Sequence record: KT919973.1
DNA: 64,000 nucleotides
Strand: one strand, 5' to 3'
In this document: piece by piece, positions 1 through 64,000 of the stretch
How positions within the stretch are numbered: the first letter of the stretch is position 1
How the letters are laid out: each line of letters begins with the position of its first letter
Notes under the pieces: model-generated
Told to the model about the DNA's origin: nothing
Database searches by the model: none
The model's input: only the letters and a program-made list of their open reading frames with translations
Translations under genes and position numbers: made by a program

Positions 1-5
1 TTGAA

Positions 6-644
6 ATGATTTCAGCTCGTGGTAGACTTCAAATCGAACGTGCGCGTATTGAACTTGAAAAAGACGATACGAAAACAGAAGATGAGAAGAAAGAAATCAT
101 TGATAGTTTAATCGAACTGCAAGTTGACATGGTTAAATTTGATACGCAGTTCGAACGCTCAGAATGGTTGACTGAAACTCACCCGATTGTTGACATGAAA
201 GAAAACGATTTCGGTCAAAAGATTGCTGAAGCATATATCGGTGGTAAATGGACGTCTCGCTTCTTCTTGGCGAATAACCTTGAATTTATGCCTGCTATGA
301 CTTCTGGTCAATGTCACGACATGTGCGCGGACGCTGAACGTCTTCGTAAAATGGCAGACATCATCGAAGATCTACAACCAGATTGGTATTTTGAAGAATC
401 AGTTCAACTCAAAGTCGAGCGTACAACTCGTCTGACTCTACGCCGCGAAGACCTGCACGAGAAGTTCAGCGAATGGTATGACGAAGATGACCAAGAATAT
501 CAAGATTATCTTGCTGCCGTTGAATACATGAATGAACAAAGCAGCTTCACAGTCGGTGATAAGAACTGTAAAATGGCTCAATTCATCGAAGAATACGATG
601 TGCTACGTGATGTAGACGACGGTCAAGTAATTAATTTCAACTAA
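6..644 (+). CDS. hypothetical protein (may begin before the window)
   Basis: 212-aa acidic ORF, phage-like codon style, no recognisable motif. Confidence 0.75.
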   Translation: MISARGRLQIERARIELEKDDTKTEDEKKEIIDSLIELQVDMVKFDTQFERSEWLTETHPIVDMKENDFGQKIAEAYIGGKWTSRFFLANNLEFMPAMTSGQCHDMCADAERLRKMADIIEDLQPDWYFEESVQLKVERTTRLTLRREDLHEKFSEWYDEDDQEYQDYLAAVEYMNEQSSFTVGDKNCKMAQFIEEYDVLRDVDDGQVINFN

Positions 645-648
645 ATAG

Positions 649-677
649 TTGACAACAACGTTGAGTGGCTGTAATAT
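649..677 (+). promoter_or_regulatory. sigma70-type early promoter
   Basis: TTGACA-17bp-TAATAT upstream of RBS GAGAGA and ATG 709. Confidence 0.8.
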
Positions 678-708
678 GTCACTCAACAACTAACGAGAGA
701 ACAATATC

Positions 709-969
709 ATGAAAGATGAAGTAACTCTTCACATTAAAAATCATTGGCTACATCGACGCGCATATGTAGTGCTTCACCAAAAGCCAATGAAATTCAGAAA
801 GAAAGCATTAGCAGAGTGGGAAGAAAAACGCAGTGAATTCTGGTACGTTGTTCAGCGTCTTAACCCTGAATTTTTTGCTCAGTGTCCCGAAGGTATGCAA
901 CCGTACTTGACTTGCGTGCCACGAGGAACTAATGGCCCACAATACTTCTACATCAAATTTGACAAATAA
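709..969 (+). CDS. hypothetical early protein
   Basis: 86-aa ORF with RBS, downstream of promoter. Confidence 0.8.
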   Translation: MKDEVTLHIKNHWLHRRAYVVLHQKPMKFRKKALAEWEEKRSEFWYVVQRLNPEFFAQCPEGMQPYLTCVPRGTNGPQYFYIKFDK

Positions 970-980
970 GAGAGAACATC

Positions 981-1700
981 ATGAAAAAATTAATCGCAAT
1001 CGTAGCACTAGCAGCATCAGTAGCAATGACTGGTTGTACTGACACGATTGACACTGCATCAACAGATCGTTTAGACGCGGCAAAACCCGTGCTATCTCAA
1101 ACTGAAAAAGACATGCTGAACGTGTTTGCTGCGCCGAGTTTTCTAAGTCGTTATGATAACGTGTACGTTGAAATCGTTAAGAATCGAGTACATTTCGGTC
1201 AAGATCCAACGCCTCGTTCAGATGCTGAAGTACCGTTCTGTGATGTCATTGACTCTGTAATTGCAGCAGAGCGTGAGCATGGTATGCTCGAACGAGACTA
1301 CACGTTGAGCAATCAATGGAAACTGAAGTACGGCATCCCGTTGGTTGAGCAATGTAATAAATCTGACCGCGCTCGAATTGCAATGCAAATCAAACTTGCG
1401 AAAGAAGAAGCCGAAGAAATCAAAGATCGCGTCGTAATCGAAGAACAAGAATTCAGCAAGAAAGAAATCAAAGCTGAAAAAGTAATTGAAGAGTCTGTAG
1501 TGATTAATGACGATGTGCTTCTATCACCTGAGCTTGTTCGTGACCTACGTGGTTCAGTTAAAGACTGTAATCGAGCTAAGGTGAAACTAATGAGCGTAGT
1601 CGATGCTGGTGAACCACTAACAACCAAGCACTATGATGAAGTCAAAGGTCTAGTTCTACAGTGTGAAATGCTCAAGTTAGAAGTTGAAATCAACAAATAA
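981..1700 (+). CDS. putative lipoprotein
   Basis: N-terminal signal peptide with lipobox-like MTGC. Confidence 0.75.
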   Translation: MKKLIAIVALAASVAMTGCTDTIDTASTDRLDAAKPVLSQTEKDMLNVFAAPSFLSRYDNVYVEIVKNRVHFGQDPTPRSDAEVPFCDVIDSVIAAEREHGMLERDYTLSNQWKLKYGIPLVEQCNKSDRARIAMQIKLAKEEAEEIKDRVVIEEQEFSKKEIKAEKVIEESVVINDDVLLSPELVRDLRGSVKDCNRAKVKLMSVVDAGEPLTTKHYDEVKGLVLQCEMLKLEVEINK

Positions 1701-1716
1701 TGTGACTTGAATCACA
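1701..1716. promoter_or_regulatory. perfect CRP-type core site TGTGA-N6-TCACA
   Basis: TGTGA CTTGAA TCACA with A/T-rich flanks; centre about -81.5 from the inferred start of the 1755-1783 promoter. Confidence 0.4.
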
Positions 1717-1743
1717 AAAAGCCCCTTAATTGGGGCTTTTTTT
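1716..1743 (+). terminator. intrinsic terminator
   Basis: AAAAA GCCCC TTAATT GGGGC TTTTTTT. Confidence 0.9.
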
Positions 1744-1754
1744 CGTTTTAGTGG

Positions 1755-1783
1755 TTGCATGACAATCAATAAAACCCTATTAT
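1755..1783 (+). promoter_or_regulatory. sigma70-type promoter
   Basis: TTGCAT-17bp-TATTAT. Confidence 0.65.
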
Positions 1784-1829
1784 TACTACATCGAAACGAG
1801 ATTACATTTTAATAATTGGAGATTATATT

Positions 1830-2336
1830 ATGTTTTACAAATTTACTAACGAAAAGAAAGTAGTCACTAAAACTCGCCCACTACGTGTAAATGATAAAGT
1901 TTCAATCGTTTTTGAATCAGGTCGTGTAGACGAAAATATGATTAAAGTTCATAGTGACTCAACTTTAAATTCAGCCACGTTTGTCTCGACAGATACAGGT
2001 CATGCATTGTCTGTAGTTGACGGTCTTACTACTACAGGAGCAGAAGTCTCACATTATCTAACTGAGTGGGGTGGTCGTGAGTGCATTGTTGATAAAAACA
2101 CGCTTACGTTCGAATACGAAACTACTAAAAACACGCGAGTTAAAGTTCCCTTTCAATCAGGTGAATTTATCAAAGCATGGGTTAATGATGAATACGTTGA
2201 TATGCAAGTTCTATATGCATCAGATAAAAAGTTGGTAATCATTGATTTTGAATCTGAAGATGAAGATGTATATGAAATCGAACCAGACCATATGCCAAGC
2301 GGTTTTGAATTTGAATTTGAAGTAACGTATGAATAA
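1830..2336 (+). CDS. hypothetical protein
   Basis: 168-aa ORF with GGAG RBS. Confidence 0.8.
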   Translation: MFYKFTNEKKVVTKTRPLRVNDKVSIVFESGRVDENMIKVHSDSTLNSATFVSTDTGHALSVVDGLTTTGAEVSHYLTEWGGRECIVDKNTLTFEYETTKNTRVKVPFQSGEFIKAWVNDEYVDMQVLYASDKKLVIIDFESEDEDVYEIEPDHMPSGFEFEFEVTYE

Positions 2337-2362
2337 AAAAGGGAGCGATTAGCTCCCTTTTT
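2335..2362. terminator. bidirectional terminator
   Basis: A6 GGGAGC GATTA GCTCCC T5 between convergent ORFs. Confidence 0.85.
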
Positions 2363-2579
2363 CGTTCGTTTGCATTAAAGCATTCAGTGATTTTAATGAT
2401 TTGATTTCAGGTGCTTGAGGTCGTAAGTCTTCAAGAATATGAATAACTGACTCAAGTGGTAATTCGTGTTCGACTATTTCACGCGGTAGTACGTGCTTAT
2501 ACACGCAATCATCACCCCAATCAATGACAACAACCTGTTCCCATTTATCAATTGCGAGAATATTGAAATTTGCTTTCAT
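2349..2579 (-). CDS. hypothetical protein
   Basis: 76-aa ORF filling the intergenic gap and ending at the bidirectional terminator; weak RBS. Confidence 0.55.
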   Translation of the reverse strand: MKANFNILAIDKWEQVVVIDWGDDCVYKHVLPREIVEHELPLESVIHILEDLRPQAPEIKSLKSLNALMQTNEKGS

Positions 2580-2585
2580 AAAATG

Positions 2586-2614
2586 TTGACTCTCATTGTG
2601 TTATTGTGTAAAAT
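2586..2614 (+). promoter_or_regulatory. sigma70-type promoter
   Basis: TTGACT-17bp-TAAAAT. Confidence 0.7.
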
Positions 2615-2647
2615 GTATTTTATCGCAAGTAAGAAAGGTATTAAACA

Positions 2648-2851
2648 ATGCGTCTACTTTCACAAGACTTAGTGCGCTTGCGTGTTGAAGAACTTCCCTT
2701 TGTTAAATTAAGTGTTGAACAGCAGATTAAAATATGCGATTATCTCAACACGCTCGATGACGAGACTATCTATGCTTTAGAGAAGCACACTGAAACATCA
2801 GCAGGTGCTCGTAAACTATTAAAATTTCTTTTAAAGAAAATTGGAGATTAA
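2648..2851 (+). CDS. hypothetical protein
   Basis: 67-aa ORF with AAGG RBS. Confidence 0.75.
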   Translation: MRLLSQDLVRLRVEELPFVKLSVEQQIKICDYLNTLDDETIYALEKHTETSAGARKLLKFLLKKIGD

Positions 2852-2854
2852 ATT

Positions 2855-3331
2855 ATGCCATATGAATCAGTTTTTAACGGTACGAATCGTTACAAAGTTC
2901 TACGTGAAGGTCGTGAATACATCAACAAAGTTGCTCATCGACATGGTGCAGTAGACAAAGGTATTTACGTCACGATGGACTATCATGTGATTGATCGAAT
3001 CATGGATCACTCTTTCCCTGCACGTGTGTTTGAAATTATCGTAGGTCGATTGATTAAAAATCACCAAGATGAAATCTTAAAAATTGCTAACATGCCTGCA
3101 AGCGAAAGACCGAAGCATATCAACGTATACGGTAATAAGCCTGATTCACCGTACATGGTTGGCATTACAATCAATAAAGCTCAGACAGGTAAAGTTTATG
3201 TAAACTTGAGAACGTGTTATAAAGAACGTAACAGCAAATACCGTCAACGAATCATCGAAGCATACAAGATTCGAGTGAAATCATCTGAAGATCTTGAACA
3301 AGCTGAAAGTGAGGTTGATTCAGATCAATAA
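2855..3331 (+). CDS. hypothetical protein
   Basis: 158-aa ORF with GGAG RBS. Confidence 0.8.
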   Translation: MPYESVFNGTNRYKVLREGREYINKVAHRHGAVDKGIYVTMDYHVIDRIMDHSFPARVFEIIVGRLIKNHQDEILKIANMPASERPKHINVYGNKPDSPYMVGITINKAQTGKVYVNLRTCYKERNSKYRQRIIEAYKIRVKSSEDLEQAESEVDSDQ

Positions 3332-3360
3332 ATAGAAAACAATTAACAAACGAGGGAATT

Positions 3361-5589
3361 TTGATGCTTGTAGTGAAGTCTTCTGGCATTACAGAAGAAT
3401 TTGAAGAAAGTAAATTGATGCGTGTTTTATCAGATGCATGTGAAAACACCAAAATAAATCCACATCAATTACTTGACCGCGTTATAGCTCAACTTAGCGA
3501 CGGTATGACGAGCAAAGACATTCAAAAGGCAGCGATTAAGATCGCTGCCGATAGCATTTCAGTAGACGAGCCAGACTATCAATATGTCGCGGCTCGTCTT
3601 GCTATGTATGGTCTTCGCAAAGATGTATATGGTCAGTTCGACCCTATCCCATTCAAACAATTAATCGAACGAAACACTGCGATTGAAGTTTACGACTCTG
3701 AGATTCTTCAGAAATGGTCAGATGATGAACTTGAATATCTAGAATCGCAAGTGAAACATGAGCGCGACTTTGAATTTGCATACGCTGGCGTAATGCAGTT
3801 GAAAGAAAAGTACCTATGTAAAAACCGCGGTACTGGCGCAATCTATGAAACACCTCAGTATGCTTACATGCTCATTGCAATGTGTCTTCATCAAGAAGAG
3901 AAATATGACCGCATTAAGCACGTTGTTGACTTCTACAATGCAGTTTCGACTCACAAACTTTCATTACCGACACCGATTATGGCAGGCGTTCGTACCCCGA
4001 CACGCCAGTTTAGTTCGTGTGTTAAGATTGAATCAGGCGACTCTTTGCATTCAATCAATGAAGTGGCTAAATCAATTGTAAGTTACATTAGTAAGCGTGC
4101 AGGTATCGGTGTTAACGGCGGTGCGATTCGTGCTGAAGGGGCAGTCGTTCGTTCAGGTGAGATTCGTCACACTGGTGTGATTCCATTCTGGAAACACTTT
4201 CAAACTGCGGTTAAATCGTGTTCTCAAGGTGGTGTACGTGGTGGTGCTGCGACTCTAACTTACCCGATTTGGCACTTAGAAGTTGAAAAACTGTTAGTTC
4301 TGAAAAACAACAAAGGTGTTGAAGAAAACCGTATTCGTCATCTTGACTACAGTGTATCAATCAGTCGATTGATGCTTGAGCGTCTTGTGAATAACGATTA
4401 CATCACGCTATTCAGTCCTGACGAACGTCATGGTGCTCTATATGGTGAATATCACACAAACCCAGAGCAATTCGAAAAACTTTACCTAGAACTTGAAGCT
4501 GACCCGAATGTGCGTAAAAAGCGCATCAAAGCAACTGAGCTATTCAGTATGTTTGGTCAAGAGCGTAACGGCACTGGTCGTATCTACCCGATCTTTGTTG
4601 ATAACTTGAATGCTCAATCACCGTACATCGAAGCAATCAAGCAATCAAACTTGTGTATGGAAATCGCTCTTCCTACGTACCCGTTAGGTTCAGCAGATGA
4701 AGAGATTGCACTGTGTACGCTTGCTGCATACAACTTAGGTGCTATCGAATCACCTAGTGAGTTTGCTCATCTTGCACCGATCATCATTCGTGCGCTTGAT
4801 AATCTACTAGATTACCAAGATTACCCTGTGAAAGCAGCGGAAAAGGCGAAATATCGTCGTGCTCTAGGTGTTGGTATAACTAACTTTGCTTATTTCTTAG
4901 CGAAGAACTTTGTTGGTTACGATGATTCTGCTAAGTATCTCGTGCATGAGTGGATGGAAGCAATGTCTTACTACAACATTCAAGCATCGATGATGTTAGC
5001 GAAAGAACGAGGGCCAAACAAGTGGCATCGTAAGACTCGTTGGGCTCAAGGTAAATTACCGATTGACTGGTACAATAAAAATGTTGATAAGCTTGTCAAG
5101 CCGAATTATAATTTAGATTGGGAAGCACTTCGCGCTGACGTAATTCGTTACGGTATGCGAAATGACACCACTTCAGCTTTCATGCCTTGTGAAAGTAGTT
5201 CTCAGATTAGCAACAGCACAAACGGGATTGAACCGCCGCGTGCTCTAGTCTCGACTAAGCAATCAAAAGACGGTGTATTCAACCAAGTTGTACCTGAAGT
5301 TGATTTACTGAAAGATGAATACGGTCTAGCATGGAAAGCATGTGGTAAAGACAACTTCGGTTATTTGACTCTTGTAGCAATCATGCAGAAGTTCGTAGAC
5401 CAGAGTATTTCAGCGAATGAATACTACGACCCGTCCCAAGTTGCTAACGGTAAGATCGCAATGGAACGAATCTTCGAAGAGCTTGCGTTCTGTAGCCACT
5501 ACGGTATCAAAACGCTTTATTATTCTAACACTCGCGACGGTGCTGACGGCAACGAAGGCGATGAAGACTGTGATGGTTGTAAAGTTTAA
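3361..5589 (+). CDS. nrdA: class Ia ribonucleotide reductase alpha subunit
   Basis: N-terminal ATP cone, TPIMAGVRTPTRQFSSC, SNLCMEI, C-terminal CDGC. Confidence 0.98.
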   Translation: MMLVVKSSGITEEFEESKLMRVLSDACENTKINPHQLLDRVIAQLSDGMTSKDIQKAAIKIAADSISVDEPDYQYVAARLAMYGLRKDVYGQFDPIPFKQLIERNTAIEVYDSEILQKWSDDELEYLESQVKHERDFEFAYAGVMQLKEKYLCKNRGTGAIYETPQYAYMLIAMCLHQEEKYDRIKHVVDFYNAVSTHKLSLPTPIMAGVRTPTRQFSSCVKIESGDSLHSINEVAKSIVSYISKRAGIGVNGGAIRAEGAVVRSGEIRHTGVIPFWKHFQTAVKSCSQGGVRGGAATLTYPIWHLEVEKLLVLKNNKGVEENRIRHLDYSVSISRLMLERLVNNDYITLFSPDERHGALYGEYHTNPEQFEKLYLELEADPNVRKKRIKATELFSMFGQERNGTGRIYPIFVDNLNAQSPYIEAIKQSNLCMEIALPTYPLGSADEEIALCTLAAYNLGAIESPSEFAHLAPIIIRALDNLLDYQDYPVKAAEKAKYRRALGVGITNFAYFLAKNFVGYDDSAKYLVHEWMEAMSYYNIQASMMLAKERGPNKWHRKTRWAQGKLPIDWYNKNVDKLVKPNYNLDWEALRADVIRYGMRNDTTSAFMPCESSSQISNSTNGIEPPRALVSTKQSKDGVFNQVVPEVDLLKDEYGLAWKACGKDNFGYLTLVAIMQKFVDQSISANEYYDPSQVANGKIAMERIFEELAFCSHYGIKTLYYSNTRDGADGNEGDEDCDGCKV

Positions 5590-5598
5590 AGGTAGATA

Positions 5599-6723
5599 AT
5601 GTCTAAAACGATTTTTAATAAAAACCAGGTTGCTCATCTTGAGCAACCTCTTTTCTTGGGCGATGACCCGAATATTTCTCGTTTCGAAACTGTAAAACAT
5701 GCAGTATTCGATCAACTCACTGAAAAACAACTTAGTTTCTTTTGGCGACCAGAAGAAGTTGACTTGACTCGTGATTCACAAGATTTTGACCGTATGCCTG
5801 AGCATTGGAAGTTTGTCTTCACTCAAAATCTAAAATATCAATCTCTGCTTGACTCAGTTCAAGGTCGCGCACCTAATATCGCATTCTTGCCTATCTGTAG
5901 CGACAATGCTTTTGAAAACTGGGTAACGACATGGGATTTCAGTGAAACGATTCATAGTCGCTCTTACACGCATATTATGCGTAACTTGTATGCAAACCCA
6001 AGCGCGGTGTTTGACGAGATTGTTCTCGACGAATCTATCATGGCTCGTGCTAGTGCAGTTACAGAGCATTATGATAAACTCATCGCTGAAACACAGAAAT
6101 TGCAACAGCTCAAAGCAATGAATTGTACTTCGTACATCTTGAGTATTCAAGAAACCGCAGTAAAAGAAGCACTATATCTGTGTATGCACGCAGTAAACGC
6201 ACTTGAAGCAATTCGTTTCTATGTATCATTCGCATGTACTTTCAACTTTGCAGAGCAAGGTATCATGGAAGGCAACGCGAAAGTGATGAAACTCATTGCT
6301 CGTGATGAACAACTTCACTTGAAAGGTACACAAGCATTACTCAACATCTGGCATGCAGGTAAAGATGACCCTGAAATGCTTGAGATTGCTCGTCGTCTTC
6401 AACCTGAAGCTGAAAAAATCTTCATGCAAGTTGTTGAGCAAGAGAAAGAATGGGCACATTCTTTGTTCTCTAAAGGCACAGTTCCTGGTCTGAATGCTCA
6501 GATTCTATGTGAATACGTTGAATATCTTGCTGATAGTCGTATGCGTTCAGTTGGTTTAAACAGCCCATACCCTCGCCGTAAGCACCCATTACCGTGGATT
6601 CGCAAATGGCTAAATAGTGATTCAGTACAAGTAGCAGCACAAGAAGCTGAACTGAGTTCGTATCTTGTTGGTCAGATTGATTCAACTGTACGCGCTGAAT
6701 TCCTGAAAACGTTAGAGGTGTAA
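5599..6723 (+). CDS. nrdB: class Ia ribonucleotide reductase beta subunit
   Basis: FFWRPEEVDL, ETIHSRSY, NALEAIRFYVSF, RDEQLH di-iron ligands. Confidence 0.98.
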   Translation: MSKTIFNKNQVAHLEQPLFLGDDPNISRFETVKHAVFDQLTEKQLSFFWRPEEVDLTRDSQDFDRMPEHWKFVFTQNLKYQSLLDSVQGRAPNIAFLPICSDNAFENWVTTWDFSETIHSRSYTHIMRNLYANPSAVFDEIVLDESIMARASAVTEHYDKLIAETQKLQQLKAMNCTSYILSIQETAVKEALYLCMHAVNALEAIRFYVSFACTFNFAEQGIMEGNAKVMKLIARDEQLHLKGTQALLNIWHAGKDDPEMLEIARRLQPEAEKIFMQVVEQEKEWAHSLFSKGTVPGLNAQILCEYVEYLADSRMRSVGLNSPYPRRKHPLPWIRKWLNSDSVQVAAQEAELSSYLVGQIDSTVRAEFLKTLEV

Positions 6724-6724
6724 A

Positions 6725-7024
6725 TTGTTAGAAATATTTGGTTGGGACGAAAGCGATTTTCGCTGCGTTCCTTGCTTGAAAGCAAAACGACTAGCTGAAA
6801 CACGTGGTTTGATTTTCGATTTCATTCCGCTTGCAAAAGAAAAGGTTACAGACGCACATAAACATAACCGTGAAGAACTTGAAAGACGAATGCACGAACT
6901 TGGTCAAGAGTTAAAGACTCTACCTCAAGTGTTCTTTGATGGTGTTCATGTTGGTGGGTTTGATGACTTCAAGGCAAAAATTCATGCACTTGAAGAAGCG
7001 CGATGGGAAGCGCGTGCAAAATAA
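6725..7024 (+). CDS. nrdC: glutaredoxin (T4 NrdC-like)
   Basis: CVPC active site, TLPQVFFDGVHVGGFDD, follows nrdB. Confidence 0.9.
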   Translation: MLEIFGWDESDFRCVPCLKAKRLAETRGLIFDFIPLAKEKVTDAHKHNREELERRMHELGQELKTLPQVFFDGVHVGGFDDFKAKIHALEEARWEARAK

Positions 7025-7025
7025 T

Positions 7026-7067
7026 TAAAAAAAAGGGTTGACAGGTGTCAGCCCTTTTTTGTATCAT
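7026..7067 (+). promoter_or_regulatory. terminator hairpin with an embedded sigma70 promoter
   Basis: A-tract GGGTTGACA GG TGTCAGCCC T-tract; TTGACA (7038-7043) in the stem, TATCAT at 7062-7067. Confidence 0.65.
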
Positions 7068-7097
7068 TCGTGTGCTAAATCGACAAAGAGATCAAAT

Positions 7098-7670
7098 ATG
7101 AAGAAGTTATTTACGCTGCTTTTAGCAGTGTGTGCATTTAATGCAACTGCAAGCAATCAGTGTCACGTGAAATTTAAAGGTCAAGAACTGTCTGAAAAGC
7201 AATGGCATAATGTACGTGCAGTGTTTGTGAACGGTTGGTTTAATGATTTGAGCTGGTCTCTAGCAGCAATCGCAATTGTCGAATCAAGTGCGGGTGAGCA
7301 GATGATAAACCATAGAACGAAAGACTATGGTTTGATGCAAAACAACATCAAAACAGCAACAACGCGCTTGAAGCGATGGGAGAAAGCAGGTCGAGATTTC
7401 GGTCCGTATGACCTCAATAACCCTGAAGACGTGAAAACAATCTTGCTTACTGATCGTACCGTATCAGTGCAGCTTGCAATAGAAGAACTTGAATATTGGA
7501 AAAAGATTCGAGGTCATCACAATTGGCGTGAAGTGTATGCAAGCTACAACGGTGGTTTCTACAAAGGTAAACGTTGGGAACCTCGTGCTGAGAAGTATGC
7601 AAGTAAGATAATCAACACAATGCGCAAGTTAAAAGCTTGCAAACCACAATTAATGAGAGGTCTATACTAA
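7098..7670 (+). CDS. secreted SLT-type lytic transglycosylase (T4 Vs.1-like)
   Basis: signal peptide from ATG 7098; IVESS, YGLMQ, ASYNGG motifs; the ORF-track start at 7038 lies inside the promoter. Confidence 0.85.
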   Translation: MKKLFTLLLAVCAFNATASNQCHVKFKGQELSEKQWHNVRAVFVNGWFNDLSWSLAAIAIVESSAGEQMINHRTKDYGLMQNNIKTATTRLKRWEKAGRDFGPYDLNNPEDVKTILLTDRTVSVQLAIEELEYWKKIRGHHNWREVYASYNGGFYKGKRWEPRAEKYASKIINTMRKLKACKPQLMRGLY

Positions 7671-7855
7671 TGAACATGATTATATTTCTGGCAGCAGTTC
7701 TATTTTTTGTACTGCAAAACCCATGGCTGAAGAAAATCTTTTGTATGTTTGGTTGGCATACGTGGGAATACAAGAAAGGTAGCAAGCGAGTGTGTACACA
7801 TTGCAACAAGCGCCAAAGTTTAATTCGCGTCGGTAATGACACTGATTGGAAATAA
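7670..7855 (+). CDS. small membrane protein with C/H zinc-ribbon-like motif
   Basis: ATG overlaps the previous stop; TM helix then CxxGWH...CxxC. Confidence 0.7.
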   Translation: MNMIIFLAAVLFFVLQNPWLKKIFCMFGWHTWEYKKGSKRVCTHCNKRQSLIRVGNDTDWK

Positions 7856-7879
7856 ATTTAAAAAAAATGCAAAAAGTGG

Positions 7880-7907
7880 TTGCGTTGGTCTCAAAAATCA
7901 TTAATAT
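7880..7907 (+). promoter_or_regulatory. sigma70-type early promoter
   Basis: TTGCGT-16bp-TAATAT with upstream A-tracts; leader CAACTAAC..GAGAGAACA is shared with the 649 promoter. Confidence 0.6.
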
Positions 7908-7956
7908 AGACGGTGTTGAAGAGAACAACGCAACTAACTAAAAGAGAGAACATTAT

Positions 7957-8961
7957 ATGCAAGCTATCATCACAAACGGTCTTTTTCGTAAAACTGAAAT
8001 CAACGGCACTTACACTCTTATCGAACGAGTTTGGAATAGTTCAGATGCCGGTGAGAAAAACGGTCGTATGAAGATTATGCTTGATGGTGCAGTACGTACT
8101 ATTCGCGTAAACAAAGAAGACGTACAGTACGTAGACGAAGCTGACGCATCACAAACAGCAGTACCTGCACTTGCACCAGTCGTTGAAGCTGAAACTGAAG
8201 AACAAATTGCAGAGCGTATCACTGAAGCGTTCGAAGCGATGGACATCTTTACTGTCGGTGCAATCGCTGGTCACGTTAAATCGCTACTTATCTCAGGTGC
8301 AGCGGGTGTGGGTAAGACGTTCACGCTTGAACGCGAGTTAAATCAAGCTCAAGAACGCGGTGATATCACATTCAAGAAAGTTGCAGGTACATGTTCTGGT
8401 ATCGGTCTGTTCACAAAACTATGGGAATGCCGTCACCCTGATTCAGTTCTTCTTCTAGATGACGTAGACGTTTTCAAAGATGAAGATCAAATGAACGTTC
8501 TAAAAGCAGCACTAGACACTGGTGAAGAGCGTTGGGTTTCATGGGCGAAAGCAAGTTCTTACTTAGAAGAGCAAGGCATCGAACAAGAATTCTTGTTTGA
8601 AGGTACAGTAATCTTTATCTCAAACAAAGACTTTGACCGTGAACTTGAAGCGAATACTAAACTTTCACCGCACTTCAGCGCACTGATTTCACGTAGCATC
8701 TACCTTGACTTAGGTGTACATACAAAAGAAGAAATCATGGTTCGCATCAAGCAAGTTGTAGCAGCAACTACAATGCTAGAAGATCTAGGTCTAAACGCAG
8801 CACAAATCGCTGACATGATAGCTTGGATTGAGAAACACATGCTTGAACTACGTGCTCTATCGCTTCGTACATGTTTACACATTGCTGATATGATGCTAAC
8901 ATCACCGACTAAATGGGAAATGCTTGCTAAGATGACTATGCTATCTAAGAAGCGTAAATAA
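7957..8961 (+). CDS. AAA+ ATPase
   Basis: Walker A GAAGVGKT, Walker B LLLDDVD. Confidence 0.85.
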   Translation: MQAIITNGLFRKTEINGTYTLIERVWNSSDAGEKNGRMKIMLDGAVRTIRVNKEDVQYVDEADASQTAVPALAPVVEAETEEQIAERITEAFEAMDIFTVGAIAGHVKSLLISGAAGVGKTFTLERELNQAQERGDITFKKVAGTCSGIGLFTKLWECRHPDSVLLLDDVDVFKDEDQMNVLKAALDTGEERWVSWAKASSYLEEQGIEQEFLFEGTVIFISNKDFDRELEANTKLSPHFSALISRSIYLDLGVHTKEEIMVRIKQVVAATTMLEDLGLNAAQIADMIAWIEKHMLELRALSLRTCLHIADMMLTSPTKWEMLAKMTMLSKKRK

Positions 8962-8970
8962 ACTCTTTGA

Positions 8971-8992
8971 GGGGCTGTAAAGCCCCGTTTTT
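8971..8992 (+). terminator. intrinsic terminator
   Basis: GGGGCT GTAA AGCCCC GTTTTT. Confidence 0.8.
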
Positions 8993-9006
8993 CATACGAG
9001 GGAAAA

Positions 9007-10293
9007 ATGCAACGTACATTATCAAGTATTACAAATGATGAAGCGTTAGAATACGCAATGTATACAATCGAGAATCGAGCACTGGCTAATGGGATTGATG
9101 GTCTCAAGCCAGTGCATCGTTTTGTATTGTATAACGTCATCAAAGACGCTAGTACGTCTTTTGACAAGGTCGCAGCGTTGGGAAGCTCAGTATCAAAGAT
9201 TGGTTACAATCACGGCGAGACAGCAGCACAAGACGCTCTAGCGCGTATGGCAGCAGAGTGGACAAACAACGTACCGATTGTACAAGGTCGCGGTAACTTT
9301 GGTTCTCGCATGGTTAAAGTGTCTGCGTCTGCTCGTTACGTTTATGCAAAGCTACATGAAAACTTTGACAAATATTTCAAAGATATTCATCTATCACCTG
9401 AACATAAAGACGTTGAGCATGTACCACCTCAGTTCTATGTGCCTGTTGTCCCGATGGTTCTACTGAATGGTATTGAGGGTATTGCAACTGGTTTTGCGTG
9501 TAACATTCTACCGCATGACCCAGAATGGGTTAAGAAAGCAGTTGTTGAATATCTTTCGGGTAAAGAGATTAGCGAACCCGTTCTGAAGTTCCCTGAATTT
9601 CACGGCAAGATCGTTAAACTCGAACACAACAAATACGCTCAGATCGGCAACTTTGAAGTTAGCGGTTTGACGGTAGTTGTTACTGAAATCCCGACTGGTT
9701 TCGACCACACGAAATATATCAAAGAACTTGACAAGCTCGTAGAACAAGGTAAAATCAGTAGCTACGTTGATGAAACAGGTGAAACATTTCAGTTTCGTGT
9801 TCGATTCAAGCGCGGTGCAAAAATGACCGAAGACTTCGTAATCAAAACTCTGAAACTGCAAAGCACATTTACACAGAACATCAACGTCATCGACGAGAAT
9901 TATCAGATTCGTCATTTTGACGACGCACGAGAACTTGTGAAGTGGTTCGTTGACTTTCGTCTATCATTCTTACCTAAACGAATTAAAGACTCTTCAGAGC
10001 GCACAGAGAAGCGTTCATCACTAGCGATTGCTAAAGTTGAGTTCATCAAACGTGTTGTGTCTGGTAAAATTGTTCTATTCGGTAAGAAGCGTGCTGAAGT
10101 AGCAGCAGAGCTTAAAGCAGAAGACGCATTTAAAGAGCATGTCAACGAACTTCTAAATATGTCGGTTGATAAAATGACCGACGACGAGATTGCACGTCTT
10201 GAAAAAGATGCAGCAGCAGCACAAAAAGAACTCTTATATTGGAAGAAAACAACTCCACATAAAGAGTTTATCAAAGACTTAAAGGCAATATAA
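9007..10293 (+). CDS. 52: DNA topoisomerase II medium subunit (gp52)
   Basis: IDGLKPVHR, YNHGE, GRGNFGS, SARY active site, LLNGIEGIATGF. Confidence 0.96.
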   Translation: MQRTLSSITNDEALEYAMYTIENRALANGIDGLKPVHRFVLYNVIKDASTSFDKVAALGSSVSKIGYNHGETAAQDALARMAAEWTNNVPIVQGRGNFGSRMVKVSASARYVYAKLHENFDKYFKDIHLSPEHKDVEHVPPQFYVPVVPMVLLNGIEGIATGFACNILPHDPEWVKKAVVEYLSGKEISEPVLKFPEFHGKIVKLEHNKYAQIGNFEVSGLTVVVTEIPTGFDHTKYIKELDKLVEQGKISSYVDETGETFQFRVRFKRGAKMTEDFVIKTLKLQSTFTQNINVIDENYQIRHFDDARELVKWFVDFRLSFLPKRIKDSSERTEKRSSLAIAKVEFIKRVVSGKIVLFGKKRAEVAAELKAEDAFKEHVNELLNMSVDKMTDDEIARLEKDAAAAQKELLYWKKTTPHKEFIKDLKAI

Positions 10294-10535
10294 TGAACAT
10301 TATAGTCGAAAACGGCAACATTCAGCCGAACGACCAAGCGACATTATTTGCGGACGAAGAAGTTGTGAGAGTGCCTAGCACTTTCACACTTACTGACTTA
10401 GTTTGTCATCTTGGTCTATACAAATCAAAATCACAAGCCAGACAAGCGAAACGTGTTGGTGAAATCCCTCACGGTTACAATGAATTCAAAGGCAATAAGA
10501 AAACGCCTTTGTACGTCTGGAACCCAACAGAGTAA
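10293..10535 (+). CDS. small protein with S4-like RNA-binding signature
   Basis: LTDLVCHLGLYKSKSQARQA resembles the TyrRS C-terminal S4 motif. Confidence 0.5.
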   Translation: MNIIVENGNIQPNDQATLFADEEVVRVPSTFTLTDLVCHLGLYKSKSQARQAKRVGEIPHGYNEFKGNKKTPLYVWNPTE

Positions 10536-10543
10536 GGTAATAT

Positions 10544-11428
10544 ATGCAGGTACGATGGACAGAAATGTTTTACAGCGTTCAAGGTGAAGGCAAATACACT
10601 GGTCAAGCTAGTTTATTCTTTCGCTTCTGGGGTTGTAATTTAGAATGTCACGGCTTCGGTCAAGAAGACCCGACGAACAAAGACACATGGGTTTTAGATT
10701 TCAAAGATTACGACCCGAAAGCAAACAACGTGACTTCAGTTGAAGATCTACCTGTATGGACTCGTGGTTGTGACTCTTCATACACGTGGGCTAAAAAGTA
10801 TGCTCATCTTGCTTCTAAGTCTGAAGTACCAGACGTTTGCGAAGCAATGCTTGACAAACTGCCTAATCGAGAATGGGGAGAAATTCATTGGGTAATTACG
10901 GGCGGTGAGCCTATGATGAACCAATCACAGATCATCGAAATGATGAATTACTTCATCGAAATCGACAATTACCCAAAACATATCACGATTGAAACAAACG
11001 GTACGCGAGATCTCAAGCCCGAATTTTCAGAACGTTGGGCATTGATTCAATGGAAAGCTCGTTCTGAGAAACCACAGTTGAGCTTCAGTGTATCGTTTAA
11101 GTTATTCAACGTAACAGGTGAAGTTGCAGAAAAAGCAATTAAGCCTAAAGTTGTTAACAAATATGCACGCATCGCAGACGTTTGGTTGAAACCAGTTGTC
11201 GTAGACAAGGAAGCGTGTTGGGACGAGCTTGATACAACAATTGCGTTGTATAAAGTAGAAAACAACTTACACAATGTTCCAGTGTATATCATGCCATGTG
11301 GTGCTACTCAAGAAGAGCAAGAGCAAGATGGTTATATGGCTTCAATTGCAGGGAAAGCATTGGAGCGTGGTTACAACGTTTCTGTTCGTGTACACGTATG
11401 GATTTGGGGTAACGCGGTGGGCACATAA
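10544..11428 (+). CDS. queE: 7-carboxy-7-deazaguanine synthase (radical SAM)
   Basis: EMFYSVQGEG, CNLEC...CDS, ITGGEP, TIETNGT. Confidence 0.92.
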   Translation: MQVRWTEMFYSVQGEGKYTGQASLFFRFWGCNLECHGFGQEDPTNKDTWVLDFKDYDPKANNVTSVEDLPVWTRGCDSSYTWAKKYAHLASKSEVPDVCEAMLDKLPNREWGEIHWVITGGEPMMNQSQIIEMMNYFIEIDNYPKHITIETNGTRDLKPEFSERWALIQWKARSEKPQLSFSVSFKLFNVTGEVAEKAIKPKVVNKYARIADVWLKPVVVDKEACWDELDTTIALYKVENNLHNVPVYIMPCGATQEEQEQDGYMASIAGKALERGYNVSVRVHVWIWGNAVGT

Positions 11429-11439
11429 GTGCCCTTTTT
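11419..11439 (+). terminator. intrinsic terminator
   Basis: GGGCAC ATAA GTGCCC T5. Confidence 0.8.
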
Positions 11440-11466
11440 ATTCCCCTTTTAAAGTGAGAAAATAAT

Positions 11467-11721
11467 ATGATTCTTTTTGGTCACGTAGTTGGTACTATCG
11501 GTATGATTCTAATCTGTCTGGCATTCTGGATGGTGACGAGTGAGAAATATAAGCCTACTGATAATAAGTACTTGTGGACTAATATGTCGGGTGCTATACT
11601 ACTTACGATTAGTTTACTAATCAACTTCAACCTAGGTAGCTTCATGATTGAGCTATTCTGGATTTACATCAGTGGTACCGCACTGTATAAGAACTACAAA
11701 AAGACGAAAACAGCTAAATAG
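11467..11721 (+). CDS. small three-TM membrane protein (CBU_0592-like)
   Basis: three hydrophobic helices, N..GA.LL..SL...FN.GSF.IE.FW pattern. Confidence 0.7.
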   Translation: MILFGHVVGTIGMILICLAFWMVTSEKYKPTDNKYLWTNMSGAILLTISLLINFNLGSFMIELFWIYISGTALYKNYKKTKTAK

Positions 11722-11724
11722 TAG

Positions 11725-11752
11725 TTGATAAAAATGTCGATTCGTGTATAAT
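11725..11752 (+). promoter_or_regulatory. sigma70-type promoter flanked by an 11-bp inverted repeat
   Basis: TTGATA-16bp-TATAAT; ATGTCGATTCG (11734-44) / CGAATCGACAT (11759-69). Confidence 0.7.
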
Positions 11753-11786
11753 TAATTGCGAATCGACATATAAAATGGAGAATCTA

Positions 11787-11942
11787 ATGTCTAAAAATAA
11801 AGAGAACAACAAACCTCAAAACTTTGTTGCGAAGCACATGAACACTTTCAATCACGCTTCTGTTGAAGAAGATCGAAAGAAAAAATCGAAACGTTTGACT
11901 AAGCGCAAGATGAAACATAAAGGGAAAGCCTATGATGAATAA
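11787..11942 (+). CDS. small basic protein (not in ORF track)
   Basis: 51 aa MSKNKENNKPQNFVAKHMN...DRKKK...KHK with GGAG RBS. Confidence 0.8.
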   Translation: MSKNKENNKPQNFVAKHMNTFNHASVEEDRKKKSKRLTKRKMKHKGKAYDE

Positions 11943-12231
11943 TGTTTTAGCTGGTATACCCATGCCACCCCAAAAGCCTAAGTTTATACCCGAGTCTGAC
12001 GATCATCAATTCTTTCATGATTGTGAAGGGTTCGATTGGTATCATGAATTCAGTGATTCTCACTCGAAGTGGGAACAGGGACGAAAGAATTTGCGAATAT
12101 TGAAATCTAGAATTTGCAATGAACGTCGTAATGAAATCTTTGATGCGTGGTGTAAGTACATGTTCAGTGGACCGAATTTCGGTACTGAGCAACTACCTCG
12201 ACCAACTTGGGATGACTTTAAAGATGCATAA
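11932..12231 (+). CDS. hypothetical protein
   Basis: 99-aa ORF, translationally coupled. Confidence 0.75.
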   Translation: MMNNVLAGIPMPPQKPKFIPESDDHQFFHDCEGFDWYHEFSDSHSKWEQGRKNLRILKSRICNERRNEIFDAWCKYMFSGPNFGTEQLPRPTWDDFKDA

Positions 12232-12493
12232 AGATGTGCTCGGCAACGTTATTGAAATGAAAGATATTGTGTTTCGTCTTTCAAAAGAACGATTGTGCGT
12301 CGAGCCATGCATAGTCACGGGTTTTACGCAGTACAAAGTGCTGTTAAATGATGGTCTACAATGCGACCCAAATCGCGTCGTTGTTGTGACTGAACAGATT
12401 CAAAATAACGGTATCGACTTGTGGTCAAACACGCTCGAATACAAATATCGTGAATACATTATCAAAGGCTATAAACGCCTACAACAGAAGTGA
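12224..12493 (+). CDS. hypothetical protein
   Basis: start moved to ATG 12224, which overlaps the previous stop region. Confidence 0.7.
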   Translation: MHKDVLGNVIEMKDIVFRLSKERLCVEPCIVTGFTQYKVLLNDGLQCDPNRVVVVTEQIQNNGIDLWSNTLEYKYREYIIKGYKRLQQK

Positions 12494-12500
12494 GAAAAAC

Positions 12501-12773
12501 ATGACATTCTTTCAAAAACTAGTAGCAATCTTTACAAATACTCCACGTCCAACTGAAGACATTCTTGACGACATGAATCAAAAAGCAAATGAGCTTCGCG
12601 CACGTGCTCAGTTCGATCAAGAACAGATTGAAGCAAACGAAGCGGAAGAGCGTCGTGCCCGTGAAGAAGTTGAGCGCCGCGCACAAGAGCTTGCAGCACA
12701 GAACAACGTACATGCACAGTCTAAAGAACGCGCCGAACGAGTTGCGAAGCGAGTTGAAGAATTCACCTCGTAA
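12501..12773 (+). CDS. coiled-coil hypothetical protein
   Basis: ATG 12501 after GAGA; E/R/A-rich heptads. Confidence 0.75.
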   Translation: MTFFQKLVAIFTNTPRPTEDILDDMNQKANELRARAQFDQEQIEANEAEERRAREEVERRAQELAAQNNVHAQSKERAERVAKRVEEFTS

Positions 12774-12789
12774 ACGATGACAGTTTCAT

Positions 12790-12814
12790 AAAGCCCCTTA
12801 ATTGGGGCTTTTTT
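12790..12814 (+). terminator. intrinsic terminator
   Basis: same sequence as the terminator at 1718-1742. Confidence 0.9.
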
Positions 12815-12822
12815 GTGTCTGA

Positions 12823-12830
12823 CATAAATA
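12823..12830 (+). promoter_or_regulatory. T4-type late promoter variant
   Basis: CATAAATA upstream of GAGG RBS and ATG 12851. Confidence 0.6.
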
Positions 12831-12850
12831 CAAGTAAAATGAGGTATTGT

Positions 12851-13960
12851 ATGAAAAATCTAAAATCTTTTATGGAAGAACTTCAGTTAGTCACTGAGGT
12901 TTTTATTCGCGGCGGGCGACCACGAAACGGCTCAAAAGTACTTGCTAACGGTAAGAATATTTGGGTATGGAATAACGATAGAGAGTTTGAACGTCTAGTG
13001 CCATTCATCAATCGCGAGTTGGGAACTGACTTCGAGGAAGAATACGATCTAGACGATTGGTATAGAGAAGGCGCACAAGCGGTATACGCGACGATTGAGA
13101 ACGGCAGACTAGATATGTTCGGGGATTCTGCTTACCGACCGTCTGTAACGTCTGACACGCTTCGTAAGACGATCAAAGCACTTAATCTAAACGGTGTAAC
13201 TCGTCGCACGCAATCATTTAACCCTGATTACGATGAAGTTGAGCACGATTTCGAAACAGATCGATATGAATTCAACAAGAAACTGTCACAAAAGACGTTT
13301 TATCATGGCACATCGACAGCATACATCGAATCAATGTTGAAGTTTGGTCTGAAGCCGAACCCAGGCGAAACTCAATTTGATAATATTGAACATGCTGATA
13401 AAGTATTCATTACGACTGAACTTGATAAAGCAATGTTTCATGCGACACACTCAGCGAACCGAAACAACTCGTTCCCTGTGATAATCGAGATTCGTATACC
13501 AGACGAAAGCAAGCTTGTGTCTGATTATGACGTTGTAATTGATGTACTAGGTGCAAATTCAGAAGAAGCAAGCGAACTCGGTTATGCTGACATATTCTAT
13601 CAATTACCACATCAACGCGGAGACGGGACGAAGTATCACAAAGATGATATTGAAAGTCGATTCGGCAAACGTCTGGGTGGGTTGAGTACTCGCATAGGTG
13701 TATTCGGGTACAAAGGTCGAATTCCTGCAAGTCATTTCAATTTCATCTACGCTGACGGTGACGTAATTGAAGAATCAATGCCAGAAATGTATTGGGAAAT
13801 GGACGGCGAATTTGATATGGCAGAAATGCGCACTGAAACGGTAAACCATCGTTCGTTCGATTACTGGGACCAGTACAAGCCAGAGAAATTCATTGCTCAC
13901 TTTGAAGAACTGTGGGATGACCTCGCAGATGAATTCGAAGACGAAGATGACGACTACTAA
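12851..13960 (+). CDS. ADP-ribosyltransferase-fold protein, probably virion-packaged
   Basis: FYHGTS...GLKP...VFITT...PVIIEI ART signature; N-terminus MKNLKSFMEE resembles a T4 capsid-targeting sequence. Confidence 0.7.
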   Translation: MKNLKSFMEELQLVTEVFIRGGRPRNGSKVLANGKNIWVWNNDREFERLVPFINRELGTDFEEEYDLDDWYREGAQAVYATIENGRLDMFGDSAYRPSVTSDTLRKTIKALNLNGVTRRTQSFNPDYDEVEHDFETDRYEFNKKLSQKTFYHGTSTAYIESMLKFGLKPNPGETQFDNIEHADKVFITTELDKAMFHATHSANRNNSFPVIIEIRIPDESKLVSDYDVVIDVLGANSEEASELGYADIFYQLPHQRGDGTKYHKDDIESRFGKRLGGLSTRIGVFGYKGRIPASHFNFIYADGDVIEESMPEMYWEMDGEFDMAEMRTETVNHRSFDYWDQYKPEKFIAHFEELWDDLADEFEDEDDDY

Positions 13961-13966
13961 ATACTA

Positions 13967-13989
13967 GGGAGCAATAACGCTCCCTTTTT
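13967..13989 (+). terminator. intrinsic terminator
   Basis: GGGAGC AATAAC GCTCCC T5. Confidence 0.75.
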
Positions 13990-14000
13990 AGGACTGAATC

Positions 14001-14486
14001 ATGTATAAATGTAAACACTTTAAAATTCAAGAACTCGTGACACCTCAAATGTATAGAAATTGGGGTGAAAAATGTTGGACACTTTTTGATGACCGTCTAT
14101 TACGCACGCTAGACGCTCTCAGAGAACGATTCGGTCCCTGCACCATAAACGATTGGAGTTGGGGCGGTTCGTTTGATGACAGCGGTATGAGAGACGAGAA
14201 CTTCTATGGTTCCGCTCAAAAATATCTTGCTAGTCGTTCTCAGCACAAATACGGTCGTGCGGCTGATTGTAAATTCAGAGATATTGCTGCTCATGAAGTG
14301 CGTAAATACATCTTAGAGAACCCAGATGAATTCCCATACGTGAAATTCATTGAATGTGGACCGTTGAAGAGTGGTAATGCGATGACGTGGGTTCACATCG
14401 ACGTTCGAAACGGCACAGATGTATATTGTTGGTCACCGAAAGAAGGTGTGATTAGTCACAGCGAAGTCATTCGCCGTCAACTTTAG
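14001..14486 (+). CDS. endolysin, Zn peptidase M15 family
   Basis: SQHKYGRAAD and WVHIDVR Zn-ligand motifs; CTAAATA late promoter at 13957-13963. Confidence 0.88.
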   Translation: MYKCKHFKIQELVTPQMYRNWGEKCWTLFDDRLLRTLDALRERFGPCTINDWSWGGSFDDSGMRDENFYGSAQKYLASRSQHKYGRAADCKFRDIAAHEVRKYILENPDEFPYVKFIECGPLKSGNAMTWVHIDVRNGTDVYCWSPKEGVISHSEVIRRQL

Positions 14487-14548
14487 TTTAACATCTAGGT
14501 TATTGAAGTTACTATAAAATTGTCAACACACAACAAAAGGTCTACTAC

Positions 14549-15253
14549 ATGGGCAAAAAGAAAAAAGAAGAGCGCATTCAAGAACGTGTTACACTGAAAT
14601 CTTTCAATCAAGAGCAATATGCAGATGCGATTTGGGAAGAAGTCGGTGAAGACGGTTCGGGTGCGTTTGTATTTGCGATTGGGTCTGCGGGTACCGGTAA
14701 GACATGGCTTGCTACTACGTTAGGCGCAGACATGTATTCAGCATTCGAATACGCTCAATTCGTTATCTTGAAACCGACACTCTCATGCGGTGAAGAACTT
14801 GGTTACCTCCCGGGTACACTCGAAGAAAAAATGGAACCATGGATTCAAACAGTAACACAGCCTTTGAAAGACCGCCTAGGTGATGATAAGTTCAAGTGTG
14901 ATTGGGGTAAACGCATTCACGCAGAGCCGATTCAATTCGTGCGCGGTAAGACATTTGACAATTGTTTTATCATCGTTGATGAAGCTCAGAACTTAACAAA
15001 GACTGAAATTCAGACTATTATGACTCGTATCGGTGAGAATACGAAAATGATTTTCTGTGGCGACTTGAAACAAGACGATCACAAGATGATTTATCGCACC
15101 GGTCAGAAAGAACTCAGTGGTCTAGCGTGGATGGTTAATGAAATTCGTAACCAACAACGTTCAGGCATTGAAATCATCGAATTCACTAATAAAGACGTAG
15201 TACGTTCTGGCGCTTGTAAAATGGCACTAGATATTATCGACAAGGCTCAGTAA
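14549..15253 (+). CDS. phoH: PhoH-family ATPase
   Basis: GSAGTGKT, LGYLPGTLEEKMEPW, RGKTF, IVDEAQN, GDLKQ. Confidence 0.95.
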   Translation: MGKKKKEERIQERVTLKSFNQEQYADAIWEEVGEDGSGAFVFAIGSAGTGKTWLATTLGADMYSAFEYAQFVILKPTLSCGEELGYLPGTLEEKMEPWIQTVTQPLKDRLGDDKFKCDWGKRIHAEPIQFVRGKTFDNCFIIVDEAQNLTKTEIQTIMTRIGENTKMIFCGDLKQDDHKMIYRTGQKELSGLAWMVNEIRNQQRSGIEIIEFTNKDVVRSGACKMALDIIDKAQ

Positions 15254-15561
15254 TGGCAAAACTTATCGACAACCAAACGGTTAAAATAATCGATGTCGGT
15301 AACTTCAACATTCTAGTCAAGCAATGGTATGAACTTGAGACTAAAGAAATAACCGAAAGTCTTCAGCTCGAAGAAGGTGAGATTGTGAACATCAAGATCT
15401 ATGATGACGCCACAGTACCTGGTGGCGTGTATTCATTAGTCACTAAGACCTCAAAGCATTACACAACTGCTTTGGGTTCTATCATTCATGACCGCAACTC
15501 GCCTGACTATGATATGAAGAAAGACCGACATAGAGTTCAGATTACATCGAAACTCAATTAA
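15253..15561 (+). CDS. hypothetical protein
   Basis: TAATG coupling to phoH. Confidence 0.75.
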   Translation: MAKLIDNQTVKIIDVGNFNILVKQWYELETKEITESLQLEEGEIVNIKIYDDATVPGGVYSLVTKTSKHYTTALGSIIHDRNSPDYDMKKDRHRVQITSKLN

Positions 15562-15562
15562 C

Positions 15563-15587
15563 AAAGCGCCTTCGGGCGCTTTTTTTT
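15563..15587 (+). terminator. intrinsic terminator (UUCG loop)
   Basis: AGCGCC TTCG GGCGCT T7. Confidence 0.92.
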
Positions 15588-15635
15588 GTTTAGAACTCAG
15601 AGGTTTTGACATAAAATAGTTAGACGGAGGTGACG

Positions 15636-15836
15636 ATGAAAGAAAATCAACAATTGAAAGTTCGATGTTCAATTCAAATCGCAGAGCAGTTACAACAGTT
15701 GCCCGAATTTCGTGACATGTCAGTTACGAAAATTTTCCACACACTATCTACAAATTATCTCAACAAGAGTGCGTTTCAGCACATCGGGGCGATTAATGGA
15801 AAGAACAGAAATCATCATTCCTACGAAGAACGTTAG
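15636..15836 (+). CDS. small protein, possible ribbon-helix-helix fold
   Basis: strong GGAGGTG RBS before ATG 15636; QLKVRCSIQIAEQLQQL pattern; overlaps the next gene by 41 nt. Confidence 0.45.
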   Translation: MKENQQLKVRCSIQIAEQLQQLPEFRDMSVTKIFHTLSTNYLNKSAFQHIGAINGKNRNHHSYEER

Positions 15837-16527
15837 GAATGCGGGGTATGAGTTCGAAGTGATCGACACTAGCAAACTTGATCACTATCACGTACGCTGT
15901 GTAACAAACACATTGTACGACAATAGAATCAAAGGGTCGAAATTAGACGGGTTTCGTGCAGAGATAACATTAATGGACGCTGAATCACTCATCTTTTTAA
16001 ACTCGATGAATCTATATGCTAATTTCACTGAATCAAACAGAGCCAATAACGGCATGAAACGTATCAAATCAGCAAGATACGAGCATCATCATTATTATCA
16101 ACAGCAAGAAGATTGGTTTAAATCAATATTGCGACAGAACAAAATCAAAGTAAAGTACCCGAACGGAGATACACGTGATAAATTACCGACGTTTTACACG
16201 TGCGGTTTGCGTCTTTCGAATGTCCGACGTTCAGCCGATAGAGCATGTGCAATGCTAGTTCTCGACGAGAATCAAAAACCAAAGCTGTACGCATTTGCAA
16301 TCGGTAAGTTACGGTATGTAGTAGATGCCTATGACAAGACTCAAAACATCAACTGCCCTGCTCAGATCGGGAAGAAAACGGTTGACGTTATTGAGTGTTT
16401 AGACTATAATGATGAAGACGATTGGAATGACGAGAATGAACTCGAAGAAGTTCATAAAAAATGTGTTATTCCAGATGTATCTGATTTAGATAAAGTATTA
16501 ATGTCGCTAGACGAAGAAGAGTTTTAA
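15796..16527 (+). CDS. hypothetical protein
   Basis: likely start ATG 15796 (MERTEII); acidic C-terminus. Confidence 0.7.
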   Translation: MERTEIIIPTKNVRNAGYEFEVIDTSKLDHYHVRCVTNTLYDNRIKGSKLDGFRAEITLMDAESLIFLNSMNLYANFTESNRANNGMKRIKSARYEHHHYYQQQEDWFKSILRQNKIKVKYPNGDTRDKLPTFYTCGLRLSNVRRSADRACAMLVLDENQKPKLYAFAIGKLRYVVDAYDKTQNINCPAQIGKKTVDVIECLDYNDEDDWNDENELEEVHKKCVIPDVSDLDKVLMSLDEEEF

Positions 16528-16532
16528 TTATT

Positions 16533-16832
16533 ATGAATGAAGTATCAACAACAACTTACAAAAGCACAACACAACTAGCTCTTGACATTGCAGCATATGC
16601 ATCACTGTTAGTCAAGATGGGATTTGATGAGTGCGTCACAAATCAAAAACTCTTTGTAGAAATGTGTAACGAAGCTGGGTTTAGAACTACAACAGGTAAA
16701 GAATTCACACAGATGTCATTCAGACAGATGTTTGCTCGATTACCGCACGGTACTAAACGCGAAGTTCGCGAAACATTTTCATGGGGCAACATCCCTCAAG
16801 GTGAATCAATTTTAGAAAGTATCTACGTATAG
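16533..16832 (+). CDS. asiA: anti-sigma70 factor
   Basis: IAAYASLLVKMG...FVEMCNEAGFRT..GKEFTQMSFRQM aligns by eye with T4 AsiA. Confidence 0.85.
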   Translation: MNEVSTTTYKSTTQLALDIAAYASLLVKMGFDECVTNQKLFVEMCNEAGFRTTTGKEFTQMSFRQMFARLPHGTKREVRETFSWGNIPQGESILESIYV

Positions 16833-16843
16833 GGTAAAAAAAT

Positions 16844-17140
16844 ATGGATTTCGGAAATGCACTAATTTCTTTAAAAGCAGGTCGCAAGATTTCTCGCGAA
16901 GGTTGGAATGGTCAAGGTATGTTTATTGTGTTAATGCCAGCACTTTACTTACCGCCGTTTAACACTCAAGATACAATGCGAAAAGTCAATGATCGCACTG
17001 CTAAACATATCGGTGAAGATACACCGTTAGATAGTCAACCGTATATCGCAATGTTTACGGCTGAACAGAAATGGCAACCAGGGTGGGTAGCATCTCAAGC
17101 AGACATTTTAGCTGAAGATTGGGTCGTCCACGACGAATAA
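16844..17140 (+). CDS. DUF2829 family, Tad2-like anti-Thoeris sponge
   Basis: FGNAL..LKAG..ISR.GWNG.GMF...PYI...T......W.ASQ.D.LAEDW. Confidence 0.8.
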   Translation: MDFGNALISLKAGRKISREGWNGQGMFIVLMPALYLPPFNTQDTMRKVNDRTAKHIGEDTPLDSQPYIAMFTAEQKWQPGWVASQADILAEDWVVHDE

Positions 17141-17143
17141 ACG

Positions 17144-17171
17144 AAAGGAGAGCATTTGCTCTCCTTTTTTT
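17144..17171. terminator. bidirectional terminator
   Basis: AAA GGAGAGC ATTT GCTCTCC T7 between convergent blocks. Confidence 0.88.
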
Positions 17172-17173
17172 GG

Positions 17174-17749
17174 TCACTGTACTTTCTTAGTTCGTTTATC
17201 AATCTCGTCAACTTTAGTTTCAAGATTATCAATACGAGTGTTAAGCATATCACCGTCTTTACCAGTAAAGCGGTCAGACGAATCAATGTTTATTAATGTC
17301 TCGACTCTGGCTAAATCAGTCTCAATCTTGGAATAACGTGAATGGGTACCTTCTATCTTAGATAAAATATCAGTTTGTGAGTTTTTTAAACTGTTAACTG
17401 AATTCACTAGATTTTTGTCGCCCAATTCGGACGTATTCCTCAATGCTCTTACTTCGCTCTCAAGCCTACCATAGTTCACAAGCACTTCATCTTGCTTCTT
17501 AACCAAAAGGGCTTGTGACCCTTCTAAGCTAATCAACTGTTGCGCTTGTGTCGCGTTTGTTAGTTTGATGTCAGTTATTTCTTGCATGATCATCGCGTTT
17601 TGAGCTACAGCGGTTTTTCCTTGCTCTTGTACAACTTGTAATGCTTCCTGCATTCCGCCGTAGTTTGTCGCCACGCTCATTGAGGTGATAGCCAGAGGTA
17701 TAAGAATAGTACCGATAATAGCTAATAACACTTGTGCTATCTTGCTCAT
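17174..17749 (-). CDS. holin candidate (N-terminal TM plus coiled coil)
   Basis: single TM; position after the distal tail-fibre genes as for T4 gene t; perfect TATAAATA late promoter at 17796-17803 (-). Confidence 0.45.
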   Translation of the reverse strand: MSKIAQVLLAIIGTILIPLAITSMSVATNYGGMQEALQVVQEQGKTAVAQNAMIMQEITDIKLTNATQAQQLISLEGSQALLVKKQDEVLVNYGRLESEVRALRNTSELGDKNLVNSVNSLKNSQTDILSKIEGTHSRYSKIETDLARVETLINIDSSDRFTGKDGDMLNTRIDNLETKVDEIDKRTKKVQ

Positions 17750-17798
17750 AGTATTGGTTCCTATGTTGGTTGTCTTATTCTCTGACTGTCAGGTGTAT

Positions 17799-20700
17799 TT
17801 ATAAACGAAGCAACTTCTTCCACCATGGGCGTTTAAGTTCTTGTACTTCGTTCTGAAGTGAATCGACTTTCTCATTAAGCTCTTTAATAGCTTCAATCAA
17901 AAGACCGTTCATATTACCATACGCCACTGATAGAATATGATCTTCGTCACTTTCCATCACAGCTTCTGGTAGCACTTTTTGCACTTCTTGCGCGATTACA
18001 CCAGTTTCACGAGTAAACTCATCTGAGTCTAATGATGTGCGCTTATCATATGTATACCCGCTTAATTCACCTACTTTATTGAGTGCATTGTCAATAACCT
18101 TGACATTCTCTTTCAAACGTGCATCTGAGTAAGCTGTAACGTTACCTGTTGCAACTACACTACCACCATTTATCTCAACATACTTACTTCTACGGTTAGT
18201 GTAGAAACGCATACGACCTTCAGAATTTGATAGAATCTGAATACCCGAGCGAATATTACTACCGTTGTAATAAGAAGCAAATGCCCAGTGAGCACCCACA
18301 GTATCTGGGTTGTTTACGCTAAATGCAGCAGTTCCGTTACCTGCCCACGTCGAATCGTAAAAGTTAGATGCAACTCTAGCTGATTTATATGAACCAGACC
18401 AAGAACCTGAAGTGATTTGACCGTCTGTGCGTAGCAATGAATTACCACAATAAATTCCAGAAGTAAATGCACTTTCGTCATTTATTCTCAGCCACTGAGC
18501 ATCATAAGCTCTAATCGCATGTTTACCATTGAACTTAATACGACCACCTAACGCAATATCCACAGCCTTGGAAAGTAGCTCATTTCCGATATGTACACTT
18601 GCAGAACCGCGATATACACGTAATGCAATAGTGTCAACATCTGACTGACGAGTACCTAAACGAAACTCGTTTGCCCCGCCTTCATATTGAATATAAGCGC
18701 CATGATGCCCAGCATCTTCAGTCATACGAAAGATCGAATTAACGTTAGCGTCGGTGTCTAATGTCAATTCAGCATTACTCGTACCCGTGTAGATGTTATA
18801 CTTACCACCATCTAGCTTGAAATTCGTCGCAGCCCACGATGTGTATCGTCCTGATCTATCGAAGTATGCGAGCATATTAGCATTAGTTGGAGCTCCCAAC
18901 GGGTTTGAGATTCCCGCAGGGAACACAGAACCACCGAACGAGTAATCTGACGTATACACTTGAGCACGAGAGTTACTACGCAAATTTATACTCTGACCAC
19001 CACGAACGTAGATAACAACACCCGTGAATCCCTGAGTCCCTTCCCATAATGAATGTATGTTTGTTTCTGAATCAACATACTTCTGCATAATCAAGTCATA
19101 ATATGCATTGTGGTCTGACCAACCACCACCACGAGCAACACCAGTTAAAGTGTTGTTGTTATATGGTGAGCTGCCTTGTCCTGAACCAACAGACAGTGTG
19201 AATTCACACGTATAACCAGCAGTATTGTTTGCATCAAATACGACTGGATAGAACTTAGTAGCATCTAAACCAGCTAGGCTGATTACGTTATTGACTACAT
19301 CATTCGCAGTTGGTTTATTCGATTCATGGTAAATACTGCGTCTTGTAGAATCGTCCGGGGTACGAACATAAAGCGAATCAGCACCCGAGCCGTCCATCCC
19401 AATGTAACCATATTTACCAACATCTGTTTGGTCAAACACCAAGAACGGGTCAGTACCTTCAACTGTCAGACTCGTTGCACCAGAACCTTCTCTGCGAACA
19501 ACTGCTCCCGCGCTACCAACTTCGAACAATCGATTCGATGCTGTGGATAAGTCTGCATTTGTACCAATACCAAACCCGGCCCCGTTAGTGAACGAACCTG
19601 CATACCACGCCTCACCTAGTGCATTTCCGTCAGTACTCTTTCCTTGGAATCGAATATTAACGTTCGGGACTGAAGACTCTTCAACTCGATGTACAGAAAG
19701 CGGCGTCGATGATGATGCATTCAATGACATTACACCAGACGTGTTGAGCGATGCTGCAAAATCACTCGACGCGTTTGAATTAACACCAAGCGGACAGAAA
19801 TACATAGCACTTGCACCACTACCACCCAAGCGAGTAGTACCGCCACTGAACATTAACAATCCTTGTTCAGTGTTTGCATCATTTAACAATGTACTTGTAT
19901 GAATTTGATCAGTAAACACTGTACGATCTGAGTACATTGATATTATGTTTTCAGCCGTAGTTCCATCAGATCCGTTTAGTCTGAATTGTAACGATCCATC
20001 AACGCGATTCCAGTAAATGTTACCACGAGTTTCCCCTGTATCATTGTTCAACAGAATAGACGGGTTAGATTCGCCAACGCGATTGATGTTCAATACGTTG
20101 TCGATATGGTCAACCGATGCGTTTAGAGTAACATTCGAACTACCATCAATAGACACCGAACCGCTCAATTCATTACCAAGAGATAATGAACGTGCAGTTG
20201 TCCATTTGTCTGCATATGGGTGATAATCTGTGTGGTACATGTACACCCAGTCTTCCCATTCTCCACCATAACGAGTACGCATCGCCATTGTACCGACATG
20301 TCCAACTAGACCGTAAGGGTATGCAACTTGAGTAGTATTCGAAGTTGAACCATATGTCATGTTCTGAACATACCAGTAGCCAGTAAAGCCGCTTGGTCTA
20401 TTTGTACCTTGTGATAACTTGTAGTAGAATCCAGCTTGTGTCAACGTATCCCAATCAACTGTAGTGTCAACGCCTGCAACTGTTCGACCAGTTGCTAAGT
20501 AATTCGGCTGAGCTACGTGTATACCAACTTCAGCAAACGTCGGGTAGTTTGATAGTGACGGAACAGATGCATTCAACGTGACGTTTGAAGTCCCATCAAT
20601 TGAAACCGAACCTGTTAAATCACCGCCTAGTGTGATTGTACGAGCAGTAGTCCACTTATCAGCATTTGGGTGATATGCATCGTGGAACACACGTTGGTTT

Positions 20701-21812
20701 ACTTTGGCGAAAATTTCACCTTGTACTTCAAGACCCGCCACCGATGGCGTTGAACCATTATCACGAATGATCAACGCTTGACCGTTACCACCATCAGTAT
20801 TGATATCAACGTCACTAATTTCATGAATCAATTCAAGATTCTGATTCGCACCTGTAATCCAGTTAATACCTGAGTTTTCGGTTGCATATAGAGTCTCGTT
20901 AAAGCTTAAACGCGCACCTGCTTTGCTGATCGCAACGTTTCCAGTGAATGTATCGCCTGTAACATTTGCAAATCGTGCATCGGATTCTGCTTCAGTGTAG
21001 TATCTACCGTCATGCGTGTGTGAATCGTTCGCTACAGTCGCTGTAACAGTCACAGTCGCGTTAGCCGACCCATCAATAGTCATAGACGCAGAACCGCTTA
21101 CATCGCCCGTTAGAGTCGTTGTAAGAGTGCGTGCAGATGTCCATTTGTCTGCATTTGGGTGATATGCTTCAGTGAAGACGTTATTACCTTCATACGTGAA
21201 CGCAGAGCCGTTTACACTCAGAGTTGAACCATTGTTGCCGATTTGCAACGTTCCGTCTGTACGTAATAGAGAGCTTCCGTAATAAACCCCAGACGTAAAC
21301 TCATTCTGATCATTGATTCTCAACCAATCATCAAACCCACGCAATGCTGTTTTCATGTTGATATCAATACTATCAACAGAAAAGTCGGCAGCAGTAGCAT
21401 CAATTCTGAAGCGAGTAGTGACTACATCATTTTCTCGAATACTGAAACTATCAGTCGAGTTCATAATATACCAGTTTTTCGAGTTGTCGTTGTCGCGCAA
21501 CAACAGACGTGGCGATGCCCCGTTGATCTCAATTTCGTTTGCCGTGTTTGTCAATTTACCTGACATTGTATCGCCGGTTTTCTTCACGTAGCCGCCAGCA
21601 GCAATCGGAGCAAAACGACCATCAGATTCAGCTTTCGTGAATGCAGAAGTCGTCCCACCGTTACCTAATTCGCCTGGTAGTGGTGTATCATGTTCTGTAT
21701 AAATTTTGTGGCCTTGGTAGCGAATTGTCTCGCCTTGCGGGTCAAAGCGAAGATTCCCTCCGTGCCAAACTATGTTACCACCAATTGCGGTAGTTGATCT
21801 TAGTTCTGCCAT
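17799..21812 (-). CDS. long tail fibre / receptor-binding protein with C-terminal S74 chaperone
   Basis: YHPNADKW and SHTHDGRYYTE fibre repeats; SDARLKEN...GYTY...GVIAQEV intramolecular chaperone. Confidence 0.9.
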   Translation of the reverse strand: MAELRSTTAIGGNIVWHGGNLRFDPQGETIRYQGHKIYTEHDTPLPGELGNGGTTSAFTKAESDGRFAPIAAGGYVKKTGDTMSGKLTNTANEIEINGASPRLLLRDNDNSKNWYIMNSTDSFSIRENDVVTTRFRIDATAADFSVDSIDINMKTALRGFDDWLRINDQNEFTSGVYYGSSLLRTDGTLQIGNNGSTLSVNGSAFTYEGNNVFTEAYHPNADKWTSARTLTTTLTGDVSGSASMTIDGSANATVTVTATVANDSHTHDGRYYTEAESDARFANVTGDTFTGNVAISKAGARLSFNETLYATENSGINWITGANQNLELIHEISDVDINTDGGNGQALIIRDNGSTPSVAGLEVQGEIFAKVNQRVFHDAYHPNADKWTTARTITLGGDLTGSVSIDGTSNVTLNASVPSLSNYPTFAEVGIHVAQPNYLATGRTVAGVDTTVDWDTLTQAGFYYKLSQGTNRPSGFTGYWYVQNMTYGSTSNTTQVAYPYGLVGHVGTMAMRTRYGGEWEDWVYMYHTDYHPYADKWTTARSLSLGNELSGSVSIDGSSNVTLNASVDHIDNVLNINRVGESNPSILLNNDTGETRGNIYWNRVDGSLQFRLNGSDGTTAENIISMYSDRTVFTDQIHTSTLLNDANTEQGLLMFSGGTTRLGGSGASAMYFCPLGVNSNASSDFAASLNTSGVMSLNASSSTPLSVHRVEESSVPNVNIRFQGKSTDGNALGEAWYAGSFTNGAGFGIGTNADLSTASNRLFEVGSAGAVVRREGSGATSLTVEGTDPFLVFDQTDVGKYGYIGMDGSGADSLYVRTPDDSTRRSIYHESNKPTANDVVNNVISLAGLDATKFYPVVFDANNTAGYTCEFTLSVGSGQGSSPYNNNTLTGVARGGGWSDHNAYYDLIMQKYVDSETNIHSLWEGTQGFTGVVIYVRGGQSINLRSNSRAQVYTSDYSFGGSVFPAGISNPLGAPTNANMLAYFDRSGRYTSWAATNFKLDGGKYNIYTGTSNAELTLDTDANVNSIFRMTEDAGHHGAYIQYEGGANEFRLGTRQSDVDTIALRVYRGSASVHIGNELLSKAVDIALGGRIKFNGKHAIRAYDAQWLRINDESAFTSGIYCGNSLLRTDGQITSGSWSGSYKSARVASNFYDSTWAGNGTAAFSVNNPDTVGAHWAFASYYNGSNIRSGIQILSNSEGRMRFYTNRRSKYVEINGGSVVATGNVTAYSDARLKENVKVIDNALNKVGELSGYTYDKRTSLDSDEFTRETGVIAQEVQKVLPEAVMESDEDHILSVAYGNMNGLLIEAIKELNEKVDSLQNEVQELKRPWWKKLLRL

Positions 21813-23488
21813 GTTATTCTCTCATTGAGTATGTTTTATCATTTATTTATCATGTATAAAAAAAGCTCCCGAAGGAGCCCTTTTTAGTTAAGTAGTTTTT
21901 CTAGTTTTTCTAGACGTTTTTCAAGTTCTTCGCGTTTTCGTTTCTCTTCTTTAATACCTTCAATCAACAACCCAACCATGTTTCCGTATGAAACAGAATA
22001 CATGTTGTTTTGCTCAACAACTGCTTCTGGCAGAACTTCAATAACTTCTTGAGCAATCACACCAGTTTGACGAGGCCCGTCAATATCAGTACGCTCATAC
22101 GTATAACCATTCAGACTGTCAATTTTTTCAAGAGGGTTTAGAATGCGCTTGATATCAGTTTTTATTCTTATATCAGAATACGCAGTGATATTACCCGGCG
22201 CGGTAAAATCACCACCCGTAGATAATGTAAACGTCTTGCGACTGCCCCACGACTGAGCGTTAGTATACATGTAAAGCGTACTATCAGAGCCCAAGTGTAA
22301 GTTTTCACTCGTATTGCCAGCCGTAACAGCATTTGCCGCAGTCGTCTCACCCGATGCAATTACGGTGTTACCACCTGACGTTAAAATCAAGTTCGTGCCG
22401 TTCACACCACCATCTAATGCTTTAATCGACGCTCCAGCGTGTGAACCTGCTTTTAGTTTCAATTCACCTGTCATCGTATCGCCAGATTTATACACATATC
22501 TTGAGTTTGATTCTGATTCTGTGTAATAACGACCGTCATGCGTATGAGAATCGTTTTTAACCGCGACGCTTAACGTCACATTCGAACTACCGTTAATTGA
22601 AACCGAACCAGTTGCATCACCACTCAACGACAGCGTACGAGATGTAGTCCAACGATCTGCATTTGGGTGATAGTTATCTGCAAATACGCGATTCCCTTGC
22701 AGACGCATGATCGCAGTTCCGCTAACTCTGTCAAAGTTCACGCTACTAGACGATGTACTGACATTAATGTAATCAGACCCATCATACCAAGCATGTCGAA
22801 AGTTGCTAGTCGCACCCGTGTCAGTTCGACCATACCAATGCAATCTAGAGTAATTAGTATCATCGCTTCTAGCATCAGCCCGCTGTATAGCAGGAGTTGT
22901 ACCTACCCTCATCATTAATGCAGAGTTTATATAAACGTCGCCAGTGAACGTATCGCCTGATACATTTGCAAATCGCGCATCAGATTCATCTTCAGTATAA
23001 TATCTACCGTCATGCGTGTGTGAATCGTTGGCAACTGAAGCTGATAACGTGACATTAGAACTACCATCAATAGATACTGATCCACTCAAATCACCACTCA
23101 ATGTCAATGTTCGTGCATTAGTCCATTTGTCTGCATTTGGGTGATAGGCATCATTAAAAAGTTTATATGCACCCCCACCACCAATCCACTCAGGGTTGGT
23201 GCTTGTTGCTAATTGTAACCCTGCACGCCCAGTCGAGCCTAGATACGCAGAAGCCCCATTAACTTGTAGTAACGGTTTGCCATCTGAGCCGCCAATTGAC
23301 CCACTTAGAATATTATCGTTATACGGTTGTGTTTTACTAATATATTGAGTTTCGTGAGTATGTGAGTCGTCTGCTACTGTGACGTTTAATGTAACATCTG
23401 AGCTACCATCCCATGAGACGCTACCACTCGCGTCGCCGCTTAAATTCAACGTACGAGCGGTAGTCCATTTGTCTGCATTTGGGTGATA
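20208..23488. repeat. dispersed DNA repeats in tail-fibre genes
   Basis: GTCCATTTGTCTGCATTTGGGTGATA-like copies near 20208, 20650, 21140, 22650, 23122 and 23463; TATCTACCGTCATGCGTGTGTGAATCGTT identical at 21001 and 23001. Confidence 0.85.
21858..21878 (-). terminator. intrinsic terminator (UUCG loop)
   Basis: GCTCC TTCG GGAGC T7 on minus strand. Confidence 0.85.
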
Positions 23489-23614
23489 GGCATCATGAAA
23501 CACCTTTTGCATGTTCTGGGCAAAAAGTTCAGTATCAACAACTAGACTCCCAACCTTAGCGGTTGACGATACATTCAATGTACCGAAAACGTTAGTAGGA
23601 CCTAATTTTGCCAT
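21884..23614 (-). CDS. tail fibre protein with C-terminal S74 chaperone
   Basis: same fibre repeats; SDIRIKTDI...GVIAQEV; CATAAATA late promoter at 23642-23649 (-). Confidence 0.88.
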   Translation of the reverse strand: MAKLGPTNVFGTLNVSSTAKVGSLVVDTELFAQNMQKVFHDAYHPNADKWTTARTLNLSGDASGSVSWDGSSDVTLNVTVADDSHTHETQYISKTQPYNDNILSGSIGGSDGKPLLQVNGASAYLGSTGRAGLQLATSTNPEWIGGGGAYKLFNDAYHPNADKWTNARTLTLSGDLSGSVSIDGSSNVTLSASVANDSHTHDGRYYTEDESDARFANVSGDTFTGDVYINSALMMRVGTTPAIQRADARSDDTNYSRLHWYGRTDTGATSNFRHAWYDGSDYINVSTSSSSVNFDRVSGTAIMRLQGNRVFADNYHPNADRWTTSRTLSLSGDATGSVSINGSSNVTLSVAVKNDSHTHDGRYYTESESNSRYVYKSGDTMTGELKLKAGSHAGASIKALDGGVNGTNLILTSGGNTVIASGETTAANAVTAGNTSENLHLGSDSTLYMYTNAQSWGSRKTFTLSTGGDFTAPGNITAYSDIRIKTDIKRILNPLEKIDSLNGYTYERTDIDGPRQTGVIAQEVIEVLPEAVVEQNNMYSVSYGNMVGLLIEGIKEEKRKREELEKRLEKLEKLLN

Positions 23615-23644
23615 TTCATATTCCTATTAGTTGTTTTATAATAT

Positions 23645-26600
23645 TTATGATTCACTCAGTTCTACCACAGACACTGCACCATTTTTATTGAAACTAGCCG
23701 ACTCAAGAAACAGCTTGTGTTCGCGCTCAATTTCAATATTACTTAATGCCTTTGTATGCAATTTACCTTTATGAGTCACGCCATTAAATCGAAAATCTTC
23801 GCTCGTTGATGAACTATACCCGAATGAAATATCATGGTCAGATTTAAATTCTATGAAATCATCATCTAGTGTCGCAGTATCTAGTAATGAACCATTCACA
23901 TACAATCTAAACTCTTTAGCCTTTTTAACTAGAGATATGACAGTCATTTCGTTCACTGTATGCGGGATACCTGCAAGCGTATACCATCGATCACCCGATG
24001 TTTCTGATACTGAAATGCGAGCGTCATATCTACCGTTATTTGCAACGATACCAGTATGAAAACCCCTACTCGCCATGATTAACGCTTCGGTATCTTGAGT
24101 CTCAGATAGTGCAGTACACAGAACAGTCATCGTAAACTCACTCGTATCCCAATCTGCATCACTAAAGGTAACATCTAGTGAATTTTCAATCAGTACACCG
24201 CCATTAGCAGCTAATGTACCGTCAGTGTATAACCCACCTTTATCAATCAACGGGTTATTGAATTGAGTGATTGACGTTCTTGACATCGATTTGTCTGTAA
24301 ACGGCTCAACGTCAGTAAAATCAAGATATGCATATAGTGAATCGGTATTACCGACTTCATCAAACACACCTGCATACGTTGTACCATCTTTATTGACATT
24401 TGGTTTATTGAAACTACCGCGCAAGAAAGATGTACGAGTGTAGTTAATACGATCACCTCGTTCGTTGTATCGACGACCTTCCTTTTCTTCGAGTAGTTTC
24501 TGACCATTCTTGAAAGCAATCAATGACCATGTACCACGTGTAATGATTTCACTTGGTGCATAATCTGCACTGAAGTACGTTTTGAAGTACTCATCTAGCG
24601 TACCATCTTGCGCTGAAGATGCATCACACCGTGCAATACTCAATAACCACCCATCTTCCATTTTATCAATTGCGTGTTTGACCCAATTATGCGCGTCTTG
24701 TGCGTCTGTTACATCATCACCGTTTGATACATAAACCTCACCGTCAAATTCATAATACTGAGATACAACAGTACCAGCATAAGTGTCGAGATTACCAAAC
24801 CCACGCAGATTCATACCATGATCAAAGATACAGAAATTTAACCCGCGTCTTGATAACATGGCTCCTTGTTTAACACCATCAATGAACGTGGCTGTACCGT
24901 CATCAAATGACTCAGAACTCGAACGGATTTGAATCTCAGTTTCAGCAGAATCATCCCAACCCTCGACTAAACGCGAGCTATTAAGCTGACCTTTATTGTC
25001 GATGCTTGTTTTGATGTTCATTAACTCTTGAATTTCGGATTGTTCAAGTGCTTTCGCGTAAATCTTATAATCAGCAACGCCACCGTAATAAGCATCACCC
25101 GTGGTGTTTCGTGAAACTCCCGTATTGAGAACTTTAAGATACCCAACACCTAAACCAATGTCACGAGGCGTTCCGCTATGAGTTTTAGTCACAACGCCAT
25201 TTACGTACCATTTAGTGATACCAGTTTCACCATCGAACACTAGAGCACAATGACTCCATTCATTAACAGACCCAGGAAATCCAGCAGCACCGCCAGATGC
25301 AACACGCTCACCCGCAACACCTGCATAGTTCGAATCACGCCAACCATAGCCGATTTCAAACCCACTAGCTGTATCCCAACCATCGCCACATGACACTAGA
25401 ACTGAATCTCGTGCGCGTTGATTGCGTTTATTGATCCATGCCATCCACGTGAAGCTATCTTCTGGCGGAACGTACCCATCAACAACCCAAGCACCCGGTG
25501 AGCCTTGAGTCATATCGTAACCACTAGCATTATACCAAATAGCATCACTACCAGGTGCCCAATATACAGTGTGACCTACGGGAGATGGTTTGATATCTCT
25601 TTCATCAAAAACGTTATAAACTACTGGTTGTTTCGTGTTATTAATCGACATATGAGAGTAATAAACCGAATTGTAGTTTCTAGCTGCGACATCACCGTTA
25701 ATCAGATATTCAGCATCATGTTTGAACCCAGATGCATCATGTAGATCATACTGAGCAGGGTTGATGAAACGACCGGTAGTATCTGATACTTTGTAATCAT
25801 TTGCACGGTCAGTCATCAATTCAAGCTGAACATTCTTGAAGTATTTTGGTCCCGTCGGCCCGTAATGCCCGTAAAAGTAAATAGTCGCGCTTGAATTTGA
25901 TTCCCAGTCCCATTGAGCGTCGATTTCGAATTCAACTTGAATTCGTTCCCATGCGTTTGAGCGAGTTGGTCTTACGTACATACGCTTCGCAAACGAACGA
26001 TTGCCACCAATCACTGGTCTATATAACCCGATATCCCAATACGGAATACCGCTGCCAACATCTTCAGTATAAACGTCAAGTGATAAAATCATCTTACGAC
26101 CGATACGACGATCATCAGGCGAACCATTTGGGTCAGTTTCTAAACCAGGGTCTAGTAATTCATTATTAAGGGTCGTGTGTGTTAACCCAAGCCAACCACC
26201 ATCAATGTTATTCGCATACCCGACAGTTTCACCTTGAAACTCTTTAAAGTGTGCATGAATACGATTATTGTCGGGGTCTGAGCCACCGTTCCAACCACTA
26301 GACCAACCCGGTACGATTAGCGCGTCTTCATGCAAGTCGGGATTCCATCCGATGTTTGTATGCACTAACGGGTCAAACGGAACTGCACCTAACAATGAGC
26401 TATTCACAATACGGTTTTCAAATCCCGGTTCTAGATCGTCAAATGTATAATGCACCTGAAGACCACGTGCAAGTTCTTTGATTTCAGCAGTCGAAAGCGC
26501 GTGGTCATACACTCGAACATCATTCAGCTTACACGTCGGTCGATAATTACTCGCACCTAGGTATGTAGTAGACCATGCGAATAGAGCAATGTAATCTTCT

Positions 26601-27103
26601 TGATATGCCATGTCATACGAGAAAGTTCTCTCAACTACGCCATCAACCCATAGTGTCACAACACCATCAGTATATCTCATAACACAGTGATGCCATTTCA
26701 AGTGCATATTGGTTGTGCCGTAGTACGTGTGATATGTTCGTGACGTACCATTACCTGTATTACAACTCAATAAAGCAGAAGTGACACTATCACATTTAAG
26801 CGTCAACCCAGGTCCCGTATCATCTGAGTGACTATGCAGAGTAACTATACCATTCGCAGTTGAAAGATGATAATTCCCCATTGGTCTGATCCACGCTGCC
26901 AACGTGAAATCTTTGTTTAAATTAACCTTGCGCTCACTTCGTAGATGGTCAGTAGTATTGTAAACTGTGCGCTCTTGACACATACCCAATTTACCTTGAC
27001 TATCTACGATTGCACCGCTATCGTTATAAAGACTCAAGTGGTTTTCATTACCACTCCAGTCTTTAAGATCTTTATGTAAAGGGTACCATGCAATTAATGA
27101 CAT
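23645..27103 (-). CDS. tail-fibre-associated protein with LamG/ConA-like domains
   Basis: LIAWYPL, FTLAAWI, WHH.V......LWVDG, DVRVYDHALS repeats. Confidence 0.82.
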   Translation of the reverse strand: MSLIAWYPLHKDLKDWSGNENHLSLYNDSGAIVDSQGKLGMCQERTVYNTTDHLRSERKVNLNKDFTLAAWIRPMGNYHLSTANGIVTLHSHSDDTGPGLTLKCDSVTSALLSCNTGNGTSRTYHTYYGTTNMHLKWHHCVMRYTDGVVTLWVDGVVERTFSYDMAYQEDYIALFAWSTTYLGASNYRPTCKLNDVRVYDHALSTAEIKELARGLQVHYTFDDLEPGFENRIVNSSLLGAVPFDPLVHTNIGWNPDLHEDALIVPGWSSGWNGGSDPDNNRIHAHFKEFQGETVGYANNIDGGWLGLTHTTLNNELLDPGLETDPNGSPDDRRIGRKMILSLDVYTEDVGSGIPYWDIGLYRPVIGGNRSFAKRMYVRPTRSNAWERIQVEFEIDAQWDWESNSSATIYFYGHYGPTGPKYFKNVQLELMTDRANDYKVSDTTGRFINPAQYDLHDASGFKHDAEYLINGDVAARNYNSVYYSHMSINNTKQPVVYNVFDERDIKPSPVGHTVYWAPGSDAIWYNASGYDMTQGSPGAWVVDGYVPPEDSFTWMAWINKRNQRARDSVLVSCGDGWDTASGFEIGYGWRDSNYAGVAGERVASGGAAGFPGSVNEWSHCALVFDGETGITKWYVNGVVTKTHSGTPRDIGLGVGYLKVLNTGVSRNTTGDAYYGGVADYKIYAKALEQSEIQELMNIKTSIDNKGQLNSSRLVEGWDDSAETEIQIRSSSESFDDGTATFIDGVKQGAMLSRRGLNFCIFDHGMNLRGFGNLDTYAGTVVSQYYEFDGEVYVSNGDDVTDAQDAHNWVKHAIDKMEDGWLLSIARCDASSAQDGTLDEYFKTYFSADYAPSEIITRGTWSLIAFKNGQKLLEEKEGRRYNERGDRINYTRTSFLRGSFNKPNVNKDGTTYAGVFDEVGNTDSLYAYLDFTDVEPFTDKSMSRTSITQFNNPLIDKGGLYTDGTLAANGGVLIENSLDVTFSDADWDTSEFTMTVLCTALSETQDTEALIMASRGFHTGIVANNGRYDARISVSETSGDRWYTLAGIPHTVNEMTVISLVKKAKEFRLYVNGSLLDTATLDDDFIEFKSDHDISFGYSSSTSEDFRFNGVTHKGKLHTKALSNIEIEREHKLFLESASFNKNGAVSVVELSES

Positions 27104-27114
27104 ATAAATTCACC

Positions 27115-28650
27115 TTATGAGAAAATAAAGTCGATTGATTCACTCGTTGAGTTATACACAATCGACGCTGCACCGTCGTCGAATTTCATTTCACTTCGAC
27201 CATCGTGCTGAACTACGCTACCGTTATACGTTATATTGTCTGTATGCGTCGCAGCAGCGTTTGACTTGATTTTTAATATGTTAACACCCGCTTCTAAATT
27301 AACCGCTTCTACAGTGCTACTAGAGTCGGTATCCGCTGAAATAAACACGCTTGCAGGAGTAACAAGTTCAGTGTCACTACTTAACTTTAGATAGCGACTT
27401 GTAGATGAACCGTAGATGAGATTACCATTCATCGTCAAGTTACCCGTCATCGAATCACCTGCGGCGTTTACGTAACGACCGTCTAGATTCGTCGTGAAGT
27501 TTCCAGTGTGCAGTACAACGTTATCGTTGAATTTCAATGCGCTTGCACTGTTCTGAGAACCACCATCAATAGTCAACGAGTTTAACCCTGCAATCAAGTT
27601 CAAATGACGAGTTGTTTCGTTGTCGTTCGCGTCTGCTTCGATAGTAAGATCGCCAATTGATGACATGTGTATGTCAGTACTATTGAAATCTAAGAAATAT
27701 TCATTAGTTCGGCGAATACCAAATCCCACATCAAACAATAAATGCCCAGACATCGTATCACCTGATTTAAGTACACGAGTATTCGCGTTATCATTTGCTG
27801 TCTTAGCAGCAGTCGCAGATGCATATACAGTCGAGCTTGCTGTACTAACCGAGTCGGTGATGTTTCTGTTATTCGGGCTGAATACGCGATTGCCTCGCTC
27901 TCTCAATTCACGTTCAGCGTCTACATACGAATTTGCACCAACGCCAACAGTCAATGCAGTTATCTGACTACTATCTTCGATTTTGAATGCTTTGTCGGTA
28001 CTTTCACTTGAAAGATATAACACCGCCCCAGCACCGACACCGCGAGTCTGAAAGTTCCACGGTCTAGATGAAGGGAAACGAAGTTGTCTCGACCCCTCGT
28101 TAGTCTCAGGCGCAGTCAATGTATTAAAAATACCCGTCATCGAGTCACCCGATACATTCAAGTAGCGACCATCAAGTAAAGACTGATTTCCCGTATGCAG
28201 CATAGTTCGATGCGTTGAACCATCGTAATATTGCATATTACCGAGATGATCAAATGACCAGTATCTACCTTTATTAGATTCAATCATGAACTCGTTGCCG
28301 TCAGTCCCAGCCGATGTACCTCGATACCTCAAGTTCCAAGCATATGACGTATTACCGATTCGAATCCATGCATCGGCACCGCCTAAATTGTCACCCAACC
28401 CGTCGTCGGCACCGCCATCAATCCTCAACACTTCACCTATTGCATTGAGCTTTAGTCTACCTGACATTGAATCACCAGCACGCTTAACAACAGATTCGGT
28501 TAAATCAATATGCGGGTCTGGCTTGTCATGTTCTGTATAAATTTTGTAGCCGTTGTAAAGAACAGTTTCACCTTGTGGGTCAAATCGTAAATTACCTCCG
28601 TGCCAAACTAGTTTACCGCCGATTGCGGTAGTTGATCTTAATTCTGCCAT
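27115..28650 (-). CDS. tail fibre connector/hinge-type protein
   Basis: GDSMTG fibre repeats; N-terminus nearly identical to 17799-21812; CTAAATA late promoter at 28691-28697 (-). Confidence 0.85.
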   Translation of the reverse strand: MAELRSTTAIGGKLVWHGGNLRFDPQGETVLYNGYKIYTEHDKPDPHIDLTESVVKRAGDSMSGRLKLNAIGEVLRIDGGADDGLGDNLGGADAWIRIGNTSYAWNLRYRGTSAGTDGNEFMIESNKGRYWSFDHLGNMQYYDGSTHRTMLHTGNQSLLDGRYLNVSGDSMTGIFNTLTAPETNEGSRQLRFPSSRPWNFQTRGVGAGAVLYLSSESTDKAFKIEDSSQITALTVGVGANSYVDAERELRERGNRVFSPNNRNITDSVSTASSTVYASATAAKTANDNANTRVLKSGDTMSGHLLFDVGFGIRRTNEYFLDFNSTDIHMSSIGDLTIEADANDNETTRHLNLIAGLNSLTIDGGSQNSASALKFNDNVVLHTGNFTTNLDGRYVNAAGDSMTGNLTMNGNLIYGSSTSRYLKLSSDTELVTPASVFISADTDSSSTVEAVNLEAGVNILKIKSNAAATHTDNITYNGSVVQHDGRSEMKFDDGAASIVYNSTSESIDFIFS

Positions 28651-28706
28651 TAGCGTTATTCCATGTATGTGAAATTAGAATATATGACAGTATTTAGTAT
28701 AGCCGT

Positions 28707-28733
28707 AAAAAAGGGCGCTATTTGCGCCCTTTT
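28707..28733 (-). terminator. intrinsic terminator
   Basis: GGGCGC AAATA GCGCCC T6 (minus). Confidence 0.85.
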
Positions 28734-29248
28734 GTTTTTTGTTTCTTTGCTTTTCGTTTAGCTCGTCTAAGTTCTTTTCGTTTAGCGATTTTATCTGCTC
28801 TTCGAACTGCGTCGTAATCAGCAGCACAAGACGCAGCAAACGCATCAGGTTTGAACACGGGCTCTTGACCAACATATCCCAATATAGTACCTTTAGCTTC
28901 GTTATAGGCAACGTGAGATTTGTGTGTAGGGTCAGGGTTGATGTCAACGTGAACTTCAAAGCCTCTAGTACCGCACATTGGCTTAACCATTAGTGCAGTT
29001 TCACCCGCTTTGTATACTTCATTCATCAATCGACTTCTGATACCATCTTTACATGATAAGTATGCAGGTTCAGTCTCAACTGCTTTAAACACTTGAGCAC
29101 CTTTACTACCTTCAAGATGAATTATGATCACAGTCGCGTAACTAATCATGTCACTTTTACGCTTACTATCACACCCAACGTATATTGTGCTATTTGGATG
29201 ACTGTTATTGATAGCTGTTTCTATCGCTTCCCAATCGAACATTTTCAC
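28718..29248 (-). CDS. RNase H-like protein (YkuK/DUF458 family)
   Basis: IYVGCDS, RLMNEV, EVHVDIN, KPDAFAASCAAD. Confidence 0.85.
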   Translation of the reverse strand: MKMFDWEAIETAINNSHPNSTIYVGCDSKRKSDMISYATVIIIHLEGSKGAQVFKAVETEPAYLSCKDGIRSRLMNEVYKAGETALMVKPMCGTRGFEVHVDINPDPTHKSHVAYNEAKGTILGYVGQEPVFKPDAFAASCAADYDAVRRADKIAKRKELRRAKRKAKKQKTKGRK

Positions 29249-29255
29249 CTCTTAC

Positions 29256-29283
29256 AAAAAAGGGCAGCACAATGCCGCCCTTA
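29256..29283 (-). terminator. intrinsic terminator
   Basis: GGGCGGCA TTG TGCTGCCC T6 (minus). Confidence 0.8.
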
Positions 29284-29291
29284 TCACTTAT

Positions 29292-30728
29292 TTAAAAGCT
29301 GTAGCGTTCGACGCCTACAGTTTTCATCATGATCTTGACTGGCTCAAGCTCACCACCCAACAGTGAAGTCAAGATAGATGGGCTACAACCAGATACCAGT
29401 GCAGTACCCGCTTCGCCAGCTTTAACCGGAACGTTGCCAAGACGACCACGAATGTTCCAGAAGACCAGTTGTGGCATTTCATAACCAGCACGTGCGTACT
29501 TGGCTTTGATTGCATCGAAGTTCGCAGGTTCACCACGACCGTACCATCCACCACCAGTGTTTGCTTGATCGAATTCCATGTCACTCATGATAAGCAACTT
29601 GGTTGGCATATCTTCTTGTGAAAGATTTGCACGCTTCGCACGTTCTAACAGAACATCAAAGCACTTACCGATGTTCGTGCTCATGTCTTCGCCTGAACGA
29701 TTCATGTTATCAAGACGCTCTTTCAATGAAGAGCCGCGCAACTGGTGGAAGTGCGGGTCGCTTGAGAACGAAATGAACTGATCTTTGAAGATGCCTTCAT
29801 TGCGTTCAGCAACATAAATCCCAAGAGACATTGCAACTTGCTTACAAGTCACACCTGAACGGTCTGTACCTGCGTTAATTGGCGTGCTCATAGAGCCAGA
29901 CACGTCAACAACAGGGATGATGCGTTCATCAGAACCTTCCATGTAGTTTGGCAGAGCTTTCCATTGCTCGTTCGCTACAGACGCATTACCGTGACTAACG
30001 CTCTTAACGACATCGTATGGGAACAATGCGCCAGCGTTGATCTTCGCTTCACCTTTTTGAAGTGACTCGATGTAGTTTGTGTAACGTGTTGAAGCGTTAC
30101 GACCGAATGCTTGTTGATAACGAGCAGACGCTACAGAAGGCAACTTACCGAAGTCGATTGCATCCCATTTTTGCGCACACATCTTCTGCTCAACAGTGTC
30201 AGACAGAAGCGACAGAATCTTACGCCACTGCTTCGCAGTTACGCCAAGAGACTTGATTGTGCGCTTGAACACATGACCGTTTTTGCTGTTTTCACGTGGG
30301 AACCACTTCGCAGCAAGACCATTCTTGTCATTGACAATTGCGTTCGACCACATTGTAATCGCATCTTTTTCAAGACGTGTACCGAAAGCAGAAATCAAGT
30401 CATCGTAACGACCTAGTTCTGGAATTTTCGACATTACAGCACGAGCTACGTCAGGCTGTTCATTACAAAGTTTAGTGAATAGAGTACGGAAAGTACCACG
30501 TTCACCCGCACCACCGCGAACATCACGAGACCACAAAAGAATGCGTGTCGCTAGTTCTGGGTTTTCTGCAAACGCACGACCGAACAGAGTTTTAGACTGA
30601 TCGTTACCACGCATAGCAGCAATACCGAAGAACAAGTTTAGACACTCGTTACCTGAAGTGCTGTGAGTAACTGCACCGTTTGCTGTACGTGAATCGTTTG
30701 ATTGCATAGCTGACATAAATGCTGACAT
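29292..30728 (-). CDS. DUF2828 plus vWA protein (Ro60/TROVE-like RNA-binding protein)
   Basis: TANGA..H.TS, RDVRGGAGER, GRYDDL, AAKWFPRE, DVSGSMS MIDAS, SDMEFD, VFWN. Confidence 0.85.
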   Translation of the reverse strand: MSAFMSAMQSNDSRTANGAVTHSTSGNECLNLFFGIAAMRGNDQSKTLFGRAFAENPELATRILLWSRDVRGGAGERGTFRTLFTKLCNEQPDVARAVMSKIPELGRYDDLISAFGTRLEKDAITMWSNAIVNDKNGLAAKWFPRENSKNGHVFKRTIKSLGVTAKQWRKILSLLSDTVEQKMCAQKWDAIDFGKLPSVASARYQQAFGRNASTRYTNYIESLQKGEAKINAGALFPYDVVKSVSHGNASVANEQWKALPNYMEGSDERIIPVVDVSGSMSTPINAGTDRSGVTCKQVAMSLGIYVAERNEGIFKDQFISFSSDPHFHQLRGSSLKERLDNMNRSGEDMSTNIGKCFDVLLERAKRANLSQEDMPTKLLIMSDMEFDQANTGGGWYGRGEPANFDAIKAKYARAGYEMPQLVFWNIRGRLGNVPVKAGEAGTALVSGCSPSILTSLLGGELEPVKIMMKTVGVERYSF

Positions 30729-30763
30729 TGTTATTTCCTCATATTAAATTGCTGTAAAATGTC
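30724..30763 (-). promoter_or_regulatory. leader hairpin GACATT/AATGTC burying the ATG, with TACAGCAA motif in the loop
   Basis: minus strand GACATT TTACAGCAATTTAATATGAGGAAATAAC AATGTC; the ATG lies in the 3-prime arm. Confidence 0.7.
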
Positions 30764-30774
30764 GTTGATGTGAT

Positions 30775-30803
30775 GATTATACACGGATTATAACCCGTGT
30801 AAA
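30775..30803 (-). promoter_or_regulatory. T4-early-like promoter with palindromic spacer
   Basis: GTTTACA-CGGGTTATAATCCGTG-TATAAT; inverted repeat TACACGG/CCGTGTA at 30780-30801. Confidence 0.75.
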
Positions 30804-30816
30804 CAATTATTTTCAA

Positions 30817-31137
30817 TTATTTGTAATCGTGATGCCGAGTAATGTTCGTACCATTTTTGAATACTTCAACTGCCACATAACCACCAGTTTCATAGCAAGT
30901 GCGTAAATTTCGATATCCGTACTCTTCAAAGAACGCACGAATAAAACTAGAACCTTTCTTATCACAATCACTAATATGAATTGGTACTTTGATTTTAATC
31001 GGGAAAAAAGCCCCGTTTTCAATTGCATGAGTGAATTCTTTTTCACATTCAGCATTATAGTGTTCGCTAAGAACTTTACGAGCTACCTGCTCTCGTTCAT
31101 TAATTTGCTTTGAAAGTTCATCATGACTAAGCATCAT
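30817..31137 (-). CDS. hypothetical protein (paralogue of the next ORF)
   Basis: shares FPI.I.V...CD....I....G(Y/F).N with 31137-31469. Confidence 0.75.
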   Translation of the reverse strand: MMLSHDELSKQINEREQVARKVLSEHYNAECEKEFTHAIENGAFFPIKIKVPIHISDCDKKGSSFIRAFFEEYGYRNLRTCYETGGYVAVEVFKNGTNITRHHDYK

Positions 31138-31469
31138 TAAAACCCCGCTTGTTTATTTTCTCGAATTGTCAACTTCACAAACGAATATGAGTAGTCTCTC
31201 ATATCACGCGGGTCGCCAGAATAACGACCGAACTGCGCATCGAAATTGTGAAATCCCTCGCGTTTCATGACGCTTTTAATAAGAGTCATCATTTCATCAC
31301 AACACTCGTTATGCTCAAGATTCACTTGAATTGTAATCGGGAACTGAAATCCCGAAACACCACCGATCTTACGCTCAATTGATTTGCGCATTTCAACGAC
31401 GAACTGCTCTTCGCGTTTTGAACGATTCTGCTTGACTCGTTGAGTTAAAATATCATATAGATTGCTCAT
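31137..31469 (-). CDS. hypothetical protein
   Basis: 110-aa ORF, TAATG coupling. Confidence 0.75.
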   Translation of the reverse strand: MSNLYDILTQRVKQNRSKREEQFVVEMRKSIERKIGGVSGFQFPITIQVNLEHNECCDEMMTLIKSVMKREGFHNFDAQFGRYSGDPRDMRDYSYSFVKLTIRENKQAGF

Positions 31470-31834
31470 AGATATTCCTTAATATCTTTTGAAAAGTGAC
31501 GAATACATGAACTATCAAGACGTTTACGACCATCACCGTCAATATCAGGTAATGTGTACCCATCATTGAATGGCTGACCGCTTGATTTAGCGATTTCGTA
31601 TGCATCACTTCGATTGAAATATTCACCGCAGTAATTGATGAAACCTTGACCACGATCACCAAGCTCGTTACGATGCTCATATGTACAGCCAAGTTCTTTC
31701 AATAGCTTAAACACGCCTTGCATGTTTCGTCCGAAATGACAGCTATCTGCGACTACGATCTCTCGCTGCTCACCATTCGGCATAGTCACTCGAATCGCAT
31801 TAGCAGCACAAGAAATTACATTTACGTGCGACAT
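31466..31834 (-). CDS. conserved phage hypothetical protein
   Basis: H...QGFIN..GEYF.R.DAY.IAK.SGQ pattern common in phages. Confidence 0.75.
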   Translation of the reverse strand: MSHVNVISCAANAIRVTMPNGEQREIVVADSCHFGRNMQGVFKLLKELGCTYEHRNELGDRGQGFINYCGEYFNRSDAYEIAKSSGQPFNDGYTLPDIDGDGRKRLDSSCIRHFSKDIKEYL

Positions 31835-32184
31835 GTATCGTACCTCATAAAAATAGAACCAACACGTTTGTATTGATTAGAATACATTAACAGTTTTGTC
31901 ATTTTGTTGTGAGCAACAGGGTTGCTTGTTACAAGAACGACAGTTCGTGGGTAATTGCGTTGGTCGATGGCATGTGATAGAATATCATAACCCTCTCGAC
32001 CGACAGCATCACCTAAATCATTGTCCATGAAAAGTGTAATGTCAGTAAGATTCGTATACTTGACGAATTTCATGCCGTCGTCGAATGTACGAATCACACG
32101 CTTTTCATCGTCTAGAATATTTGGTTTAGTGAACTTATTAATGTCACGTAAGTCATCAATCATTACAAACATAGTATTTCTCAT
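31822..32184 (-). CDS. cyclic-phosphate-processing receiver domain protein
   Basis: MIDDLRD, LFMDNDLG, GYDIL, TSNPV receiver-like motifs. Confidence 0.8.
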   Translation of the reverse strand: MRNTMFVMIDDLRDINKFTKPNILDDEKRVIRTFDDGMKFVKYTNLTDITLFMDNDLGDAVGREGYDILSHAIDQRNYPRTVVLVTSNPVAHNKMTKLLMYSNQYKRVGSIFMRYDTCRT

Positions 32185-32222
32185 TAGTTATTAGTGCTAA
32201 ATACATCATACAGGTTTAATGA

Positions 32223-32606
32223 GTGGAAGTCAACATGAACGACGAAAAAATTATTTCTTTTGAAGAGTACCTAAATGAGGGATGGTTTGAAAGGCAATGG
32301 TCGCGATACAAAGCAGGTGCTGACTCGCGTAGTATTAAGAAACTAGCCAAGATGCACACTAAATTGTTGCATATCGAACAGAAAGCCAAGCAAAACAAAT
32401 ATCGATATGAAGCAGTGCGATATAATTACGAACACATCAAGATGAACGTGTTAGACGCGAAGAGGCTGATCAATAAGCTACGCTATAAGAAAGGTATTAG
32501 TGATGAACTAAGAATGGCAATGGACAAGTTAGATGTCGAGCTAGATAGGCTGAATGATTTTGCAGTTGAAGGTTTACATGAGCTAATGATTCAACATAAG
32601 CTATAA
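32223..32606 (+). CDS. putative late/internal head protein
   Basis: CTAAATA at 32197-32203; ISFEEYLNEG resembles a capsid-targeting sequence. Confidence 0.65.
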   Translation: MEVNMNDEKIISFEEYLNEGWFERQWSRYKAGADSRSIKKLAKMHTKLLHIEQKAKQNKYRYEAVRYNYEHIKMNVLDAKRLINKLRYKKGISDELRMAMDKLDVELDRLNDFAVEGLHELMIQHKL

Positions 32607-32610
32607 AAAT

Positions 32611-32636
32611 AAAAGCCCCAATTAAGGGGCTTTTTT
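32611..32636. terminator. bidirectional terminator
   Basis: reverse complement of the 1716/12790 terminator. Confidence 0.88.
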
Positions 32637-32637
32637 G

Positions 32638-32850
32638 TTAGTGTGAATGGCGTAACTTTTTTTCGATCATTCGATCTACAATCGTGGAGTACATAAGATG
32701 TTCTTTATAATATTTCTCATCAACTCGGTTACATTGAAAGTCTCGAAAATCTTTGCGCAGACGTGCAATAAATTTATTAAGCGTTTTGCGTACTTTGCAA
32801 ACTTCAGACAATTCCATGCTTTTTAGTGTTTCTTCAGAAAGTATTTCCAT
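32638..32850 (-). CDS. hypothetical protein
   Basis: 70-aa ORF with GAGG RBS. Confidence 0.75.
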   Translation of the reverse strand: MEILSEETLKSMELSEVCKVRKTLNKFIARLRKDFRDFQCNRVDEKYYKEHLMYSTIVDRMIEKKLRHSH

Positions 32851-32878
32851 GATTGCTCACCTCTTAGTTAATAGAATA

Positions 32879-32924
32879 CGGGAGACACAGGAATCGAACC
32901 TATTGCCTTGACCACATATCTCCC
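32879..32924 (-). ncRNA. anticodon-less mini-tRNA (acceptor stem, T arm and D-loop remnant)
   Basis: GGGAGAT/GTCTCCC 7 bp, ATAGG-TTCGATT-CCTGT T arm, linker ATGTGGTCAAGGCA. Confidence 0.6.
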
Positions 32925-32947
32925 ACTGAGAAGTTACGCCAATTGAA

Positions 32948-33181
32948 TTAATGCGCTATGCTTTGTAAACGGCGCATACGCTCACGCTGCGATAACTCAT
33001 CGAGATTGGGTTTATCAATCTCTTCGTCTTTCTCTGCGTCTTCAGTTTCTGCTTCCTTTTTAATCTTTTCAGCATTGGGACCAATGTTCTTCCAAAGAGG
33101 TGCATTGCGCCAATTTTCATTATACCCATTGCCAGAACCACGCCCTTCGCGAGCATGAGTCTTTTGATGAATGTTCTTCAT
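32948..33181 (-). CDS. hypothetical protein
   Basis: 77-aa ORF coupled to the upstream ORF. Confidence 0.7.
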   Translation of the reverse strand: MKNIHQKTHAREGRGSGNGYNENWRNAPLWKNIGPNAEKIKKEAETEDAEKDEEIDKPNLDELSQRERMRRLQSIAH

Positions 33182-33399
33182 TATTCGTTAGATTTCTTCG
33201 TTACTTGTGTTGCAAGACCTACCGCAGCAGCACTAGCGGCTACTTTAGCACCAGTTTTAGCAGCTTTACCTGCTTTCTTAGCACCTGACTTCACACGATC
33301 TTTAACAGAACGCTTCTTTTTCTTTTTGTCTTCAGGTTGCTGTTCTTGTAGTTCAGACATGAACTTGTCGAATGTTTTATCACTCATGGCTATCTCCAA
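33181..33399 (-). CDS. small basic K/A-rich protein
   Basis: TFDKFMSE capsid-targeting-like N-terminus; real start may be ATG at 33387. Confidence 0.7.
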   Translation of the reverse strand: MEIAMSDKTFDKFMSELQEQQPEDKKKKKRSVKDRVKSGAKKAGKAAKTGAKVAASAAAVGLATQVTKKSNE

Positions 33400-33419
33400 T
33401 TGTTTGAGTTCAACTGTAT

Positions 33420-33800
33420 TTAGAATAACCTAGAGTAAGCTATAGTCAACCCGATTTCTTTATCGAATACACATTGGTCATTTCCGTAAAGAACATCATC
33501 TAAACCGAATCGCTTACGTCGTCTATTACCCATGCTCATATAACGCGATAGAGCGTCTTGTGAGACGAATTCAAGTCTTTCACACATAGTATGCGGGTCA
33601 TCGGCTTGAGAACGGTCTACGACGGTTCTGTAAAGAAATAGACCATGAATCACGAAGGCTGTTAGCTTATTCGTAATCTTAACGCTGTTATTGTTCAAAT
33701 GCTCATACTGACTCATTTGAAAGAATACATCAGCATCAGGCTTTTGTGCGACACGTTTCATCTTGTAAATTGAAACTCGTTTTCTGTTTTTGTACATCAC
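33420..33800 (-). CDS. hypothetical protein
   Basis: 126-aa ORF with GGAG RBS. Confidence 0.7.
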   Translation of the reverse strand: MMYKNRKRVSIYKMKRVAQKPDADVFFQMSQYEHLNNNSVKITNKLTAFVIHGLFLYRTVVDRSQADDPHTMCERLEFVSQDALSRYMSMGNRRRKRFGLDDVLYGNDQCVFDKEIGLTIAYSRLF

Positions 33801-33868
33801 ATTGCTCCTATGTCATACGTTCACTCTATGATAATAAATAACAGAAGTAAACATAAAAGAGGTGTAAC

Positions 33869-34207
33869 ATGGCTTTCACTAAAGTTAACCTCCCTGAGAA
33901 GCGAAGTCGAAGAAGCATTTATATACCAGCAGGTCAGTATTATGCAGATCTAGACATGACTCACCCACAACAACGAGACGGGAACTATTTTTCAGTACTC
34001 GCGACATACGGTGACGTTCAAATTGCGTTTGGCGGGAGATGGTATGAAAAAACAAGACCAGAAGACCCAGAAGACCCGTTGCCGTTGTTTCCCGAAGATT
34101 TCATATTAGTTGCCAACAACGGACACTATGAGGCGCAAGGCAATCTATTCAACACTAACACTAGAATTTGGTTCAGTTCAATTTCTGGTTGCACATTAGT
34201 ATATTAA
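33869..34207 (+). CDS. hypothetical late protein
   Basis: ATAAATA at 33834-33840; GAGG RBS. Confidence 0.75.
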   Translation: MAFTKVNLPEKRSRRSIYIPAGQYYADLDMTHPQQRDGNYFSVLATYGDVQIAFGGRWYEKTRPEDPEDPLPLFPEDFILVANNGHYEAQGNLFNTNTRIWFSSISGCTLVY

Positions 34208-34216
34208 GGAAATATC

Positions 34217-35932
34217 ATGAGTTCGATTAATTTACCCGGCGGTGGGCAATCACTACCACAATATATCGAAGAAGCCCCTGTAAACGGATTACTATACGGG
34301 CGAAAGGATGAAGAATGGGAAATAATCCCAGAGGATTCATTAACCCCATTCCCACTTGGGATTACGCCAAATTCATTTGACGCAGGTACAGGAGACAGAG
34401 ACGCAGCAATAGCTCTAAGAGACGCTCATGCGTCATCAAACCCATCATGGGTTGCTTACTACGTCAATAACCCTACATCATCAATTGACCTCGTATATGA
34501 AGACGTTTCGCTCGGAGGTACAGTAGCAGAAAGACAAACATACACAGGAACGCAGTGGATTTCGCAGAGAATTGTCGAGGGAATACCGGGCCCAGTTGGC
34601 CCATCAGGCGAAGGTTCTATACCACCATTTGCGTCAATTGCAGAAAGAGACTTGTTCTTTTCTACTTCGGGGAATAAGTCGCTATTGAAAAATGGGCTAC
34701 CTGTATTCGTACAAGAGTTCGCAGGTCGTGCAAGCTCATACTATTGGCGCGGCGCAACCGACCCTGTAGCATATGACCCAAACAAATTCTCGTTAGCGGC
34801 TGTACAGTCGGGAAGCGGTGACTTATATCTTGCAAATGCACACAAGATATCATCATCAGGTCAAAACATCTCAGTCACAAATATAATTGACAATATAAGC
34901 TTTCATTCATTATGGCAAACGTATGACGAGGGCAACACTGGTACAGTTAGAGTTCGCTCAGGGGAAGTGGTTACTGAATATTCTGACAAATCAGGGCAAC
35001 TAACCAACCCACGATGGGAACTCGCGCAGATGGCAAACAATCGCACGCTATACTCAGTCATGGTTGATTTTGTCAATGCATACGATGAAATTGATGTTGT
35101 CGTTTATAAAAACACAGATGAATATTACCAAACTAAAATATTCGATATTACACCGGGCGAAGTTGATGTATTAATCGAACCACCGTTTGACATTCGTTCA
35201 ATGGACGTGCTTGAGCTTGAGTTGCGCAACCCGAACTTAGATGTTGTAGTATGGGGTAACTTATCAACAGGAATCCCATGGAATAAACCAACAACACGTG
35301 ATTTTACCGATGAGACTGTTGTGATTCAACCTGATTTAGATGCAGTCGAAACAAGAGTAAGTGACATCGAAGCAAACGCGATTGTCACCGGGGATAATGT
35401 TTCTGAACTGACAAATGACGCGGGATATATTAGCGACAAAGACATCATTTTCCAGAAGAGCAATAATACTGGAACTAACGTGTTAACGCTAAACGGGACA
35501 GGTGAGGAGGGTACTATCCCACTATCGCAAACCGATGAAAATGGTGTGTTATTCGAATACTCGTCAACTACTGATAATTTCAGACCACTTGAAGATAAAC
35601 CAATGCACATTAAACTTAGAATAAGTATTGATCGTTCTGGCGGAGGGTCAAACCCCGAGATCATAACGTGGGTTGAATCATCAGCGACGGACACAACAGT
35701 TCCTAATGCATTTACACAAGAAACATCAGCATTTCGAATGGATGACCTGCAAACAGACCGTACATTATTTTTAATCGATACGATTTTAAATATGGACTCA
35801 AGTCGTTATTATCGCATAAGACTTCGTAATTTAAACGGCGACGATTTTGATGTTGATACATTCGGCCCGTTTACAACAAGTTCGGGTAATGATATTTTTG
35901 CACCCGCAGTTGAGTTTATGCTTAGTCGATAA
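34217..35932 (+). CDS. putative trimeric virion fibre/decoration protein with N-terminal foldon-like motif
   Basis: QYIEEAPVNGLLYGRKDEEW vs fibritin foldon [20 protein letters not shown]; short GxP collagen-like stretch. Confidence 0.65.
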   Translation: MSSINLPGGGQSLPQYIEEAPVNGLLYGRKDEEWEIIPEDSLTPFPLGITPNSFDAGTGDRDAAIALRDAHASSNPSWVAYYVNNPTSSIDLVYEDVSLGGTVAERQTYTGTQWISQRIVEGIPGPVGPSGEGSIPPFASIAERDLFFSTSGNKSLLKNGLPVFVQEFAGRASSYYWRGATDPVAYDPNKFSLAAVQSGSGDLYLANAHKISSSGQNISVTNIIDNISFHSLWQTYDEGNTGTVRVRSGEVVTEYSDKSGQLTNPRWELAQMANNRTLYSVMVDFVNAYDEIDVVVYKNTDEYYQTKIFDITPGEVDVLIEPPFDIRSMDVLELELRNPNLDVVVWGNLSTGIPWNKPTTRDFTDETVVIQPDLDAVETRVSDIEANAIVTGDNVSELTNDAGYISDKDIIFQKSNNTGTNVLTLNGTGEEGTIPLSQTDENGVLFEYSSTTDNFRPLEDKPMHIKLRISIDRSGGGSNPEIITWVESSATDTTVPNAFTQETSAFRMDDLQTDRTLFLIDTILNMDSSRYYRIRLRNLNGDDFDVDTFGPFTTSSGNDIFAPAVEFMLSR

Positions 35933-35955
35933 AAGAGCCGAAAGGCTCTTTTTTT
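35931..35955. terminator. bidirectional terminator
   Basis: AAAAGAGCC GAAA GGCTCTTTTTTT. Confidence 0.88.
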
Positions 35956-35968
35956 ATTTTGAAGAAAC

Positions 35969-35992
35969 AAAAAACCTGCTCAAGGCAGGTTC
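35969..35992 (-). terminator. terminator closing the tRNA/ncRNA cluster
   Basis: AACCTGC CTTGA GCAGGTT T-tract (minus). Confidence 0.85.
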
Positions 35993-35998
35993 TAATGT

Positions 35999-36258
35999 GC
36001 AATACACAGACATTCGAGAAATGTTTTATCGTCTTTCCTTAAATCTCAATTGACTATAACGATGTTTCTCATCGGAAAAATACTCATGATTCGGCATGAG
36101 TCCTATTTCGTTTGACAGTACGAACACCGTCTTAATGGTCATTTCCTACCATGAGAATGCGACAGGCTCACGTCATCACTGAGAAAGCAGCTAGTGCGCC
36201 TCATTACTATTAAAGTTTGCTTTGATTTTGTAATGATTGCTGTACAATGTCTTATTGC
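35999..36258 (-). ncRNA. about 260-nt multi-hairpin RNA with GACATT-GTACAGCAAT motif
   Basis: closing stems GCAATA/TATTGC and GACATT/AATGTC; at least six internal hairpins; no ORF. Confidence 0.7.
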
Positions 36259-36263
36259 GAATT

Positions 36264-36352
36264 TGGCGGAAGCACTGGGAATCGAACCCAGAGAACGCTA
36301 TTAACGTCCGACACCTTAGCAGGGTGCTGTCATACCTTTAGACCATGCTTCC
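36264..36352 (-). tRNA. tRNA-Ser(GCT)
   Basis: cloverleaf, long variable arm, encoded CCA. Confidence 0.95.
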
Positions 36353-36391
36353 AACGTCTCATCAATTAATGGCATGCTGCTCTCATGCTCA

Positions 36392-36424
36392 GACACATAT
36401 TTGCTCTTATTGCTGACGTGTGCC
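36392..36424 (-). ncRNA. small hairpin with TCAGCAAT motif in the loop
   Basis: GGCACA/TGTGTC stem. Confidence 0.45.
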
Positions 36425-36511
36425 ACGCGCTTCGCAGATCCACTTTAGATAATTTAAAGACCTAGCGGGACTCTTAGCAGGTCTATTCACTCTCTTTCGA
36501 TTCGCGTTGCT
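36422..36511 (-). ncRNA. about 90-nt structured spacer RNA
   Basis: ACGCG/CGCGT closing stem, AGACCT/AGGTCT and CTTTA/TAAAG hairpins. Confidence 0.45.
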
Positions 36512-36520
36512 AAGTGAATT

Positions 36521-36597
36521 TGGTGCCCAACCCGAGATTCGAACTCGGAACTCCTAGTGTTTGAAACTAGTGCCTCTGCCAATTGGACTAGTTGGGC
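36521..36597 (-). tRNA. tRNA-Leu(CAA), short variable arm
   Basis: cloverleaf, CCA. Confidence 0.93.
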
Positions 36598-36608
36598 TTG
36601 AATAAACT

Positions 36609-36700
36609 GCCGCGACTCTTTAATCCCTAACACCTGTCAGCTTTCGCTCGGCTGAGACCGTTTTTCAACGGCGGTAGTCTAGCTTCGTATAGAACGCGGC
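36609..36700 (-). ncRNA. about 92-nt structured spacer RNA
   Basis: GCCGCG/CGCGGC closing stem; CCGTT-GAAA-AACGG and TCAGC/GCTGA hairpins. Confidence 0.5.
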
Positions 36701-36713
36701 TTATGCTAGAATT

Positions 36714-36790
36714 TGGTACGCACGGGCGGATTCGAACCGCCATCCCTGAGATTTTAAGCCTCATGCCTCTGCCAATTGGACCACGTGCGC
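36714..36790 (-). tRNA. tRNA-Leu(TAA), short variable arm
   Basis: cloverleaf, CCA. Confidence 0.93.
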
Positions 36791-36792
36791 AT

Positions 36793-36866
36793 TGGAGCTC
36801 GAACAGGGAATCGAACCCTGACCTGCGGATTTGCAATCCGTCATACTTCCATTATACGATTCGAGC
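36793..36866 (-). tRNA. tRNA-Cys(GCA)
   Basis: cloverleaf, U73, CCA. Confidence 0.94.
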
Positions 36867-36878
36867 ATAAATGTACTT

Positions 36879-36955
36879 TGGGGTGACAGACGGGGATCGA
36901 ACCCGCATCTTCCGGAATCACAACCCGGGGGTATTTCCACTTCACCCACTGCCAC
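36879..36955 (-). tRNA. tRNA-His(GTG)
   Basis: cloverleaf, C73, CCA; position -1 is T. Confidence 0.92.
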
Positions 36956-37107
36956 ACCAAAGTACACTTTAAAAGCTTGCATTATGTCTTGGAGAAATAG
37001 ATAAATCTACTAGCAACACCGCCGTCGCTACCTGCAATACTTTGGGACATATAACGTTTGTCAACCGGACTCATTTGCGTGTGTCATTCGGTCGGAGCAC
37101 TACTCCG

Positions 37108-37347
37108 TCATACAGTTTTCTTTAAGTAGATACTATCAGCCGATAGTTCTCTTGTAAACATATTTTTGAAATAAATTTCGATGTCTGCTTCGGTTGTTGA
37201 AGACTCAATCGACAATGCAAGCTCTAAAATCTTGCCACGTTTATACCCAGCACGCCAACAATCAAACATAAGTCTGTCCATTTGCTGTAGCTTTTCGATT
37301 TGGTTGTGGTTTACGTATTCATGAGTTTCAAGTAATGCAGGCGTCAT
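37108..37347 (-). CDS. hypothetical protein
   Basis: 79-aa ORF with GAGA RBS between tRNAs. Confidence 0.7.
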   Translation of the reverse strand: MTPALLETHEYVNHNQIEKLQQMDRLMFDCWRAGYKRGKILELALSIESSTTEADIEIYFKNMFTRELSADSIYLKKTV

Positions 37348-37370
37348 AATTTATTTCTCATCATAAAGAA

Positions 37371-37444
37371 TGGTAGTCCCTAGTGGAATCGAGCCACTTC
37401 TTTCTCTGTGTAAAAGAGACGTACTGCCATTATACTAAGGGACC
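37371..37444 (-). tRNA. tRNA-Val(TAC)
   Basis: cloverleaf, CCA. Confidence 0.93.
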
Positions 37445-37450
37445 AAAATT

Positions 37451-37524
37451 TGGAGCGGGTACACGGACTCGAACCGAGACGAACGACTTGGAAGGACGTC
37501 ATGCTACCATTACATCATACCCGC
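37451..37524 (-). tRNA. tRNA-Gly(TCC)
   Basis: cloverleaf, U73, CCA. Confidence 0.93.
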
Positions 37525-37713
37525 ATTGTTAATCTGAAGCGTCGAACAAATCACGTATTGCACGTAGATTCGTAAGCTCTACAGTAAGTGTTCTTATAAA
37601 GAACGGGTTGGTCTCATTCGCGAGACATTTTTCAACATATCGAATTTTATCGCGTATGTTGCCCTTGCTTAGTGTAAAGTAGTCATGCTTCGTAACCTCT
37701 TTGTTTTTGAATT

Positions 37714-37789
37714 TGGAGGTGACACCGATACTCGAAATCGGATCTTACGCCGTATGAAAGCGTTGCTCTGCCACTTGAGCTACATCACC
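37714..37789 (-). tRNA. tRNA-Met(CAT), elongator-like, atypical T53-A61 and U73
   Basis: cloverleaf, CCA. Confidence 0.85.
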
Positions 37790-37929
37790 AATTGCAGTAA
37801 TTAACTCATTTAATCGCACACTGGCTGACACCATATATTCATGGTCTGAGTGAGGAACCACATAGTGGGTACTGTTACCTCTGCTTAGTTTTGATTGTTT
37901 TACATGACGATGACTAGAAACGTTCATAA

Positions 37930-38300
37930 TAATGCCACGCGATACATCCTATATCGCTGCTAACATCTAAGTTAGCGTATCTTGCCTTTCGGCTACAGTG
38001 TCGTTTCCGACGAATTAAGTACAGACAATACCGAAGTGTTTTTTCGTCTTTTGCATAAATCGGAGTTGACTAGCTTATTGATTCTCAACAAGCAAATATC
38101 GTCTGTTTCAGCGACGCGCCTATCTGACTATTTCTAGACAGAGAGAATCTTTCCTTTCAAGCTGCGCCTAAGCAAGCTCAGGTTAAAATCAGCCCAGGTT
38201 AAGATCATCACTTCTTTTAAGTAATTTCAATTGTTTGCTGTATATTGTCTCTCTCACCATGCTCGTGATATGCCGAAGCAAAGTATCATTCGTCGCATGA
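37930..38300 (-). ncRNA. large structured RNA (230-370 nt) with ATACAGCAAA motif
   Basis: nested stems CGACGAAT/ATTCGTCG (38008-15/38288-95) and AGACAATA/TATTGTCT (38023-30/38243-50); motif immediately 3-prime of the inner stem. Confidence 0.6.
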
Positions 38301-38313
38301 TAAGAGCTTAATA

Positions 38314-38389
38314 TGGCACGCCGTATGAGATTCGAACTCATAACCCCATCCTTAGAAGGGACGTGCTCTTCCAATTGAGCTAACAGCGC
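38314..38389 (-). tRNA. tRNA-Arg(TCT)
   Basis: cloverleaf, CCA. Confidence 0.94.
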
Positions 38390-38463
38390 ATTGAAAAGAT
38401 TCGAACCATGAACTAGTGTAGACGATGGTAGTAAAGAGAGTCTACGCTCATGTGTTCGAAATT

Positions 38464-38538
38464 TGGTGGACACGCAGGGAGTCGAACCCTATCTTCCTCA
38501 TTGCAAGTGAGGCGCTTTCCCAATTAAGCTAACGGCCC
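38464..38538 (-). tRNA. tRNA-Ala(TGC), imperfect acceptor stem
   Basis: G3:U70 present; acceptor pairs fully only with a bulged U. Confidence 0.85.
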
Positions 38539-38545
38539 ATATTTT

Positions 38546-38755
38546 TTACAACTGTGTGATTGAAATATATTCCCAACCGTATAAACCTTCAAGTTCTTCA
38601 ATCGGCTCACTAACAATGTCAGAAATATATTCAGCAACTTTTGCTTCAACTTCTTCATTAGATAATTCTTCACTAACGGAAAAAACATCTTCGTTATTGT
38701 TGCCACCGAAATCCCCACCAATGTCATATTCACACCATACAGAAATATAGTTCAT
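38546..38755 (-). CDS. small acidic hypothetical protein
   Basis: start moved to ATG 38755 (MNYISVWCEY); the ORF-track start lies inside tRNA-Thr. Confidence 0.75.
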   Translation of the reverse strand: MNYISVWCEYDIGGDFGGNNNEDVFSVSEELSNEEVEAKVAEYISDIVSEPIEELEGLYGWEYISITQL

Positions 38756-38779
38756 GTTATTCTCGCAGTTGTTTGAAAA

Positions 38780-38855
38780 TGGTGCCCTGACACGGATTCG
38801 AACCGCGAACCTGCTCATTACAAGTGAGCTGCACTGCCAGTTGTGCTATCAGGGC
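38780..38855 (-). tRNA. tRNA-Thr(TGT)
   Basis: cloverleaf, CCA. Confidence 0.94.
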
Positions 38856-38861
38856 GTTACT

Positions 38862-38973
38862 GAGTGTTATTACTAGCGTCGTCCAGACCAGTGATACCAA
38901 CACTGAAAGGGAATCGAACCCTAAACATTTCTTTCCGATAAGAATATTAGTAAATTGTTTGCTGAAAACACTC
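38862..38973 (-). ncRNA. about 112-nt RNA with TTCAGCAAA motif and an internal T-arm mimic
   Basis: GAGTGTT/AACACTC stem, AGGG-TTCGATT-CCCT, CAGTG-TTGGTAT-CACTG. Confidence 0.65.
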
Positions 38974-38982
38974 TTCGGTATT

Positions 38983-39056
38983 TGGCTGGGGATAACAGAT
39001 TCGAACTGATACCAACGCATTCAAAGTACGTTATGCTGCCTTTACACCAATCCCCA
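38983..39056 (-). tRNA. tRNA-Gln(TTG)
   Basis: cloverleaf, U1:A72, G73. Confidence 0.94.
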
Positions 39057-39075
39057 ATTGTTCTTAAATTATCTT

Positions 39076-39151
39076 TGGCGGAACCGACGGGTTTCGAACC
39101 CGCTACCTTCTCCGTGACAGGGAGACATGCAACCACTTACACCTCGGCTCC
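39076..39151 (-). tRNA. tRNA-Asp(GTC)
   Basis: cloverleaf, CCA. Confidence 0.95.
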
Positions 39152-39219
39152 CCAAAGACAACTTAAAGTAGTTGCTTTGTTTTTCAAGTTCACACTTAAC
39201 GGTAGTGACTCTCCGAATT

Positions 39220-39295
39220 TGGCGGACCGCCCGAGACTCGAACTCGGAACTCCTCGCTTAACAGGCGAGCACTCTAACCATTGAGTTAGCGATCC
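39220..39295 (-). tRNA. tRNA-Asn(GTT)
   Basis: cloverleaf, CCA. Confidence 0.95.
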
Positions 39296-39307
39296 TAAAT
39301 TTAAAAC

Positions 39308-39365
39308 AGTAATCCTTTTTGCTTTTTCCAAATAAAAGTGCTGTATTGTTTGCTGTAAGATTACT
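39308..39365 (-). ncRNA. minimal 58-nt motif RNA
   Basis: AGTAATC/GATTACT stem followed by TTACAGCAAAC. Confidence 0.6.
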
Positions 39366-39370
39366 TAAAC

Positions 39371-39444
39371 TGGCAGGGGCATAGAGATTCGAACTCTAAC
39401 GAACGGGTTTGGAATCCGTCATGCTGCCTTTACATCATGCCCCT
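39371..39444 (-). tRNA. tRNA-Trp(CCA)
   Basis: cloverleaf, G73, CCA. Confidence 0.93.
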
Positions 39445-39450
39445 AAAATT

Positions 39451-39524
39451 TGGTAGTCCCTAAGAGAATCGAACTCTTACCAAGCGATTATCGGTCGCAC
39501 GCTCTACCGTTGAGCTAAGGGACT
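39451..39524 (-). tRNA. tRNA-Ile(GAT)
   Basis: cloverleaf, CCA. Confidence 0.92.
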
Positions 39525-39588
39525 AAAGTGAGCACATTTCAGTGCTCGTGTTAATCGGTTAAGTGACTAAACTTCCCGGTTAACTAAT

Positions 39589-39687
39589 TGGCGGAAGACT
39601 AGGGATTCGAACCCTAACATCACCTCCCGGTGACCGACGGTTTTCAAGACCGTTGCCGCTACCCAGAATCTCTCGGCTAAGCCTTCC
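39589..39687 (-). tRNA. tRNA-Ser(TGA) with enlarged 15-nt D loop
   Basis: GCCG-AGAGATTCTGGGTAG-CGGC D arm, long V arm, CCA. Confidence 0.9.
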
Positions 39688-39693
39688 AATTAA

Positions 39694-39936
39694 TTATTTG
39701 TGTCTACCCCACATCAGCTTATCAAACTGACTAAGATATTCTTCAACTGCATCAGCATTCGCTTGACTGACAACCCAAACATTATCTTGTGATTTTGATT
39801 TGGTGTCTCTAACAGCGCCAAGTTTTTGCATCATGTTTCGATGTCTCTCTCTATCCATTGCACCACTAAAAAGTGAGCCAGAAACTCCGAAAGTAACATC
39901 TTTCGACTCGGTAATGAATTCATCAAATGTTTTCAT
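39694..39936 (-). CDS. putative internal head protein (T4 IP-like targeting sequence)
   Basis: MKTFDEFITESK vs T4 IP consensus MKTYQEFIAE; CTAAATA late promoter at 39964-39970 (-). Confidence 0.75.
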   Translation of the reverse strand: MKTFDEFITESKDVTFGVSGSLFSGAMDRERHRNMMQKLGAVRDTKSKSQDNVWVVSQANADAVEEYLSQFDKLMWGRHK

Positions 39937-39982
39937 TGTAATTTTCCTTATTGCGTAAAACAATATTTAGTCGAAATAAATT

Positions 39983-40059
39983 TGGTTGCGTGGGGCTGGA
40001 TTCGAACCAGCGTTCTCCGGCTTATGAGACCGACGAGATGACCACTTCTCTACCCCGCA
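39983..40059 (-). tRNA. tRNA-fMet-like (CAT), bulged A in the acceptor
   Basis: TGCGGGG acceptor resembles initiator tRNA; the anticodon stem lacks the three G-C pairs. Confidence 0.85.
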
Positions 40060-40069
40060 ATTATTCAAC

Positions 40070-40156
40070 AGCTTGCGTTCTTTGGTCTGTTTATCGCTGT
40101 CTGAACTGAGTTCGCCGAGCGATCAATAGATTAAGTTAAATTGCAGTATGCAAGCT
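40070..40156 (-). ncRNA. 87-nt motif RNA
   Basis: AGCTTGC/GCAAGCT stem followed by ATACTGCAAT; internal ATCGCT/AGCGAT hairpin. Confidence 0.6.
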
Positions 40157-40161
40157 AAAAC

Positions 40162-40247
40162 TGGTGGAGCGTAGAGGAATCGAACCTCTCTACCCGTTAA
40201 GGGTCAGGGATTTACAGTCCCCTGTCTCACCTTGAGACGTACGCTCC
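40162..40247 (-). tRNA. tRNA-Tyr(GTA)
   Basis: cloverleaf, long V arm, CCA. Confidence 0.93.
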
Positions 40248-40253
40248 GTAATT

Positions 40254-40328
40254 TGGTTCTCCCGACGAGATTCGAACTCGCGCACTTCACCTTGAAAGGG
40301 TGATGACCTACCGTTAGTCCACGGGAGA
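40254..40328 (-). tRNA. tRNA-Glu(TTC)
   Basis: cloverleaf, CCA. Confidence 0.93.
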
Positions 40329-40391
40329 ATTAAATTGTATATTGATTTGCAAGCTATCTAACTTGCAAAGCGATACACAATGTATCTAATT

Positions 40392-40468
40392 TGGTACGCC
40401 GCCCTGGACTCGAACCAGACACCTGAGAGTTAAAAGCTCCCTGCTCTTCCATGATGAGCTACCGACGC
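40392..40468 (-). tRNA. tRNA-Lys(TTT)
   Basis: cloverleaf, CCA. Confidence 0.94.
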
Positions 40469-40479
40469 ATTATAAAATA

Positions 40480-40554
40480 TGGTGCACCCCCTCGGAATCG
40501 AACCGAGCACTGCGGGACTTCAATCCGCCGCTTTTCCTGATAAGCTAAGGGTGC
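40480..40554 (-). tRNA. tRNA-Phe(GAA)
   Basis: cloverleaf, CCA. Confidence 0.9.
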
Positions 40555-40555
40555 T

Positions 40556-40632
40556 TGGTACGCAAGAAGAGATTCGAACTCTTAACTTCTGGTTTCTAAG
40601 ACCAGTGCCTCTGCCAATTGGGCTACTTGCGC
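40556..40632 (-). tRNA. tRNA-Leu(TAG), short variable arm
   Basis: cloverleaf, CCA. Confidence 0.93.
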
Positions 40633-40650
40633 ATTAAATTTTGTAAACTT

Positions 40651-40780
40651 CTTTTCTTCATTGTACATGATGTTTTTATCGTTGTAAACATCTTTTTTGA
40701 AAAACTTTTCATTCGATTTTGAATGATGTTTCGCTTTTCTTCATTGTACACGATGTTTATATCGTTGTAAACATCTTTTT
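40651..40780 (-). promoter_or_regulatory. two tandem-duplicated T4-early-like promoters
   Basis: 47-bp direct repeats (40651-97, 40734-80) each reading GTTTACA-17bp-TACAAT on minus with an internal GATGTTT/AAACATC inverted repeat. Confidence 0.8.
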
Positions 40781-40818
40781 GAATTTATTTTGAAGAACTT
40801 AACGTTTTCATTTTCTAT

Positions 40819-40852
40819 GTGTTAATATTAACACTCGCTCAAGACATCATAA
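40819..40852 (-). promoter_or_regulatory. promoter whose -10 lies in a 16-bp perfect palindrome
   Basis: TTTATG-17bp-TAATAT; palindrome GTGTTAATATTAACAC at 40819-40834. Confidence 0.55.
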
Positions 40853-40986
40853 ACACTAATTTATGAAAAAGTTCGTTAAATTCTATCATCTCGACAGTAC
40901 TTAACGAGATACGGTCCTAAGCGTATCAATTCGTAGAAGCAGTTTCGGGAATGTGCGAAATCGAGCTTCAATCAAACAACACTAAC

Positions 40987-41062
40987 TGGCACCCAATACA
41001 AGATTCGAACTTGTAACCTTCGCCTTCGTAGGGCGCTGCTCTTCCAATTGAGCTAATCGGGC
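40987..41062 (-). tRNA. tRNA-Arg(ACG)
   Basis: cloverleaf, CCA. Confidence 0.94.
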
Positions 41063-41070
41063 ATTAAAAC

Positions 41071-41147
41071 TGGTCCGTGACAAGCGATTCGAACGCTTAA
41101 CTTCTCCGCCCCAAACGGAGTACTCTACCAGATTGAGCTAGTCACGG
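41071..41147 (-). tRNA. tRNA-Pro(TGG)
   Basis: cloverleaf, CCA. Confidence 0.93.
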
Positions 41148-41156
41148 ATTTTAAAT

Positions 41157-41230
41157 TGGTCGGGACGAAGAGACTCGAACTCTTACCACATGCTCCCAAA
41201 GCATGAACGCTACCTTTACGCCACGTCCCG
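41157..41230 (-). tRNA. tRNA-Pro(TGG), second divergent copy
   Basis: cloverleaf, CCA. Confidence 0.93.
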
Positions 41231-41307
41231 TTTGTTCTTTAACTTTGTTTATCATACTCTGTAATCAAAGTACGTTAAACAAAATTTCTTAACTTTCTTA
41301 CGCCCAT

Positions 41308-41331
41308 AAAAAAGGACGCTATTTGCGTCCT
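41308..41331 (-). terminator. intrinsic terminator
   Basis: GGACGC AAATA GCGTCC T6 (minus). Confidence 0.85.
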
Positions 41332-41334
41332 CAA

Positions 41335-41520
41335 GTATACTTCTATGTTATACTATCGGACTACAAGAGGGTATCCCACTTCTGGTTCGCAATCGGATTC
41401 GCTAGATACACGAATTCTGAGCGCAGAAAATCGCTGCGTAATGTCTCAGATGAATGTGTAAACGAATGCGTCATTGAATGCTCTCTTGAAATAAAAATTA
41501 AAATTTGTTTTGTTTCTTTA
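41335..41520 (-). ncRNA. stand-alone rod-shaped RNA with an internal bubble
   Basis: TGT-TATAAG(TA) promoter-like site at about 41524-41534, nested stems CAAGAG/CTCTTG, CGCA/TGCG, TACAC/GTGTA, TCTGAG/CTCAGA, CGCAG/CTGCG, own terminator. Confidence 0.55.
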
Positions 41521-41601
41521 TAGTACTTATAACACTAAATCTGACGATTTGCGGTATTTCGCAGAAAATTGAAAAAAAATTATCAATTTTCTGCGATTTT
41601 A

Positions 41602-41838
41602 TTAACCTAAGTGTTTTCGCTTGTTCATTTCAGCAAGAATTTCGTCGTTGTAGTGCTTATTAAGCTCAACGAATTTCTTGTGCTGATCTGAAGTCAATTC
41701 GTTTGTATCGTTCAGATGCTTCAAAAACCCAAGAGGCTTACGAAACGACTTGCGATATTCATTCAGACGCTCATCTGTTAGATTGCGCAATTGTTTCGGA
41801 GTCAGTAACGTTTTGTTGATATTAAATGTTCCGCTCAT
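41602..41838 (-). CDS. hypothetical protein
   Basis: start moved to ATG 41838 after GAGG. Confidence 0.75.
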   Translation of the reverse strand: MSGTFNINKTLLTPKQLRNLTDERLNEYRKSFRKPLGFLKHLNDTNELTSDQHKKFVELNKHYNDEILAEMNKRKHLG

Positions 41839-41864
41839 GTTATACCTCACTAGTTTATCAAAAA

Positions 41865-41980
41865 TGGTAGTCGGGGCTGGATTCGAACCAGCGACCACGT
41901 GCTTAACAGGCAATTGAAGGAGTGCTGGAGCGATACTTGTCAGTATCATTCTTCGTGCTCTACCACTGAGCTACCCGACT
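41865..41980 (-). ncRNA. tRNA-Asn(GTT)-derived RNA with a 41-nt insertion in the anticodon stem
   Basis: removing AAGAATGATACTGACAAGTATCGCTCCAGCACTCCTTCAAT restores a perfect 75-nt tRNA-Asn with CCA. Confidence 0.8.
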
Positions 41981-41985
41981 ATGAA

Positions 41986-42507
41986 TTATTTAACTTTGAA
42001 TTTCAAATTTCGATATTCAAAGTTTCGTTTGTCTTTTTTACTGTAATACGTATCCCAATCAATAGAAACAGGACAGTTCTTACTACCCACACGAGATAAG
42101 AAAACGTCGTGAGTGTCTTTGTAAGCTTCTCTGAGAGACTTTACTTGTTTCTCATGATGAGTTATGTACTCAGCACACGCTTTGTTGTACTCAGCTTTAG
42201 AGAAGCGTTCATCGCCCGTGAAATTACCGTTTAGATACGGTCGAATAACACGAACACGTTCTTTAGACCATCCCATACTAAAACTATTTTCAATTCGACC
42301 GATGATTTCACCAGTCTTTTTACATCGTGCAAGAATAACCCAGCAACGCTCTCTTCGAAAGTCTTTTCGAGTGAATATATTGATGTACTTATCAACATAC
42401 TCTTGATAGCGTTCGTTATATATTTTACGAAGTCTGCTACGTTCTTCAATCGTCATAGCAGCACGTTCTTCTTTAGAGAACGCTTCAACGAACTTCAATG
42501 GTTTCAT
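41986..42507 (-). CDS. basic hypothetical protein
   Basis: start moved to ATG 42507 (MKPLKFVEAF) after GAGG. Confidence 0.75.
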   Translation of the reverse strand: MKPLKFVEAFSKEERAAMTIEERSRLRKIYNERYQEYVDKYINIFTRKDFRRERCWVILARCKKTGEIIGRIENSFSMGWSKERVRVIRPYLNGNFTGDERFSKAEYNKACAEYITHHEKQVKSLREAYKDTHDVFLSRVGSKNCPVSIDWDTYYSKKDKRNFEYRNLKFKVK

Positions 42508-42520
42508 TATAATTTCCTCT

Positions 42521-42760
42521 TGGCGCCGCTCGTGTGAATCGAACACACGTCAAACACAACACCTCTTCAACCCAATTAGAGTTTCGAAGTAAGAGCTAAT
42601 CAGCATTTCAGAGCAGCCGAGCGTTATTTCTACATACAAGACTTCGACATCTCACATGCACTTTCTACTCGGTCCCAGTGATTCGGTACCAACGTAGGTT
42701 GCGAGCCTACGTCTGCACTAATGTTGGGAATACACTGTGTATTGTACGCCAGTTAGCGGC
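42521..42760 (-). ncRNA. 240-nt RNA with tRNA-like acceptor/T-arm ends and CCA
   Basis: GCCGCT/AGCGGC-G-CCA, CGTGTG-TTCGATT-CACACG, several internal hairpins. Confidence 0.7.
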
Positions 42761-42764
42761 ATTT

Positions 42765-42995
42765 TTAAAGATAGCTGTCAAAAACATCATCACTGACTTC
42801 TTCAATCTTGATGTCAGCGTAACATTCGTTCGCAACTGCTCGAATTTCATCTATTGAAACTGTACCCGAGTACAAAACAACAGAGTCGTTCGGAATCACA
42901 ACATCACACATGTATCTGTCAAACATTTCAGTTCTGAAATCGTAATCGACGTAGCAGCCGTGCATTGATGTGATAACTAGCAATTTATGTGACAT
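42765..42995 (-). CDS. hypothetical early protein
   Basis: GAGG RBS; promoter immediately upstream. Confidence 0.8.
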   Translation of the reverse strand: MSHKLLVITSMHGCYVDYDFRTEMFDRYMCDVVIPNDSVVLYSGTVSIDEIRAVANECYADIKIEEVSDDVFDSYL

Positions 42996-43025
42996 AATGT
43001 TTTCCTCGTGTAGTTGATAATGTGT

Positions 43026-43054
43026 ATACTACACGTTGATGAAACGTCTGTCAA
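43026..43054 (-). promoter_or_regulatory. sigma70-type early promoter
   Basis: TTGACA-17bp-TAGTAT; inverted repeat CGTGTAGT/ACTACACG at 43007-43035. Confidence 0.8.
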
Positions 43055-43073
43055 CAACTTTTTCAATTTATTT

Positions 43074-43151
43074 TGGTGACCCCAACAGGACTCGAACCTG
43101 TAACCTACCGATTATGAGTCGGTTGCTCTAACCAAGTTGAGCTATAGGGCC
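43074..43151 (-). tRNA. tRNA-Ile2(CAT)-like
   Basis: GGCCCTA acceptor and ACCGACTCATAATCGGT arm resemble ileX-type tRNA. Confidence 0.88.
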
Positions 43152-43152
43152 A

Positions 43153-43521
43153 TTATTTCTCTAGAAATCGACCTACTTTAGCAGCGAAGATGTTTGCTTC
43201 TTCTGTAATACGAGCAGTCGATTTGATTTGATGAAATGCGTCTTGTTGATGCAGCAAATCGAGCTTATCTGCACACTTCATTAAATCTTTTATCGTTTTC
43301 ATAATCTCAATGTTATCAAACTGACTTGTATCAGGATGATGGTTGAGATTATCTAATATCGGCAGAACTTGTTGATAACAACCCATACCAATGAAGTTTA
43401 TCATAAGTCTGTATTGAATTTCAACCGAAAATGTACAATATTTTCTAAGATTGCGTTTTACAATCTCACAACGATGTAAAGTACAATCTAATTCGTTGTT
43501 TATACTATCAAACTTACTCAT
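43153..43521 (-). CDS. hypothetical protein
   Basis: start moved to ATG 43521 (MSKFDS) after GAGGG. Confidence 0.75.
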   Translation of the reverse strand: MSKFDSINNELDCTLHRCEIVKRNLRKYCTFSVEIQYRLMINFIGMGCYQQVLPILDNLNHHPDTSQFDNIEIMKTIKDLMKCADKLDLLHQQDAFHQIKSTARITEEANIFAAKVGRFLEK

Positions 43522-43537
43522 AAAACCCTCGAAATTT

Positions 43538-43656
43538 GGGAGAGTACGGGATTTGAACCACGTGACCAAAAGATTTACCTAGTTAAGGGTTGCAGAATGA
43601 ATGCTTATCAGAATTCTTTAACATTCTTTTGCTCTACCAGACTGAGCTAACTCTCC
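43538..43656 (-). ncRNA. tRNA-like RNA C with about 50-nt anticodon-loop insertion carrying ATTCTGCAA
   Basis: GGAGAGT/ACTCTCC, GCTC-AGTCTGGTA-GAGC, AAAGA/TCTTT, TTCAAAT T loop; no standard N73-CCA. Confidence 0.7.
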
Positions 43657-43661
43657 GTTAT

Positions 43662-43764
43662 CTACTTTGTTTCGCTTGTCAGGGCGCCGAAACGCTACCT
43701 AACCAAGGATTCGAACCTTTTAACCAACACCTCGCGAAAATTATTTTTCTCGTTGGCAAAGTAG
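43662..43764 (-). ncRNA. 103-nt multi-branch RNA with a T-arm mimic
   Basis: CTACTTTG/CAAAGTAG, CCAAC/GTTGG, AAGG-TTCGAAT-CCTT, GTTTCG/CGAAAC. Confidence 0.6.
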
Positions 43765-43770
43765 TAAAAA

Positions 43771-43907
43771 CATATTGAGCAGGGTGCAGGATTCGAACCT
43801 GCGTCACGATCTTGGAAATGATATGCTAAATTGATTGCAGAATACAAACTTAACAGCTTGCGTTTATGCTACGTGTGCTAGCCACTACACCAACCCTGCT
43901 CAATATG
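43771..43907 (-). ncRNA. tRNA-like RNA B with anticodon-arm insertion carrying ATTCTGCAAT
   Basis: 15-bp extended acceptor CATATTGAGCAGGGT/ACCCTGCTCAATATG, D arm, GCAGG-TTCGAAT-CCTGC. Confidence 0.75.
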
Positions 43908-44146
43908 TTCTTGAGAGTGCTTGTGGTTAATCACAAGCACCAAAAATCCTCTAGTTTATTTTGCCTTAGCTAATCAACACAACCTGAAATCGTGCGCTTT
44001 ATTTACGGGATGAATGACCCGTTCGCATATGATTAGCGCAAAAGTATGAATGCGCACCTTTTCTTCTTCAATGTCCAAGGCAAAGAGGACGATGAATACT
44101 AGTGCGAGAAGATATACAATCAAATTGTTCACCTCGCTTGATAAGT

Positions 44147-44293
44147 GAGAGTACATTGGTCGAGTGTAACGGAATCGAACCGTTCCCACGATCTCCCTAT
44201 GATATGCGTAAATTGGTTGCTGAATATAATCATGTCTGATTACAGTATGCTACGTGTGCTGCCACTACACCAACACTCGACCAATATACTCTC
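44147..44293 (-). ncRNA. tRNA-like RNA A (mature about 44157-44279) with insertion carrying ATTCAGCAAC
   Basis: CGAGTGT/ACACTCG-A-CCA, D arm nearly identical to RNA B, AACGG-TTCGATT-CCGTT, 21-bp precursor stem. Confidence 0.78.
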
Positions 44294-44294
44294 G

Positions 44295-44445
44295 ATATTT
44301 TAAATGTGCGCTACTTGCACGCCGACTGAGCGAATTTTAACTCAGCTAGTTTTTGATTGAGAATTCGTCCGCTAAGAGTATCCCTGCACGCCAGAACGTA
44401 TACTGGCTCCATGTATTCATTGCGGCTAACGCACATTTAAAATAT
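44295..44445 (-). ncRNA. 151-nt RNA closed by a 16-bp perfect stem
   Basis: ATATTTTAAATGTGCG/CGCACATTTAAAATAT; internal GCCAG/CTGGC and CTGAG/CTCAG hairpins. Confidence 0.65.
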
Positions 44446-44551
44446 TACTCATCTTCAGAGAAGAGGCAGAAACGATGAGTTTAGTCTGCTTAATCAATAT
44501 TGTTCATCTTCAATAAGAGGCGAGAACGATGAACTTAGCTCGCTTAATCAA
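44443..44551 (-). ncRNA. two tandem 54/55-nt H-type pseudoknot repeats (type III antitoxin-like)
   Basis: unit 1 GCGAG/CTCGC plus GTTCATC/GATGAAC; unit 2 GCAGA/TCTGC plus ACTCATC/GATGAGT; compensatory changes in both stems. Confidence 0.8.
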
Positions 44552-44559
44552 CTGTGTTA

Positions 44560-44587
44560 ATCTTAACATCATTTCAGTGTAAGTCAA
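44560..44587 (-). promoter_or_regulatory. sigma70-type promoter for the pseudoknot/tRNA-like operon
   Basis: TTGACT-16bp-TAAGAT with TGn extension and upstream A-tract. Confidence 0.75.
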
Positions 44588-44600
44588 CAACTTTTTCAAA

Positions 44601-44650
44601 TATTTCATCGAGTTGAAAGTTTGTGTTCTGTCTCTCGACTCGATGAAATA
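44601..44650 (-). ncRNA. 50-nt hairpin RNA behind its own promoter
   Basis: 13-bp stem TATTTCATCGAGT/ACTCGATGAAATA. Confidence 0.5.
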
Positions 44651-44651
44651 C

Positions 44652-44679
44652 ATTCTACATGCTTTTCAGAATAAGTCAA
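44652..44679 (-). promoter_or_regulatory. sigma70-type promoter (paralogue of 44560-44587)
   Basis: AAAAAGTTGTTGACTTA shared; TTGACT-16bp-TAGAAT. Confidence 0.75.
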
Positions 44680-44696
44680 CAACTTTTTGAAAGTTT

Positions 44697-44951
44697 TTAT
44701 ACTGAAAGAATGATACCGCTTTCTGTCTCACCTCGTTCAAGCGCAGCGTGCTTGATTTGAAGCTGAGATACAGCTTGCTGAAGCTCAGTGATAGCTTTGT
44801 CGTAAAGTTTGTTGTTCTCTTTAAGTAAAGCAATCTGATCGGTCTGCATACCGATGATATACGTCAATAATACAACGTTCTCTTCAGTAGTTAGAGTTTC
44901 GGGAGCTTCATTGTACTTCTTTAATACTGCTTCAGTAGATAAATCAGTCAT
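44697..44951 (-). CDS. coiled-coil hypothetical protein
   Basis: ATG 44951 coupled to the 57B stop. Confidence 0.75.
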   Translation of the reverse strand: MTDLSTEAVLKKYNEAPETLTTEENVVLLTYIIGMQTDQIALLKENNKLYDKAITELQQAVSQLQIKHAALERGETESGIILSV

Positions 44952-45399
44952 TACTATCAACCCAATTTAAATCAAGTGGTTCAAGATATTCATCAACAAG
45001 CCGAACTTCAGCGTTGACGGGCATAGGTGTGATCGCGTCGTCATAAGACAACGTAACGTGAGGGGTATAGTCAGGGTAGTCGTGAGTACCACCGATAGAG
45101 ATAAGATCATCGTGACGTTCTACAAGTTCTGGACATACCATCTTAGCAACAACTGCATATTTGCCGTCTTGCGTTTTCCAACAGTCGATATGTTCAACAG
45201 TAGCAACGAAAGTGGTATCGACAACAGGTACATCAATTTGCTTACGACTATAAAGCACAGTCACGTGAAATTTATCTGGTTCTAACGGATTTTTTAGACG
45301 AAGCGTTTTCTGCAATCGAACTAACTCTTGCTTACTCGCCTCGTCTAATCTGATACCAACGTAAGTTCCCTGACTTTCAAGGAACTTAGATAGTTTCAT
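44944..45399 (-). CDS. 57B: gp57B / Acb1 anti-CBASS 2H phosphoesterase
   Basis: two HxT motifs (FHVTVLYSRK, YTPHVTLSY); T4 synteny 57B-57A-1-3. Confidence 0.9.
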   Translation of the reverse strand: MKLSKFLESQGTYVGIRLDEASKQELVRLQKTLRLKNPLEPDKFHVTVLYSRKQIDVPVVDTTFVATVEHIDCWKTQDGKYAVVAKMVCPELVERHDDLISIGGTHDYPDYTPHVTLSYDDAITPMPVNAEVRLVDEYLEPLDLNWVDSND

Positions 45400-45665
45400 T
45401 ATTCAGCGTCTTTTTCTTGTTCGCCGTCGCCTTCAGCAGGACGTTCAGCTTTACCGGTTAGAATTGCGATTTCGTCAACGTAGTTCTGTAGAGAACTTGC
45501 TTGCGTCTGATCGAAATCGAGTAGTTGAGCTAGTACACCCACGAACTGACCAAAAGAATTGCGCTCTTCTTGAAGAGTCTCTTGTAGGTCAAAGGTACGC
45601 ACTTTAAGATCTTTGATTTGTGCGTCTTTCTGTTCGATTACTTGTTCAGCAGTTTGTTGTGACAT
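45399..45665 (-). CDS. 57A: tail fibre assembly chaperone gp57A
   Basis: LKVRTFDLQE coiled coil; synteny. Confidence 0.8.
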   Translation of the reverse strand: MSQQTAEQVIEQKDAQIKDLKVRTFDLQETLQEERNSFGQFVGVLAQLLDFDQTQASSLQNYVDEIAILTGKAERPAEGDGEQEKDAE

Positions 45666-45669
45666 GTTT

Positions 45670-46314
45670 TCACCTTAAATTTAAATTATCAATTTGTTCA
45701 TACAGTTCTTCAAGAGAACCGTTATTGTCTATTTGAATAGCGTCTTCAATAAAACCCAATTCGGTATCGCTAATGTGATTAGATGCCAGAGAACCTTCTC
45801 GGTTAACTTGTAACATCGTGCCACCAAGCTCATATACTAAATTCATTTCGTTTTCAAAACGAACATCAGTAATTATAAAGAGCAAGTCGGGGTTGTTAAA
45901 CACTAACTGATTGTATTTATCACGTGCATAATTGATCCAATGCTGATCGTTAAGAGAACGTGCAACATCAGTACCTGTCATTTGTAAGAGATCTCGAATA
46001 CTAAAAAGACCAGTGTGTGGAAGTAGAGTAAAGTATACGTAATCATAGTCAGCATCTACGTTTGCGTAGTCACAGCACTTCAATACAAGTTCAATTGCTT
46101 CGTCTAACGTAAATACTGGAACTTCGCGGTCACAATCTGTTTGACCGTCTATGTCTGCATAATCATAGCCATATTCTTTTAACCCAATGAACAACCCTTC
46201 TTTAATCGGGTCGGCAAATTTGTAAATGTAAGTGCTATCACTATGAGATTTTTTAATGGCAGCAGCAAGGGTATCTTTCCCTGAACGCTTTTGTCCATTG
46301 ATTCCTATAATCAT
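45670..46314 (-). CDS. 1: deoxynucleoside monophosphate kinase gp1
   Basis: GINGQKRSGKDT, FADPIK, RDLLQMTGTD, ITDVRFENE. Confidence 0.95.
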   Translation of the reverse strand: MIIGINGQKRSGKDTLAAAIKKSHSDSTYIYKFADPIKEGLFIGLKEYGYDYADIDGQTDCDREVPVFTLDEAIELVLKCCDYANVDADYDYVYFTLLPHTGLFSIRDLLQMTGTDVARSLNDQHWINYARDKYNQLVFNNPDLLFIITDVRFENEMNLVYELGGTMLQVNREGSLASNHISDTELGFIEDAIQIDNNGSLEELYEQIDNLNLR

Positions 46315-46350
46315 AATGAGTTACCTATTAATAATGTGTTTCGTCTCACG

Positions 46351-46380
46351 ATTATACGACAGATCTGGTGATTTCTAAAC
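46351..46380 (-). promoter_or_regulatory. early-type promoter for gene 1
   Basis: GTTTAGA-17bp-TATAAT. Confidence 0.6.
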
Positions 46381-46402
46381 AATGCGACAAGGTGCCTATT
46401 CT

Positions 46403-46456
46403 CTAATATTACTAATACCTCTAACTTCACTAAAACTACTAATACTACTAAGATGA
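46403..46456. repeat. six tandem 9-bp units beginning CTAA
   Basis: CTAATATTA CTAATACCT CTAACTTCA CTAAAACTA CTAATACTA CTAAGATGA. Confidence 0.8.
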
Positions 46457-46512
46457 TGCCCAATTTTTGGGCCTCACACCAAATTCTGCCGCTTCGCTCT
46501 AGATTCAGATAC

Positions 46513-46534
46513 AAAAAAGCCCCGTAAGGGGCTT
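46513..46534 (-). terminator. intrinsic terminator
   Basis: GCCCC TTAC GGGGC T6 (minus). Confidence 0.88.
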
Positions 46535-46543
46535 AATTGCTTT

Positions 46544-47080
46544 CTATGAACCCATATAGGGTGTTATTACTTCTTCTTTGCCATCGACTTTATGAATCAT
46601 TTCAAAATATGAGTATTCAAATTCGACATCACAAGTTACGACTTCAACATCACCAGATTCAGTATAGTTCCATTCTACAGCACTGAGTGACTTTGGGAAT
46701 GCATTGACAAAACGATATGTTGCTACAATTTTATCTTTGTTGTTGTCTAGAACATGTAGAAGCATAGTAACTGGAACAATCCCGTCACTTGTACTAGCAC
46801 CTGTTGGGTTATTCATTGTGATCAACCATCTATACAGCTCGGCATACGTCCGCATTTCTTCATCGACTAGAAATTGAATCGAAAGATCGTCATATGATGT
46901 ACCAGAACCTGCAACATGGTTATTTGCTAGTTTGGCATACTTCGGACCACGAGTAATGCTTGCAATTTCCATCGTAACACCCGGGATAGTGGCAGTTTGT
47001 ATCTGCCACTGGAACGTTTGAGTTGCGTTATTATCAGGGATGTCGATTCGGAAATTATTCTTCATCGTTAAGTTTTTCAT
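46544..47080 (-). CDS. 3: tail tube terminator / tail completion protein gp3
   Basis: NFRIDIPD, IPG, YDDL.IQFLVDE.M..Y..LY.W; synteny. Confidence 0.85.
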   Translation of the reverse strand: MKNLTMKNNFRIDIPDNNATQTFQWQIQTATIPGVTMEIASITRGPKYAKLANNHVAGSGTSYDDLSIQFLVDEEMRTYAELYRWLITMNNPTGASTSDGIVPVTMLLHVLDNNKDKIVATYRFVNAFPKSLSAVEWNYTESGDVEVVTCDVEFEYSYFEMIHKVDGKEEVITPYMGS

Positions 47081-49053
47081 TAATTCACCGTTCTTCTATT
47101 TGGTGAAGGCACTTTCGCTTCACTGTTTACGCTTAACGGTCTATTGAAGTTCGTTGTATTCTGAACTGAATTGACCGCATTGTTCACGAAGTTAGTTCCA
47201 ACCTCTTTCGTTTGCTGTGCTGCTCGAAATGCTGCTTCTCGCGCTGCGACAGCTTCTAAGATGATTGAACGCTTAACTTCTTGCATTGGCTTAATGATCC
47301 CCTCGTTGATCATACGTTGACGTTCAGCCGCTACAATTGCGTCTTCTGCTATCTGCTTCTTCTCAACTTCAGCTTGCAGGAACTTGTCAAGAGATTCGGC
47401 AGACGTTGCTAAATTCTTAGCAGGGTCTTTGATAGCATCAGCAGCGTTCTTAGCACCGTCTATAACCGCTTGTGCTGTATTCTTAGCCCCATCAACGATC
47501 ATATCCCCAGCTTTGCCTAGATAGTCTGTTTGATAGCGCGCATTGAGTCTTTCACGAACTTCAGCTTTGTCAGCATCTATTTTCGCTCTTTTCCCTTCAA
47601 TATCAGCATCTGCTATGAACTTGTCCATGCCTTCTGAACGCATCCAGTCTGGTAATGCATTTAATGCATCAACTACAAATGATTTAACGTTTAACATCAA
47701 GTCATCTATTGCTAACATAAGCAATCTAAACGAATCGGGAATTGATAACCAACCAGCTATGATTTTGTTAATTGCATTAACGTACATTCTGAAAGCTTTC
47801 TTAACGAAAGATACCACTGCATCGAAGCCAGATACAATTCCATCAACTGCACCTTCTGGTACAGCGTCTTTGATGTTTTCGCCGACGATTCCAAACCATT
47901 CTCCGATACCTCGAACCATATCGCTAAACCAATTCGACACTATATTAAACAGCATTTCCCGTTTTTCGGGGTCGCTGAAAATACTTTTCAATGCAACGAA
48001 GATTCGGTCGATTTCTTCTTCAAATAGCTTGTAAATACCATAACCTGCAAGCATACCTGCTAGTGCGAGTGGGTTTAACATGATTGAAATCATACGACCT
48101 AGTCCTAAGAATGTTTGACGAACAACTGCCCACATCCATTTTTTGACCGTACCTCTCATGTCAGTTGCAAGGTCTTTGATGATTCCACCCGTCCCTTGAC
48201 TAAACTTACCAAACCCTAATAGAATACTTGAAGCAATACGACCTAGTCTACCGAATTTACTAGCCGTTGATGCAGCATCTGCCATAGATGTTGAAAACTT
48301 TACTAATTGACCGCCTAGCATTATTAGACCTACACCAACTAGTCTAAACAACTTGGCAATCCACCCTAGCTTTTCACCTGTTAGGTGATTCGCGATTCGA
48401 CGTAGATCACTCGCTTGATTGCGTTGCACTTTCATGTTTTCTTTGTAACGAAATTGCTCAGTTTTACGAGCACGGGTATCAGTAACGACTTGATATGCAA
48501 ATATCTTCTTGTATAACGCGCTTATAAAGCCCACAGTAAGCGGAGAGTTGTTACCCGCACCGTTCGTCAAGAAGCTATTTAAATCGTCGGCAGTCGTCTT
48601 CTGAAGCCCGATTATTCGCTTCATGTCGTTGACTCTGAAGATCAGTCGTTCAAACCATCGAGTAAACCCCTCCTGCATACGAGCAAACTGCATTTTTGCA
48701 GTCAATCGCATCTCTTGAATACCGCGATCAATTCTAGACAAGTGACCTTTGAAATCTAAAGTAGTTTTGATGATATCAGTTAGTGATATAATCGAAGCGC
48801 GGACTCTGTTTGATGTCTGTTCGAAGTTTTCAATGACGCGCTGGAATAGATTTTTTTGTTGTGCAACTGCCTTTTCGTTAGTTTTGAAGACCGATTGCAT
48901 TGTTTCGAGCATCGTTGACGTTGTTATATCAATGTTGTTGATATGACGAGCCACACGCTGCATCGTGTAAACTTCAGGTCGGTCTTCTTGTTGGAGAATC
49001 AAATGATCTAATCTTCCGATTATCTCATTCATCTTTTTTTCATCAGCCGCCAT
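47080..49053 (-). CDS. 29: tape measure / baseplate hub protein gp29
   Basis: 657-aa helical protein with central hydrophobic segments; position. Confidence 0.75.
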   Translation of the reverse strand: MAADEKKMNEIIGRLDHLILQQEDRPEVYTMQRVARHINNIDITTSTMLETMQSVFKTNEKAVAQQKNLFQRVIENFEQTSNRVRASIISLTDIIKTTLDFKGHLSRIDRGIQEMRLTAKMQFARMQEGFTRWFERLIFRVNDMKRIIGLQKTTADDLNSFLTNGAGNNSPLTVGFISALYKKIFAYQVVTDTRARKTEQFRYKENMKVQRNQASDLRRIANHLTGEKLGWIAKLFRLVGVGLIMLGGQLVKFSTSMADAASTASKFGRLGRIASSILLGFGKFSQGTGGIIKDLATDMRGTVKKWMWAVVRQTFLGLGRMISIMLNPLALAGMLAGYGIYKLFEEEIDRIFVALKSIFSDPEKREMLFNIVSNWFSDMVRGIGEWFGIVGENIKDAVPEGAVDGIVSGFDAVVSFVKKAFRMYVNAINKIIAGWLSIPDSFRLLMLAIDDLMLNVKSFVVDALNALPDWMRSEGMDKFIADADIEGKRAKIDADKAEVRERLNARYQTDYLGKAGDMIVDGAKNTAQAVIDGAKNAADAIKDPAKNLATSAESLDKFLQAEVEKKQIAEDAIVAAERQRMINEGIIKPMQEVKRSIILEAVAAREAAFRAAQQTKEVGTNFVNNAVNSVQNTTNFNRPLSVNSEAKVPSPNRRTVN

Positions 49054-49220
49054 TATTGTTGTTCCTTATTCTTTTCTTTGATGTGATGTATAAGCTGTGC
49101 GGCATAGATTTCGCGCTCGAATAGAACCATTGTCTCTAAATCGTATAGAGAAAAATTGCCATGAGTGATCATGGCAAAGTTTTCTTTGTAATACTCTTCG
49201 AGTGAGTATCTACCGAGCAT
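49053..49220 (-). CDS. 51: baseplate hub assembly protein (short gp51 type; not in ORF track)
   Basis: 55 aa MLGRYSLEEYYKENFAMITHGNFSLYDLETMVLFEREIY; coupled at both ends. Confidence 0.85.
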   Translation of the reverse strand: MLGRYSLEEYYKENFAMITHGNFSLYDLETMVLFEREIYAAQLIHHIKEKNKEQQ

Positions 49221-50068
49221 TATACGAAAAAATCTTCGATGCCTCGTAGAGTTACTTTCTCTGCGTTACCACACTTAGGACATTTAACGTCAACATAAGT
49301 GGTGATTCGCGGCACTGCATCGACGAAAGTTTGAACTTTCTTGAATGCAGCAGTGTCTAGTTCACCCATGATATTGATCAACTGACCTTGTGCTGCAAGC
49401 TCTTCTTTGCTGTACACAGTATCACCAACGTGAACTTCTTTGATTGATTCAACAGCAATATTGAACAGACCTTCAGGTGTGTTAGGGTCGTTGTTCTCAT
49501 ACACGCGAATATTCGGGTGTTGAAGTTTGATTAATACTTGTTTGTTAACACGAACTGTATCTTCACCAGTGAATGCAGGCACAAACGCAGCGTTTAGGTC
49601 TATATTTGCCGTGATTCGCTCACCACATAGACGCTTGTCAGGTGCGAATACCGCTTCGATTGCTTCTTCGTTTGATTGATTAACAATCTCTGCGAACAAG
49701 TCATCGGCAGATTTCTCAAGTTCAGCTTCTTCTTGTGCGTCTAGCTGCTTGAGTTCTTCTTCTGGCTTATCTGCACAGCAGTTGTATTCCGCTTGAATTT
49801 CAGTTACGCCATTGCTGTTCATATACATGTGCATGAACAAGTATTCAGCATCACCAACCGTTAGGTCTTCCATCTTGATGTCTGAAACAATACAGTTTTC
49901 AAGACATTGCTCGATTGCATCAACCTTTTCATCTGATTCGTTAGCGATCAACAGTGTTTTATGCTCTTTTGCAAGCATGGCACGTAACTTGATCTCTTCG
50001 CCAGTAGATGGTAGTTTTACAGTATATTGAGGCGCAGCAAGTACGCTCAAATCAAATGGTTTTGTCAT
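49220..50068 (-). CDS. 26: baseplate hub subunit (gp26-like)
   Basis: YTVKLPSTG..IKLRAMLAKEHKTLLIA, C-terminal CPKC...LRGIEDFF. Confidence 0.85.
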   Translation of the reverse strand: MTKPFDLSVLAAPQYTVKLPSTGEEIKLRAMLAKEHKTLLIANESDEKVDAIEQCLENCIVSDIKMEDLTVGDAEYLFMHMYMNSNGVTEIQAEYNCCADKPEEELKQLDAQEEAELEKSADDLFAEIVNQSNEEAIEAVFAPDKRLCGERITANIDLNAAFVPAFTGEDTVRVNKQVLIKLQHPNIRVYENNDPNTPEGLFNIAVESIKEVHVGDTVYSKEELAAQGQLINIMGELDTAAFKKVQTFVDAVPRITTYVDVKCPKCGNAEKVTLRGIEDFFV

Positions 50069-50080
50069 GATATTTTTGCC

Positions 50081-50827
50081 TTAAAATAAGTTTGGGAATG
50101 TTTCTGCCGCAGTATTGTAAATGCTGTTATATGTTTTTTCGAAATTCTGTGTTATATCTAACGTGTCTGCGATTGTGCTAGATAAATCTTCAGTCATGTA
50201 CGTTGCACTTTCGTAAACAAATTCAACCTCGAATTCGGCAACTGCATTGCTATTTTCATAGCCCAACTGAACTCCACCGACTCGAATAGGAAACGCATTT
50301 TTTAAACTGGTCATAGTAACCATGTTCGCGTTGCGGTCGTACGTGTAAATCTCGATAGTGCGTGCGTAATTCGAGAAGAACCCGACTTGTGCAGAGTCGT
50401 TTGAATAAATCTGTTTGAACCACCCCAATAGCATTTTACGCTCAGGGTGTGACGGTGAAAGATACAGCGACATCGTTACCGTTTCATCAGTTTTCGTTTT
50501 GATTACATGATGCGGACGTCTTCTCGATCTATCAATATCTGTTTCATATGATGACCCAGGTATATTTACTGATTTAACCATCATCCCGATGTTTCGCTCG
50601 AATTCAAACCCACTACCGAATAACGCAGCAGTCGAGGCTAATGCATCTTTAACCCCGATACCGTTTACTCTAGTCGATGCAGCATTCGAGAACGTTTCAC
50701 CAGTGTTCATTAACTGCTTTGCTGTATCTTGCAGCGATGCAAAACGCACCGCATACAAGTTTTGTCTTGCTAAATCGTTCTTATTGATCTGAGATAAGAA
50801 CTTTTTAACGTCAATACCGATTGCCAT
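50081..50827 (-). CDS. 54: baseplate tail tube initiator gp54
   Basis: NLYAVRF, KSVNIPG, AFPIRVGGVQLGY, F.VEFVY. Confidence 0.8.
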   Translation of the reverse strand: MAIGIDVKKFLSQINKNDLARQNLYAVRFASLQDTAKQLMNTGETFSNAASTRVNGIGVKDALASTAALFGSGFEFERNIGMMVKSVNIPGSSYETDIDRSRRRPHHVIKTKTDETVTMSLYLSPSHPERKMLLGWFKQIYSNDSAQVGFFSNYARTIEIYTYDRNANMVTMTSLKNAFPIRVGGVQLGYENSNAVAEFEVEFVYESATYMTEDLSSTIADTLDITQNFEKTYNSIYNTAAETFPNLF

Positions 50828-50830
50828 TCG

Positions 50831-51427
50831 TTATCTCCTTCTATAACGATCATCGTACGCACGAACAGCAGAAATGTTACGACCATTTTTAGCAACGAAT
50901 TGCTGTAGTGGCATGTGAATAACATTGTACCAATCATGTGGTTTGACTTCTTCAAGTGAACCTTTAATTCGCTTTAGAATGTACAATTTAACCATATGTT
51001 TACTGAACTTGATGTTTTTCACTCGACCCCAATCAACCGATAGTCGAGTTGTGTTACTTACTGTTTTTGTAGTTGCGTATCGTAGTAAAATTGTTAAAAA
51101 CTTCTCGCGATCTTTCGGTGGGATGTAGTGCAAGTTCAAGCCTAACATATATCCCTTTTCGACCCCGAGACAGATAATACACGGGAATTTATCCCAATAC
51201 GGAAGTTTGTCTTTGTGTTTAGCATCATATGCGAATACATACATGTTGCCTTTGTGTGGTCGCTGTACTTTTCGACTACGTATTGCATCATGAACACGCT
51301 TTTTGAACCATGCTAATGATTTGCGTTGATTCTTCGCGATTGGTTGTCGACCAAGCTCGTGCGTTTGAGCTTTGAAGCTATCAAGCAAACTTTCCTTTTT
51401 CTTCTTTGCTCGTTCTGGTCTAGCCAT
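50831..51427 (-). CDS. 2: DNA end protector gp2
   Basis: MY.F.YDAKHKDKLPYWDKFP, LGLNLHYIPP. Confidence 0.95.
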   Translation of the reverse strand: MARPERAKKKKESLLDSFKAQTHELGRQPIAKNQRKSLAWFKKRVHDAIRSRKVQRPHKGNMYVFAYDAKHKDKLPYWDKFPCIICLGVEKGYMLGLNLHYIPPKDREKFLTILLRYATTKTVSNTTRLSVDWGRVKNIKFSKHMVKLYILKRIKGSLEEVKPHDWYNVIHMPLQQFVAKNGRNISAVRAYDDRYRRR

Positions 51428-51428
51428 A

Positions 51429-51884
51429 TTACACTCTCAGTCCTATCAATTTTCTCAGTCCGTGTTCAGTCAAGACTTTGAATTGCCAACCTTTCTGCTT
51501 TGCGAATTTAATCGCAGCAGCCCATTTATCTTGATTCACTTGAAACGTATATACTTCTTTTAAAAGACGTTTCTTAGCCTTTTCAGTAAGCCTCTGTGGC
51601 TTCTCAGGCGGCATCGTTTCTTTGTGCGGTTTAATTTCAAATATGAATTCGCGCCCATCACTGAACTTCACGTAAAAGTCCATAAAATATCTACGTTTTT
51701 TCCCGCCGTCAGCCGAACTAACATATGGGATTACAATCTCTTCAGAATTCCAGCGAACTACGTGTGGGTTGTTGTCACACCAACGCATAAACGACAATTC
51801 CCATGAGCTTCTATACTCAATCTTTTGATAATTGCCTTTGTATTTTGACTTGTTCGACGGAACAAATTTTCCAGAATATGCCAT
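51429..51884 (-). CDS. 4: head completion nuclease gp4
   Basis: MAYSGKFVP.NKSKYKG, YRSSWE, RRYFMDF, EIKP. Confidence 0.95.
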   Translation of the reverse strand: MAYSGKFVPSNKSKYKGNYQKIEYRSSWELSFMRWCDNNPHVVRWNSEEIVIPYVSSADGGKKRRYFMDFYVKFSDGREFIFEIKPHKETMPPEKPQRLTEKAKKRLLKEVYTFQVNQDKWAAAIKFAKQKGWQFKVLTEHGLRKLIGLRV

Positions 51885-51902
51885 GTAGCGCCTCCTTTCA
51901 TA

Positions 51903-51924
51903 TATTTAGTATCGCATCTAAATA
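51903..51924. promoter_or_regulatory. divergent late promoters
   Basis: CTAAATA on minus (51903-09) and plus (51918-24) between genes 4 and 48. Confidence 0.7.
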
Positions 51925-51951
51925 CAGATATATATTTTTAAAAAGGAGATC

Positions 51952-53088
51952 ATGAAAATGAATCTTACTAGTACAATCGCTGCAAAAAGTAGCACTCTAG
52001 TAGAAACAATATCAGGAGGAGTTCAAAGTACTACACAAGAGCTTTCGACAGGTGAAGATGTTACTAAACTCGGTCGTGACTCGAATAATGTAGCATTGAC
52101 ATACCCGCTTAATTTAGGGGCTGAGTCTGGACACCCGAATTTCTTTATTTTTAGAGCGTATGACTTGGCACACACAACAAAACAACACTATACGGACATG
52201 CGTAGTTCGTTTACTGCCGCGCAAACTGAAAATGAACAATCTGGTGAAGTTCCTAGCGAACTGAAGGCTACACTTGCACTTTACGCGCCTAATATCGTTG
52301 AAGAAGTGTCTCACGAATATGATAAAACACCGACTTCAGTGTTAAATGACTTTCTTGCTAGTGCAGCTTCAGCAGCGGGCTCAGATACAGTGTCTGAGGG
52401 TGTTGATCGCGGTAAACGAGCAGTCGCGACAGCAGCAGGCGCAACACTGGCTCAGATTAAACGTTCATTCATTCAATCGAATGCAGCAGGACAGTTGGAG
52501 AAGAACAGCAGTGTCGTAACAGACAACGTGACTGTAACTGCGTATAAAGGTACAGCGCAGCGTACACAAACAATGGTATATCAATTCCACCCTAAGTCGT
52601 TAGATGAATTGAAAGTAGTTGCAGAGATTATAAAGACGTTCTATGGGCTATCGTTGCCAGTGAAAGGTCAGATTGATTCGCAGTTATTAGATACAGGGAC
52701 AGCAAATTTAGGCTCGGGTTTTGCAGCAGGTTTTGCGAAATACGCGACGTTATTGAAAACTCCGCCTGTATGGATGATTGAAGAAGTGTCAGACACAGAC
52801 GCGACGCGATACACACCTCGCTTTATTTTCGGGCCAGCTGGTATCACATCTGTGAAGTTGAATCGTACACCTGATCAGTACTGGCGCACATTTAGAGGTA
52901 CGGCTGGTGACCCAGCGGGTATTGAGCTTGAGATTACATTTAGCGAACTTATCCCACTTGATCGTGCTATGTATCAACGCGACCTTAACAGTAATGTTCG
53001 AGGTTATGACAGTGGAACGAAAACGGCTAGTGGTAGTAATACAAACTCTGGTTCGTTCTTTGGTGATATTGAGGGATTGATTAAATGA
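51952..53088 (+). CDS. 48: baseplate tail tube cap gp48
   Basis: LTYP, LYAPNI, YKG...RT.....F.PKS.DE, SVKLNRTPD, LEITFSEL. Confidence 0.85.
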   Translation: MKMNLTSTIAAKSSTLVETISGGVQSTTQELSTGEDVTKLGRDSNNVALTYPLNLGAESGHPNFFIFRAYDLAHTTKQHYTDMRSSFTAAQTENEQSGEVPSELKATLALYAPNIVEEVSHEYDKTPTSVLNDFLASAASAAGSDTVSEGVDRGKRAVATAAGATLAQIKRSFIQSNAAGQLEKNSSVVTDNVTVTAYKGTAQRTQTMVYQFHPKSLDELKVVAEIIKTFYGLSLPVKGQIDSQLLDTGTANLGSGFAAGFAKYATLLKTPPVWMIEEVSDTDATRYTPRFIFGPAGITSVKLNRTPDQYWRTFRGTAGDPAGIELEITFSELIPLDRAMYQRDLNSNVRGYDSGTKTASGSNTNSGSFFGDIEGLIK

Positions 53089-53663
53089 TTTTTTCGATAT
53101 TTGAAAAGACTGATTATCAAGGGGTTGAAACTGCGGACATATTCAAGAATTTGAATTATTATCATAAGCAGATCATCCCGTCGTTTACGACGATTCAGTA
53201 TAAAATCAGGGGTGATTATCGCCCTGAACAAATTGCATATGAATTGTACGGTGACACGTCGTTGTATTGGTTGATATTACTTCTCAATCAGCGCGTTGAC
53301 CCGTTTTATGATTGGGTTCAGCCCAATGAATCTGTAGCTGAGAATGCTATTTATCGTTATCAGTATATTGGTGGGAATGAGCAAGTTCATCATCACGTCG
53401 ATGAACAAGGTCGTTGGTGGTTTGATATGATTGAAGACCCTGAAAACCCGCGTAATTGGTATAACAAGTTCGACTGGGAAAATAATGTACCTGAAGAAGG
53501 TCAGGAAGATTTTCGAGAACTGTTGTATCACGGCGTTATGATTCCAGTATCAGTTGATGAGTTTGAGTTCAATAAGAATGAAACGAATCGCGTGATTAAC
53601 ATTCTTTCGCGTGACGATATTAGTACATACATCAGCACGTTTATGAAATTAGCAGGGGTATAA
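53085..53663 (+). CDS. 53: baseplate wedge subunit gp53
   Basis: RPEQIAYELYGD..LYWLILLLN..VDPFYDW. Confidence 0.92.
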   Translation: MIFSIFEKTDYQGVETADIFKNLNYYHKQIIPSFTTIQYKIRGDYRPEQIAYELYGDTSLYWLILLLNQRVDPFYDWVQPNESVAENAIYRYQYIGGNEQVHHHVDEQGRWWFDMIEDPENPRNWYNKFDWENNVPEEGQEDFRELLYHGVMIPVSVDEFEFNKNETNRVINILSRDDISTYISTFMKLAGV

Positions 53664-53664
53664 C

Positions 53665-54936
53665 ATGTTTGAAATGCGCTCCGCTAACCCAATTGAGAAC
53701 TTTGTGGTTAGCAAAATTCACATTCGTGGTGTTGATTTCGCCTCGGCTGTTGAAAATGAAATCACACACATGGAAATTTATGAGTCGCTTGACGGGTTAG
53801 TTTCGGGCATGTTCATGTTCACAGATTCAGTCGGAATCGTAGACACTGTTCGAATGACGGGGTTTGAAGCTATCGATGTTGATTTTGCTTCATATGTCGG
53901 GGAGCAAGCAAATAAGGTATATCGAAAAACGTTTCGTGCTACTGGCATATCAAGAATGCCGTCAACGACTGGTGGTTTCGAAACTATAATTGTTCGTTTT
54001 ACTAATAATCTATTGACATTGAATGATTACGTTAAACGCCCGTATGTGTTCAAGAAAACTAGTATATCGAACATAATCAAAACGATTTTAGACAATTTGG
54101 GTGATGAGAAGCCCGTGTATGAAATTGAATCTTCTCTTTATCAACGTGATTACGTGACCCAGATCGGTAAACCTTACGACATCATCAGCAGTCTTGTAGA
54201 CCATGCAAGTACTGACGTGAATAACAGTTGTAAGTTCATGTTTTACGAAGATCGGGACTCGGTTAAATTCACGTCTCTTGGTACGATCAGAAACAAAGAT
54301 TACGATTATATAATTCGTAAAGGTGCTGATACAGGTGACGGTAAATGGACATCTGGTCGCGGTAAAACAATCACAGCATTGCGCGTTGTGGTGAAAGAAC
54401 AGTCTAATATGCATGAGATTTCTAGTGGTTTATTCGGTTCTAGAACATATTCTCATAGTTTGATTCGCAAAAAGTTGACGACTAAAGATGTTCGTCGTGG
54501 TGATTATATTGAAAAGGTTGGGATTTTAAATGACAAAGCTCATATGTACACGAGTGAATCAGAATTTCCTAGTGAAGTTCCAGTAACCGAACAACCGTTG
54601 AATAGCATTCAATTGATATCAAACGACGGATTTTACGAGCATGACAATAAACACCCTTTGGGGTCTGTTCATGGCGTTTCATTAATGGAAGAAACGTACT
54701 TGAATGCAAAACAGATACTTGTAGAAATACCAGGTAATACGAACATTACAGTTGGTGATGTTGTGTTTCTTGACTATCACGCAGTAACTGGTGACAACCA
54801 TTCGAGTCTTGATGTGTCAGGGAAATGGATTGTTCATGAATTGAAGCATCGCGTTGAGCCTAATTCATTCATTACTACGCTTGAATTATCAAGTGATTCG
54901 TCGATGAATGTAGCAGTTGCGGGGAGCAAGAAATAA
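53665..54936 (+). CDS. 27: baseplate hub protein (gp27-like)
   Basis: IYESL...VSG.F.F.DS, FMFYED, PGNTNITVGD, SGKWIVHELKH. Confidence 0.8.
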   Translation: MFEMRSANPIENFVVSKIHIRGVDFASAVENEITHMEIYESLDGLVSGMFMFTDSVGIVDTVRMTGFEAIDVDFASYVGEQANKVYRKTFRATGISRMPSTTGGFETIIVRFTNNLLTLNDYVKRPYVFKKTSISNIIKTILDNLGDEKPVYEIESSLYQRDYVTQIGKPYDIISSLVDHASTDVNNSCKFMFYEDRDSVKFTSLGTIRNKDYDYIIRKGADTGDGKWTSGRGKTITALRVVVKEQSNMHEISSGLFGSRTYSHSLIRKKLTTKDVRRGDYIEKVGILNDKAHMYTSESEFPSEVPVTEQPLNSIQLISNDGFYEHDNKHPLGSVHGVSLMEETYLNAKQILVEIPGNTNITVGDVVFLDYHAVTGDNHSSLDVSGKWIVHELKHRVEPNSFITTLELSSDSSMNVAVAGSKK

Positions 54937-56153
54937 TGTTTATGGGATTAGATGGGTTTGATTGGTGGACTGGTGTTGTTGAAGATAGAACAAACGACCC
55001 ACTCAAACTCGGTAGAATTAAAGTCAGAATGATTGGGTTTCACCCCGAGAAGAAAAGTTCAAATCAAGGTATTCGAACTGAAGAACTTCTTTGGGTTCAC
55101 CCTATGCAGTCGCTTGATAACGCTGCAATGAACGGGCTTGGTAATACACCAATAGGGGTAGTTGAAGGTACATGGGTATTCGGCTTTTTCAGAGATAAGT
55201 TGCATCAAGATGCAATTGCGATGGGTGTTTTGCCTGGTATACCTGAAGAATTAGCTAACGGCAGTAAGGGGTTTAATGACCCAAACGAAAAATACCCGTT
55301 AGCTGATAAACTTAATGAGCCCGATACAAACCGTTTAGCTCGAAACGATGTAGATCCCGATGTGTATGATGAAAATCAATCTCAGAGCGATTTTGATAGT
55401 GGCGATGCGCCTTATGTGTATAGACCACATGAAATAATCGCTAGTAAACGCGCAGCCGAAGAGAAAGACATTCCGATTGCGGGATATAATCAAAACGGTC
55501 CCGTTTATAACGAGAAAGAGACGCCGTACGCAGCGCAGTACCCGTTCAATCATGTACACGAGTCTGAATCTGGGCACATCAGAGAGGTTGATGACACTGT
55601 GGGTGCAGAGCGTTTACATACGTATCATCGAACAGGTACATTTGAAGAAATTCATCCTGACGGCAGTAAAGTTACAAAGATTGTTGGTGATGATTTTGAG
55701 ATTGTTCAAAAAGATCAGAATGTCTTTATCAAAGGGAACTTGAATATAACCGTTGTCGGTGACGCGACGTTCTATTGCCAGCAAAATGTCACGCAGCAAG
55801 TTGATGGTGATTTGAAGCAGCATGTTAAGGGTAATGTTGATCAGCATGTTGAAATGAATGTTACTCAAACAGTTGATAAAGATGTTAGCCAGACAGTGCA
55901 TCAGAACGTCACACAGAACGTTGACGGGAATGTTAATCAAACTGTGGGCGGGAATGTTCAAAGTAACGTCACGGGCGATTACACGCAGAATATCAGCGGT
56001 AATTACACAATAACAGTCGGTGGCTCGATGTCAGAAAGCGTTAGTTCGTCTTATACACGTTCGGCGTCATCAATTAGTGATGACGGTGGTGGCGCAACGC
56101 TTAGTCTCGCAGGAGCTGCGGCATTAGACGGTTCAACAGTGAGCCTAGGGTAA
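54936..56153 (+). CDS. 5: baseplate central spike gp5, no lysozyme domain
   Basis: WWTGVVEDR.DPLKLGRIKVR OB fold, YPFNHV.ESESGH, 8-residue V.GN beta-helix repeats. Confidence 0.93.
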   Translation: MFMGLDGFDWWTGVVEDRTNDPLKLGRIKVRMIGFHPEKKSSNQGIRTEELLWVHPMQSLDNAAMNGLGNTPIGVVEGTWVFGFFRDKLHQDAIAMGVLPGIPEELANGSKGFNDPNEKYPLADKLNEPDTNRLARNDVDPDVYDENQSQSDFDSGDAPYVYRPHEIIASKRAAEEKDIPIAGYNQNGPVYNEKETPYAAQYPFNHVHESESGHIREVDDTVGAERLHTYHRTGTFEEIHPDGSKVTKIVGDDFEIVQKDQNVFIKGNLNITVVGDATFYCQQNVTQQVDGDLKQHVKGNVDQHVEMNVTQTVDKDVSQTVHQNVTQNVDGNVNQTVGGNVQSNVTGDYTQNISGNYTITVGGSMSESVSSSYTRSASSISDDGGGATLSLAGAAALDGSTVSLG

Positions 56154-56157
56154 TTGA

Positions 56158-56643
56158 ATGGCTAGTATTACACCAATCACTTTACCGATCATTACAGAAG
56201 CGGAGAACGTCGATGTGACGTTCTCCGCGGTTATGGACGAAGGTGAGACACTTGTTCAGATATCAATAACTGATCATCGAGCGAATGCGGGTATTAATGT
56301 CTCAGGCGCAAGATATTACGGTCAGTATCAAGATTCGTTTGATCTGGGACCTAGTGGTCTGAAATACAGAGATACACGAGACAATAGCTATCATGAAGTG
56401 AGTAGATTTAGCGATCTACCGAACAACCCTGAACATGGTCACGTGTATAGATTCGAAGCGCCGAGCGTGTTATCAACTGACTACACATATACAGTTACAG
56501 TTGATTACGAATACGAAGACCCGCTTGTACCGGGAGTAATTGAAGAGCGGCAGCTCGTTGAAACATTTACTCAGAACGTTAAAGGTAAGTGGGATACATG
56601 GGCGCAGCAACTTAGAGATTATATAGCAGCAGGAGGTAACTAA
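56158..56643 (+). CDS. gp5.1-like hypothetical protein
   Basis: position between gene 5 and the PAAR gene. Confidence 0.65.
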   Translation: MASITPITLPIITEAENVDVTFSAVMDEGETLVQISITDHRANAGINVSGARYYGQYQDSFDLGPSGLKYRDTRDNSYHEVSRFSDLPNNPEHGHVYRFEAPSVLSTDYTYTVTVDYEYEDPLVPGVIEERQLVETFTQNVKGKWDTWAQQLRDYIAAGGN

Positions 56644-56939
56644 TGCCAGCTTTAGCAGGTGCAGATGAACCAACAACAGGTCACGGGACATACCCGCCAA
56701 CAGTAGTAACGGGTGGGAGTGGGAAAGTAACAGTGCAAGGTAAACCTGCATTATCAAAAGATAACATGGTTCACGTAACGCACTGTAATACAGTTCCGAA
56801 CCACGATTGCCACGCAGGTAGCGCAACATCGTTCAGTCCGAAAGTGTTTATCGAGGGTAGCAATGCAATCCGTATCGGTGACACGTTAACATGTGGCGAT
56901 ACGGTTGCAGGAGGCGCAGGGAAGGTTACAAGTTCTTAG
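56643..56939 (+). CDS. 5.4: PAAR spike tip (gp5.4)
   Basis: GHG.YPP, H...H, RIGD.L.CGD. Confidence 0.9.
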   Translation: MPALAGADEPTTGHGTYPPTVVTGGSGKVTVQGKPALSKDNMVHVTHCNTVPNHDCHAGSATSFSPKVFIEGSNAIRIGDTLTCGDTVAGGAGKVTSS

Positions 56940-57285
56940 TGTGATTTTTGATACGCTCTTCGCTGTCTAGCGTAGTAACATCAACATCTTCAGCCTTGAA
57001 TGACTTGTCTTCAAGTACAGGTGCTTCAAGCTCAGTAAATTCGTCTACTTTGTACTTGGCTGTGTCGTTGACTGCTTCGTTCATTGTAGGACGAGTAATT
57101 GGCGATGTTGCAATTTTAAAACCACTCGCAGCAACTGTAAGTAGAAGCGCAGCAGTGATGATTTTACCGTAAGGTAGTTTGATGTCTAGCTTGAAAATCT
57201 TCGCCATGAAGAAAGACACTGCTAGAATTAGAAGTAAGATTACAAACATGCCAATAATTGGCAAAACAGGTAGAAGAAATTCCAT
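56926..57285 (-). CDS. membrane protein
   Basis: two TM helices. Confidence 0.75.
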   Translation of the reverse strand: MEFLLPVLPIIGMFVILLLILAVSFFMAKIFKLDIKLPYGKIITAALLLTVAASGFKIATSPITRPTMNEAVNDTAKYKVDEFTELEAPVLEDKSFKAEDVDVTTLDSEERIKNHTKNL

Positions 57286-57334
57286 TACGTTTCCTTTTTA
57301 AGAGAGGGCAGTGTTTCACTGCCCTTTGTGGTTA

Positions 57335-58210
57335 TTATTTGATTGGTGTTTGTACTGCGATATCATCAAGCATTTTCGTTGGTACGAACACTTTGTTATT
57401 CGACTTCGCAAGCTCACGTAGAGTTTTTTGCTCTTCGATGAATCGAACGTTAGAGTTCATCAGCTTGTCAGCTACTAGCTTTTTAGTTTCAGCTTCGTAC
57501 AGTTCGATTTCACGCTGACGCTTTGACACTTCTTCACGAGTTGTGATTTGTAGCAAGTCTAGCTTACGTTGTGCTTTAACTGTGTCTTCTTCTTGACGAC
57601 GTTCAGCAGATTTGATTTGTGCGTCTGTGATTGTCTTAGGGTAATCTACGTTAGTAACACCCACGACTTTAAGAACGAACGGCGTATCTTTCAGCTCTTG
57701 ATTCAAGCGATTAAGAACGAACGAGTTCAGTTTTTGACGTTCAGACGCAACCTGTTTGATGCTGTATTCAGCTACAATACTAGGTACAATCGTGTTTAGT
57801 TTAGCTTTCGCATAACGTTTAAACACGTCTTTCTGATCAATTACACCAAGCTGATCTGTCTGTGCTCGGAACGGTACTTTAGCGAATACGAAGTTGTACT
57901 TCGCAGGGTCAATCGCCATTGTCATTTCGACTGAGTAAGCAAGCATAAGCTCATCTTTTGGCATGAACGTGTTGAAGTTCATTTGGTAGAAGCTGTCAGA
58001 TACGTCAAGAAGTACTAGACGATCTGGGTAGCGCCATGCCCAATCGAGACGAAATTTAGACGGTTGTCGCGGCTCTGCTTCTAAATTGAAGCCATTAGGC
58101 GTTTGAATCTTACCGACGAAACCCGTTGGGATTTCAGCAGGTGTGCCACAGCCTACAAGTGCTAGACCTAGCGCAGATACTGATAATAGTTTTGCAAGTT
58201 TCTTAAACAT
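57335..58210 (-). CDS. SPFH/Band-7 family lipoprotein
   Basis: LVGC lipobox, IPTGFVG, V.NVDYPK.I..A, coiled-coil tail. Confidence 0.85.
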   Translation of the reverse strand: MFKKLAKLLSVSALGLALVGCGTPAEIPTGFVGKIQTPNGFNLEAEPRQPSKFRLDWAWRYPDRLVLLDVSDSFYQMNFNTFMPKDELMLAYSVEMTMAIDPAKYNFVFAKVPFRAQTDQLGVIDQKDVFKRYAKAKLNTIVPSIVAEYSIKQVASERQKLNSFVLNRLNQELKDTPFVLKVVGVTNVDYPKTITDAQIKSAERRQEEDTVKAQRKLDLLQITTREEVSKRQREIELYEAETKKLVADKLMNSNVRFIEEQKTLRELAKSNNKVFVPTKMLDDIAVQTPIK

Positions 58211-58284
58211 GTTTTGCTCTCTTAGTTAATGAAGTTAATATCACAATCTATTTTGTTTGTGCGCTTCGTTGCGCTGAGGAGTAC

Positions 58285-58313
58285 ATAATAGGTAAATAAG
58301 ATATGCCTGTCAA
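58285..58313 (-). promoter_or_regulatory. sigma70-type early promoter
   Basis: TTGACA-17bp-TATTAT. Confidence 0.8.
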
Positions 58314-58321
58314 CAATTTTC

Positions 58322-58329
58322 TATAAATA
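58322..58329 (+). promoter_or_regulatory. T4 late promoter
   Basis: perfect TATAAATA before gene 25. Confidence 0.85.
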
Positions 58330-58352
58330 AATTTAAAATCGGAGAAAAAACT

Positions 58353-58772
58353 ATGGCAATTGCAGAGTTGAACACGTTAAAACCAGGGAGTTTCTATTTC
58401 AGTGACATCCCTGCAAACTTTAATAAAAGTGTTGTAAACAATGACTTGAGCGCATCGTATGACTTAAAAGCAATACAAGAATCTATCGTAGGTATCGTGA
58501 GTACGAATAAAGGAGAACGACCGTTCAACCCTGAATTCGGCTGTGACATTAACAATCAATTGTTTGAGAATATTTCTCCAGCAAGCGCGTTCTCAATCAA
58601 ATATAGTATTGAAAACGCAATTTCAAGATGGGAACCTCGTGTTGCTATTCAGCGAATTGATGTCATCCCTGTATATGATGAAAACACGTATGACGTGTCT
58701 ATACAGTATCACTTGAAAACTAACTTCGATAGATTGTTTGCCTTGTCAACTAGACTAGTAAATCGTCTATAA
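58353..58772 (+). CDS. 25: baseplate wedge subunit gp25
   Basis: T.KGERPFNPEFGC, I..AI.RWEPRV. Confidence 0.95.
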   Translation: MAIAELNTLKPGSFYFSDIPANFNKSVVNNDLSASYDLKAIQESIVGIVSTNKGERPFNPEFGCDINNQLFENISPASAFSIKYSIENAISRWEPRVAIQRIDVIPVYDENTYDVSIQYHLKTNFDRLFALSTRLVNRL

Positions 58773-58777
58773 ACGAT

Positions 58778-58803
58778 AGCCCGCTCATTGAGTGGGCTTT
58801 TTT
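58778..58803 (+). terminator. intrinsic terminator
   Basis: AGCCCGCTCA T TGAGTGGGCT T5. Confidence 0.85.
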
Positions 58804-58857
58804 GTATATTAAATATAAGAAACGAAATTTACATAATTTTACCAACAGGGGAATAAC

Positions 58858-60816
58858 ATGACAACTAACTCGAATTTGCCTGTTAGTTCTGGCTCGTTTG
58901 AGACAATCAAGCAAGATCTTATTCAATATCTGAAAGGTCAAGACGAGTTCAAGGATTATGACTTCAAGGGAAGTCGTCTGAACGTACTAACAGATTTGCT
59001 TGCATACAGCACAATGTACATGCAGCACTACTCGAATGCAGCATTGTTCGAGAGTTTTATTCGCACTGCTCAAAAACACAGCAGTGTAGTTCAGCACGCT
59101 CAAGATATGGGTTACGCGCCTAGTTCTTTATCGGCAGCAACACATACAATCGGTATCAAAGCGTATCACGCTGAAAACCCAGTTGAAATTACGCTAGGTA
59201 CGGGTACTCGTTTCAGTGCTGACGTTGACGGGGTTGATTACTACAGCTACATCGTGTGGGAACCTCACATTCTAATCGGTGCAAAGCAGGACCCATTAGA
59301 CCCACAAAGCCCGCTTGTATATCAAGACCAGATAGACCTCGTTCAAGGCACTCTAGGTCGATATGAGGCGCTATTTAGTGAAACCGAATCGATTACGATC
59401 AAAGACCCAGATTTAGATCGAAACTATGTGCGTGTGTTCGTTGATAACACGGAATGGACTAACTGGACAGACAAATCGATAGTCAATGTAACAGGCGGTT
59501 CAAACGTATTCTATCTGCGTGAAACTGTAGATGGTTACACTGAGGTTTACTTCGGTGAAGGCGAACTAACTGACTTTGTAGAAAGTGGTGGTGCTTACGA
59601 CCCGGGTTATATCGGCGGTCTGCGTCCAATCGAAGGTCAGCGCATTCGTGTTCAATATGTGAAAACACAGGGACCAGTTGCGAACGGCTCAAAACGATTC
59701 ACATGGGCAGATGACATTCCTAACTTCCAGTTAGATGATAAAAACATCGACGATAACCCGAATAACGATGAAAACTTTGTTGGTTCGATTGGTGGTGGTT
59801 ATGCGGAAGGCACGGAGCGTATTCGCGAACTAGCCCCTATTTTCAGAGAGTCGCAGCGTCGTTGTGTTACTAAACTTGACTATGAAACATTTGTTTCTCA
59901 GAAGTTCGGTAACATCGTTCAGTCTGTTCAGGCGTTTGGAAGCTCAGATAAGCCAGGTTATGTGTTTATCTCGATTAAGCCGAAGAGCGGGTTGACACTT
60001 CCACAAGTAGCGCGACAAGACATCGAAGAATATTTGAAAGAATTCAATATTGTTACAGTGACACCTAAAGTTGTTGACCCAGATTACTTGTATGTAAAAC
60101 ACAATCTAAGAATCAACTACCGTACAGGTTCATTGGCTGAAGGTGCCGATTATTTGAAAGCTCAAATCATCAATGCGATTTCAGATTATTACTACAATGA
60201 TGTTGAGATCTTCAATGCATCGTTCCATGTTTCTAAGATGTTGAGCTATGTTGATGAAGCTCACCCGTCAATTCTAGGTTCTAGATGTGACATTAGTTTA
60301 ATTCGTGAATTAGCGAATTTTGCTCAAACGCCTATGAGTGGCTATAGTTTCTTAAACCCGATTACTGAGCGTTCTGTAAAATCAGAAGATATCATGTTCA
60401 CACCGGGCGGTTATGACGTGCAGATCAGAACGACAGCCGCACGAACTGCACCGACCGAAGAAGATATCGGTACGATGTTATTGGGTCCATTTGCACCCGG
60501 TGATATTACAAACCCGCTAGACCCAGAAACTGGCTTGCCTACGGGTGCTTATACTGATAACGACTTTGATCGTGAAGTAATCGGCTCGCGCAGCTTATAC
60601 TACCGAATCGGTACTATCAACTACGCATCAGGTATGATGGACTATGATTTCATCAACTTGGGAATAAACTCAGCAGATTGGGATGTGACTGGTAATTTGA
60701 TTGTATCAGCTTCACCTACTCGCTCTAATATATACACAGATGACGGTAGCTTGATCGTATATGAGAACGAGCTTCGTCCTCAATACACAGATATCGTTCT
60801 TGAGGGTATTTCTTAA
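58858..60816 (+). CDS. 6: baseplate wedge subunit gp6
   Basis: YLKGQDEFKDYDF.GS.L..L.DLLAY, QRRCVTKLDY. Confidence 0.95.
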   Translation: MTTNSNLPVSSGSFETIKQDLIQYLKGQDEFKDYDFKGSRLNVLTDLLAYSTMYMQHYSNAALFESFIRTAQKHSSVVQHAQDMGYAPSSLSAATHTIGIKAYHAENPVEITLGTGTRFSADVDGVDYYSYIVWEPHILIGAKQDPLDPQSPLVYQDQIDLVQGTLGRYEALFSETESITIKDPDLDRNYVRVFVDNTEWTNWTDKSIVNVTGGSNVFYLRETVDGYTEVYFGEGELTDFVESGGAYDPGYIGGLRPIEGQRIRVQYVKTQGPVANGSKRFTWADDIPNFQLDDKNIDDNPNNDENFVGSIGGGYAEGTERIRELAPIFRESQRRCVTKLDYETFVSQKFGNIVQSVQAFGSSDKPGYVFISIKPKSGLTLPQVARQDIEEYLKEFNIVTVTPKVVDPDYLYVKHNLRINYRTGSLAEGADYLKAQIINAISDYYYNDVEIFNASFHVSKMLSYVDEAHPSILGSRCDISLIRELANFAQTPMSGYSFLNPITERSVKSEDIMFTPGGYDVQIRTTAARTAPTEEDIGTMLLGPFAPGDITNPLDPETGLPTGAYTDNDFDREVIGSRSLYYRIGTINYASGMMDYDFINLGINSADWDVTGNLIVSASPTRSNIYTDDGSLIVYENELRPQYTDIVLEGIS

Positions 60817-63800
60817 TGGCAAACGTATTACAAGCACCTCCAATTATGGGGGTGTCTATTGACAAATTGACGCGAAACTATGCTGAACTTTCATGGTCAA
60901 CCGTGGGCGAAAACTTTCGCTACGAGATTCATGTTCGTTCGGCTGTTAGTGCAGAAATTCTTCTAACACAAAGTTTCACAGCGTTATACCCTAACCCGTT
61001 TACTAGCGAAACGAGACTGTTTACGAATATTAACAGTTCTGTTCGTTATTATCAATGGAGAATTCGTTCTGTTTACAAGGGTTTTGAACCGAGTGAGTGG
61101 GTCATATCTGATATCGGGTATACGTCGGACACAAACGATTACGACATCACGACTCAAGACGAATTCATTCCCGCATCTTCATTCATTGAAGAGCGTTTGA
61201 ATAACGACAACGACCAATACCTAAACAGTCGTAACAACCTACAAGCTACCCTAGTGCGACCAGGTTTTGAATTTGACCCTAATATGTTTAACGTCGATTC
61301 AGCGGCATATTGGTTTGTTACAAATCCCGGTTTTAGTGCAAATTATGGCAAAGTCCCAACTGTATGTCAGAACGTTGATCGCGTAATCCCTGTTGTTATA
61401 GACGATGTTATATATGCGTTCGAACGCTGGCAACAAGTTTGTAAAGTGTCTAACGACGGCGGTAGAACATGGCAGACATATAAAGCAACGAACTCAAGAC
61501 TAGGGAACCCAGTCTATGATTGCATCTGTAAGCAGTCTAACGCATTTAGTTACCTACTAGGGTATGATTACCTTATTCAAGGCGTACAATCGAATGACGT
61601 TGATTACTCGCACGATAATGGGCTTGAATATTCACATGCATCGGTTGATTTGACGTTCGATAAACTAGACTTCGACTTAGGGTTTGGGTTCGATGTTGAG
61701 CGTTTCAAAGATTTGGCTATATTACCACCACAAGTGCGTAACAAGGCAGACGCTTTCGGCGTTGATGATGTAATGTCCGTTGTAACATACGCAAACACCT
61801 ACGTGTGGCATAACAACAGAATCCCGCGCATTTTCGATAACGTATTATCAGAACTATATGGCGAACGTATTTTCGAAACAACGGGCGAATTAAACAACGA
61901 ACCTGTTTACTTTGAAGATAAGATTGTGAAAAACGACGCGAGTCGACCTAATTTTGATGAAAACACAGCAGATGTGTGTGTTAAGAAAATTCAGTACTTC
62001 GACGACCCAGAGCAAGGTCTCGATTATCAAGACGGAAATATGTTCGCGCTAGTCATAGGTGAGTGGGAGCATGACGAGAACGGTAAACGAATCGGTACAT
62101 CTGACCCGAATGAGATTCGCGGTGTTTATCGACTAAATCGCACAGCGACATTGAGAGATGGTATCGTTATTGGTTACACTGGCTTGACATGGGAACGTGT
62201 ATACGGAAACATTGAAGAAGAACGCGAACTTCTAAACGAACGTTCAGTTATTTCACGTGACAACACTCATTTGATTGTAGGTCACGATCTAACAAAGAAC
62301 TACGGTGAAGAAGGCAACCCAGCTTACGACAATCGTCAAGAGTCTAGCGGTGCACCTGGTAATTTCCACTCAACTGCGGGTGATAACTACGGTACAATAG
62401 ATGACCCGTATCTAGTTTCAGACAACGATGAAGTTGACGAAGCTGTTCGTATGTTCACTAAACCGTTCTTTACAACATACGTTAAGCCGATGACACAGAT
62501 TATCGCGACGAAAGACGGCGATGATTGGTACTACAAGCCGCAAGATTATTACGGATCCGCGCATTTCAACTGGATGCAGCGTGCTGAAACACGTGATTGG
62601 AAATCTTGGGCAAATGAAATCATGTACTACAAGAAAGAGTCAATTTTCAGAAGCGAATTTGAAGATCTAGACGAATATAAATGGAAAGAGACATTCGACG
62701 AAGGTGAATACAAACTGGAAGCTCCTAATCTATCGATTTTCGGGTTTAATGGTTATGCAGCAGGTGCGATCATTCACAGCGCGAACGACAACAAGGTAAT
62801 AGGTTACTACAAGTTTCCATACCGCGTTGATATCACAGCGCCAATTCGCTGGTCGCCTGAGCGTCGTGTAATCACGGCTAGTTTGTCTAATTATTCTCCA
62901 GTAATTATCGAGCCGCCTGAAGAAGACCCAACAAGTATGCTCGACCCGACTCTGACACCATTGATTTACAAGATGATGCCAGAGAATTATCTCGATGCAG
63001 ACGGGTTTTACAAGAGTTTTGCAAAGCACTACTTAGATTTCATCAGTAAAGGTGATGGTACGGCTTATAATAACGTGTATAACTTGCTTAACAGCAAAAA
63101 CCCACTTGACGACCATTACACTGAGTATCTACACAAATTAGTATACGAGCGAAATCGTATTCTAGAGCCAGAGAAACGTGATGCAGTTGTTAAATTTTTC
63201 TTGGCACGACGTGCAGATTTTTACAGCACTAAAGGTATTTTAGACTCATACAAGTTCTTGTTCAAGTTACTGTACAACGAAGATGTTGAAGTTGAAATAG
63301 AATCGCTTAACACGTTTGAATATTCAATCGTTGTTAACTCAAATGACGTAACCGATGATGTGGTAGGTCGTAGAATTTATTCAGAGACAGGCAACGCAGA
63401 CGTGACATATGTTGACCGTCATTACATTGAAGGTAAACGTTACTGGAAATTGACTTTGAACAACTTAATCGGTGAGTTGAACATCGGCGACACGTTAGAA
63501 ATCGACGGTCTGGAATTCACTGCAACTGCGATTACTCGCGTACAAGGTGAACGAATCGACTACGATTCAAATGAATTTCTTGATCGAAGCAAATCATACT
63601 ACGTTATGAAGATTCGTTCTGAGATTCAGCTTAGTCAGTACAAAGATGATGTAATTCGATTTGTACACCCAATTGGGTTTGGGTTCTTAGGTATTACGTT
63701 GCTGACAGTATTGATCAATCACGGTATCTCAGTCAACCACCACGAAACGATTGTAGATTCATACAGATTGATTCGCTATGACAACGGTATAGGGAATAAC

Positions 63801-64000
63801 TTCACTGAAGAAACTTCATTGCTTGATGGTAACGACGATAGAATTTACAACTCGTTCGGTGAACTTCAATTGAAGCCACACCCGTTAGCACTAGAAGACC
63901 CGCTTGACCATGCGATTCAAGATCGATTGACTAATACACAGGGTATTACAATCATCGACTACAACAACTACTGGGCTAATGATCGTGTGATTGCTTTAGA
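60816..64000 (+). CDS. 7: baseplate wedge initiator gp7 (partial, runs off the window)
   Basis: TAATG coupling to gene 6; N-terminus KLTRNYAELSWSTVGENFRY resembles T4 gp7; later DFYSTKG..DSYKFLFKLLYNEDV; absent from the ORF track, consistent with no stop before the window end. Confidence 0.88.
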   Translation, partial: MANVLQAPPIMGVSIDKLTRNYAELSWSTVGENFRYEIHVRSAVSAEILLTQSFTALYPNPFTSETRLFTNINSSVRYYQWRIRSVYKGFEPSEWVISDIGYTSDTNDYDITTQDEFIPASSFIEERLNNDNDQYLNSRNNLQATLVRPGFEFDPNMFNVDSAAYWFVTNPGFSANYGKVPTVCQNVDRVIPVVIDDVIYAFERWQQVCKVSNDGGRTWQTYKATNSRLGNPVYDCICKQSNAFSYLLGYDYLIQGVQSNDVDYSHDNGLEYSHASVDLTFDKLDFDLGFGFDVERFKDLAILPPQVRNKADAFGVDDVMSVVTYANTYVWHNNRIPRIFDNVLSELYGERIFETTGELNNEPVYFEDKIVKNDASRPNFDENTADVCVKKIQYFDDPEQGLDYQDGNMFALVIGEWEHDENGKRIGTSDPNEIRGVYRLNRTATLRDGIVIGYTGLTWERVYGNIEEERELLNERSVISRDNTHLIVGHDLTKNYGEEGNPAYDNRQESSGAPGNFHSTAGDNYGTIDDPYLVSDNDEVDEAVRMFTKPFFTTYVKPMTQIIATKDGDDWYYKPQDYYGSAHFNWMQRAETRDWKSWANEIMYYKKESIFRSEFEDLDEYKWKETFDEGEYKLEAPNLSIFGFNGYAAGAIIHSANDNKVIGYYKFPYRVDITAPIRWSPERRVITASLSNYSPVIIEPPEEDPTSMLDPTLTPLIYKMMPENYLDADGFYKSFAKHYLDFISKGDGTAYNNVYNLLNSKNPLDDHYTEYLHKLVYERNRILEPEKRDAVVKFFLARRADFYSTKGILDSYKFLFKLLYNEDVEVEIESLNTFEYSIVVNSNDVTDDVVGRRIYSETGNADVTYVDRHYIEGKRYWKLTLNNLIGELNIGDTLEIDGLEFTATAITRVQGERIDYDSNEFLDRSKSYYVMKIRSEIQLSQYKDDVIRFVHPIGFGFLGITLLTVLINHGISVNHHETIVDSYRLIRYDNGIGNNFTEETSLLDGNDDRIYNSFGELQLKPHPLALEDPLDHAIQDRLTNTQGITIIDYNNYWANDRVIAL

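What the first reader, a model, noticed from the sequence alone, without database searches (positions are those of the whole stretch)
29292..44279. Candidate phage Ro60-like RNP system: DUF2828/vWA protein plus a family of about ten ncRNAs sharing a stem-adjacent [A/T/G]T[A/T]C[A/T]GCAA motif
Seen: the motif lies just 3-prime of a base-paired stem, always on the minus (transcribed) strand. Instances: 30749-56 (leader of the DUF2828 gene), 36238-45 (260-nt RNA), 36410-16, 38235-42, 38959-66, 39350-57, 40141-48, 43590-98, 43835-43 and 44217-24, with a variant TCCAGCAC in the tRNA-Asn insertion. The RNAs share little else (58 to over 230 nt; some tRNA-shaped, some multi-hairpin), so the motif looks like a protein-binding handle. 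Known: Ro60/TROVE proteins (helical ring plus vWA) bind Y RNAs through a conserved stem, and bacterial YrlA RNAs mimic tRNA. DUF2828-vWA proteins are Ro-related. The motif here is not the canonical Y RNA Ro site. Inference: the phage builds a set of Ro-like RNPs, one protein with many RNA adaptors or decoys, possibly for RNA repair or defence against anticodon nucleases. I am not aware of this being described, but cannot search to confirm.
Basis: partly seen in the sequence, partly recalled or inferred. Interest (0 to 1): 0.92.

Follow-up and report, generated by a model that had tools for sequence, protein, structure and literature searches.

The report
Phage Ro-like protein with partner RNAs
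This Vibrio phage encodes a ring-shaped Ro60-like protein and ten RNAs that share one small docking module, and the same protein-plus-RNA pairing recurs in very diverse phages, which points to a widespread, undescribed relative of the Ro/Y-RNA particle.

Summary
The window is Vibrio phage phi-ST2, a KVP40-like T4 relative. The motif is real, strand-specific and enriched. It is part of a larger RNA module: a 7-bp helix capped at its far end by an A/G pair or a GNNA loop, then N-U, then single-stranded WCWGCAA.

Six copies are linear, with the helix closing the RNA. One of these is the leader of the DUF2828 gene, where the helix includes the AUG. Four copies are circularly permuted and replace the anticodon arm of tRNA-like RNAs. 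One listed instance (36410-16) is not supported.

The 478-aa protein folds like Ro60 (the top five PDB matches) with an intact MIDAS motif, but it does not match Pfam TROVE.

The module lies beside homologues of this gene, on the same strand:
- In 84 unrelated loci its density is 1.6/kb just after the stop codon, against about 0.05/kb elsewhere.
- All 81 significant covariance-model hits are on the gene strand.
- The helix covaries.
- It is present in Felix O1-like phages (Bas63), Listeria P100, a cluster L mycobacteriophage, a Campylobacter phage and bacterial contigs.

Rfam 15 has no such family, and the YrlA signature is absent.

Binding itself remains inferred. A 2024 preprint already noted that Bas63 gp130 is Ro60-like and counters the Ppl defence, but it did not identify the RNAs.

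The parts
29292..30728 (-). Gene for a 478-aa Ro60-fold protein: helical-repeat ring plus vWA domain with a MIDAS motif (Pfam DUF2828 + DUF7788; PHROG 850 'RNA-binding protein').
   Evidence: Pfam and PHROG hits. AF2 model with pLDDT 78. The top five Foldseek PDB matches are all Ro60 (9l5y, 1yvr, 2i91, 2nvo; E 7e-8 to 5e-6). D275-x-S277-x-S279, T351 and D383 are invariant in 30 homologues.
30776..30816 (-). Two overlapping sigma-70-like promoters in front of the gene: TTGAAA-18-TATAAT and TTTACA-16-TATAAT.
   Evidence: 11 of 12 matches each. This is a consensus match only.
30722..30765 (-). Leader copy of the module. Helix GACAUU (30763-30758) pairs with AAUGUC (30729-30724), which contains the AUG. 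The loop carries UU-ACAGCAA (30755-30749) and the Shine-Dalgarno sequence.
   Evidence: Sequence. CM R1 scores 14.9 bits, E 0.5, weak on its own. It is conserved in KVP40, nt-1, the L006 contig (97% protein identity) and phage 1.081.O. Leaders in L042, L048 and L050 carry strong copies (26-31 PWM bits; CM E 4e-5 and 5e-3 for L042 and L050); those in L034 and L070 carry weaker ones (18 and 15 bits). In all five the 3' strand runs into the SD.
29260..29282 (-). Terminator-like hairpin plus T-run just after the gene.
36007..36253 (-). Linear element of about 247 nt. Helix AGACAUU (36252-36246) pairs with AAUGUCU (36014-36008), followed by G36007; GU-ACAGCAA is at 36245-36237.
   Evidence: Strict descriptor hit. 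The motif is conserved in relatives.
38022..38251 (-). Linear element of about 230 nt. Helix AGACAAU (38250-38244) pairs with AUUGUCU (38029-38023), followed by G38022; AU-ACAGCAA is at 38243-38235.
   Evidence: Strict descriptor hit. The ortholog in phage 1.081.O has AGAUAAU paired with AUUAUCU+G, a compensatory C-G to U-A change.
38860..38975 (-). Linear variant of 116 nt between tRNA-Gln and tRNA-Thr. Helix GAGUGUU (38973-38967) pairs with AACACUC (38868-38862), followed by A-G; U-UCAGCAA is at 38966-38959. It contains a T-arm-like hairpin (about 38922-38907, GGUUCGAU).
   Evidence: Sequence. RNAfold closes this helix. PWM score 24 bits. T-arm motif. The spacing and 3' flank differ from the consensus by one position.
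39307..39366 (-). Linear element of 60 nt after tRNA-Trp. Helix AGUAAUC (39365-39359) pairs with GAUUACU (39314-39308), followed by G39307; UU-ACAGCAA is at 39358-39350.
   Evidence: Descriptor hit. CM R1 scores 48 bits, but this sequence was in the training alignment. Orthologs in KVP40, VS1, PVA8 and nt-1 score 50 bits.
40069..40157 (-). Linear element of 89 nt after tRNA-Tyr. Helix AGCUUGC (40156-40150) pairs with GCAAGCU (40076-40070), followed by G40069; AU-ACUGCAA is at 40149-40141.
   Evidence: Descriptor hit. CM R1 scores 22.4 bits, E 0.007, and this sequence was not in the training set.
41868..41980 (-). tRNA-like chimera A (113 nt, ends ACCA). Permuted module at 41948-41922: UGAUACU-GACA-AGUAUCG-CU-CCAGCAC, inserted in the 5' strand of an Asn-type anticodon stem (CUGUUAA loop retained).
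   Evidence: Rfam tRNA 49.8 bits with a 54-nt insertion. Fold. Permuted descriptor hit. KVP40 annotates it as tRNA-Pseudo-3.
43538..43656 (-). tRNA-like chimera B (119 nt). Module at 43626-43590: GAAUGUU-(14-nt loop containing CUGAUAAG)-AGCAUUC-AU-UCUGCAA.
   Evidence: Rfam tRNA 49 bits with a 46-nt insertion. Fold. The ortholog in phage 1.081.O has GUAUUCU-GACA-AGAAUGC-CU-ACUGCAA, a different helix sequence with the same architecture.
43778..43899 (-). tRNA-like chimera C (122 nt). Module at 43861-43835: GCAAGCU-GUUA-AGUUUGU-AU-UCUGCAA.
   Evidence: Fold z-score -3.4 with acceptor, D and T arms. Permuted descriptor hit. Annotated tRNA-Cys in GenBank.
44160..44279 (-). tRNA-like chimera D (120 nt, ends ACCA). 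Module at 44243-44217: GUAAUCA-GACA-UGAUUAU-AU-UCAGCAA.
   Evidence: Fold z-score -2.8. Permuted descriptor hit. 98-100% conserved in KVP40, nt-1, VS1 and PVA8.

Best explanation
The phage encodes a Ro60-fold ring protein (DUF2828/DUF7788 type) and a set of RNAs that each carry one common docking module for it. The module is a 7-bp helix. Its far end is capped by an unpaired A (5') opposite a G (3'), or closed by a G-N-N-A loop. Its near end continues through N-U into single-stranded WCWGCAA. Each RNA is therefore 'handle plus variable body'. The bodies are short A-rich loops, long multi-hairpin bodies, a T-arm, or a whole tRNA-like scaffold in which the permuted handle replaces the anticodon arm. 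The protein most likely binds the handle, giving one ring protein many RNA adaptors, as Y RNAs do for Ro60. A copy of the handle in the gene's own leader, with the SD in the loop and the AUG in the helix, most likely lets the protein repress its own translation.

Shown here: the module, its covariation, its permuted form, the fold of the protein, and the cross-phage linkage of module and gene.

Inferred: physical binding, autoregulation and the biological role. The likely role is control or protection of RNA or tRNA metabolism during infection. A homologue in coliphage Bas63 counters the Ppl defence system.
For: Protein:
- The top five Foldseek matches are Ro60 proteins over the full length.
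- The MIDAS residues are invariant.

RNA module:
- RNAalifold predicts the same 7-bp helix on an unsupervised MAFFT alignment of 36 elements, and 6 of 7 pairs show compensatory changes.
- The seventh pair was not used to pick the sequences, yet it is paired in 35 of 35 with four pair types.
- The covariation score is 0.865, against 0.187 shuffled and 0.18 or less when the partners are slid.
- The partner strand is followed by G far more often than in controls.

Linkage to the gene:
- PWM hits are 174 on the gene strand against 18 on the other, in 1.42 Mb around 80 homologues.
- Strict structural descriptor hits are 174 against 35, with about 39 in shuffles; 72 of 84 loci have one.
- Density is 1.62/kb in the 500 nt after the stop codon against 0.04-0.16/kb elsewhere.
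- All 81 CM hits at E<=0.01 are on the gene strand.
- No other window protein is shared by those loci.
- Marine loci with no tRNA within 10 kb still carry the element right after the gene.

Same arrangement elsewhere:
- Salmonella phage BPS15Q2 and E. coli phage Bas63: 4 elements each.
- Listeria P100: 3. Mycobacteriophage Clautastrophe: 3. Campylobacter PC14: 1.
- 8 of 14 bacterial or MAG contigs.
- Permuted handles inside tRNA-like RNAs also occur in Aeromonas phage Aeh1 and contig L051.

Other support:
- Reverse test: 3 of 8 structured matches from a blind pattern scan have the gene on the same strand, against 0 of 72 unstructured matches (P 7e-4).
- Leader mimicry occurs in six lineages.
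Against: - No binding, expression or processing data exist for any of these RNAs.
- In this window the free RNAs lie 5.3-13.5 kb from the gene, not adjacent to it. Only the leader copy is adjacent.
- The leader copy and the 38860-38975 element deviate from the consensus (3' flank A-G, one mismatch or shifted spacing), and the leader scores only 14.9 bits.
- 23 of 84 loci lack a strict hit near the gene, although several of these have visible variants such as GCAGCAA with imperfect helices.
- The CM and PWM were trained on sequences from the same set of loci, so part of the hit counts is circular. The strand bias, the position bias and the hits in Felix O1-like, P100, mycobacteriophage and bacterial loci are independent of that.
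- The AF2 model is of moderate confidence (pLDDT 78; TM about 0.5 to Ro60), and Pfam TROVE is not matched.
Confidence: 0.72

Rival explanations
1. The module is a cis-acting processing or stability signal read by host or other phage RNases (RNase E/III/P-type maturation of polycistronic tRNA and mRNA transcripts). On this reading the Ro-like gene sits beside it only because both belong to the same early or tRNA transcription units.
For: In the window most elements sit directly 3' of tRNAs, 13-23 nt after the CCA. Many homologous loci have tRNA or tmRNA genes on the same strand. Deinococcus Ro is known to assist exonucleolytic rRNA maturation (background quoted in PMC4201824).
Against: Marine loci with no tRNA within 10 kb still carry the element within about 20-130 nt of the stop codon. 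The only protein common to all loci is the DUF2828 protein. A processing signal does not explain the permuted copy inside tRNA bodies or the leader copy that buries the SD and AUG.
Confidence: 0.12
2. The elements are autonomous functional RNAs, such as a small self-cleaving ribozyme or a ligand-sensing element, whose activity does not need the Ro-like protein.
For: There is a conserved single-stranded heptamer next to a covarying helix. Small ribozymes are known next to phage tRNAs (own knowledge, not tested here).
Against: The minimal copies are a 7-8-bp stem with a loop of about 16-20 nt in which only ACAGCAA is conserved, which is too little for known ribozyme or riboswitch folds. The bodies between the helix strands range from 18 to 323 nt with no shared sequence. 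Rfam 15 gives no ribozyme or riboswitch hit.
Confidence: 0.05
3. The motif acts at the DNA level, as a phage promoter element, a homing-endonuclease or recombination site, or the scar of a small mobile element that inserts into tRNA genes.
For: KVP40-type phages have no defined middle promoters (own knowledge of Miller et al. 2003, not re-read here). Homing endonuclease genes occur in the tRNA clusters of relatives. The insertions in tRNA-like genes look like insertions.
Against: Compensatory base changes preserve an RNA helix. The motif has no fixed spacing to -10-like boxes: it lies downstream of, or overlaps, sigma-70 promoters at variable distance. Strand specificity follows transcription. 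The elements differ in sequence between copies, unlike recent mobile-element copies.
Confidence: 0.03
4. Chance recurrence of a short AT-rich word in non-coding DNA.
For: Most raw matches to an 18-nt pattern in IMG/VR (72 of 80) are unstructured and look like chance.
Against: Poisson P is 1e-6 in the window. 81 of 81 CM hits are on the gene strand. There is a roughly 10- to 40-fold positional enrichment and covariation.
Confidence: 0.005

Closest known systems
Bacterial and phage Ro60 (Rsr, TROVE family) with Y RNA / YrlA (Rfam RF02553); Chen et al. 2014, PMC4201824
   Same: A ring-plus-vWA protein is encoded on the same strand as, and usually within a few hundred nt of, one to several small RNAs. 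The RNAs combine a protein-binding stem with a variable body that often mimics tRNA. The mycobacteriophage and Felix O1-like elements here even carry the YrlA-type permuted T-arm / stem-loop / D-arm core.
   Different: The protein is a different sequence family (DUF2828 + DUF7788; no Pfam TROVE hit even at E 10). The RNAs lack the GNCGAAN0-1G signature and score 21 bits or less in the window, and 39 bits in the mycobacteriophage, against a gathering score of 69. The handle is a capped 7-bp helix plus ACAGCAA. It also occurs circularly permuted inside otherwise normal-order tRNA-like RNAs, and in the gene's own leader.
Thermus phage phiLo phiRo60 with Yrl1/Yrl2 (Hu et al. 2025, PMC12135203; PDB 9l5y)
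   Same: It is the best structural match of the model (E 7e-8). It is a phage Ro60 with two adjacent Y-like RNAs upstream of the gene.
   Different: phiRo60 is a canonical Ro60 homologue whose RNAs were picked by the CGAA motif. Sequence identity to the window protein is 16%.
Bas63 (Escherichia phage JohannRWettstein) gp130, counter of the Ppl defence system (preprint 10.1101/2024.10.10.617714)
   Same: bas63_0130 is a direct homologue (45.6% identity over the full length). The authors noted Ro60-like structure and its position upstream of the tRNA cluster, and suggested that some 'tRNAs' might be Y RNAs.
   Different: No RNA partner was identified there. Here four handle-bearing elements are found between the annotated tRNAs of Bas63; two of them underlie reverse-strand 'hypothetical protein' calls. 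These, rather than the tRNAs, are the candidates.
Autoregulatory mRNA operators that mimic the protein's main RNA ligand (ribosomal-protein operons, T4 RegA/gp32, MS2 coat protein hairpin)
   Same: A copy of the ligand motif overlaps the SD and AUG of the protein's own mRNA.
   Different: The resemblance is recalled from general knowledge. No repression has been measured here.

Membership tests
Ro60 / TROVE proteins | Match to the Pfam TROVE domain (PF05731) | tested here: not met
   hmmscan at E<=10 lists only DUF7788, DUF2828 and noise. PDB sequence and profile searches find only designed armadillo repeats.
Ro60 / TROVE proteins | Fold: alpha-helical repeat ring followed by a vWA domain | tested here: met
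   AF2 model with pLDDT 78. Foldseek ranks 1-5 are Ro60 from Thermus phage, Xenopus and Deinococcus, with 508-561 aligned columns and TM 0.45-0.56. The next hits are vWA-only.
Ro60 / TROVE proteins | MIDAS motif (DxSxS...T...D) in the vWA domain | tested here: met
   D275, S277, S279, T351 and D383 are invariant in 30 homologues of 52-81% identity.
Ro60 / TROVE proteins | Binds Y-type RNA through a conserved stem | not testable with these tools
   Only genomic linkage is shown.
YrlA / Y RNA (Rfam RF02553) | Covariance-model score at or above the gathering score (69 bits) | tested here: not met
   The best window hits are 18.9-21.4 bits and span ordinary tRNAs. The mycobacteriophage element scores 39.3 bits through its tRNA-like core only.
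YrlA / Y RNA (Rfam RF02553) | GNCGAAN0-1G motif near the 5' end (proposed Ro contact; PMC4201824) | tested here: not met
   Absent from all ten window elements.
YrlA / Y RNA (Rfam RF02553) | Encoded within about 4 kb of the Ro gene, on the same strand | tested here: inconclusive
   Same strand: yes. In the window only the leader copy is adjacent; the others are 5.3-13.5 kb upstream. Across 84 other loci, 61 have a strict hit within 2 kb upstream or 0.5 kb downstream.
YrlA / Y RNA (Rfam RF02553) | tRNA-like domain (T arm, stem-loop, D arm) | tested here: inconclusive
   Present in YrlA order in the mycobacteriophage and Felix O1-like elements. In the window it appears as four normal-order tRNA-like scaffolds and one T-arm. 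It is absent from the short hairpin-type elements.
tRNA (for the four chimeras) | Acceptor, D and T arms | tested here: met
   Rfam tRNA 49.8 and 49.0 bits for A and B. The folds of C and D show the same arms, but Rfam does not call them.
tRNA (for the four chimeras) | 5-bp anticodon stem with a 7-nt loop at the normal place | tested here: not met
   Insertions of 46-54 nt replace or split it. ARAGORN calls none of the four. KVP40 annotates its copies as pseudo-tRNAs.

The most novel reading that the evidence does not exclude
The handle is a portable address tag. By grafting it onto different RNA bodies, including complete tRNA look-alikes that keep an Asn-type anticodon loop, phages use one Ro-like ring to capture or blind several host factors at once: tRNA-recognising nucleases, exoribonucleases, or sensors such as Ppl. 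That would make this a general, programmable RNA-adaptor counter-defence platform, present in hundreds of phage genera.
Probability: 0.2. Interest if true: 0.9.

Novelty: new variant of a known kind. Interest (0 to 1): 0.8.

Why it matters
Ro60/Y-RNA particles are known, but their function in bacteria and phages is poorly understood, and partner RNAs are known only for canonical TROVE proteins.

This analysis assigns a defined RNA partner class to a much larger and separate protein family. At least 711 sequenced phages carry the protein, along with thousands of metagenomic proteins. They include model and therapy-relevant phages: Felix O1-like/Bas63, Listeria P100, KVP40-like vibriophages and cluster L mycobacteriophages.

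It gives a precise, mutable binding module, explains the 'pseudo-tRNAs' of KVP40-type phages, and predicts autoregulation. It also supplies the missing RNA component for a protein already shown genetically to counter a bacterial defence system.

Many of these RNAs are currently unannotated or mis-annotated as tRNAs or as small reverse-strand ORFs.

Tried and rejected
- Promoter reading. I compared the motif with the reverse complement of the T4 MotA box and looked for a fixed distance to -10-like hexamers. The distances vary from 2 to 13 nt, and the motif usually lies downstream of sigma-70 boxes, so I rejected it.
- Known RNA families. Rfam 15 at gathering and at permissive E-values, on the window and on 11 related loci, gave only tRNA, tmRNA, a group I intron, a sub-threshold ROOL hit and a sub-threshold YrlA hit.
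- First pairing test. It used the wrong register for the 5' arm and showed no difference from shuffled arms. Shifting by one base and asking what follows the partner resolved it.
- CM R1. Built from compact elements, it recovers long elements poorly. E36, E38a and E38b appear only as weak partial hits, so a structural descriptor was used for those.
- Blind pattern scan of IMG/VR. The 18-nt pattern returned mostly chance matches (72 of 80), so it was usable only as an internal control.
- Literature. 'DUF2828' gives five unrelated papers. The supplements of Chen et al. 2014 and the 2020 Annual Review are not held.
- Orthologs in phage 1.081.O. The expected partners for the E36 and E38b helices were not found within 340 nt, so those two long-range helices rest on the window sequence alone.

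Full report
**What the window is.** The region is 100% identical to Vibrio phage phi-ST2 (KT919973.1; window position = record position minus 62000). This is a KVP40-like Schizotequatrovirus. Positions 36.2-44.3 kb hold a minus-strand tRNA cluster with 26 ARAGORN tRNAs, and Rfam adds three more tRNA matches. Two of those are 113 and 119 nt long because 46-54 nt are inserted where the anticodon arm should be. Two further 120-122-nt sequences fold with acceptor, D and T arms around a similar insertion. KVP40 annotates its copies as tRNA-Pseudo-3/4/5.

**Checking the observation.** The nine-base pattern occurs at the stated coordinates on the minus strand.
- It is enriched: 24 matches against 10.7 +/- 3.3 in shuffles for the whole window.
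- The 8-mer T[AT]C[AT]GCAA occurs ten times on the minus strand of the 8.4-kb cluster, against 1.3 expected (P 1e-6).
- The sites are kept at orthologous positions in KVP40, nt-1, VS1, PVA8 and the more distant phage 1.081.O.
- The listed instance at 36410-16 has only the CAGCAA core, with neither the conserved U nor a helix. I do not count it.

**What the motif belongs to.** The key step came from outside the window. Eighty IMG/VR loci that encode homologues of the 478-aa protein (46-54% identity, plus one KVP40-like locus, L006, at 97%) showed a longer shared sequence, about TAAAGAnTnGnT-ACAGCAA. It lies upstream of the gene, including its leader, or directly after its stop codon. The 6-7 nt before N-U-ACAGCAA pair with a segment further downstream that is followed by G. 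The two strands change together, for example AGGAUA/UAUCCU, AGAUUA/UAAUCU, AGAGUG/CACUCU and AGACUA/UAGUCU.

On an unsupervised MAFFT alignment of 36 compact elements, RNAalifold predicts exactly this 7-bp helix.
- Six of seven pairs have compensatory changes.
- The innermost pair played no part in choosing the sequences. It is paired in 35 of 35 cases with four pair types.
- The covariation score is 0.865, against 0.187 for shuffles and 0.18 or less for slid partners.

From 126 distinct elements the consensus is (A/U)AA-[A G R W U N N]-N-U-W-C-A-G-C-A-A ... [N N A W Y C U]-G. Between the helix strands lie 18-323 nt (median 55) with no common sequence beyond an A-rich start.

**The window's copies.** Six are linear, meaning the helix closes the RNA:
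- the leader of the gene (30765-30722);
- 36253-36007;
- 38251-38022;
- 38975-38860, a variant that contains a T-arm-like hairpin;
- 39366-39307;
- 40157-40069.

The long-range helix of the 230-nt element is confirmed by a compensatory change in phage 1.081.O, from AGACAAU/AUUGUCU to AGAUAAU/AUUAUCU.

In the four long tRNA-like RNAs the same helix is formed with an upstream partner. Its far end is closed by GACA or GUUA, or by a longer loop containing CUGAUAAG. This means the G and A that flank the linear form are joined into the loop, which makes these copies a circular permutation of the module, grafted in place of the anticodon arm. The 1.081.O orthologs keep this architecture with different helix sequences. 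Such tRNA-handle chimeras also occur in Aeromonas phage Aeh1 and in an unrelated 183-kb contig, in both cases downstream of the homologous gene.

**The protein.**
- Pfam gives DUF2828 + DUF7788, and PHROGs gives 'RNA-binding protein'.
- TROVE is not matched, and sequence searches of the PDB find only armadillo-type repeats.
- An AlphaFold2 model (pLDDT 78) matches Ro60 structures as its top five PDB hits over the full length: Thermus phage phiLo, Xenopus and Deinococcus. After these come isolated vWA domains.
- The MIDAS residues are invariant.
- In mycobacteriophages the family is already labelled 'Ro-like RNA binding protein'.

**Linkage of RNA and gene.**
- A strict structural descriptor (core, 7-bp helix, partner followed by G) gives 174 hits on the gene strand, 35 on the other strand and about 39 in shuffled loci. 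72 of 84 loci have a gene-strand hit.
- Density is 1.62 per kb in the first 500 nt after the stop codon, 0.16 per kb in the 2 kb upstream, and 0.04-0.12 per kb elsewhere.
- All 81 covariance-model hits with E<=0.01 lie on the gene strand.
- No other protein of the window recurs in these loci.
- Loci with no tRNA within 10 kb still carry the element next to the gene, so the link is to the gene and not to tRNA clusters.

The arrangement holds in sequenced phages of quite different kinds: Salmonella phage BPS15Q2 and E. coli phage Bas63 (four elements each between the tRNAs), Listeria P100 (three, upstream), mycobacteriophage Clautastrophe (three, downstream) and Campylobacter phage PC14 (one). 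It also holds in 8 of 14 bacterial or MAG contigs.

In a reverse test, 3 of 8 structured matches from a blind pattern scan had the gene on the same strand in the held stretch, against 0 of 72 unstructured matches.

**How it most likely works.** The helix plus single-stranded heptamer is best read as the docking site of the Ro-like protein, and the rest of each RNA as a variable effector part. That matches how Y RNAs work with Ro60, and several elements carry the YrlA-type T-arm / stem-loop / D-arm core.

The leader copy places the Shine-Dalgarno sequence in the loop and the AUG in the helix. Leaders of five distant homologues run the helix's 3' strand straight into the SD. This predicts translational autorepression.

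The gene looks like its own unit: sigma-70-like promoters, leader, CDS, terminator.

All of this is inference from anatomy and linkage. No binding or expression data exist.

The biological role is open. The only functional datum is that deleting the Bas63 homologue gp130 sensitises that phage to the Ppl defence system. RNA-repair genes lie nearby in some phages, for example RtcB in P100.

**Comparison with what is known.** This works like a Ro60/Y-RNA system but fails the membership tests for both families. There is no TROVE match, no YrlA score and no GNCGAA motif. Chen et al. 2014 searched only genomes annotated with TROVE proteins. The Bas63 preprint noted the fold and guessed at Y RNAs among the tRNAs without finding them. 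Rfam 15 has no matching family. I therefore rate it a new variant of a known kind.

**Limits.**
- The PWM and the CM were trained on the same collection of loci.
- Two window elements deviate from the consensus.
- Two long-range helices lack comparative support.
- The model of the protein is only moderately confident.

Noticed in passing
L087 (Listeria phage P100, NC_007610.1) 968-1519: A ROOL-like RNA (Rfam RF03087, 86 bits, below the gathering score of 99; E 3e-16) lies between tRNA genes, about 650 nt upstream of the three handle elements and the Ro-like gene, on the same strand. An RtcB 'tRNA splicing ligase' gene lies 1.3 kb downstream of the gene.
   Followed up: no
L054, L056, L072, L074 (IMG/VR contigs), about 4.4-7.4 kb downstream of the DUF2828 gene: Phage-encoded tmRNA genes on the same strand as the Ro-like gene in four loci. 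In L054, L056 and L074 a tRNA-Met follows, and further handle-type hits lie around them.
   Followed up: partly
window 41922-41948 with 41905-41917; L067 (Aeromonas phage Aeh1) 14050-14180: Chimera A and the Aeh1 chimera both keep an Asn-type anticodon loop (CUGUUAA on a short stem) just 3' of the inserted handle, although a normal tRNA-Asn is also present in the window. Whether the insertion is ever removed is unknown.
   Followed up: partly
window 43690-43745 (minus strand): Between chimeras C and B lie a T-arm-like hairpin (AAGGUUCGAAUCCUU) and a hairpin GUUUCG-GCGCCCUGACAAG-CGAAAC. The second hairpin's loop has the CUGACAAG signature of the permuted handle but is not followed by ACAGCAA. 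It may be a decayed element.
   Followed up: no
window 28718-29248 (minus strand): The gene directly downstream of the Ro-like gene encodes a DUF458 / RNase H-like protein (PF04308, E 4e-17). It keeps this position in KVP40 and phage 1.081.O. Among the 83 distant loci it was found only in L051.
   Followed up: partly
window 40660-40810 (minus strand): Two near-identical copies of a strong sigma-70-like promoter block (AAAAGATGTTTACAACGATA.AAACATC.TGTACAATGAAGAAAAG) sit in tandem upstream of tRNA-Leu(tag).
   Followed up: no
window 38467-38538 (minus strand): A tRNA-like gene found by Rfam (44.9 bits) but not by ARAGORN. It is annotated as a pseudo-tRNA in phi-ST2 and KVP40, and its anticodon loop reads CUUGCAA (UGC, Ala-type).
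   Followed up: no
L223 (Bas63, MZ501086.1) 4876-5089; window 38189-38473 and 38955-39284: Small ORFs overlap handle elements. In Bas63 the 'hypothetical protein' calls bas63_0137/0138 lie on the opposite strand over two elements and are probably spurious. In the window, mechanical ORFs lie over elements on either strand.
   Followed up: partly
L002 (KVP40) 17231-17343 (minus strand): KVP40 tRNA-Pseudo-5 is a fifth chimera type (GAAGUCU-GAUA-AGAUUUC-AU-UCUGCAU). It gave no full-length match in this window.
   Followed up: partly
L033 19404-19595: A group I intron (Rfam 58.6 bits) lies within a tRNA cluster about 8 kb downstream of a DUF2828 gene in a marine phage contig.
   Followed up: no

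What the first reader, a model, noticed from the sequence alone, without database searches (positions are those of the whole stretch)
30724..30763. The Ro-like gene's start codon is buried in a hairpin carrying the same motif: probable translational autoregulation
Seen: minus strand GACATT-TTACAGCAATTTAATATGAGGAAATAAC-AATGTC. The ATG is within the 3-prime arm and the RBS within the loop. The same GACATT/AATGTC stem and TACAGCAAT occur in the 260-nt ncRNA at 35999-36258. Inference: free protein binds its own mRNA and shuts off synthesis once the ncRNA sites are saturated, as ribosomal proteins do. This is the strongest link between the protein and the ncRNA family.
Basis: partly seen in the sequence, partly recalled or inferred. 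Interest (0 to 1): 0.8.

Follow-up and report, generated by a model that had tools for sequence, protein, structure and literature searches.

The report
Ro-like gene leader mimics partner RNA
The small hairpin around the start codon of this Vibrio phage's Ro-like gene is a real copy of a conserved RNA module that travels with this gene family in many phages and closely resembles Dictyostelium Class I RNA, so the protein probably limits its own translation by binding it, although binding has not been tested.

Summary
On the minus strand, GACATT (30763-30758) pairs with AATGTC (30729-30724). The SD GAGG lies in the loop and the ATG in the 3' arm. As a hairpin it is unremarkable (about -2 kcal/mol, z +0.85). 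As a motif it is not.

- **The module.** It is a 6-7 bp helix closed by G-C, then NU-ACAGCAA on the 5' side, ending C-W-G. It also closes two ncRNAs (225-265 nt) and forms one small hairpin in the tRNA array.
- **Independent detection.** A covariance model built only from unrelated metagenomic phages recovers all four sites as its top window hits. The leader scores E 3.6e-4 locally.
- **Distribution.** The module sits beside DUF2828/DUF7788 genes in Vibrio, Felix O1-like, Campylobacter, Listeria and mycobacterial phages, with strong stem covariation. In at least seven lineages it abuts or overlaps the gene's ribosome-binding site.
- **The protein.** Its predicted fold is Ro60-like.
- **Interpretation.** Translational autoregulation by mimicry is the best reading (about 0.5). 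Binding and repression are inferred, and relatives with a homing-endonuclease insertion have lost the leader.
- **Unexpected.** The module's best Rfam match, below threshold, is Dictyostelium Class I RNA, which has been reported as unique to Dictyostelia.

The parts
30724..30763 (-). Leader hairpin, a minimal copy of the module. 5' arm GACATT 30763-30758; UU-ACAGCAA 30757-30749; SD GAGG 30740-30737 in the loop; 3' arm AATGTC 30729-30724 containing the ATG 30728-30726; followed by A-G, the C-W-G tail.
30776..30803 (-). Sigma-70-like promoter TTTACA-16-TATAAT (11 of 12). The -10 hexamer ends 12 nt upstream of the hairpin, so the hairpin makes up nearly the whole 5' UTR. Both hexamers are conserved in all 8 aligned relatives.
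   Evidence: The transcription start is inferred, not mapped.
29292..30728 (-). Gene for the 478-aa Ro-like protein (Pfam DUF2828 + DUF7788; phiST2_0169). An alpha-helical repeat domain is followed by a vWA domain with an invariant DVSGS MIDAS motif.
35996..36262 (-). ncRNA 1 (about 265 nt), immediately 3' of tRNA-Ser and 5' of the operon terminator (stem 35989-35975). Closing helix AGACAUU 36252-36246 with AAUGUCU 36014-36008; GU-ACAGCAA 36245-36237; outer helix GCAAUA/UAUUGC.
   Evidence: RNAalifold predicts the closing helix in 11 of 11 sequences.
38021..38252 (-). ncRNA 2 (about 230 nt), a paralogue of ncRNA 1 inside the tRNA array. Closing helix AGACAAU 38250-38244 with AUUGUCU 38029-38023, a U-A to A-U compensatory swap relative to ncRNA 1; AU-ACAGCAA; 3' tail GU.
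39305..39368 (-). Small stand-alone module between tRNA-Asn and tRNA-Trp. AGUAAUC 39365-39359, UU-ACAGCAA, A-rich loop, GAUUACU 39314-39308, tail GUU. KVP40 has AGCAAUC/GAUUGCU at the same place, which is a compensatory change.
   Evidence: 29.9 bits, E 2.2e-5, the best hit in the window; L002:15172-15235.

Best explanation
The hairpin is a minimal copy of a conserved RNA module. The module is a terminal 6-7 bp helix closed by a G-C pair, with (N)U-ACAGCAA single-stranded next to the 5' arm and a C-W-G tail. This module marks the ncRNAs that accompany DUF2828-type Ro-like genes in phages.

In phi-ST2 the copy forms the whole 5' UTR of the Ro-like gene. Its loop holds the SD and its 3' arm holds the AUG. 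On its own the helix is too weak (about -2 kcal/mol) to stop ribosomes.

Proposed mechanism:
- The ring-shaped Ro-like protein recognises the helix plus ACAGCAA, as it would on its ncRNA partners: ncRNA 1, ncRNA 2 and the small hairpin, all made with the tRNAs.
- When protein exceeds free ncRNA sites it binds the leader copy. This clamps the helix over the AUG and occludes the SD, shutting off its own translation.

Shown: the anatomy, conservation, family membership of the hairpin, stem covariation in the family, gene-RNA linkage, and the Ro60-like predicted fold.

Inferred: protein-module binding, repression, and competition with the ncRNAs.
For: 1. **The leader is a bona fide module.** Model R1, built only from 24 metagenomic hairpins with no KVP40-like sequence, gives four top hits in the 64-kb window. 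These are the small hairpin, ncRNA 1, the leader (correct pairing, E 0.076 for the window and 3.6e-4 for the region) and ncRNA 2. All four are on the gene's strand.
2. **The module is an RNA structure.**
   - Across 66 hits in 72 loci, 81% of cells pair against 54% in shuffles (0 of 500 shuffles reach the observed value).
   - The covariation score is 0.63 against 0.20, and slid controls reach at most 56% paired.
   - Six of 7 pairs show double changes, with 13 G-U at one pair.
   - All 66 hits lie on the gene's strand.
3. **The module travels with the gene.**
   - It lies 30-800 nt downstream in many marine lineages.
   - It lies upstream in Listeria LP-125 and Campylobacter CP81.
   - It sits in the adjacent tRNA array in Felixounavirus Alf5.
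   - Three copies follow the gene in mycobacteriophage Krypton555. One of them encloses a tRNA-like domain that Rfam's YrlA model matches.
4. **It sits at the translation initiation region in two different registers.** It covers the AUG in the KVP40 group. In L040, L048, L054, L056 and L076 it ends 0-4 nt before the SD, with covarying arms. In CP81 it ends about 11 nt before the SD.
5. **The non-coding arm is under selection.** GACATT and ACAGCA are invariant in 8 relatives whose flanking leader bases vary.
6. **The protein fold is Ro60-like.**
   - The AF2 model has pLDDT 79.8.
   - The top five PDB matches are all full-length Ro60/TROVE: 9l5y at E 4e-8, 9kop, 2i91 and 9nf8, with TM about 0.55.
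   - The MIDAS motif DVSGS is invariant.
7. **Precedent.** A phage Ro60 binds Y-like RNAs encoded beside its gene (PMC12135203; PMC4201824).
Against: - There are no binding or expression data.
- Within the KVP40 group both arms are invariant, so the leader orthologues themselves give no covariation. The 3' arm is also constrained by ATG plus a Ser codon.
- The leader scores only 16.8 bits and its outermost pair is a C-A mismatch. Rfam's Class I model does not hit it.
- Many homologues lack a leader module (L013-L033 and others).
- About 12 of 50 KVP40-like records have the leader replaced by a GIY-YIG homing-endonuclease insertion and are presumably viable. The element is therefore dispensable.
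- In compact phage genomes an upstream ncRNA module could abut the ribosome-binding site without any regulatory purpose.
- The protein matches no TROVE Pfam model.
Confidence: 0.5

Rival explanations
1. The Ro-like protein does bind the leader module, but the purpose is not feedback repression. Possible roles are protecting the 5' end of the mRNA, recruiting newly made protein to RNA, or activating translation. Alternatively the promoter-proximal hairpin is itself a small Class I-like RNA gene whose 3' end happens to overlap the start of the coding sequence.
For: - Small stand-alone modules of 40-68 nt exist as apparent RNAs in their own right (window 39305-39368; Listeria phage).
- In Listeria LP-125 the upstream modules end about 75 nt before the AUG, so adjacency to the gene does not always mean overlap with the ribosome-binding site.
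- The leader is dispensable in relatives carrying the homing-endonuclease insertion.
Against: - In the KVP40 group the loop has been replaced by the SD and the arm by the AUG. Any bound 54-kDa protein would sit on the 30S landing site.
- The module abuts the SD in five other lineages, in a different register.
- Processing at the C-A-G tail would cut the mRNA at codon 2.
Confidence: 0.2
2. The module is recognised by some other factor, such as a host or phage RNase that excises ncRNAs from tRNA-operon transcripts, or a host RNA chaperone. Its neighbourhood with DUF2828 genes would then reflect only that both live in tRNA arrays. The leader copy would be a processing or decay signal.
For: - Modules lie at the boundaries of ncRNAs embedded between tRNAs. 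ncRNA 1 starts within a few nt of the tRNA-Ser CCA.
- DUF2828 genes are next to tRNA genes in every cultured phage examined.
- In Dictyostelium the only proven direct binder of the look-alike Class I RNA is an RRM protein, Rnp1A (PMC7919456).
Against: - In many marine lineages the module directly follows the gene's stop codon with no tRNA nearby.
- In Krypton555 three modules follow the gene.
- The DUF458/YkuK RNase H-like neighbour is confined to the KVP40 group, so it is not a general partner.
- The protein's fold is that of an RNA-binding ring whose relatives bind RNAs encoded beside them.
Confidence: 0.12
3. The hairpin acts purely in cis. It modestly dampens translation initiation, or differentiates transcripts, without any protein. 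This would resemble the start-site-sequestering hairpins of T4 genes (e, soc, 49), which I cite from my own knowledge.
For: - RNAfold gives the helix 0.73-0.87 pairing probability in the first 89 nt of the mRNA, and the AUG is about 90% paired.
- The phage is T4-like.
Against: - About -2 kcal/mol is a trivial barrier for a ribosome, and the fold is no better than shuffled sequence.
- A cis-only role does not explain the invariant single-stranded ACAGCAA or its identity with the ncRNA module.
- There is no internal late-promoter-like TATAAATA in the loop.
Confidence: 0.1
4. The hairpin is a chance inverted repeat and a chance 15-of-16 match. The leader is conserved only because of promoter-proximal or coding constraints.
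For: - Six-bp inverted repeats are common: 960 per strand, and 2 of 58 ORF starts lie in one.
- The hairpin's energy is not above shuffles.
- A gapped 15-mer repeat somewhere in 64 kb is not rare a priori.
Against: - An independent covariance model finds it.
- The non-coding 5' arm is invariant amid variable flanks.
- The same architecture with different, complementary arm sequences occurs in leaders of distant homologues.
Confidence: 0.03

Closest known systems
Ro60 (Rsr/TROVE) - Y RNA ribonucleoproteins, including bacterial YrlA and the Thermus phage phiLo Ro60-Yrl1/Yrl2 complex (PMC4201824; PMC12135203)
   Same: - The protein is a ring of helical repeats plus a vWA/MIDAS domain (Foldseek).
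- The partner ncRNAs are encoded beside the gene.
- The RNA 5' and 3' ends pair in a stem that carries conserved nucleotides.
- Both systems are associated with tRNAs and tRNA-like domains. In mycobacteriophage Krypton555 a module encloses a tRNA-like domain that the YrlA model matches at 38 bits.
   Different: - There is no TROVE Pfam match. The protein belongs to the unstudied DUF2828/DUF7788 family.
- The RNA signature (G-C-closed helix plus UU-ACAGCAA) is not the Y RNA or YrlA helix, and Rfam's YrlA and Y_RNA models do not hit the window's ncRNAs.
- ncRNAs 1 and 2 are twice as long as Y RNAs and show no tRNA-like domain.
- The two Ro papers consulted do not mention autoregulation of a Ro gene through a Y-like site in its mRNA.
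Autogenous translational repression by target mimicry: ribosomal proteins L1, S8, L20, S15, L4; E. coli ThrRS; T4 gp32, gp43 and RegA (own knowledge)
   Same: - An RNA-binding protein's own ribosome-binding site carries a reduced copy of its primary RNA target.
- The proposed logic is titration: free protein represses once the high-affinity targets are filled.
- The host is a T4-type phage, a lineage where such circuits are classical.
   Different: - The protein belongs to a different family, and the mimicked target is a phage ncRNA rather than rRNA, tRNA or ssDNA.
- No binding or repression has been shown here.
Dictyostelium Class I RNAs (Rfam RF01414; Kjellin et al. 2021, PMC7919456)
   Same: The defining features nearly all match.
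- Size is about 40-65 nt.
- A 6-bp terminal stem conserves structure but not sequence.
- An invariant 5' G pairs with the C of a 3' C-U-G-U tail, and A(A)G precedes the stem.
- A single-stranded motif lies next to the 5' arm, whose Rfam consensus reads C-CUUACAGCAA.
- The phage variants (UCAGCAA, GCAGCAA, ACUGCAA) keep C6, C9, A10 and A11, which are among the positions reported as near-invariant in dictyostelids.
- RF01414 is the best Rfam match to four phage modules: 28.4, 27.5, 23.1 and 19.1 bits.
   Different: - All hits are below the gathering score of 41.5.
- The phage RNAs are encoded in tRNA operons or beside DUF2828 genes rather than behind a DUSE promoter.
- Some phage modules close 225-400 nt RNAs.
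- Class I RNAs are published as unique to Dictyostelia, and their known direct binder is the RRM protein Rnp1A.
- The leader hairpin itself is not hit by RF01414.
- Whether dictyostelids encode a DUF2828 protein could not be tested.

Membership tests
Ro60/TROVE protein family | Ring of HEAT-like helical repeats followed by a vWA domain (overall fold) | tested here: met
   The AF2 model has pLDDT 79.8 and pTM 0.78. The top five Foldseek PDB hits are full-length Ro60/TROVE chains, at E 4e-8 to 3e-5 and TM 0.46-0.57.
Ro60/TROVE protein family | Sequence match to the Pfam TROVE domain | tested here: not met
   Pfam gives only DUF7788 (1.6e-46) and DUF2828 (2.3e-29), with no TROVE hit at E up to 5. 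No PDB Ro60 is found by sequence.
Ro60/TROVE protein family | MIDAS motif (DxSxS) in the vWA domain | tested here: met
   D275, V276, S277, G278 and S279 are invariant in 30 homologues.
Ro60/TROVE protein family | Binds Y-type ncRNAs and misfolded RNA ends | not testable with these tools
   This needs gel-shift or RIP experiments. Only the genomic linkage of gene and RNA was shown.
Y RNA / YrlA | The 5' and 3' ends pair in a stem carrying the protein-binding site | tested here: met
   RNAalifold predicts the closing helix in 11 of 11 ncRNA 1 and ncRNA 2 sequences, with a U-A to A-U swap and a U-G wobble.
Y RNA / YrlA | Match to the Rfam Y_RNA or YrlA covariance models; tRNA-like domain | tested here: not met
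   Neither ncRNA in the window is hit at E up to 5. Only a mycobacteriophage relative gives a partial YrlA hit (38.3 bits, gathering score 69) inside a module.
Dictyostelium Class I RNA (RF01414) | Short terminal stem with covariation, invariant 5' G paired to the C of a 3' CUG(U) tail | tested here: met
   G is invariant in alignment A2. The G-position pair is G-C in 44 sequences and G-U in 13. Six of 7 pairs covary. The CUG tail is visible in the alignments.
Dictyostelium Class I RNA (RF01414) | Conserved ~11-nt single-stranded motif adjacent to the 5' arm (Rfam consensus CCUUACAGCAA) | tested here: met
   ACAGCA is invariant and the following A near-invariant in A2. Variants change only motif positions 5 and 7.
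Dictyostelium Class I RNA (RF01414) | Score at or above Rfam's gathering threshold (41.5 bits) | tested here: not met
   Scores are 28.4, 27.5, 23.1 and 19.1 bits. The leader hairpin is not hit at all.
Dictyostelium Class I RNA (RF01414) | DUSE promoter about 60 nt upstream; dictyostelid host | tested here: not met
   These are phage loci. The RNAs lie in tRNA operons or beside the gene.
Autogenous translational operators (target mimicry) | The operator overlaps the SD/AUG of the regulator's own mRNA | tested here: met
   The SD is in the loop and the AUG in the 3' arm. The promoter lies 12 nt upstream.
Autogenous translational operators (target mimicry) | The operator resembles the protein's primary RNA target | tested here: met
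   A model built from non-leader modules finds the leader. That these RNAs are the protein's target is itself inferred.
Autogenous translational operators (target mimicry) | The protein binds the operator and represses translation; the target RNA relieves repression | not testable with these tools
   This requires reporter, gel-shift and toeprint experiments.

The most novel reading that the evidence does not exclude
The phage module and the Class I RNAs of Dictyostelium are the same class of RNA. On this reading Class I RNAs are not unique to social amoebae. Their conserved terminal stem plus 11-nt motif would be the docking site for a Ro-like DUF2828/DUF7788 protein, forming a second, unrecognised 'Ro-Y' type ribonucleoprotein spread across many phage families (Vibrio, Felix O1-like, Campylobacter, Listeria, mycobacterial, marine) and eukaryotes. 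The phi-ST2 leader hairpin would then be that protein's autoregulatory operator.
Probability: 0.35. Interest if true: 0.9.

Novelty: new variant of a known kind. Interest (0 to 1): 0.72.

Why it matters
**If true, this would be the first case of a Ro-type protein controlling its own translation through a copy of its partner RNA.** It would also give a simple handle, a 40-nt operator, for measuring what this protein recognises.

**More broadly, the check uncovered an RNA module that is not in Rfam.**
- It accompanies DUF2828 'RNA-binding protein' genes in hundreds of phages. Homologues occur in 711 phage records, including Felix O1-like, Listeria P100-like and Campylobacter phages and mycobacteriophages.
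- That assigns a likely RNA ligand to a large family of unknown function that sits in phage tRNA regions.

**The near-identity of the module's defining features with Dictyostelium Class I RNAs opens a second question.** Those RNAs are abundant and developmentally important, their mechanism is unknown, and they are thought to be restricted to Dictyostelia. The resemblance makes their molecular partner directly testable.

Tried and rejected
- **Hairpin stability as evidence.** Rejected: z +0.85, about -2 kcal/mol, and 6-bp inverted repeats are common.
- **The motif as a promoter.** A -35-like TTTACA/TTGACA lies inside 'UU-ACAGCAA'. In phi-ST2 there is no acceptable -10 at 16-18 bp and the scan did not call it. 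In L056 and L054 a TTGACA does overlap the motif. Stem covariation and G-U pairs argue for RNA, so this was left as a caveat.
- **MotA-box reading of the reverse complement (ATTGCTGTA).** Rejected because all sites are on the transcribed strand.
- **DNA-level palindrome or operator.** Rejected because of strand asymmetry, G-U pairs, and 66 of 66 hits on the gene's strand.
- **Known Rfam families.** Nothing reaches the gathering score on the window or on 21 related loci apart from tRNAs. YrlA does not cover the window's ncRNAs.
- **DUF458/YkuK RNase H-like neighbour as a general partner.** It is found only in the KVP40 group.
- **A replacement hairpin in the homing-endonuclease variants (D482, CZ01).** No conserved one was found, although ACAGCA abuts the ATG there.
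- **tRNA-like domain in ncRNAs 1 and 2.** None was detected.
- **The 2011 paper on Class I RNA-binding proteins and the 2004 discovery paper.** Neither is held in the library.
- **Whether dictyostelids encode a DUF2828 protein.** No available tool could answer this.
Full report
**Where we are.** The window is Vibrio phage phi-ST2 (KT919973.1, 100% identity), a KVP40-like T4-type phage. Forty-nine related Vibrio phage records share this locus. The finding lies at the start of ORF 29292-30728(-), 478 aa, annotated 'hypothetical' or 'RNA-binding protein'. About 5.5 kb upstream on the same strand begins an array of 26 tRNA genes.

**The observation.** The sequence is as described.
- GACATT (30763-30758) and AATGTC (30729-30724) can pair.
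- GAGG (30740-30737) lies in the 28-nt loop, 8 nt from the ATG (30728-30726), which sits in the 3' arm.
- A conserved TTTACA-16-TATAAT promoter ends 12 nt upstream, so the hairpin is essentially the entire 5' UTR.

As a hairpin it is ordinary.
- Its energy is -1.2 to -2.0 kcal/mol.
- The folding z-score is +0.85.
- There are 960 comparable inverted repeats per strand, and 2 of 58 long-ORF ATGs lie in one.

The shared motif is also as described. GACATTNTACAGCAAT occurs exactly in the leader and at 36251-36236. A third, 2-mismatch copy lies at 38249-38234.

**What the motif is in this phage.**
- The copy at 36251 opens a roughly 265-nt RNA that follows tRNA-Ser and ends at the operon terminator.
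- The copy at 38249 opens a roughly 230-nt paralogue inside the array.
- In both, the 5' AGACAWU pairs with a 3' AWUGUCU. RNAalifold predicts this closing helix in 11 of 11 sequences from 8 phages.
- ncRNA 2 carries a U-A to A-U swap relative to ncRNA 1, and one phage carries a U-G wobble.
- All three sites are conserved at the same places in KVP40, nt-1, ValKK3, VH7D and PVA23. The leader and ncRNA 1 copies are also present in D525, F86 and 1.081.O.

**Conservation of the leader.** In 8 relatives whose leaders are 75-100% identical, the invariant blocks are the two promoter hexamers, GACATT, ACAGCA, the SD GG and AATGTCAG. The 12 nt before the hairpin and much of the loop vary. Both arms never change, so these orthologues give no covariation. 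The 3' arm is also fixed by ATG plus a Ser codon.

**Distant homologues settle the question.** I fetched 80 IMG/VR loci encoding 46-54% identical proteins. Two patterns appeared.
- *Leader copies.* Five lineages (L040, L048, L054, L056, L076) have the same architecture in the leader with different, complementary arms: AGAATT/AATTCT, AGATTT/AAATCT and AGAGTT/AATTCT (with G-U). ACAGCAA follows the 5' arm, and the 3' arm ends 0-4 nt before the SD.
- *Downstream copies.* Many other lineages have no leader copy. They carry a hairpin 30-800 nt after the stop codon, with arms GGTTCC/GGAACC, GATTCC/GGAATC, GGTTTC/GAAACC, GGCTTC/GAAGCC or GGAAGG/CCTTCC. A larger RNA follows it, closed by the same kind of helix (GGATCG ... 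CGATCC), and then a terminator.

**An independent model confirms the leader.** A covariance model (R1) was built from 24 of these hairpins, none of them KVP40-like. It returned four top hits in the 64-kb window, all on the minus strand:

| Site | Coordinates | Score |
|---|---|---|
| New small hairpin | 39305-39368 | 29.9 bits, E 2e-5 |
| ncRNA 1, 5' end | 36208-36255 | E 0.012 |
| Leader hairpin, pairing as described | 30720-30767 | 16.8 bits, E 0.076 |
| ncRNA 2, 5' end | 38207-38246 | E 0.6 |

Restricted to the 301 nt around the gene start, the leader's E-value is 3.6e-4.

**Covariation across the family.** Over 72 loci R1 gave 66 hits, all on the gene's strand and nearly all within about 800 nt of the gene.
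- 81% of cells pair, against 54% in shuffles (0 of 500 shuffles reach the observed value).
- The covariation score is 0.63 against 0.20.
- Slid controls reach at most 56% paired.
- Six of 7 pairs show double changes.

This alignment was fitted to the model, so the counts lean towards the structure. My anchor-based scan did not use the model and shows the same complementary arm pairs.

**Breadth.** Homologues of the protein occur in 711 phage records. R1 finds modules next to the gene in several cultured phages:
- Listeria phage LP-125: three in tandem upstream.
- Campylobacter phage CP81: two upstream, the second ending about 11 nt before the SD.
- Felixounavirus Alf5: two in the tRNA array that follows the gene.
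- Mycobacteriophage Krypton555: by eye, three modules follow its 'Ro-like RNA binding protein' gene, with arms GGACAC/GTGTCC, GGACCCC/GGGGTCC and GGACGG/CCGTCC. The middle one encloses a tRNA-like domain that Rfam's YrlA model matches at 38 bits, below the gathering score.

**The protein.**
- Pfam gives DUF2828 plus DUF7788 and no TROVE.
- An AF2 model (pLDDT 79.8) matches Ro60/TROVE structures over its full length as the top five PDB hits: Thermus phage phiLo Ro60 at E 4e-8, and Xenopus and human Ro60, with TM about 0.55.
- The vWA MIDAS motif DVSGS is invariant.

'Ro-like' is therefore supported by fold and architecture, not by sequence-family membership.

Known Ro60 proteins, including a phage one, bind Y-type RNAs encoded beside their genes (PMC4201824, PMC12135203). 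Those surveys started from TROVE-annotated proteins and did not cover this family.

**Mechanism.** The most economical reading has four steps.
- The Ro-like protein recognises the G-C-closed helix plus ACAGCAA on its ncRNA partners.
- The leader is a stripped-down copy placed over the SD and AUG.
- The helix alone is too weak to block ribosomes.
- Bound protein would clamp the helix and occlude the 30S site, giving feedback repression that the abundant ncRNAs would titrate.

The placement of the module at the ribosome-binding site in two different registers in separate lineages argues that the position matters.

Against this reading:
- No binding or expression data exist.
- Many homologues lack a leader copy.
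- About a dozen KVP40-like phages (the D480-D491 group, D527, CZ01, probably VH1_2019) have the leader and first codons replaced by a divergently oriented GIY-YIG homing-endonuclease gene.
- An upstream RNA module might abut the gene simply because phage genomes are compact.

I put autoregulatory repression at about 0.5. The weaker claim, that the hairpin is a genuine instance of the family module, is near 0.9.

**Unexpected resemblance.** No Rfam family reaches its gathering score on any of these RNAs. The best sub-threshold family is Dictyostelium Class I RNA (RF01414). It hits the small module at 39307-39364 (28.4 bits), a metagenomic module (27.5 bits) and two Listeria-phage modules (23.1 and 19.1 bits).

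Its consensus and published definition match the phage module feature for feature (PMC7919456):
- a length of 42-65 nt;
- a 6-bp terminal stem conserved in structure but not in sequence;
- an invariant 5' G paired to the C of a 3' CUGU tail;
- a single-stranded motif, CCUUACAGCAA in the Rfam consensus, beside the 5' arm.

That paper reports Class I RNAs as unique to Dictyostelia and names an RRM protein as the direct binder. The leader hairpin itself, with its short loop, is not hit by RF01414. I could not test whether dictyostelids encode a DUF2828 protein. This stays a lead and is recorded as the novel case.

**Verdict.** It is a new variant of two known kinds: autogenous control by RNA mimicry, and Ro-Y-type RNPs. 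It rests on an RNA module that appears to be undescribed in phages.

Noticed in passing
window 39305-39368 (-); L020:4446-4503; L096:3660-3715 and 3747-3802: The best Rfam match to the small phage modules is Dictyostelium Class I RNA (RF01414), at 19-28 bits, below the gathering score of 41.5. Stem, invariant G, UUACAGCAA motif, CUG tail and size all match. Class I RNAs are published as unique to Dictyostelia.
   Followed up: partly
window 30782-30799 (-): An inverted repeat (CACGG ... CCGTG) fills the spacer between the -35 and -10 hexamers of the gene's promoter. Relatives keep it with different sequences: ValKK3 CACGC/GCGTG, D525 CGCTT/AAGCG. It could be an operator or the 3' hairpin of the upstream transcript. 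Published PeSL elements place the stem-loop before the promoter, not inside it.
   Followed up: partly
window 41868-41980 (-) and 43538-43656 (-): Two tRNA-like genes have normal acceptor, D and T arms but a roughly 45-nt insertion in place of a normal anticodon arm. Rfam's tRNA model scores them 49-50 bits, while ARAGORN does not call them. Similar 113-119-nt 'tRNAs' occur in Citrobacter phage Ci1 and Aeromonas phage phiWae14, which also carry the Ro-like gene.
   Followed up: no
L004:8267-8857 (Vibrio phage D482); L011:8266-8859 (CZ01): A GIY-YIG homing-endonuclease gene is inserted divergently, 18-36 bp upstream of the Ro-like gene. It replaces the promoter, the leader hairpin and the first codons, so the N-terminus becomes MTSLF, as in distant homologues. 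ACAGCA now abuts the ATG.
   Followed up: partly
L097:5470-5740 (mycobacteriophage Krypton555): Three ACAGCAA modules follow the 'Ro-like RNA binding protein' gene. The middle one encloses a tRNA-like domain matched by Rfam's YrlA model (38.3 bits, E 7e-5, model positions 24-84). This links the DUF2828-type RNAs to bacterial Y RNAs.
   Followed up: partly
L096:2465-3016 (Listeria phage LP-125): A ROOL RNA match (87.4 bits, just under the gathering score of 99.1, E 3e-16) lies about 650 nt upstream of the three modules and the DUF2828 gene. An RtcB ligase gene lies about 1.3 kb downstream of the DUF2828 gene.
   Followed up: no
window 30680-30686 (-): A second ACAGCAA (within GUACAGCAAAC) lies inside the gene at codons 15-17 (T-A-N; T15 and N17 are invariant). 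No convincing flanking helix was found, and the R1 score is only 6.9 bits.
   Followed up: partly
window 28718-29248 (-): A DUF458/YkuK RNase H-like gene lies directly downstream of the Ro-like gene. It is conserved in all KVP40-like relatives but absent from the flanks of the 80 distant loci.
   Followed up: yes
window 36008-36060 (-) and 38023-38075 (-): Both large ncRNAs end with a covarying 4-bp hairpin (GAGA/UCUC, CCGA/UCGG, GUGA/UCAC). Its loop carries a conserved A-rich element (AAAGACGAnAAAAC), one base before the 3' arm of the closing helix. Marine relatives have ACGAACAAC at the same place. It contains the 'CGAA' noted in Y RNAs.
   Followed up: partly
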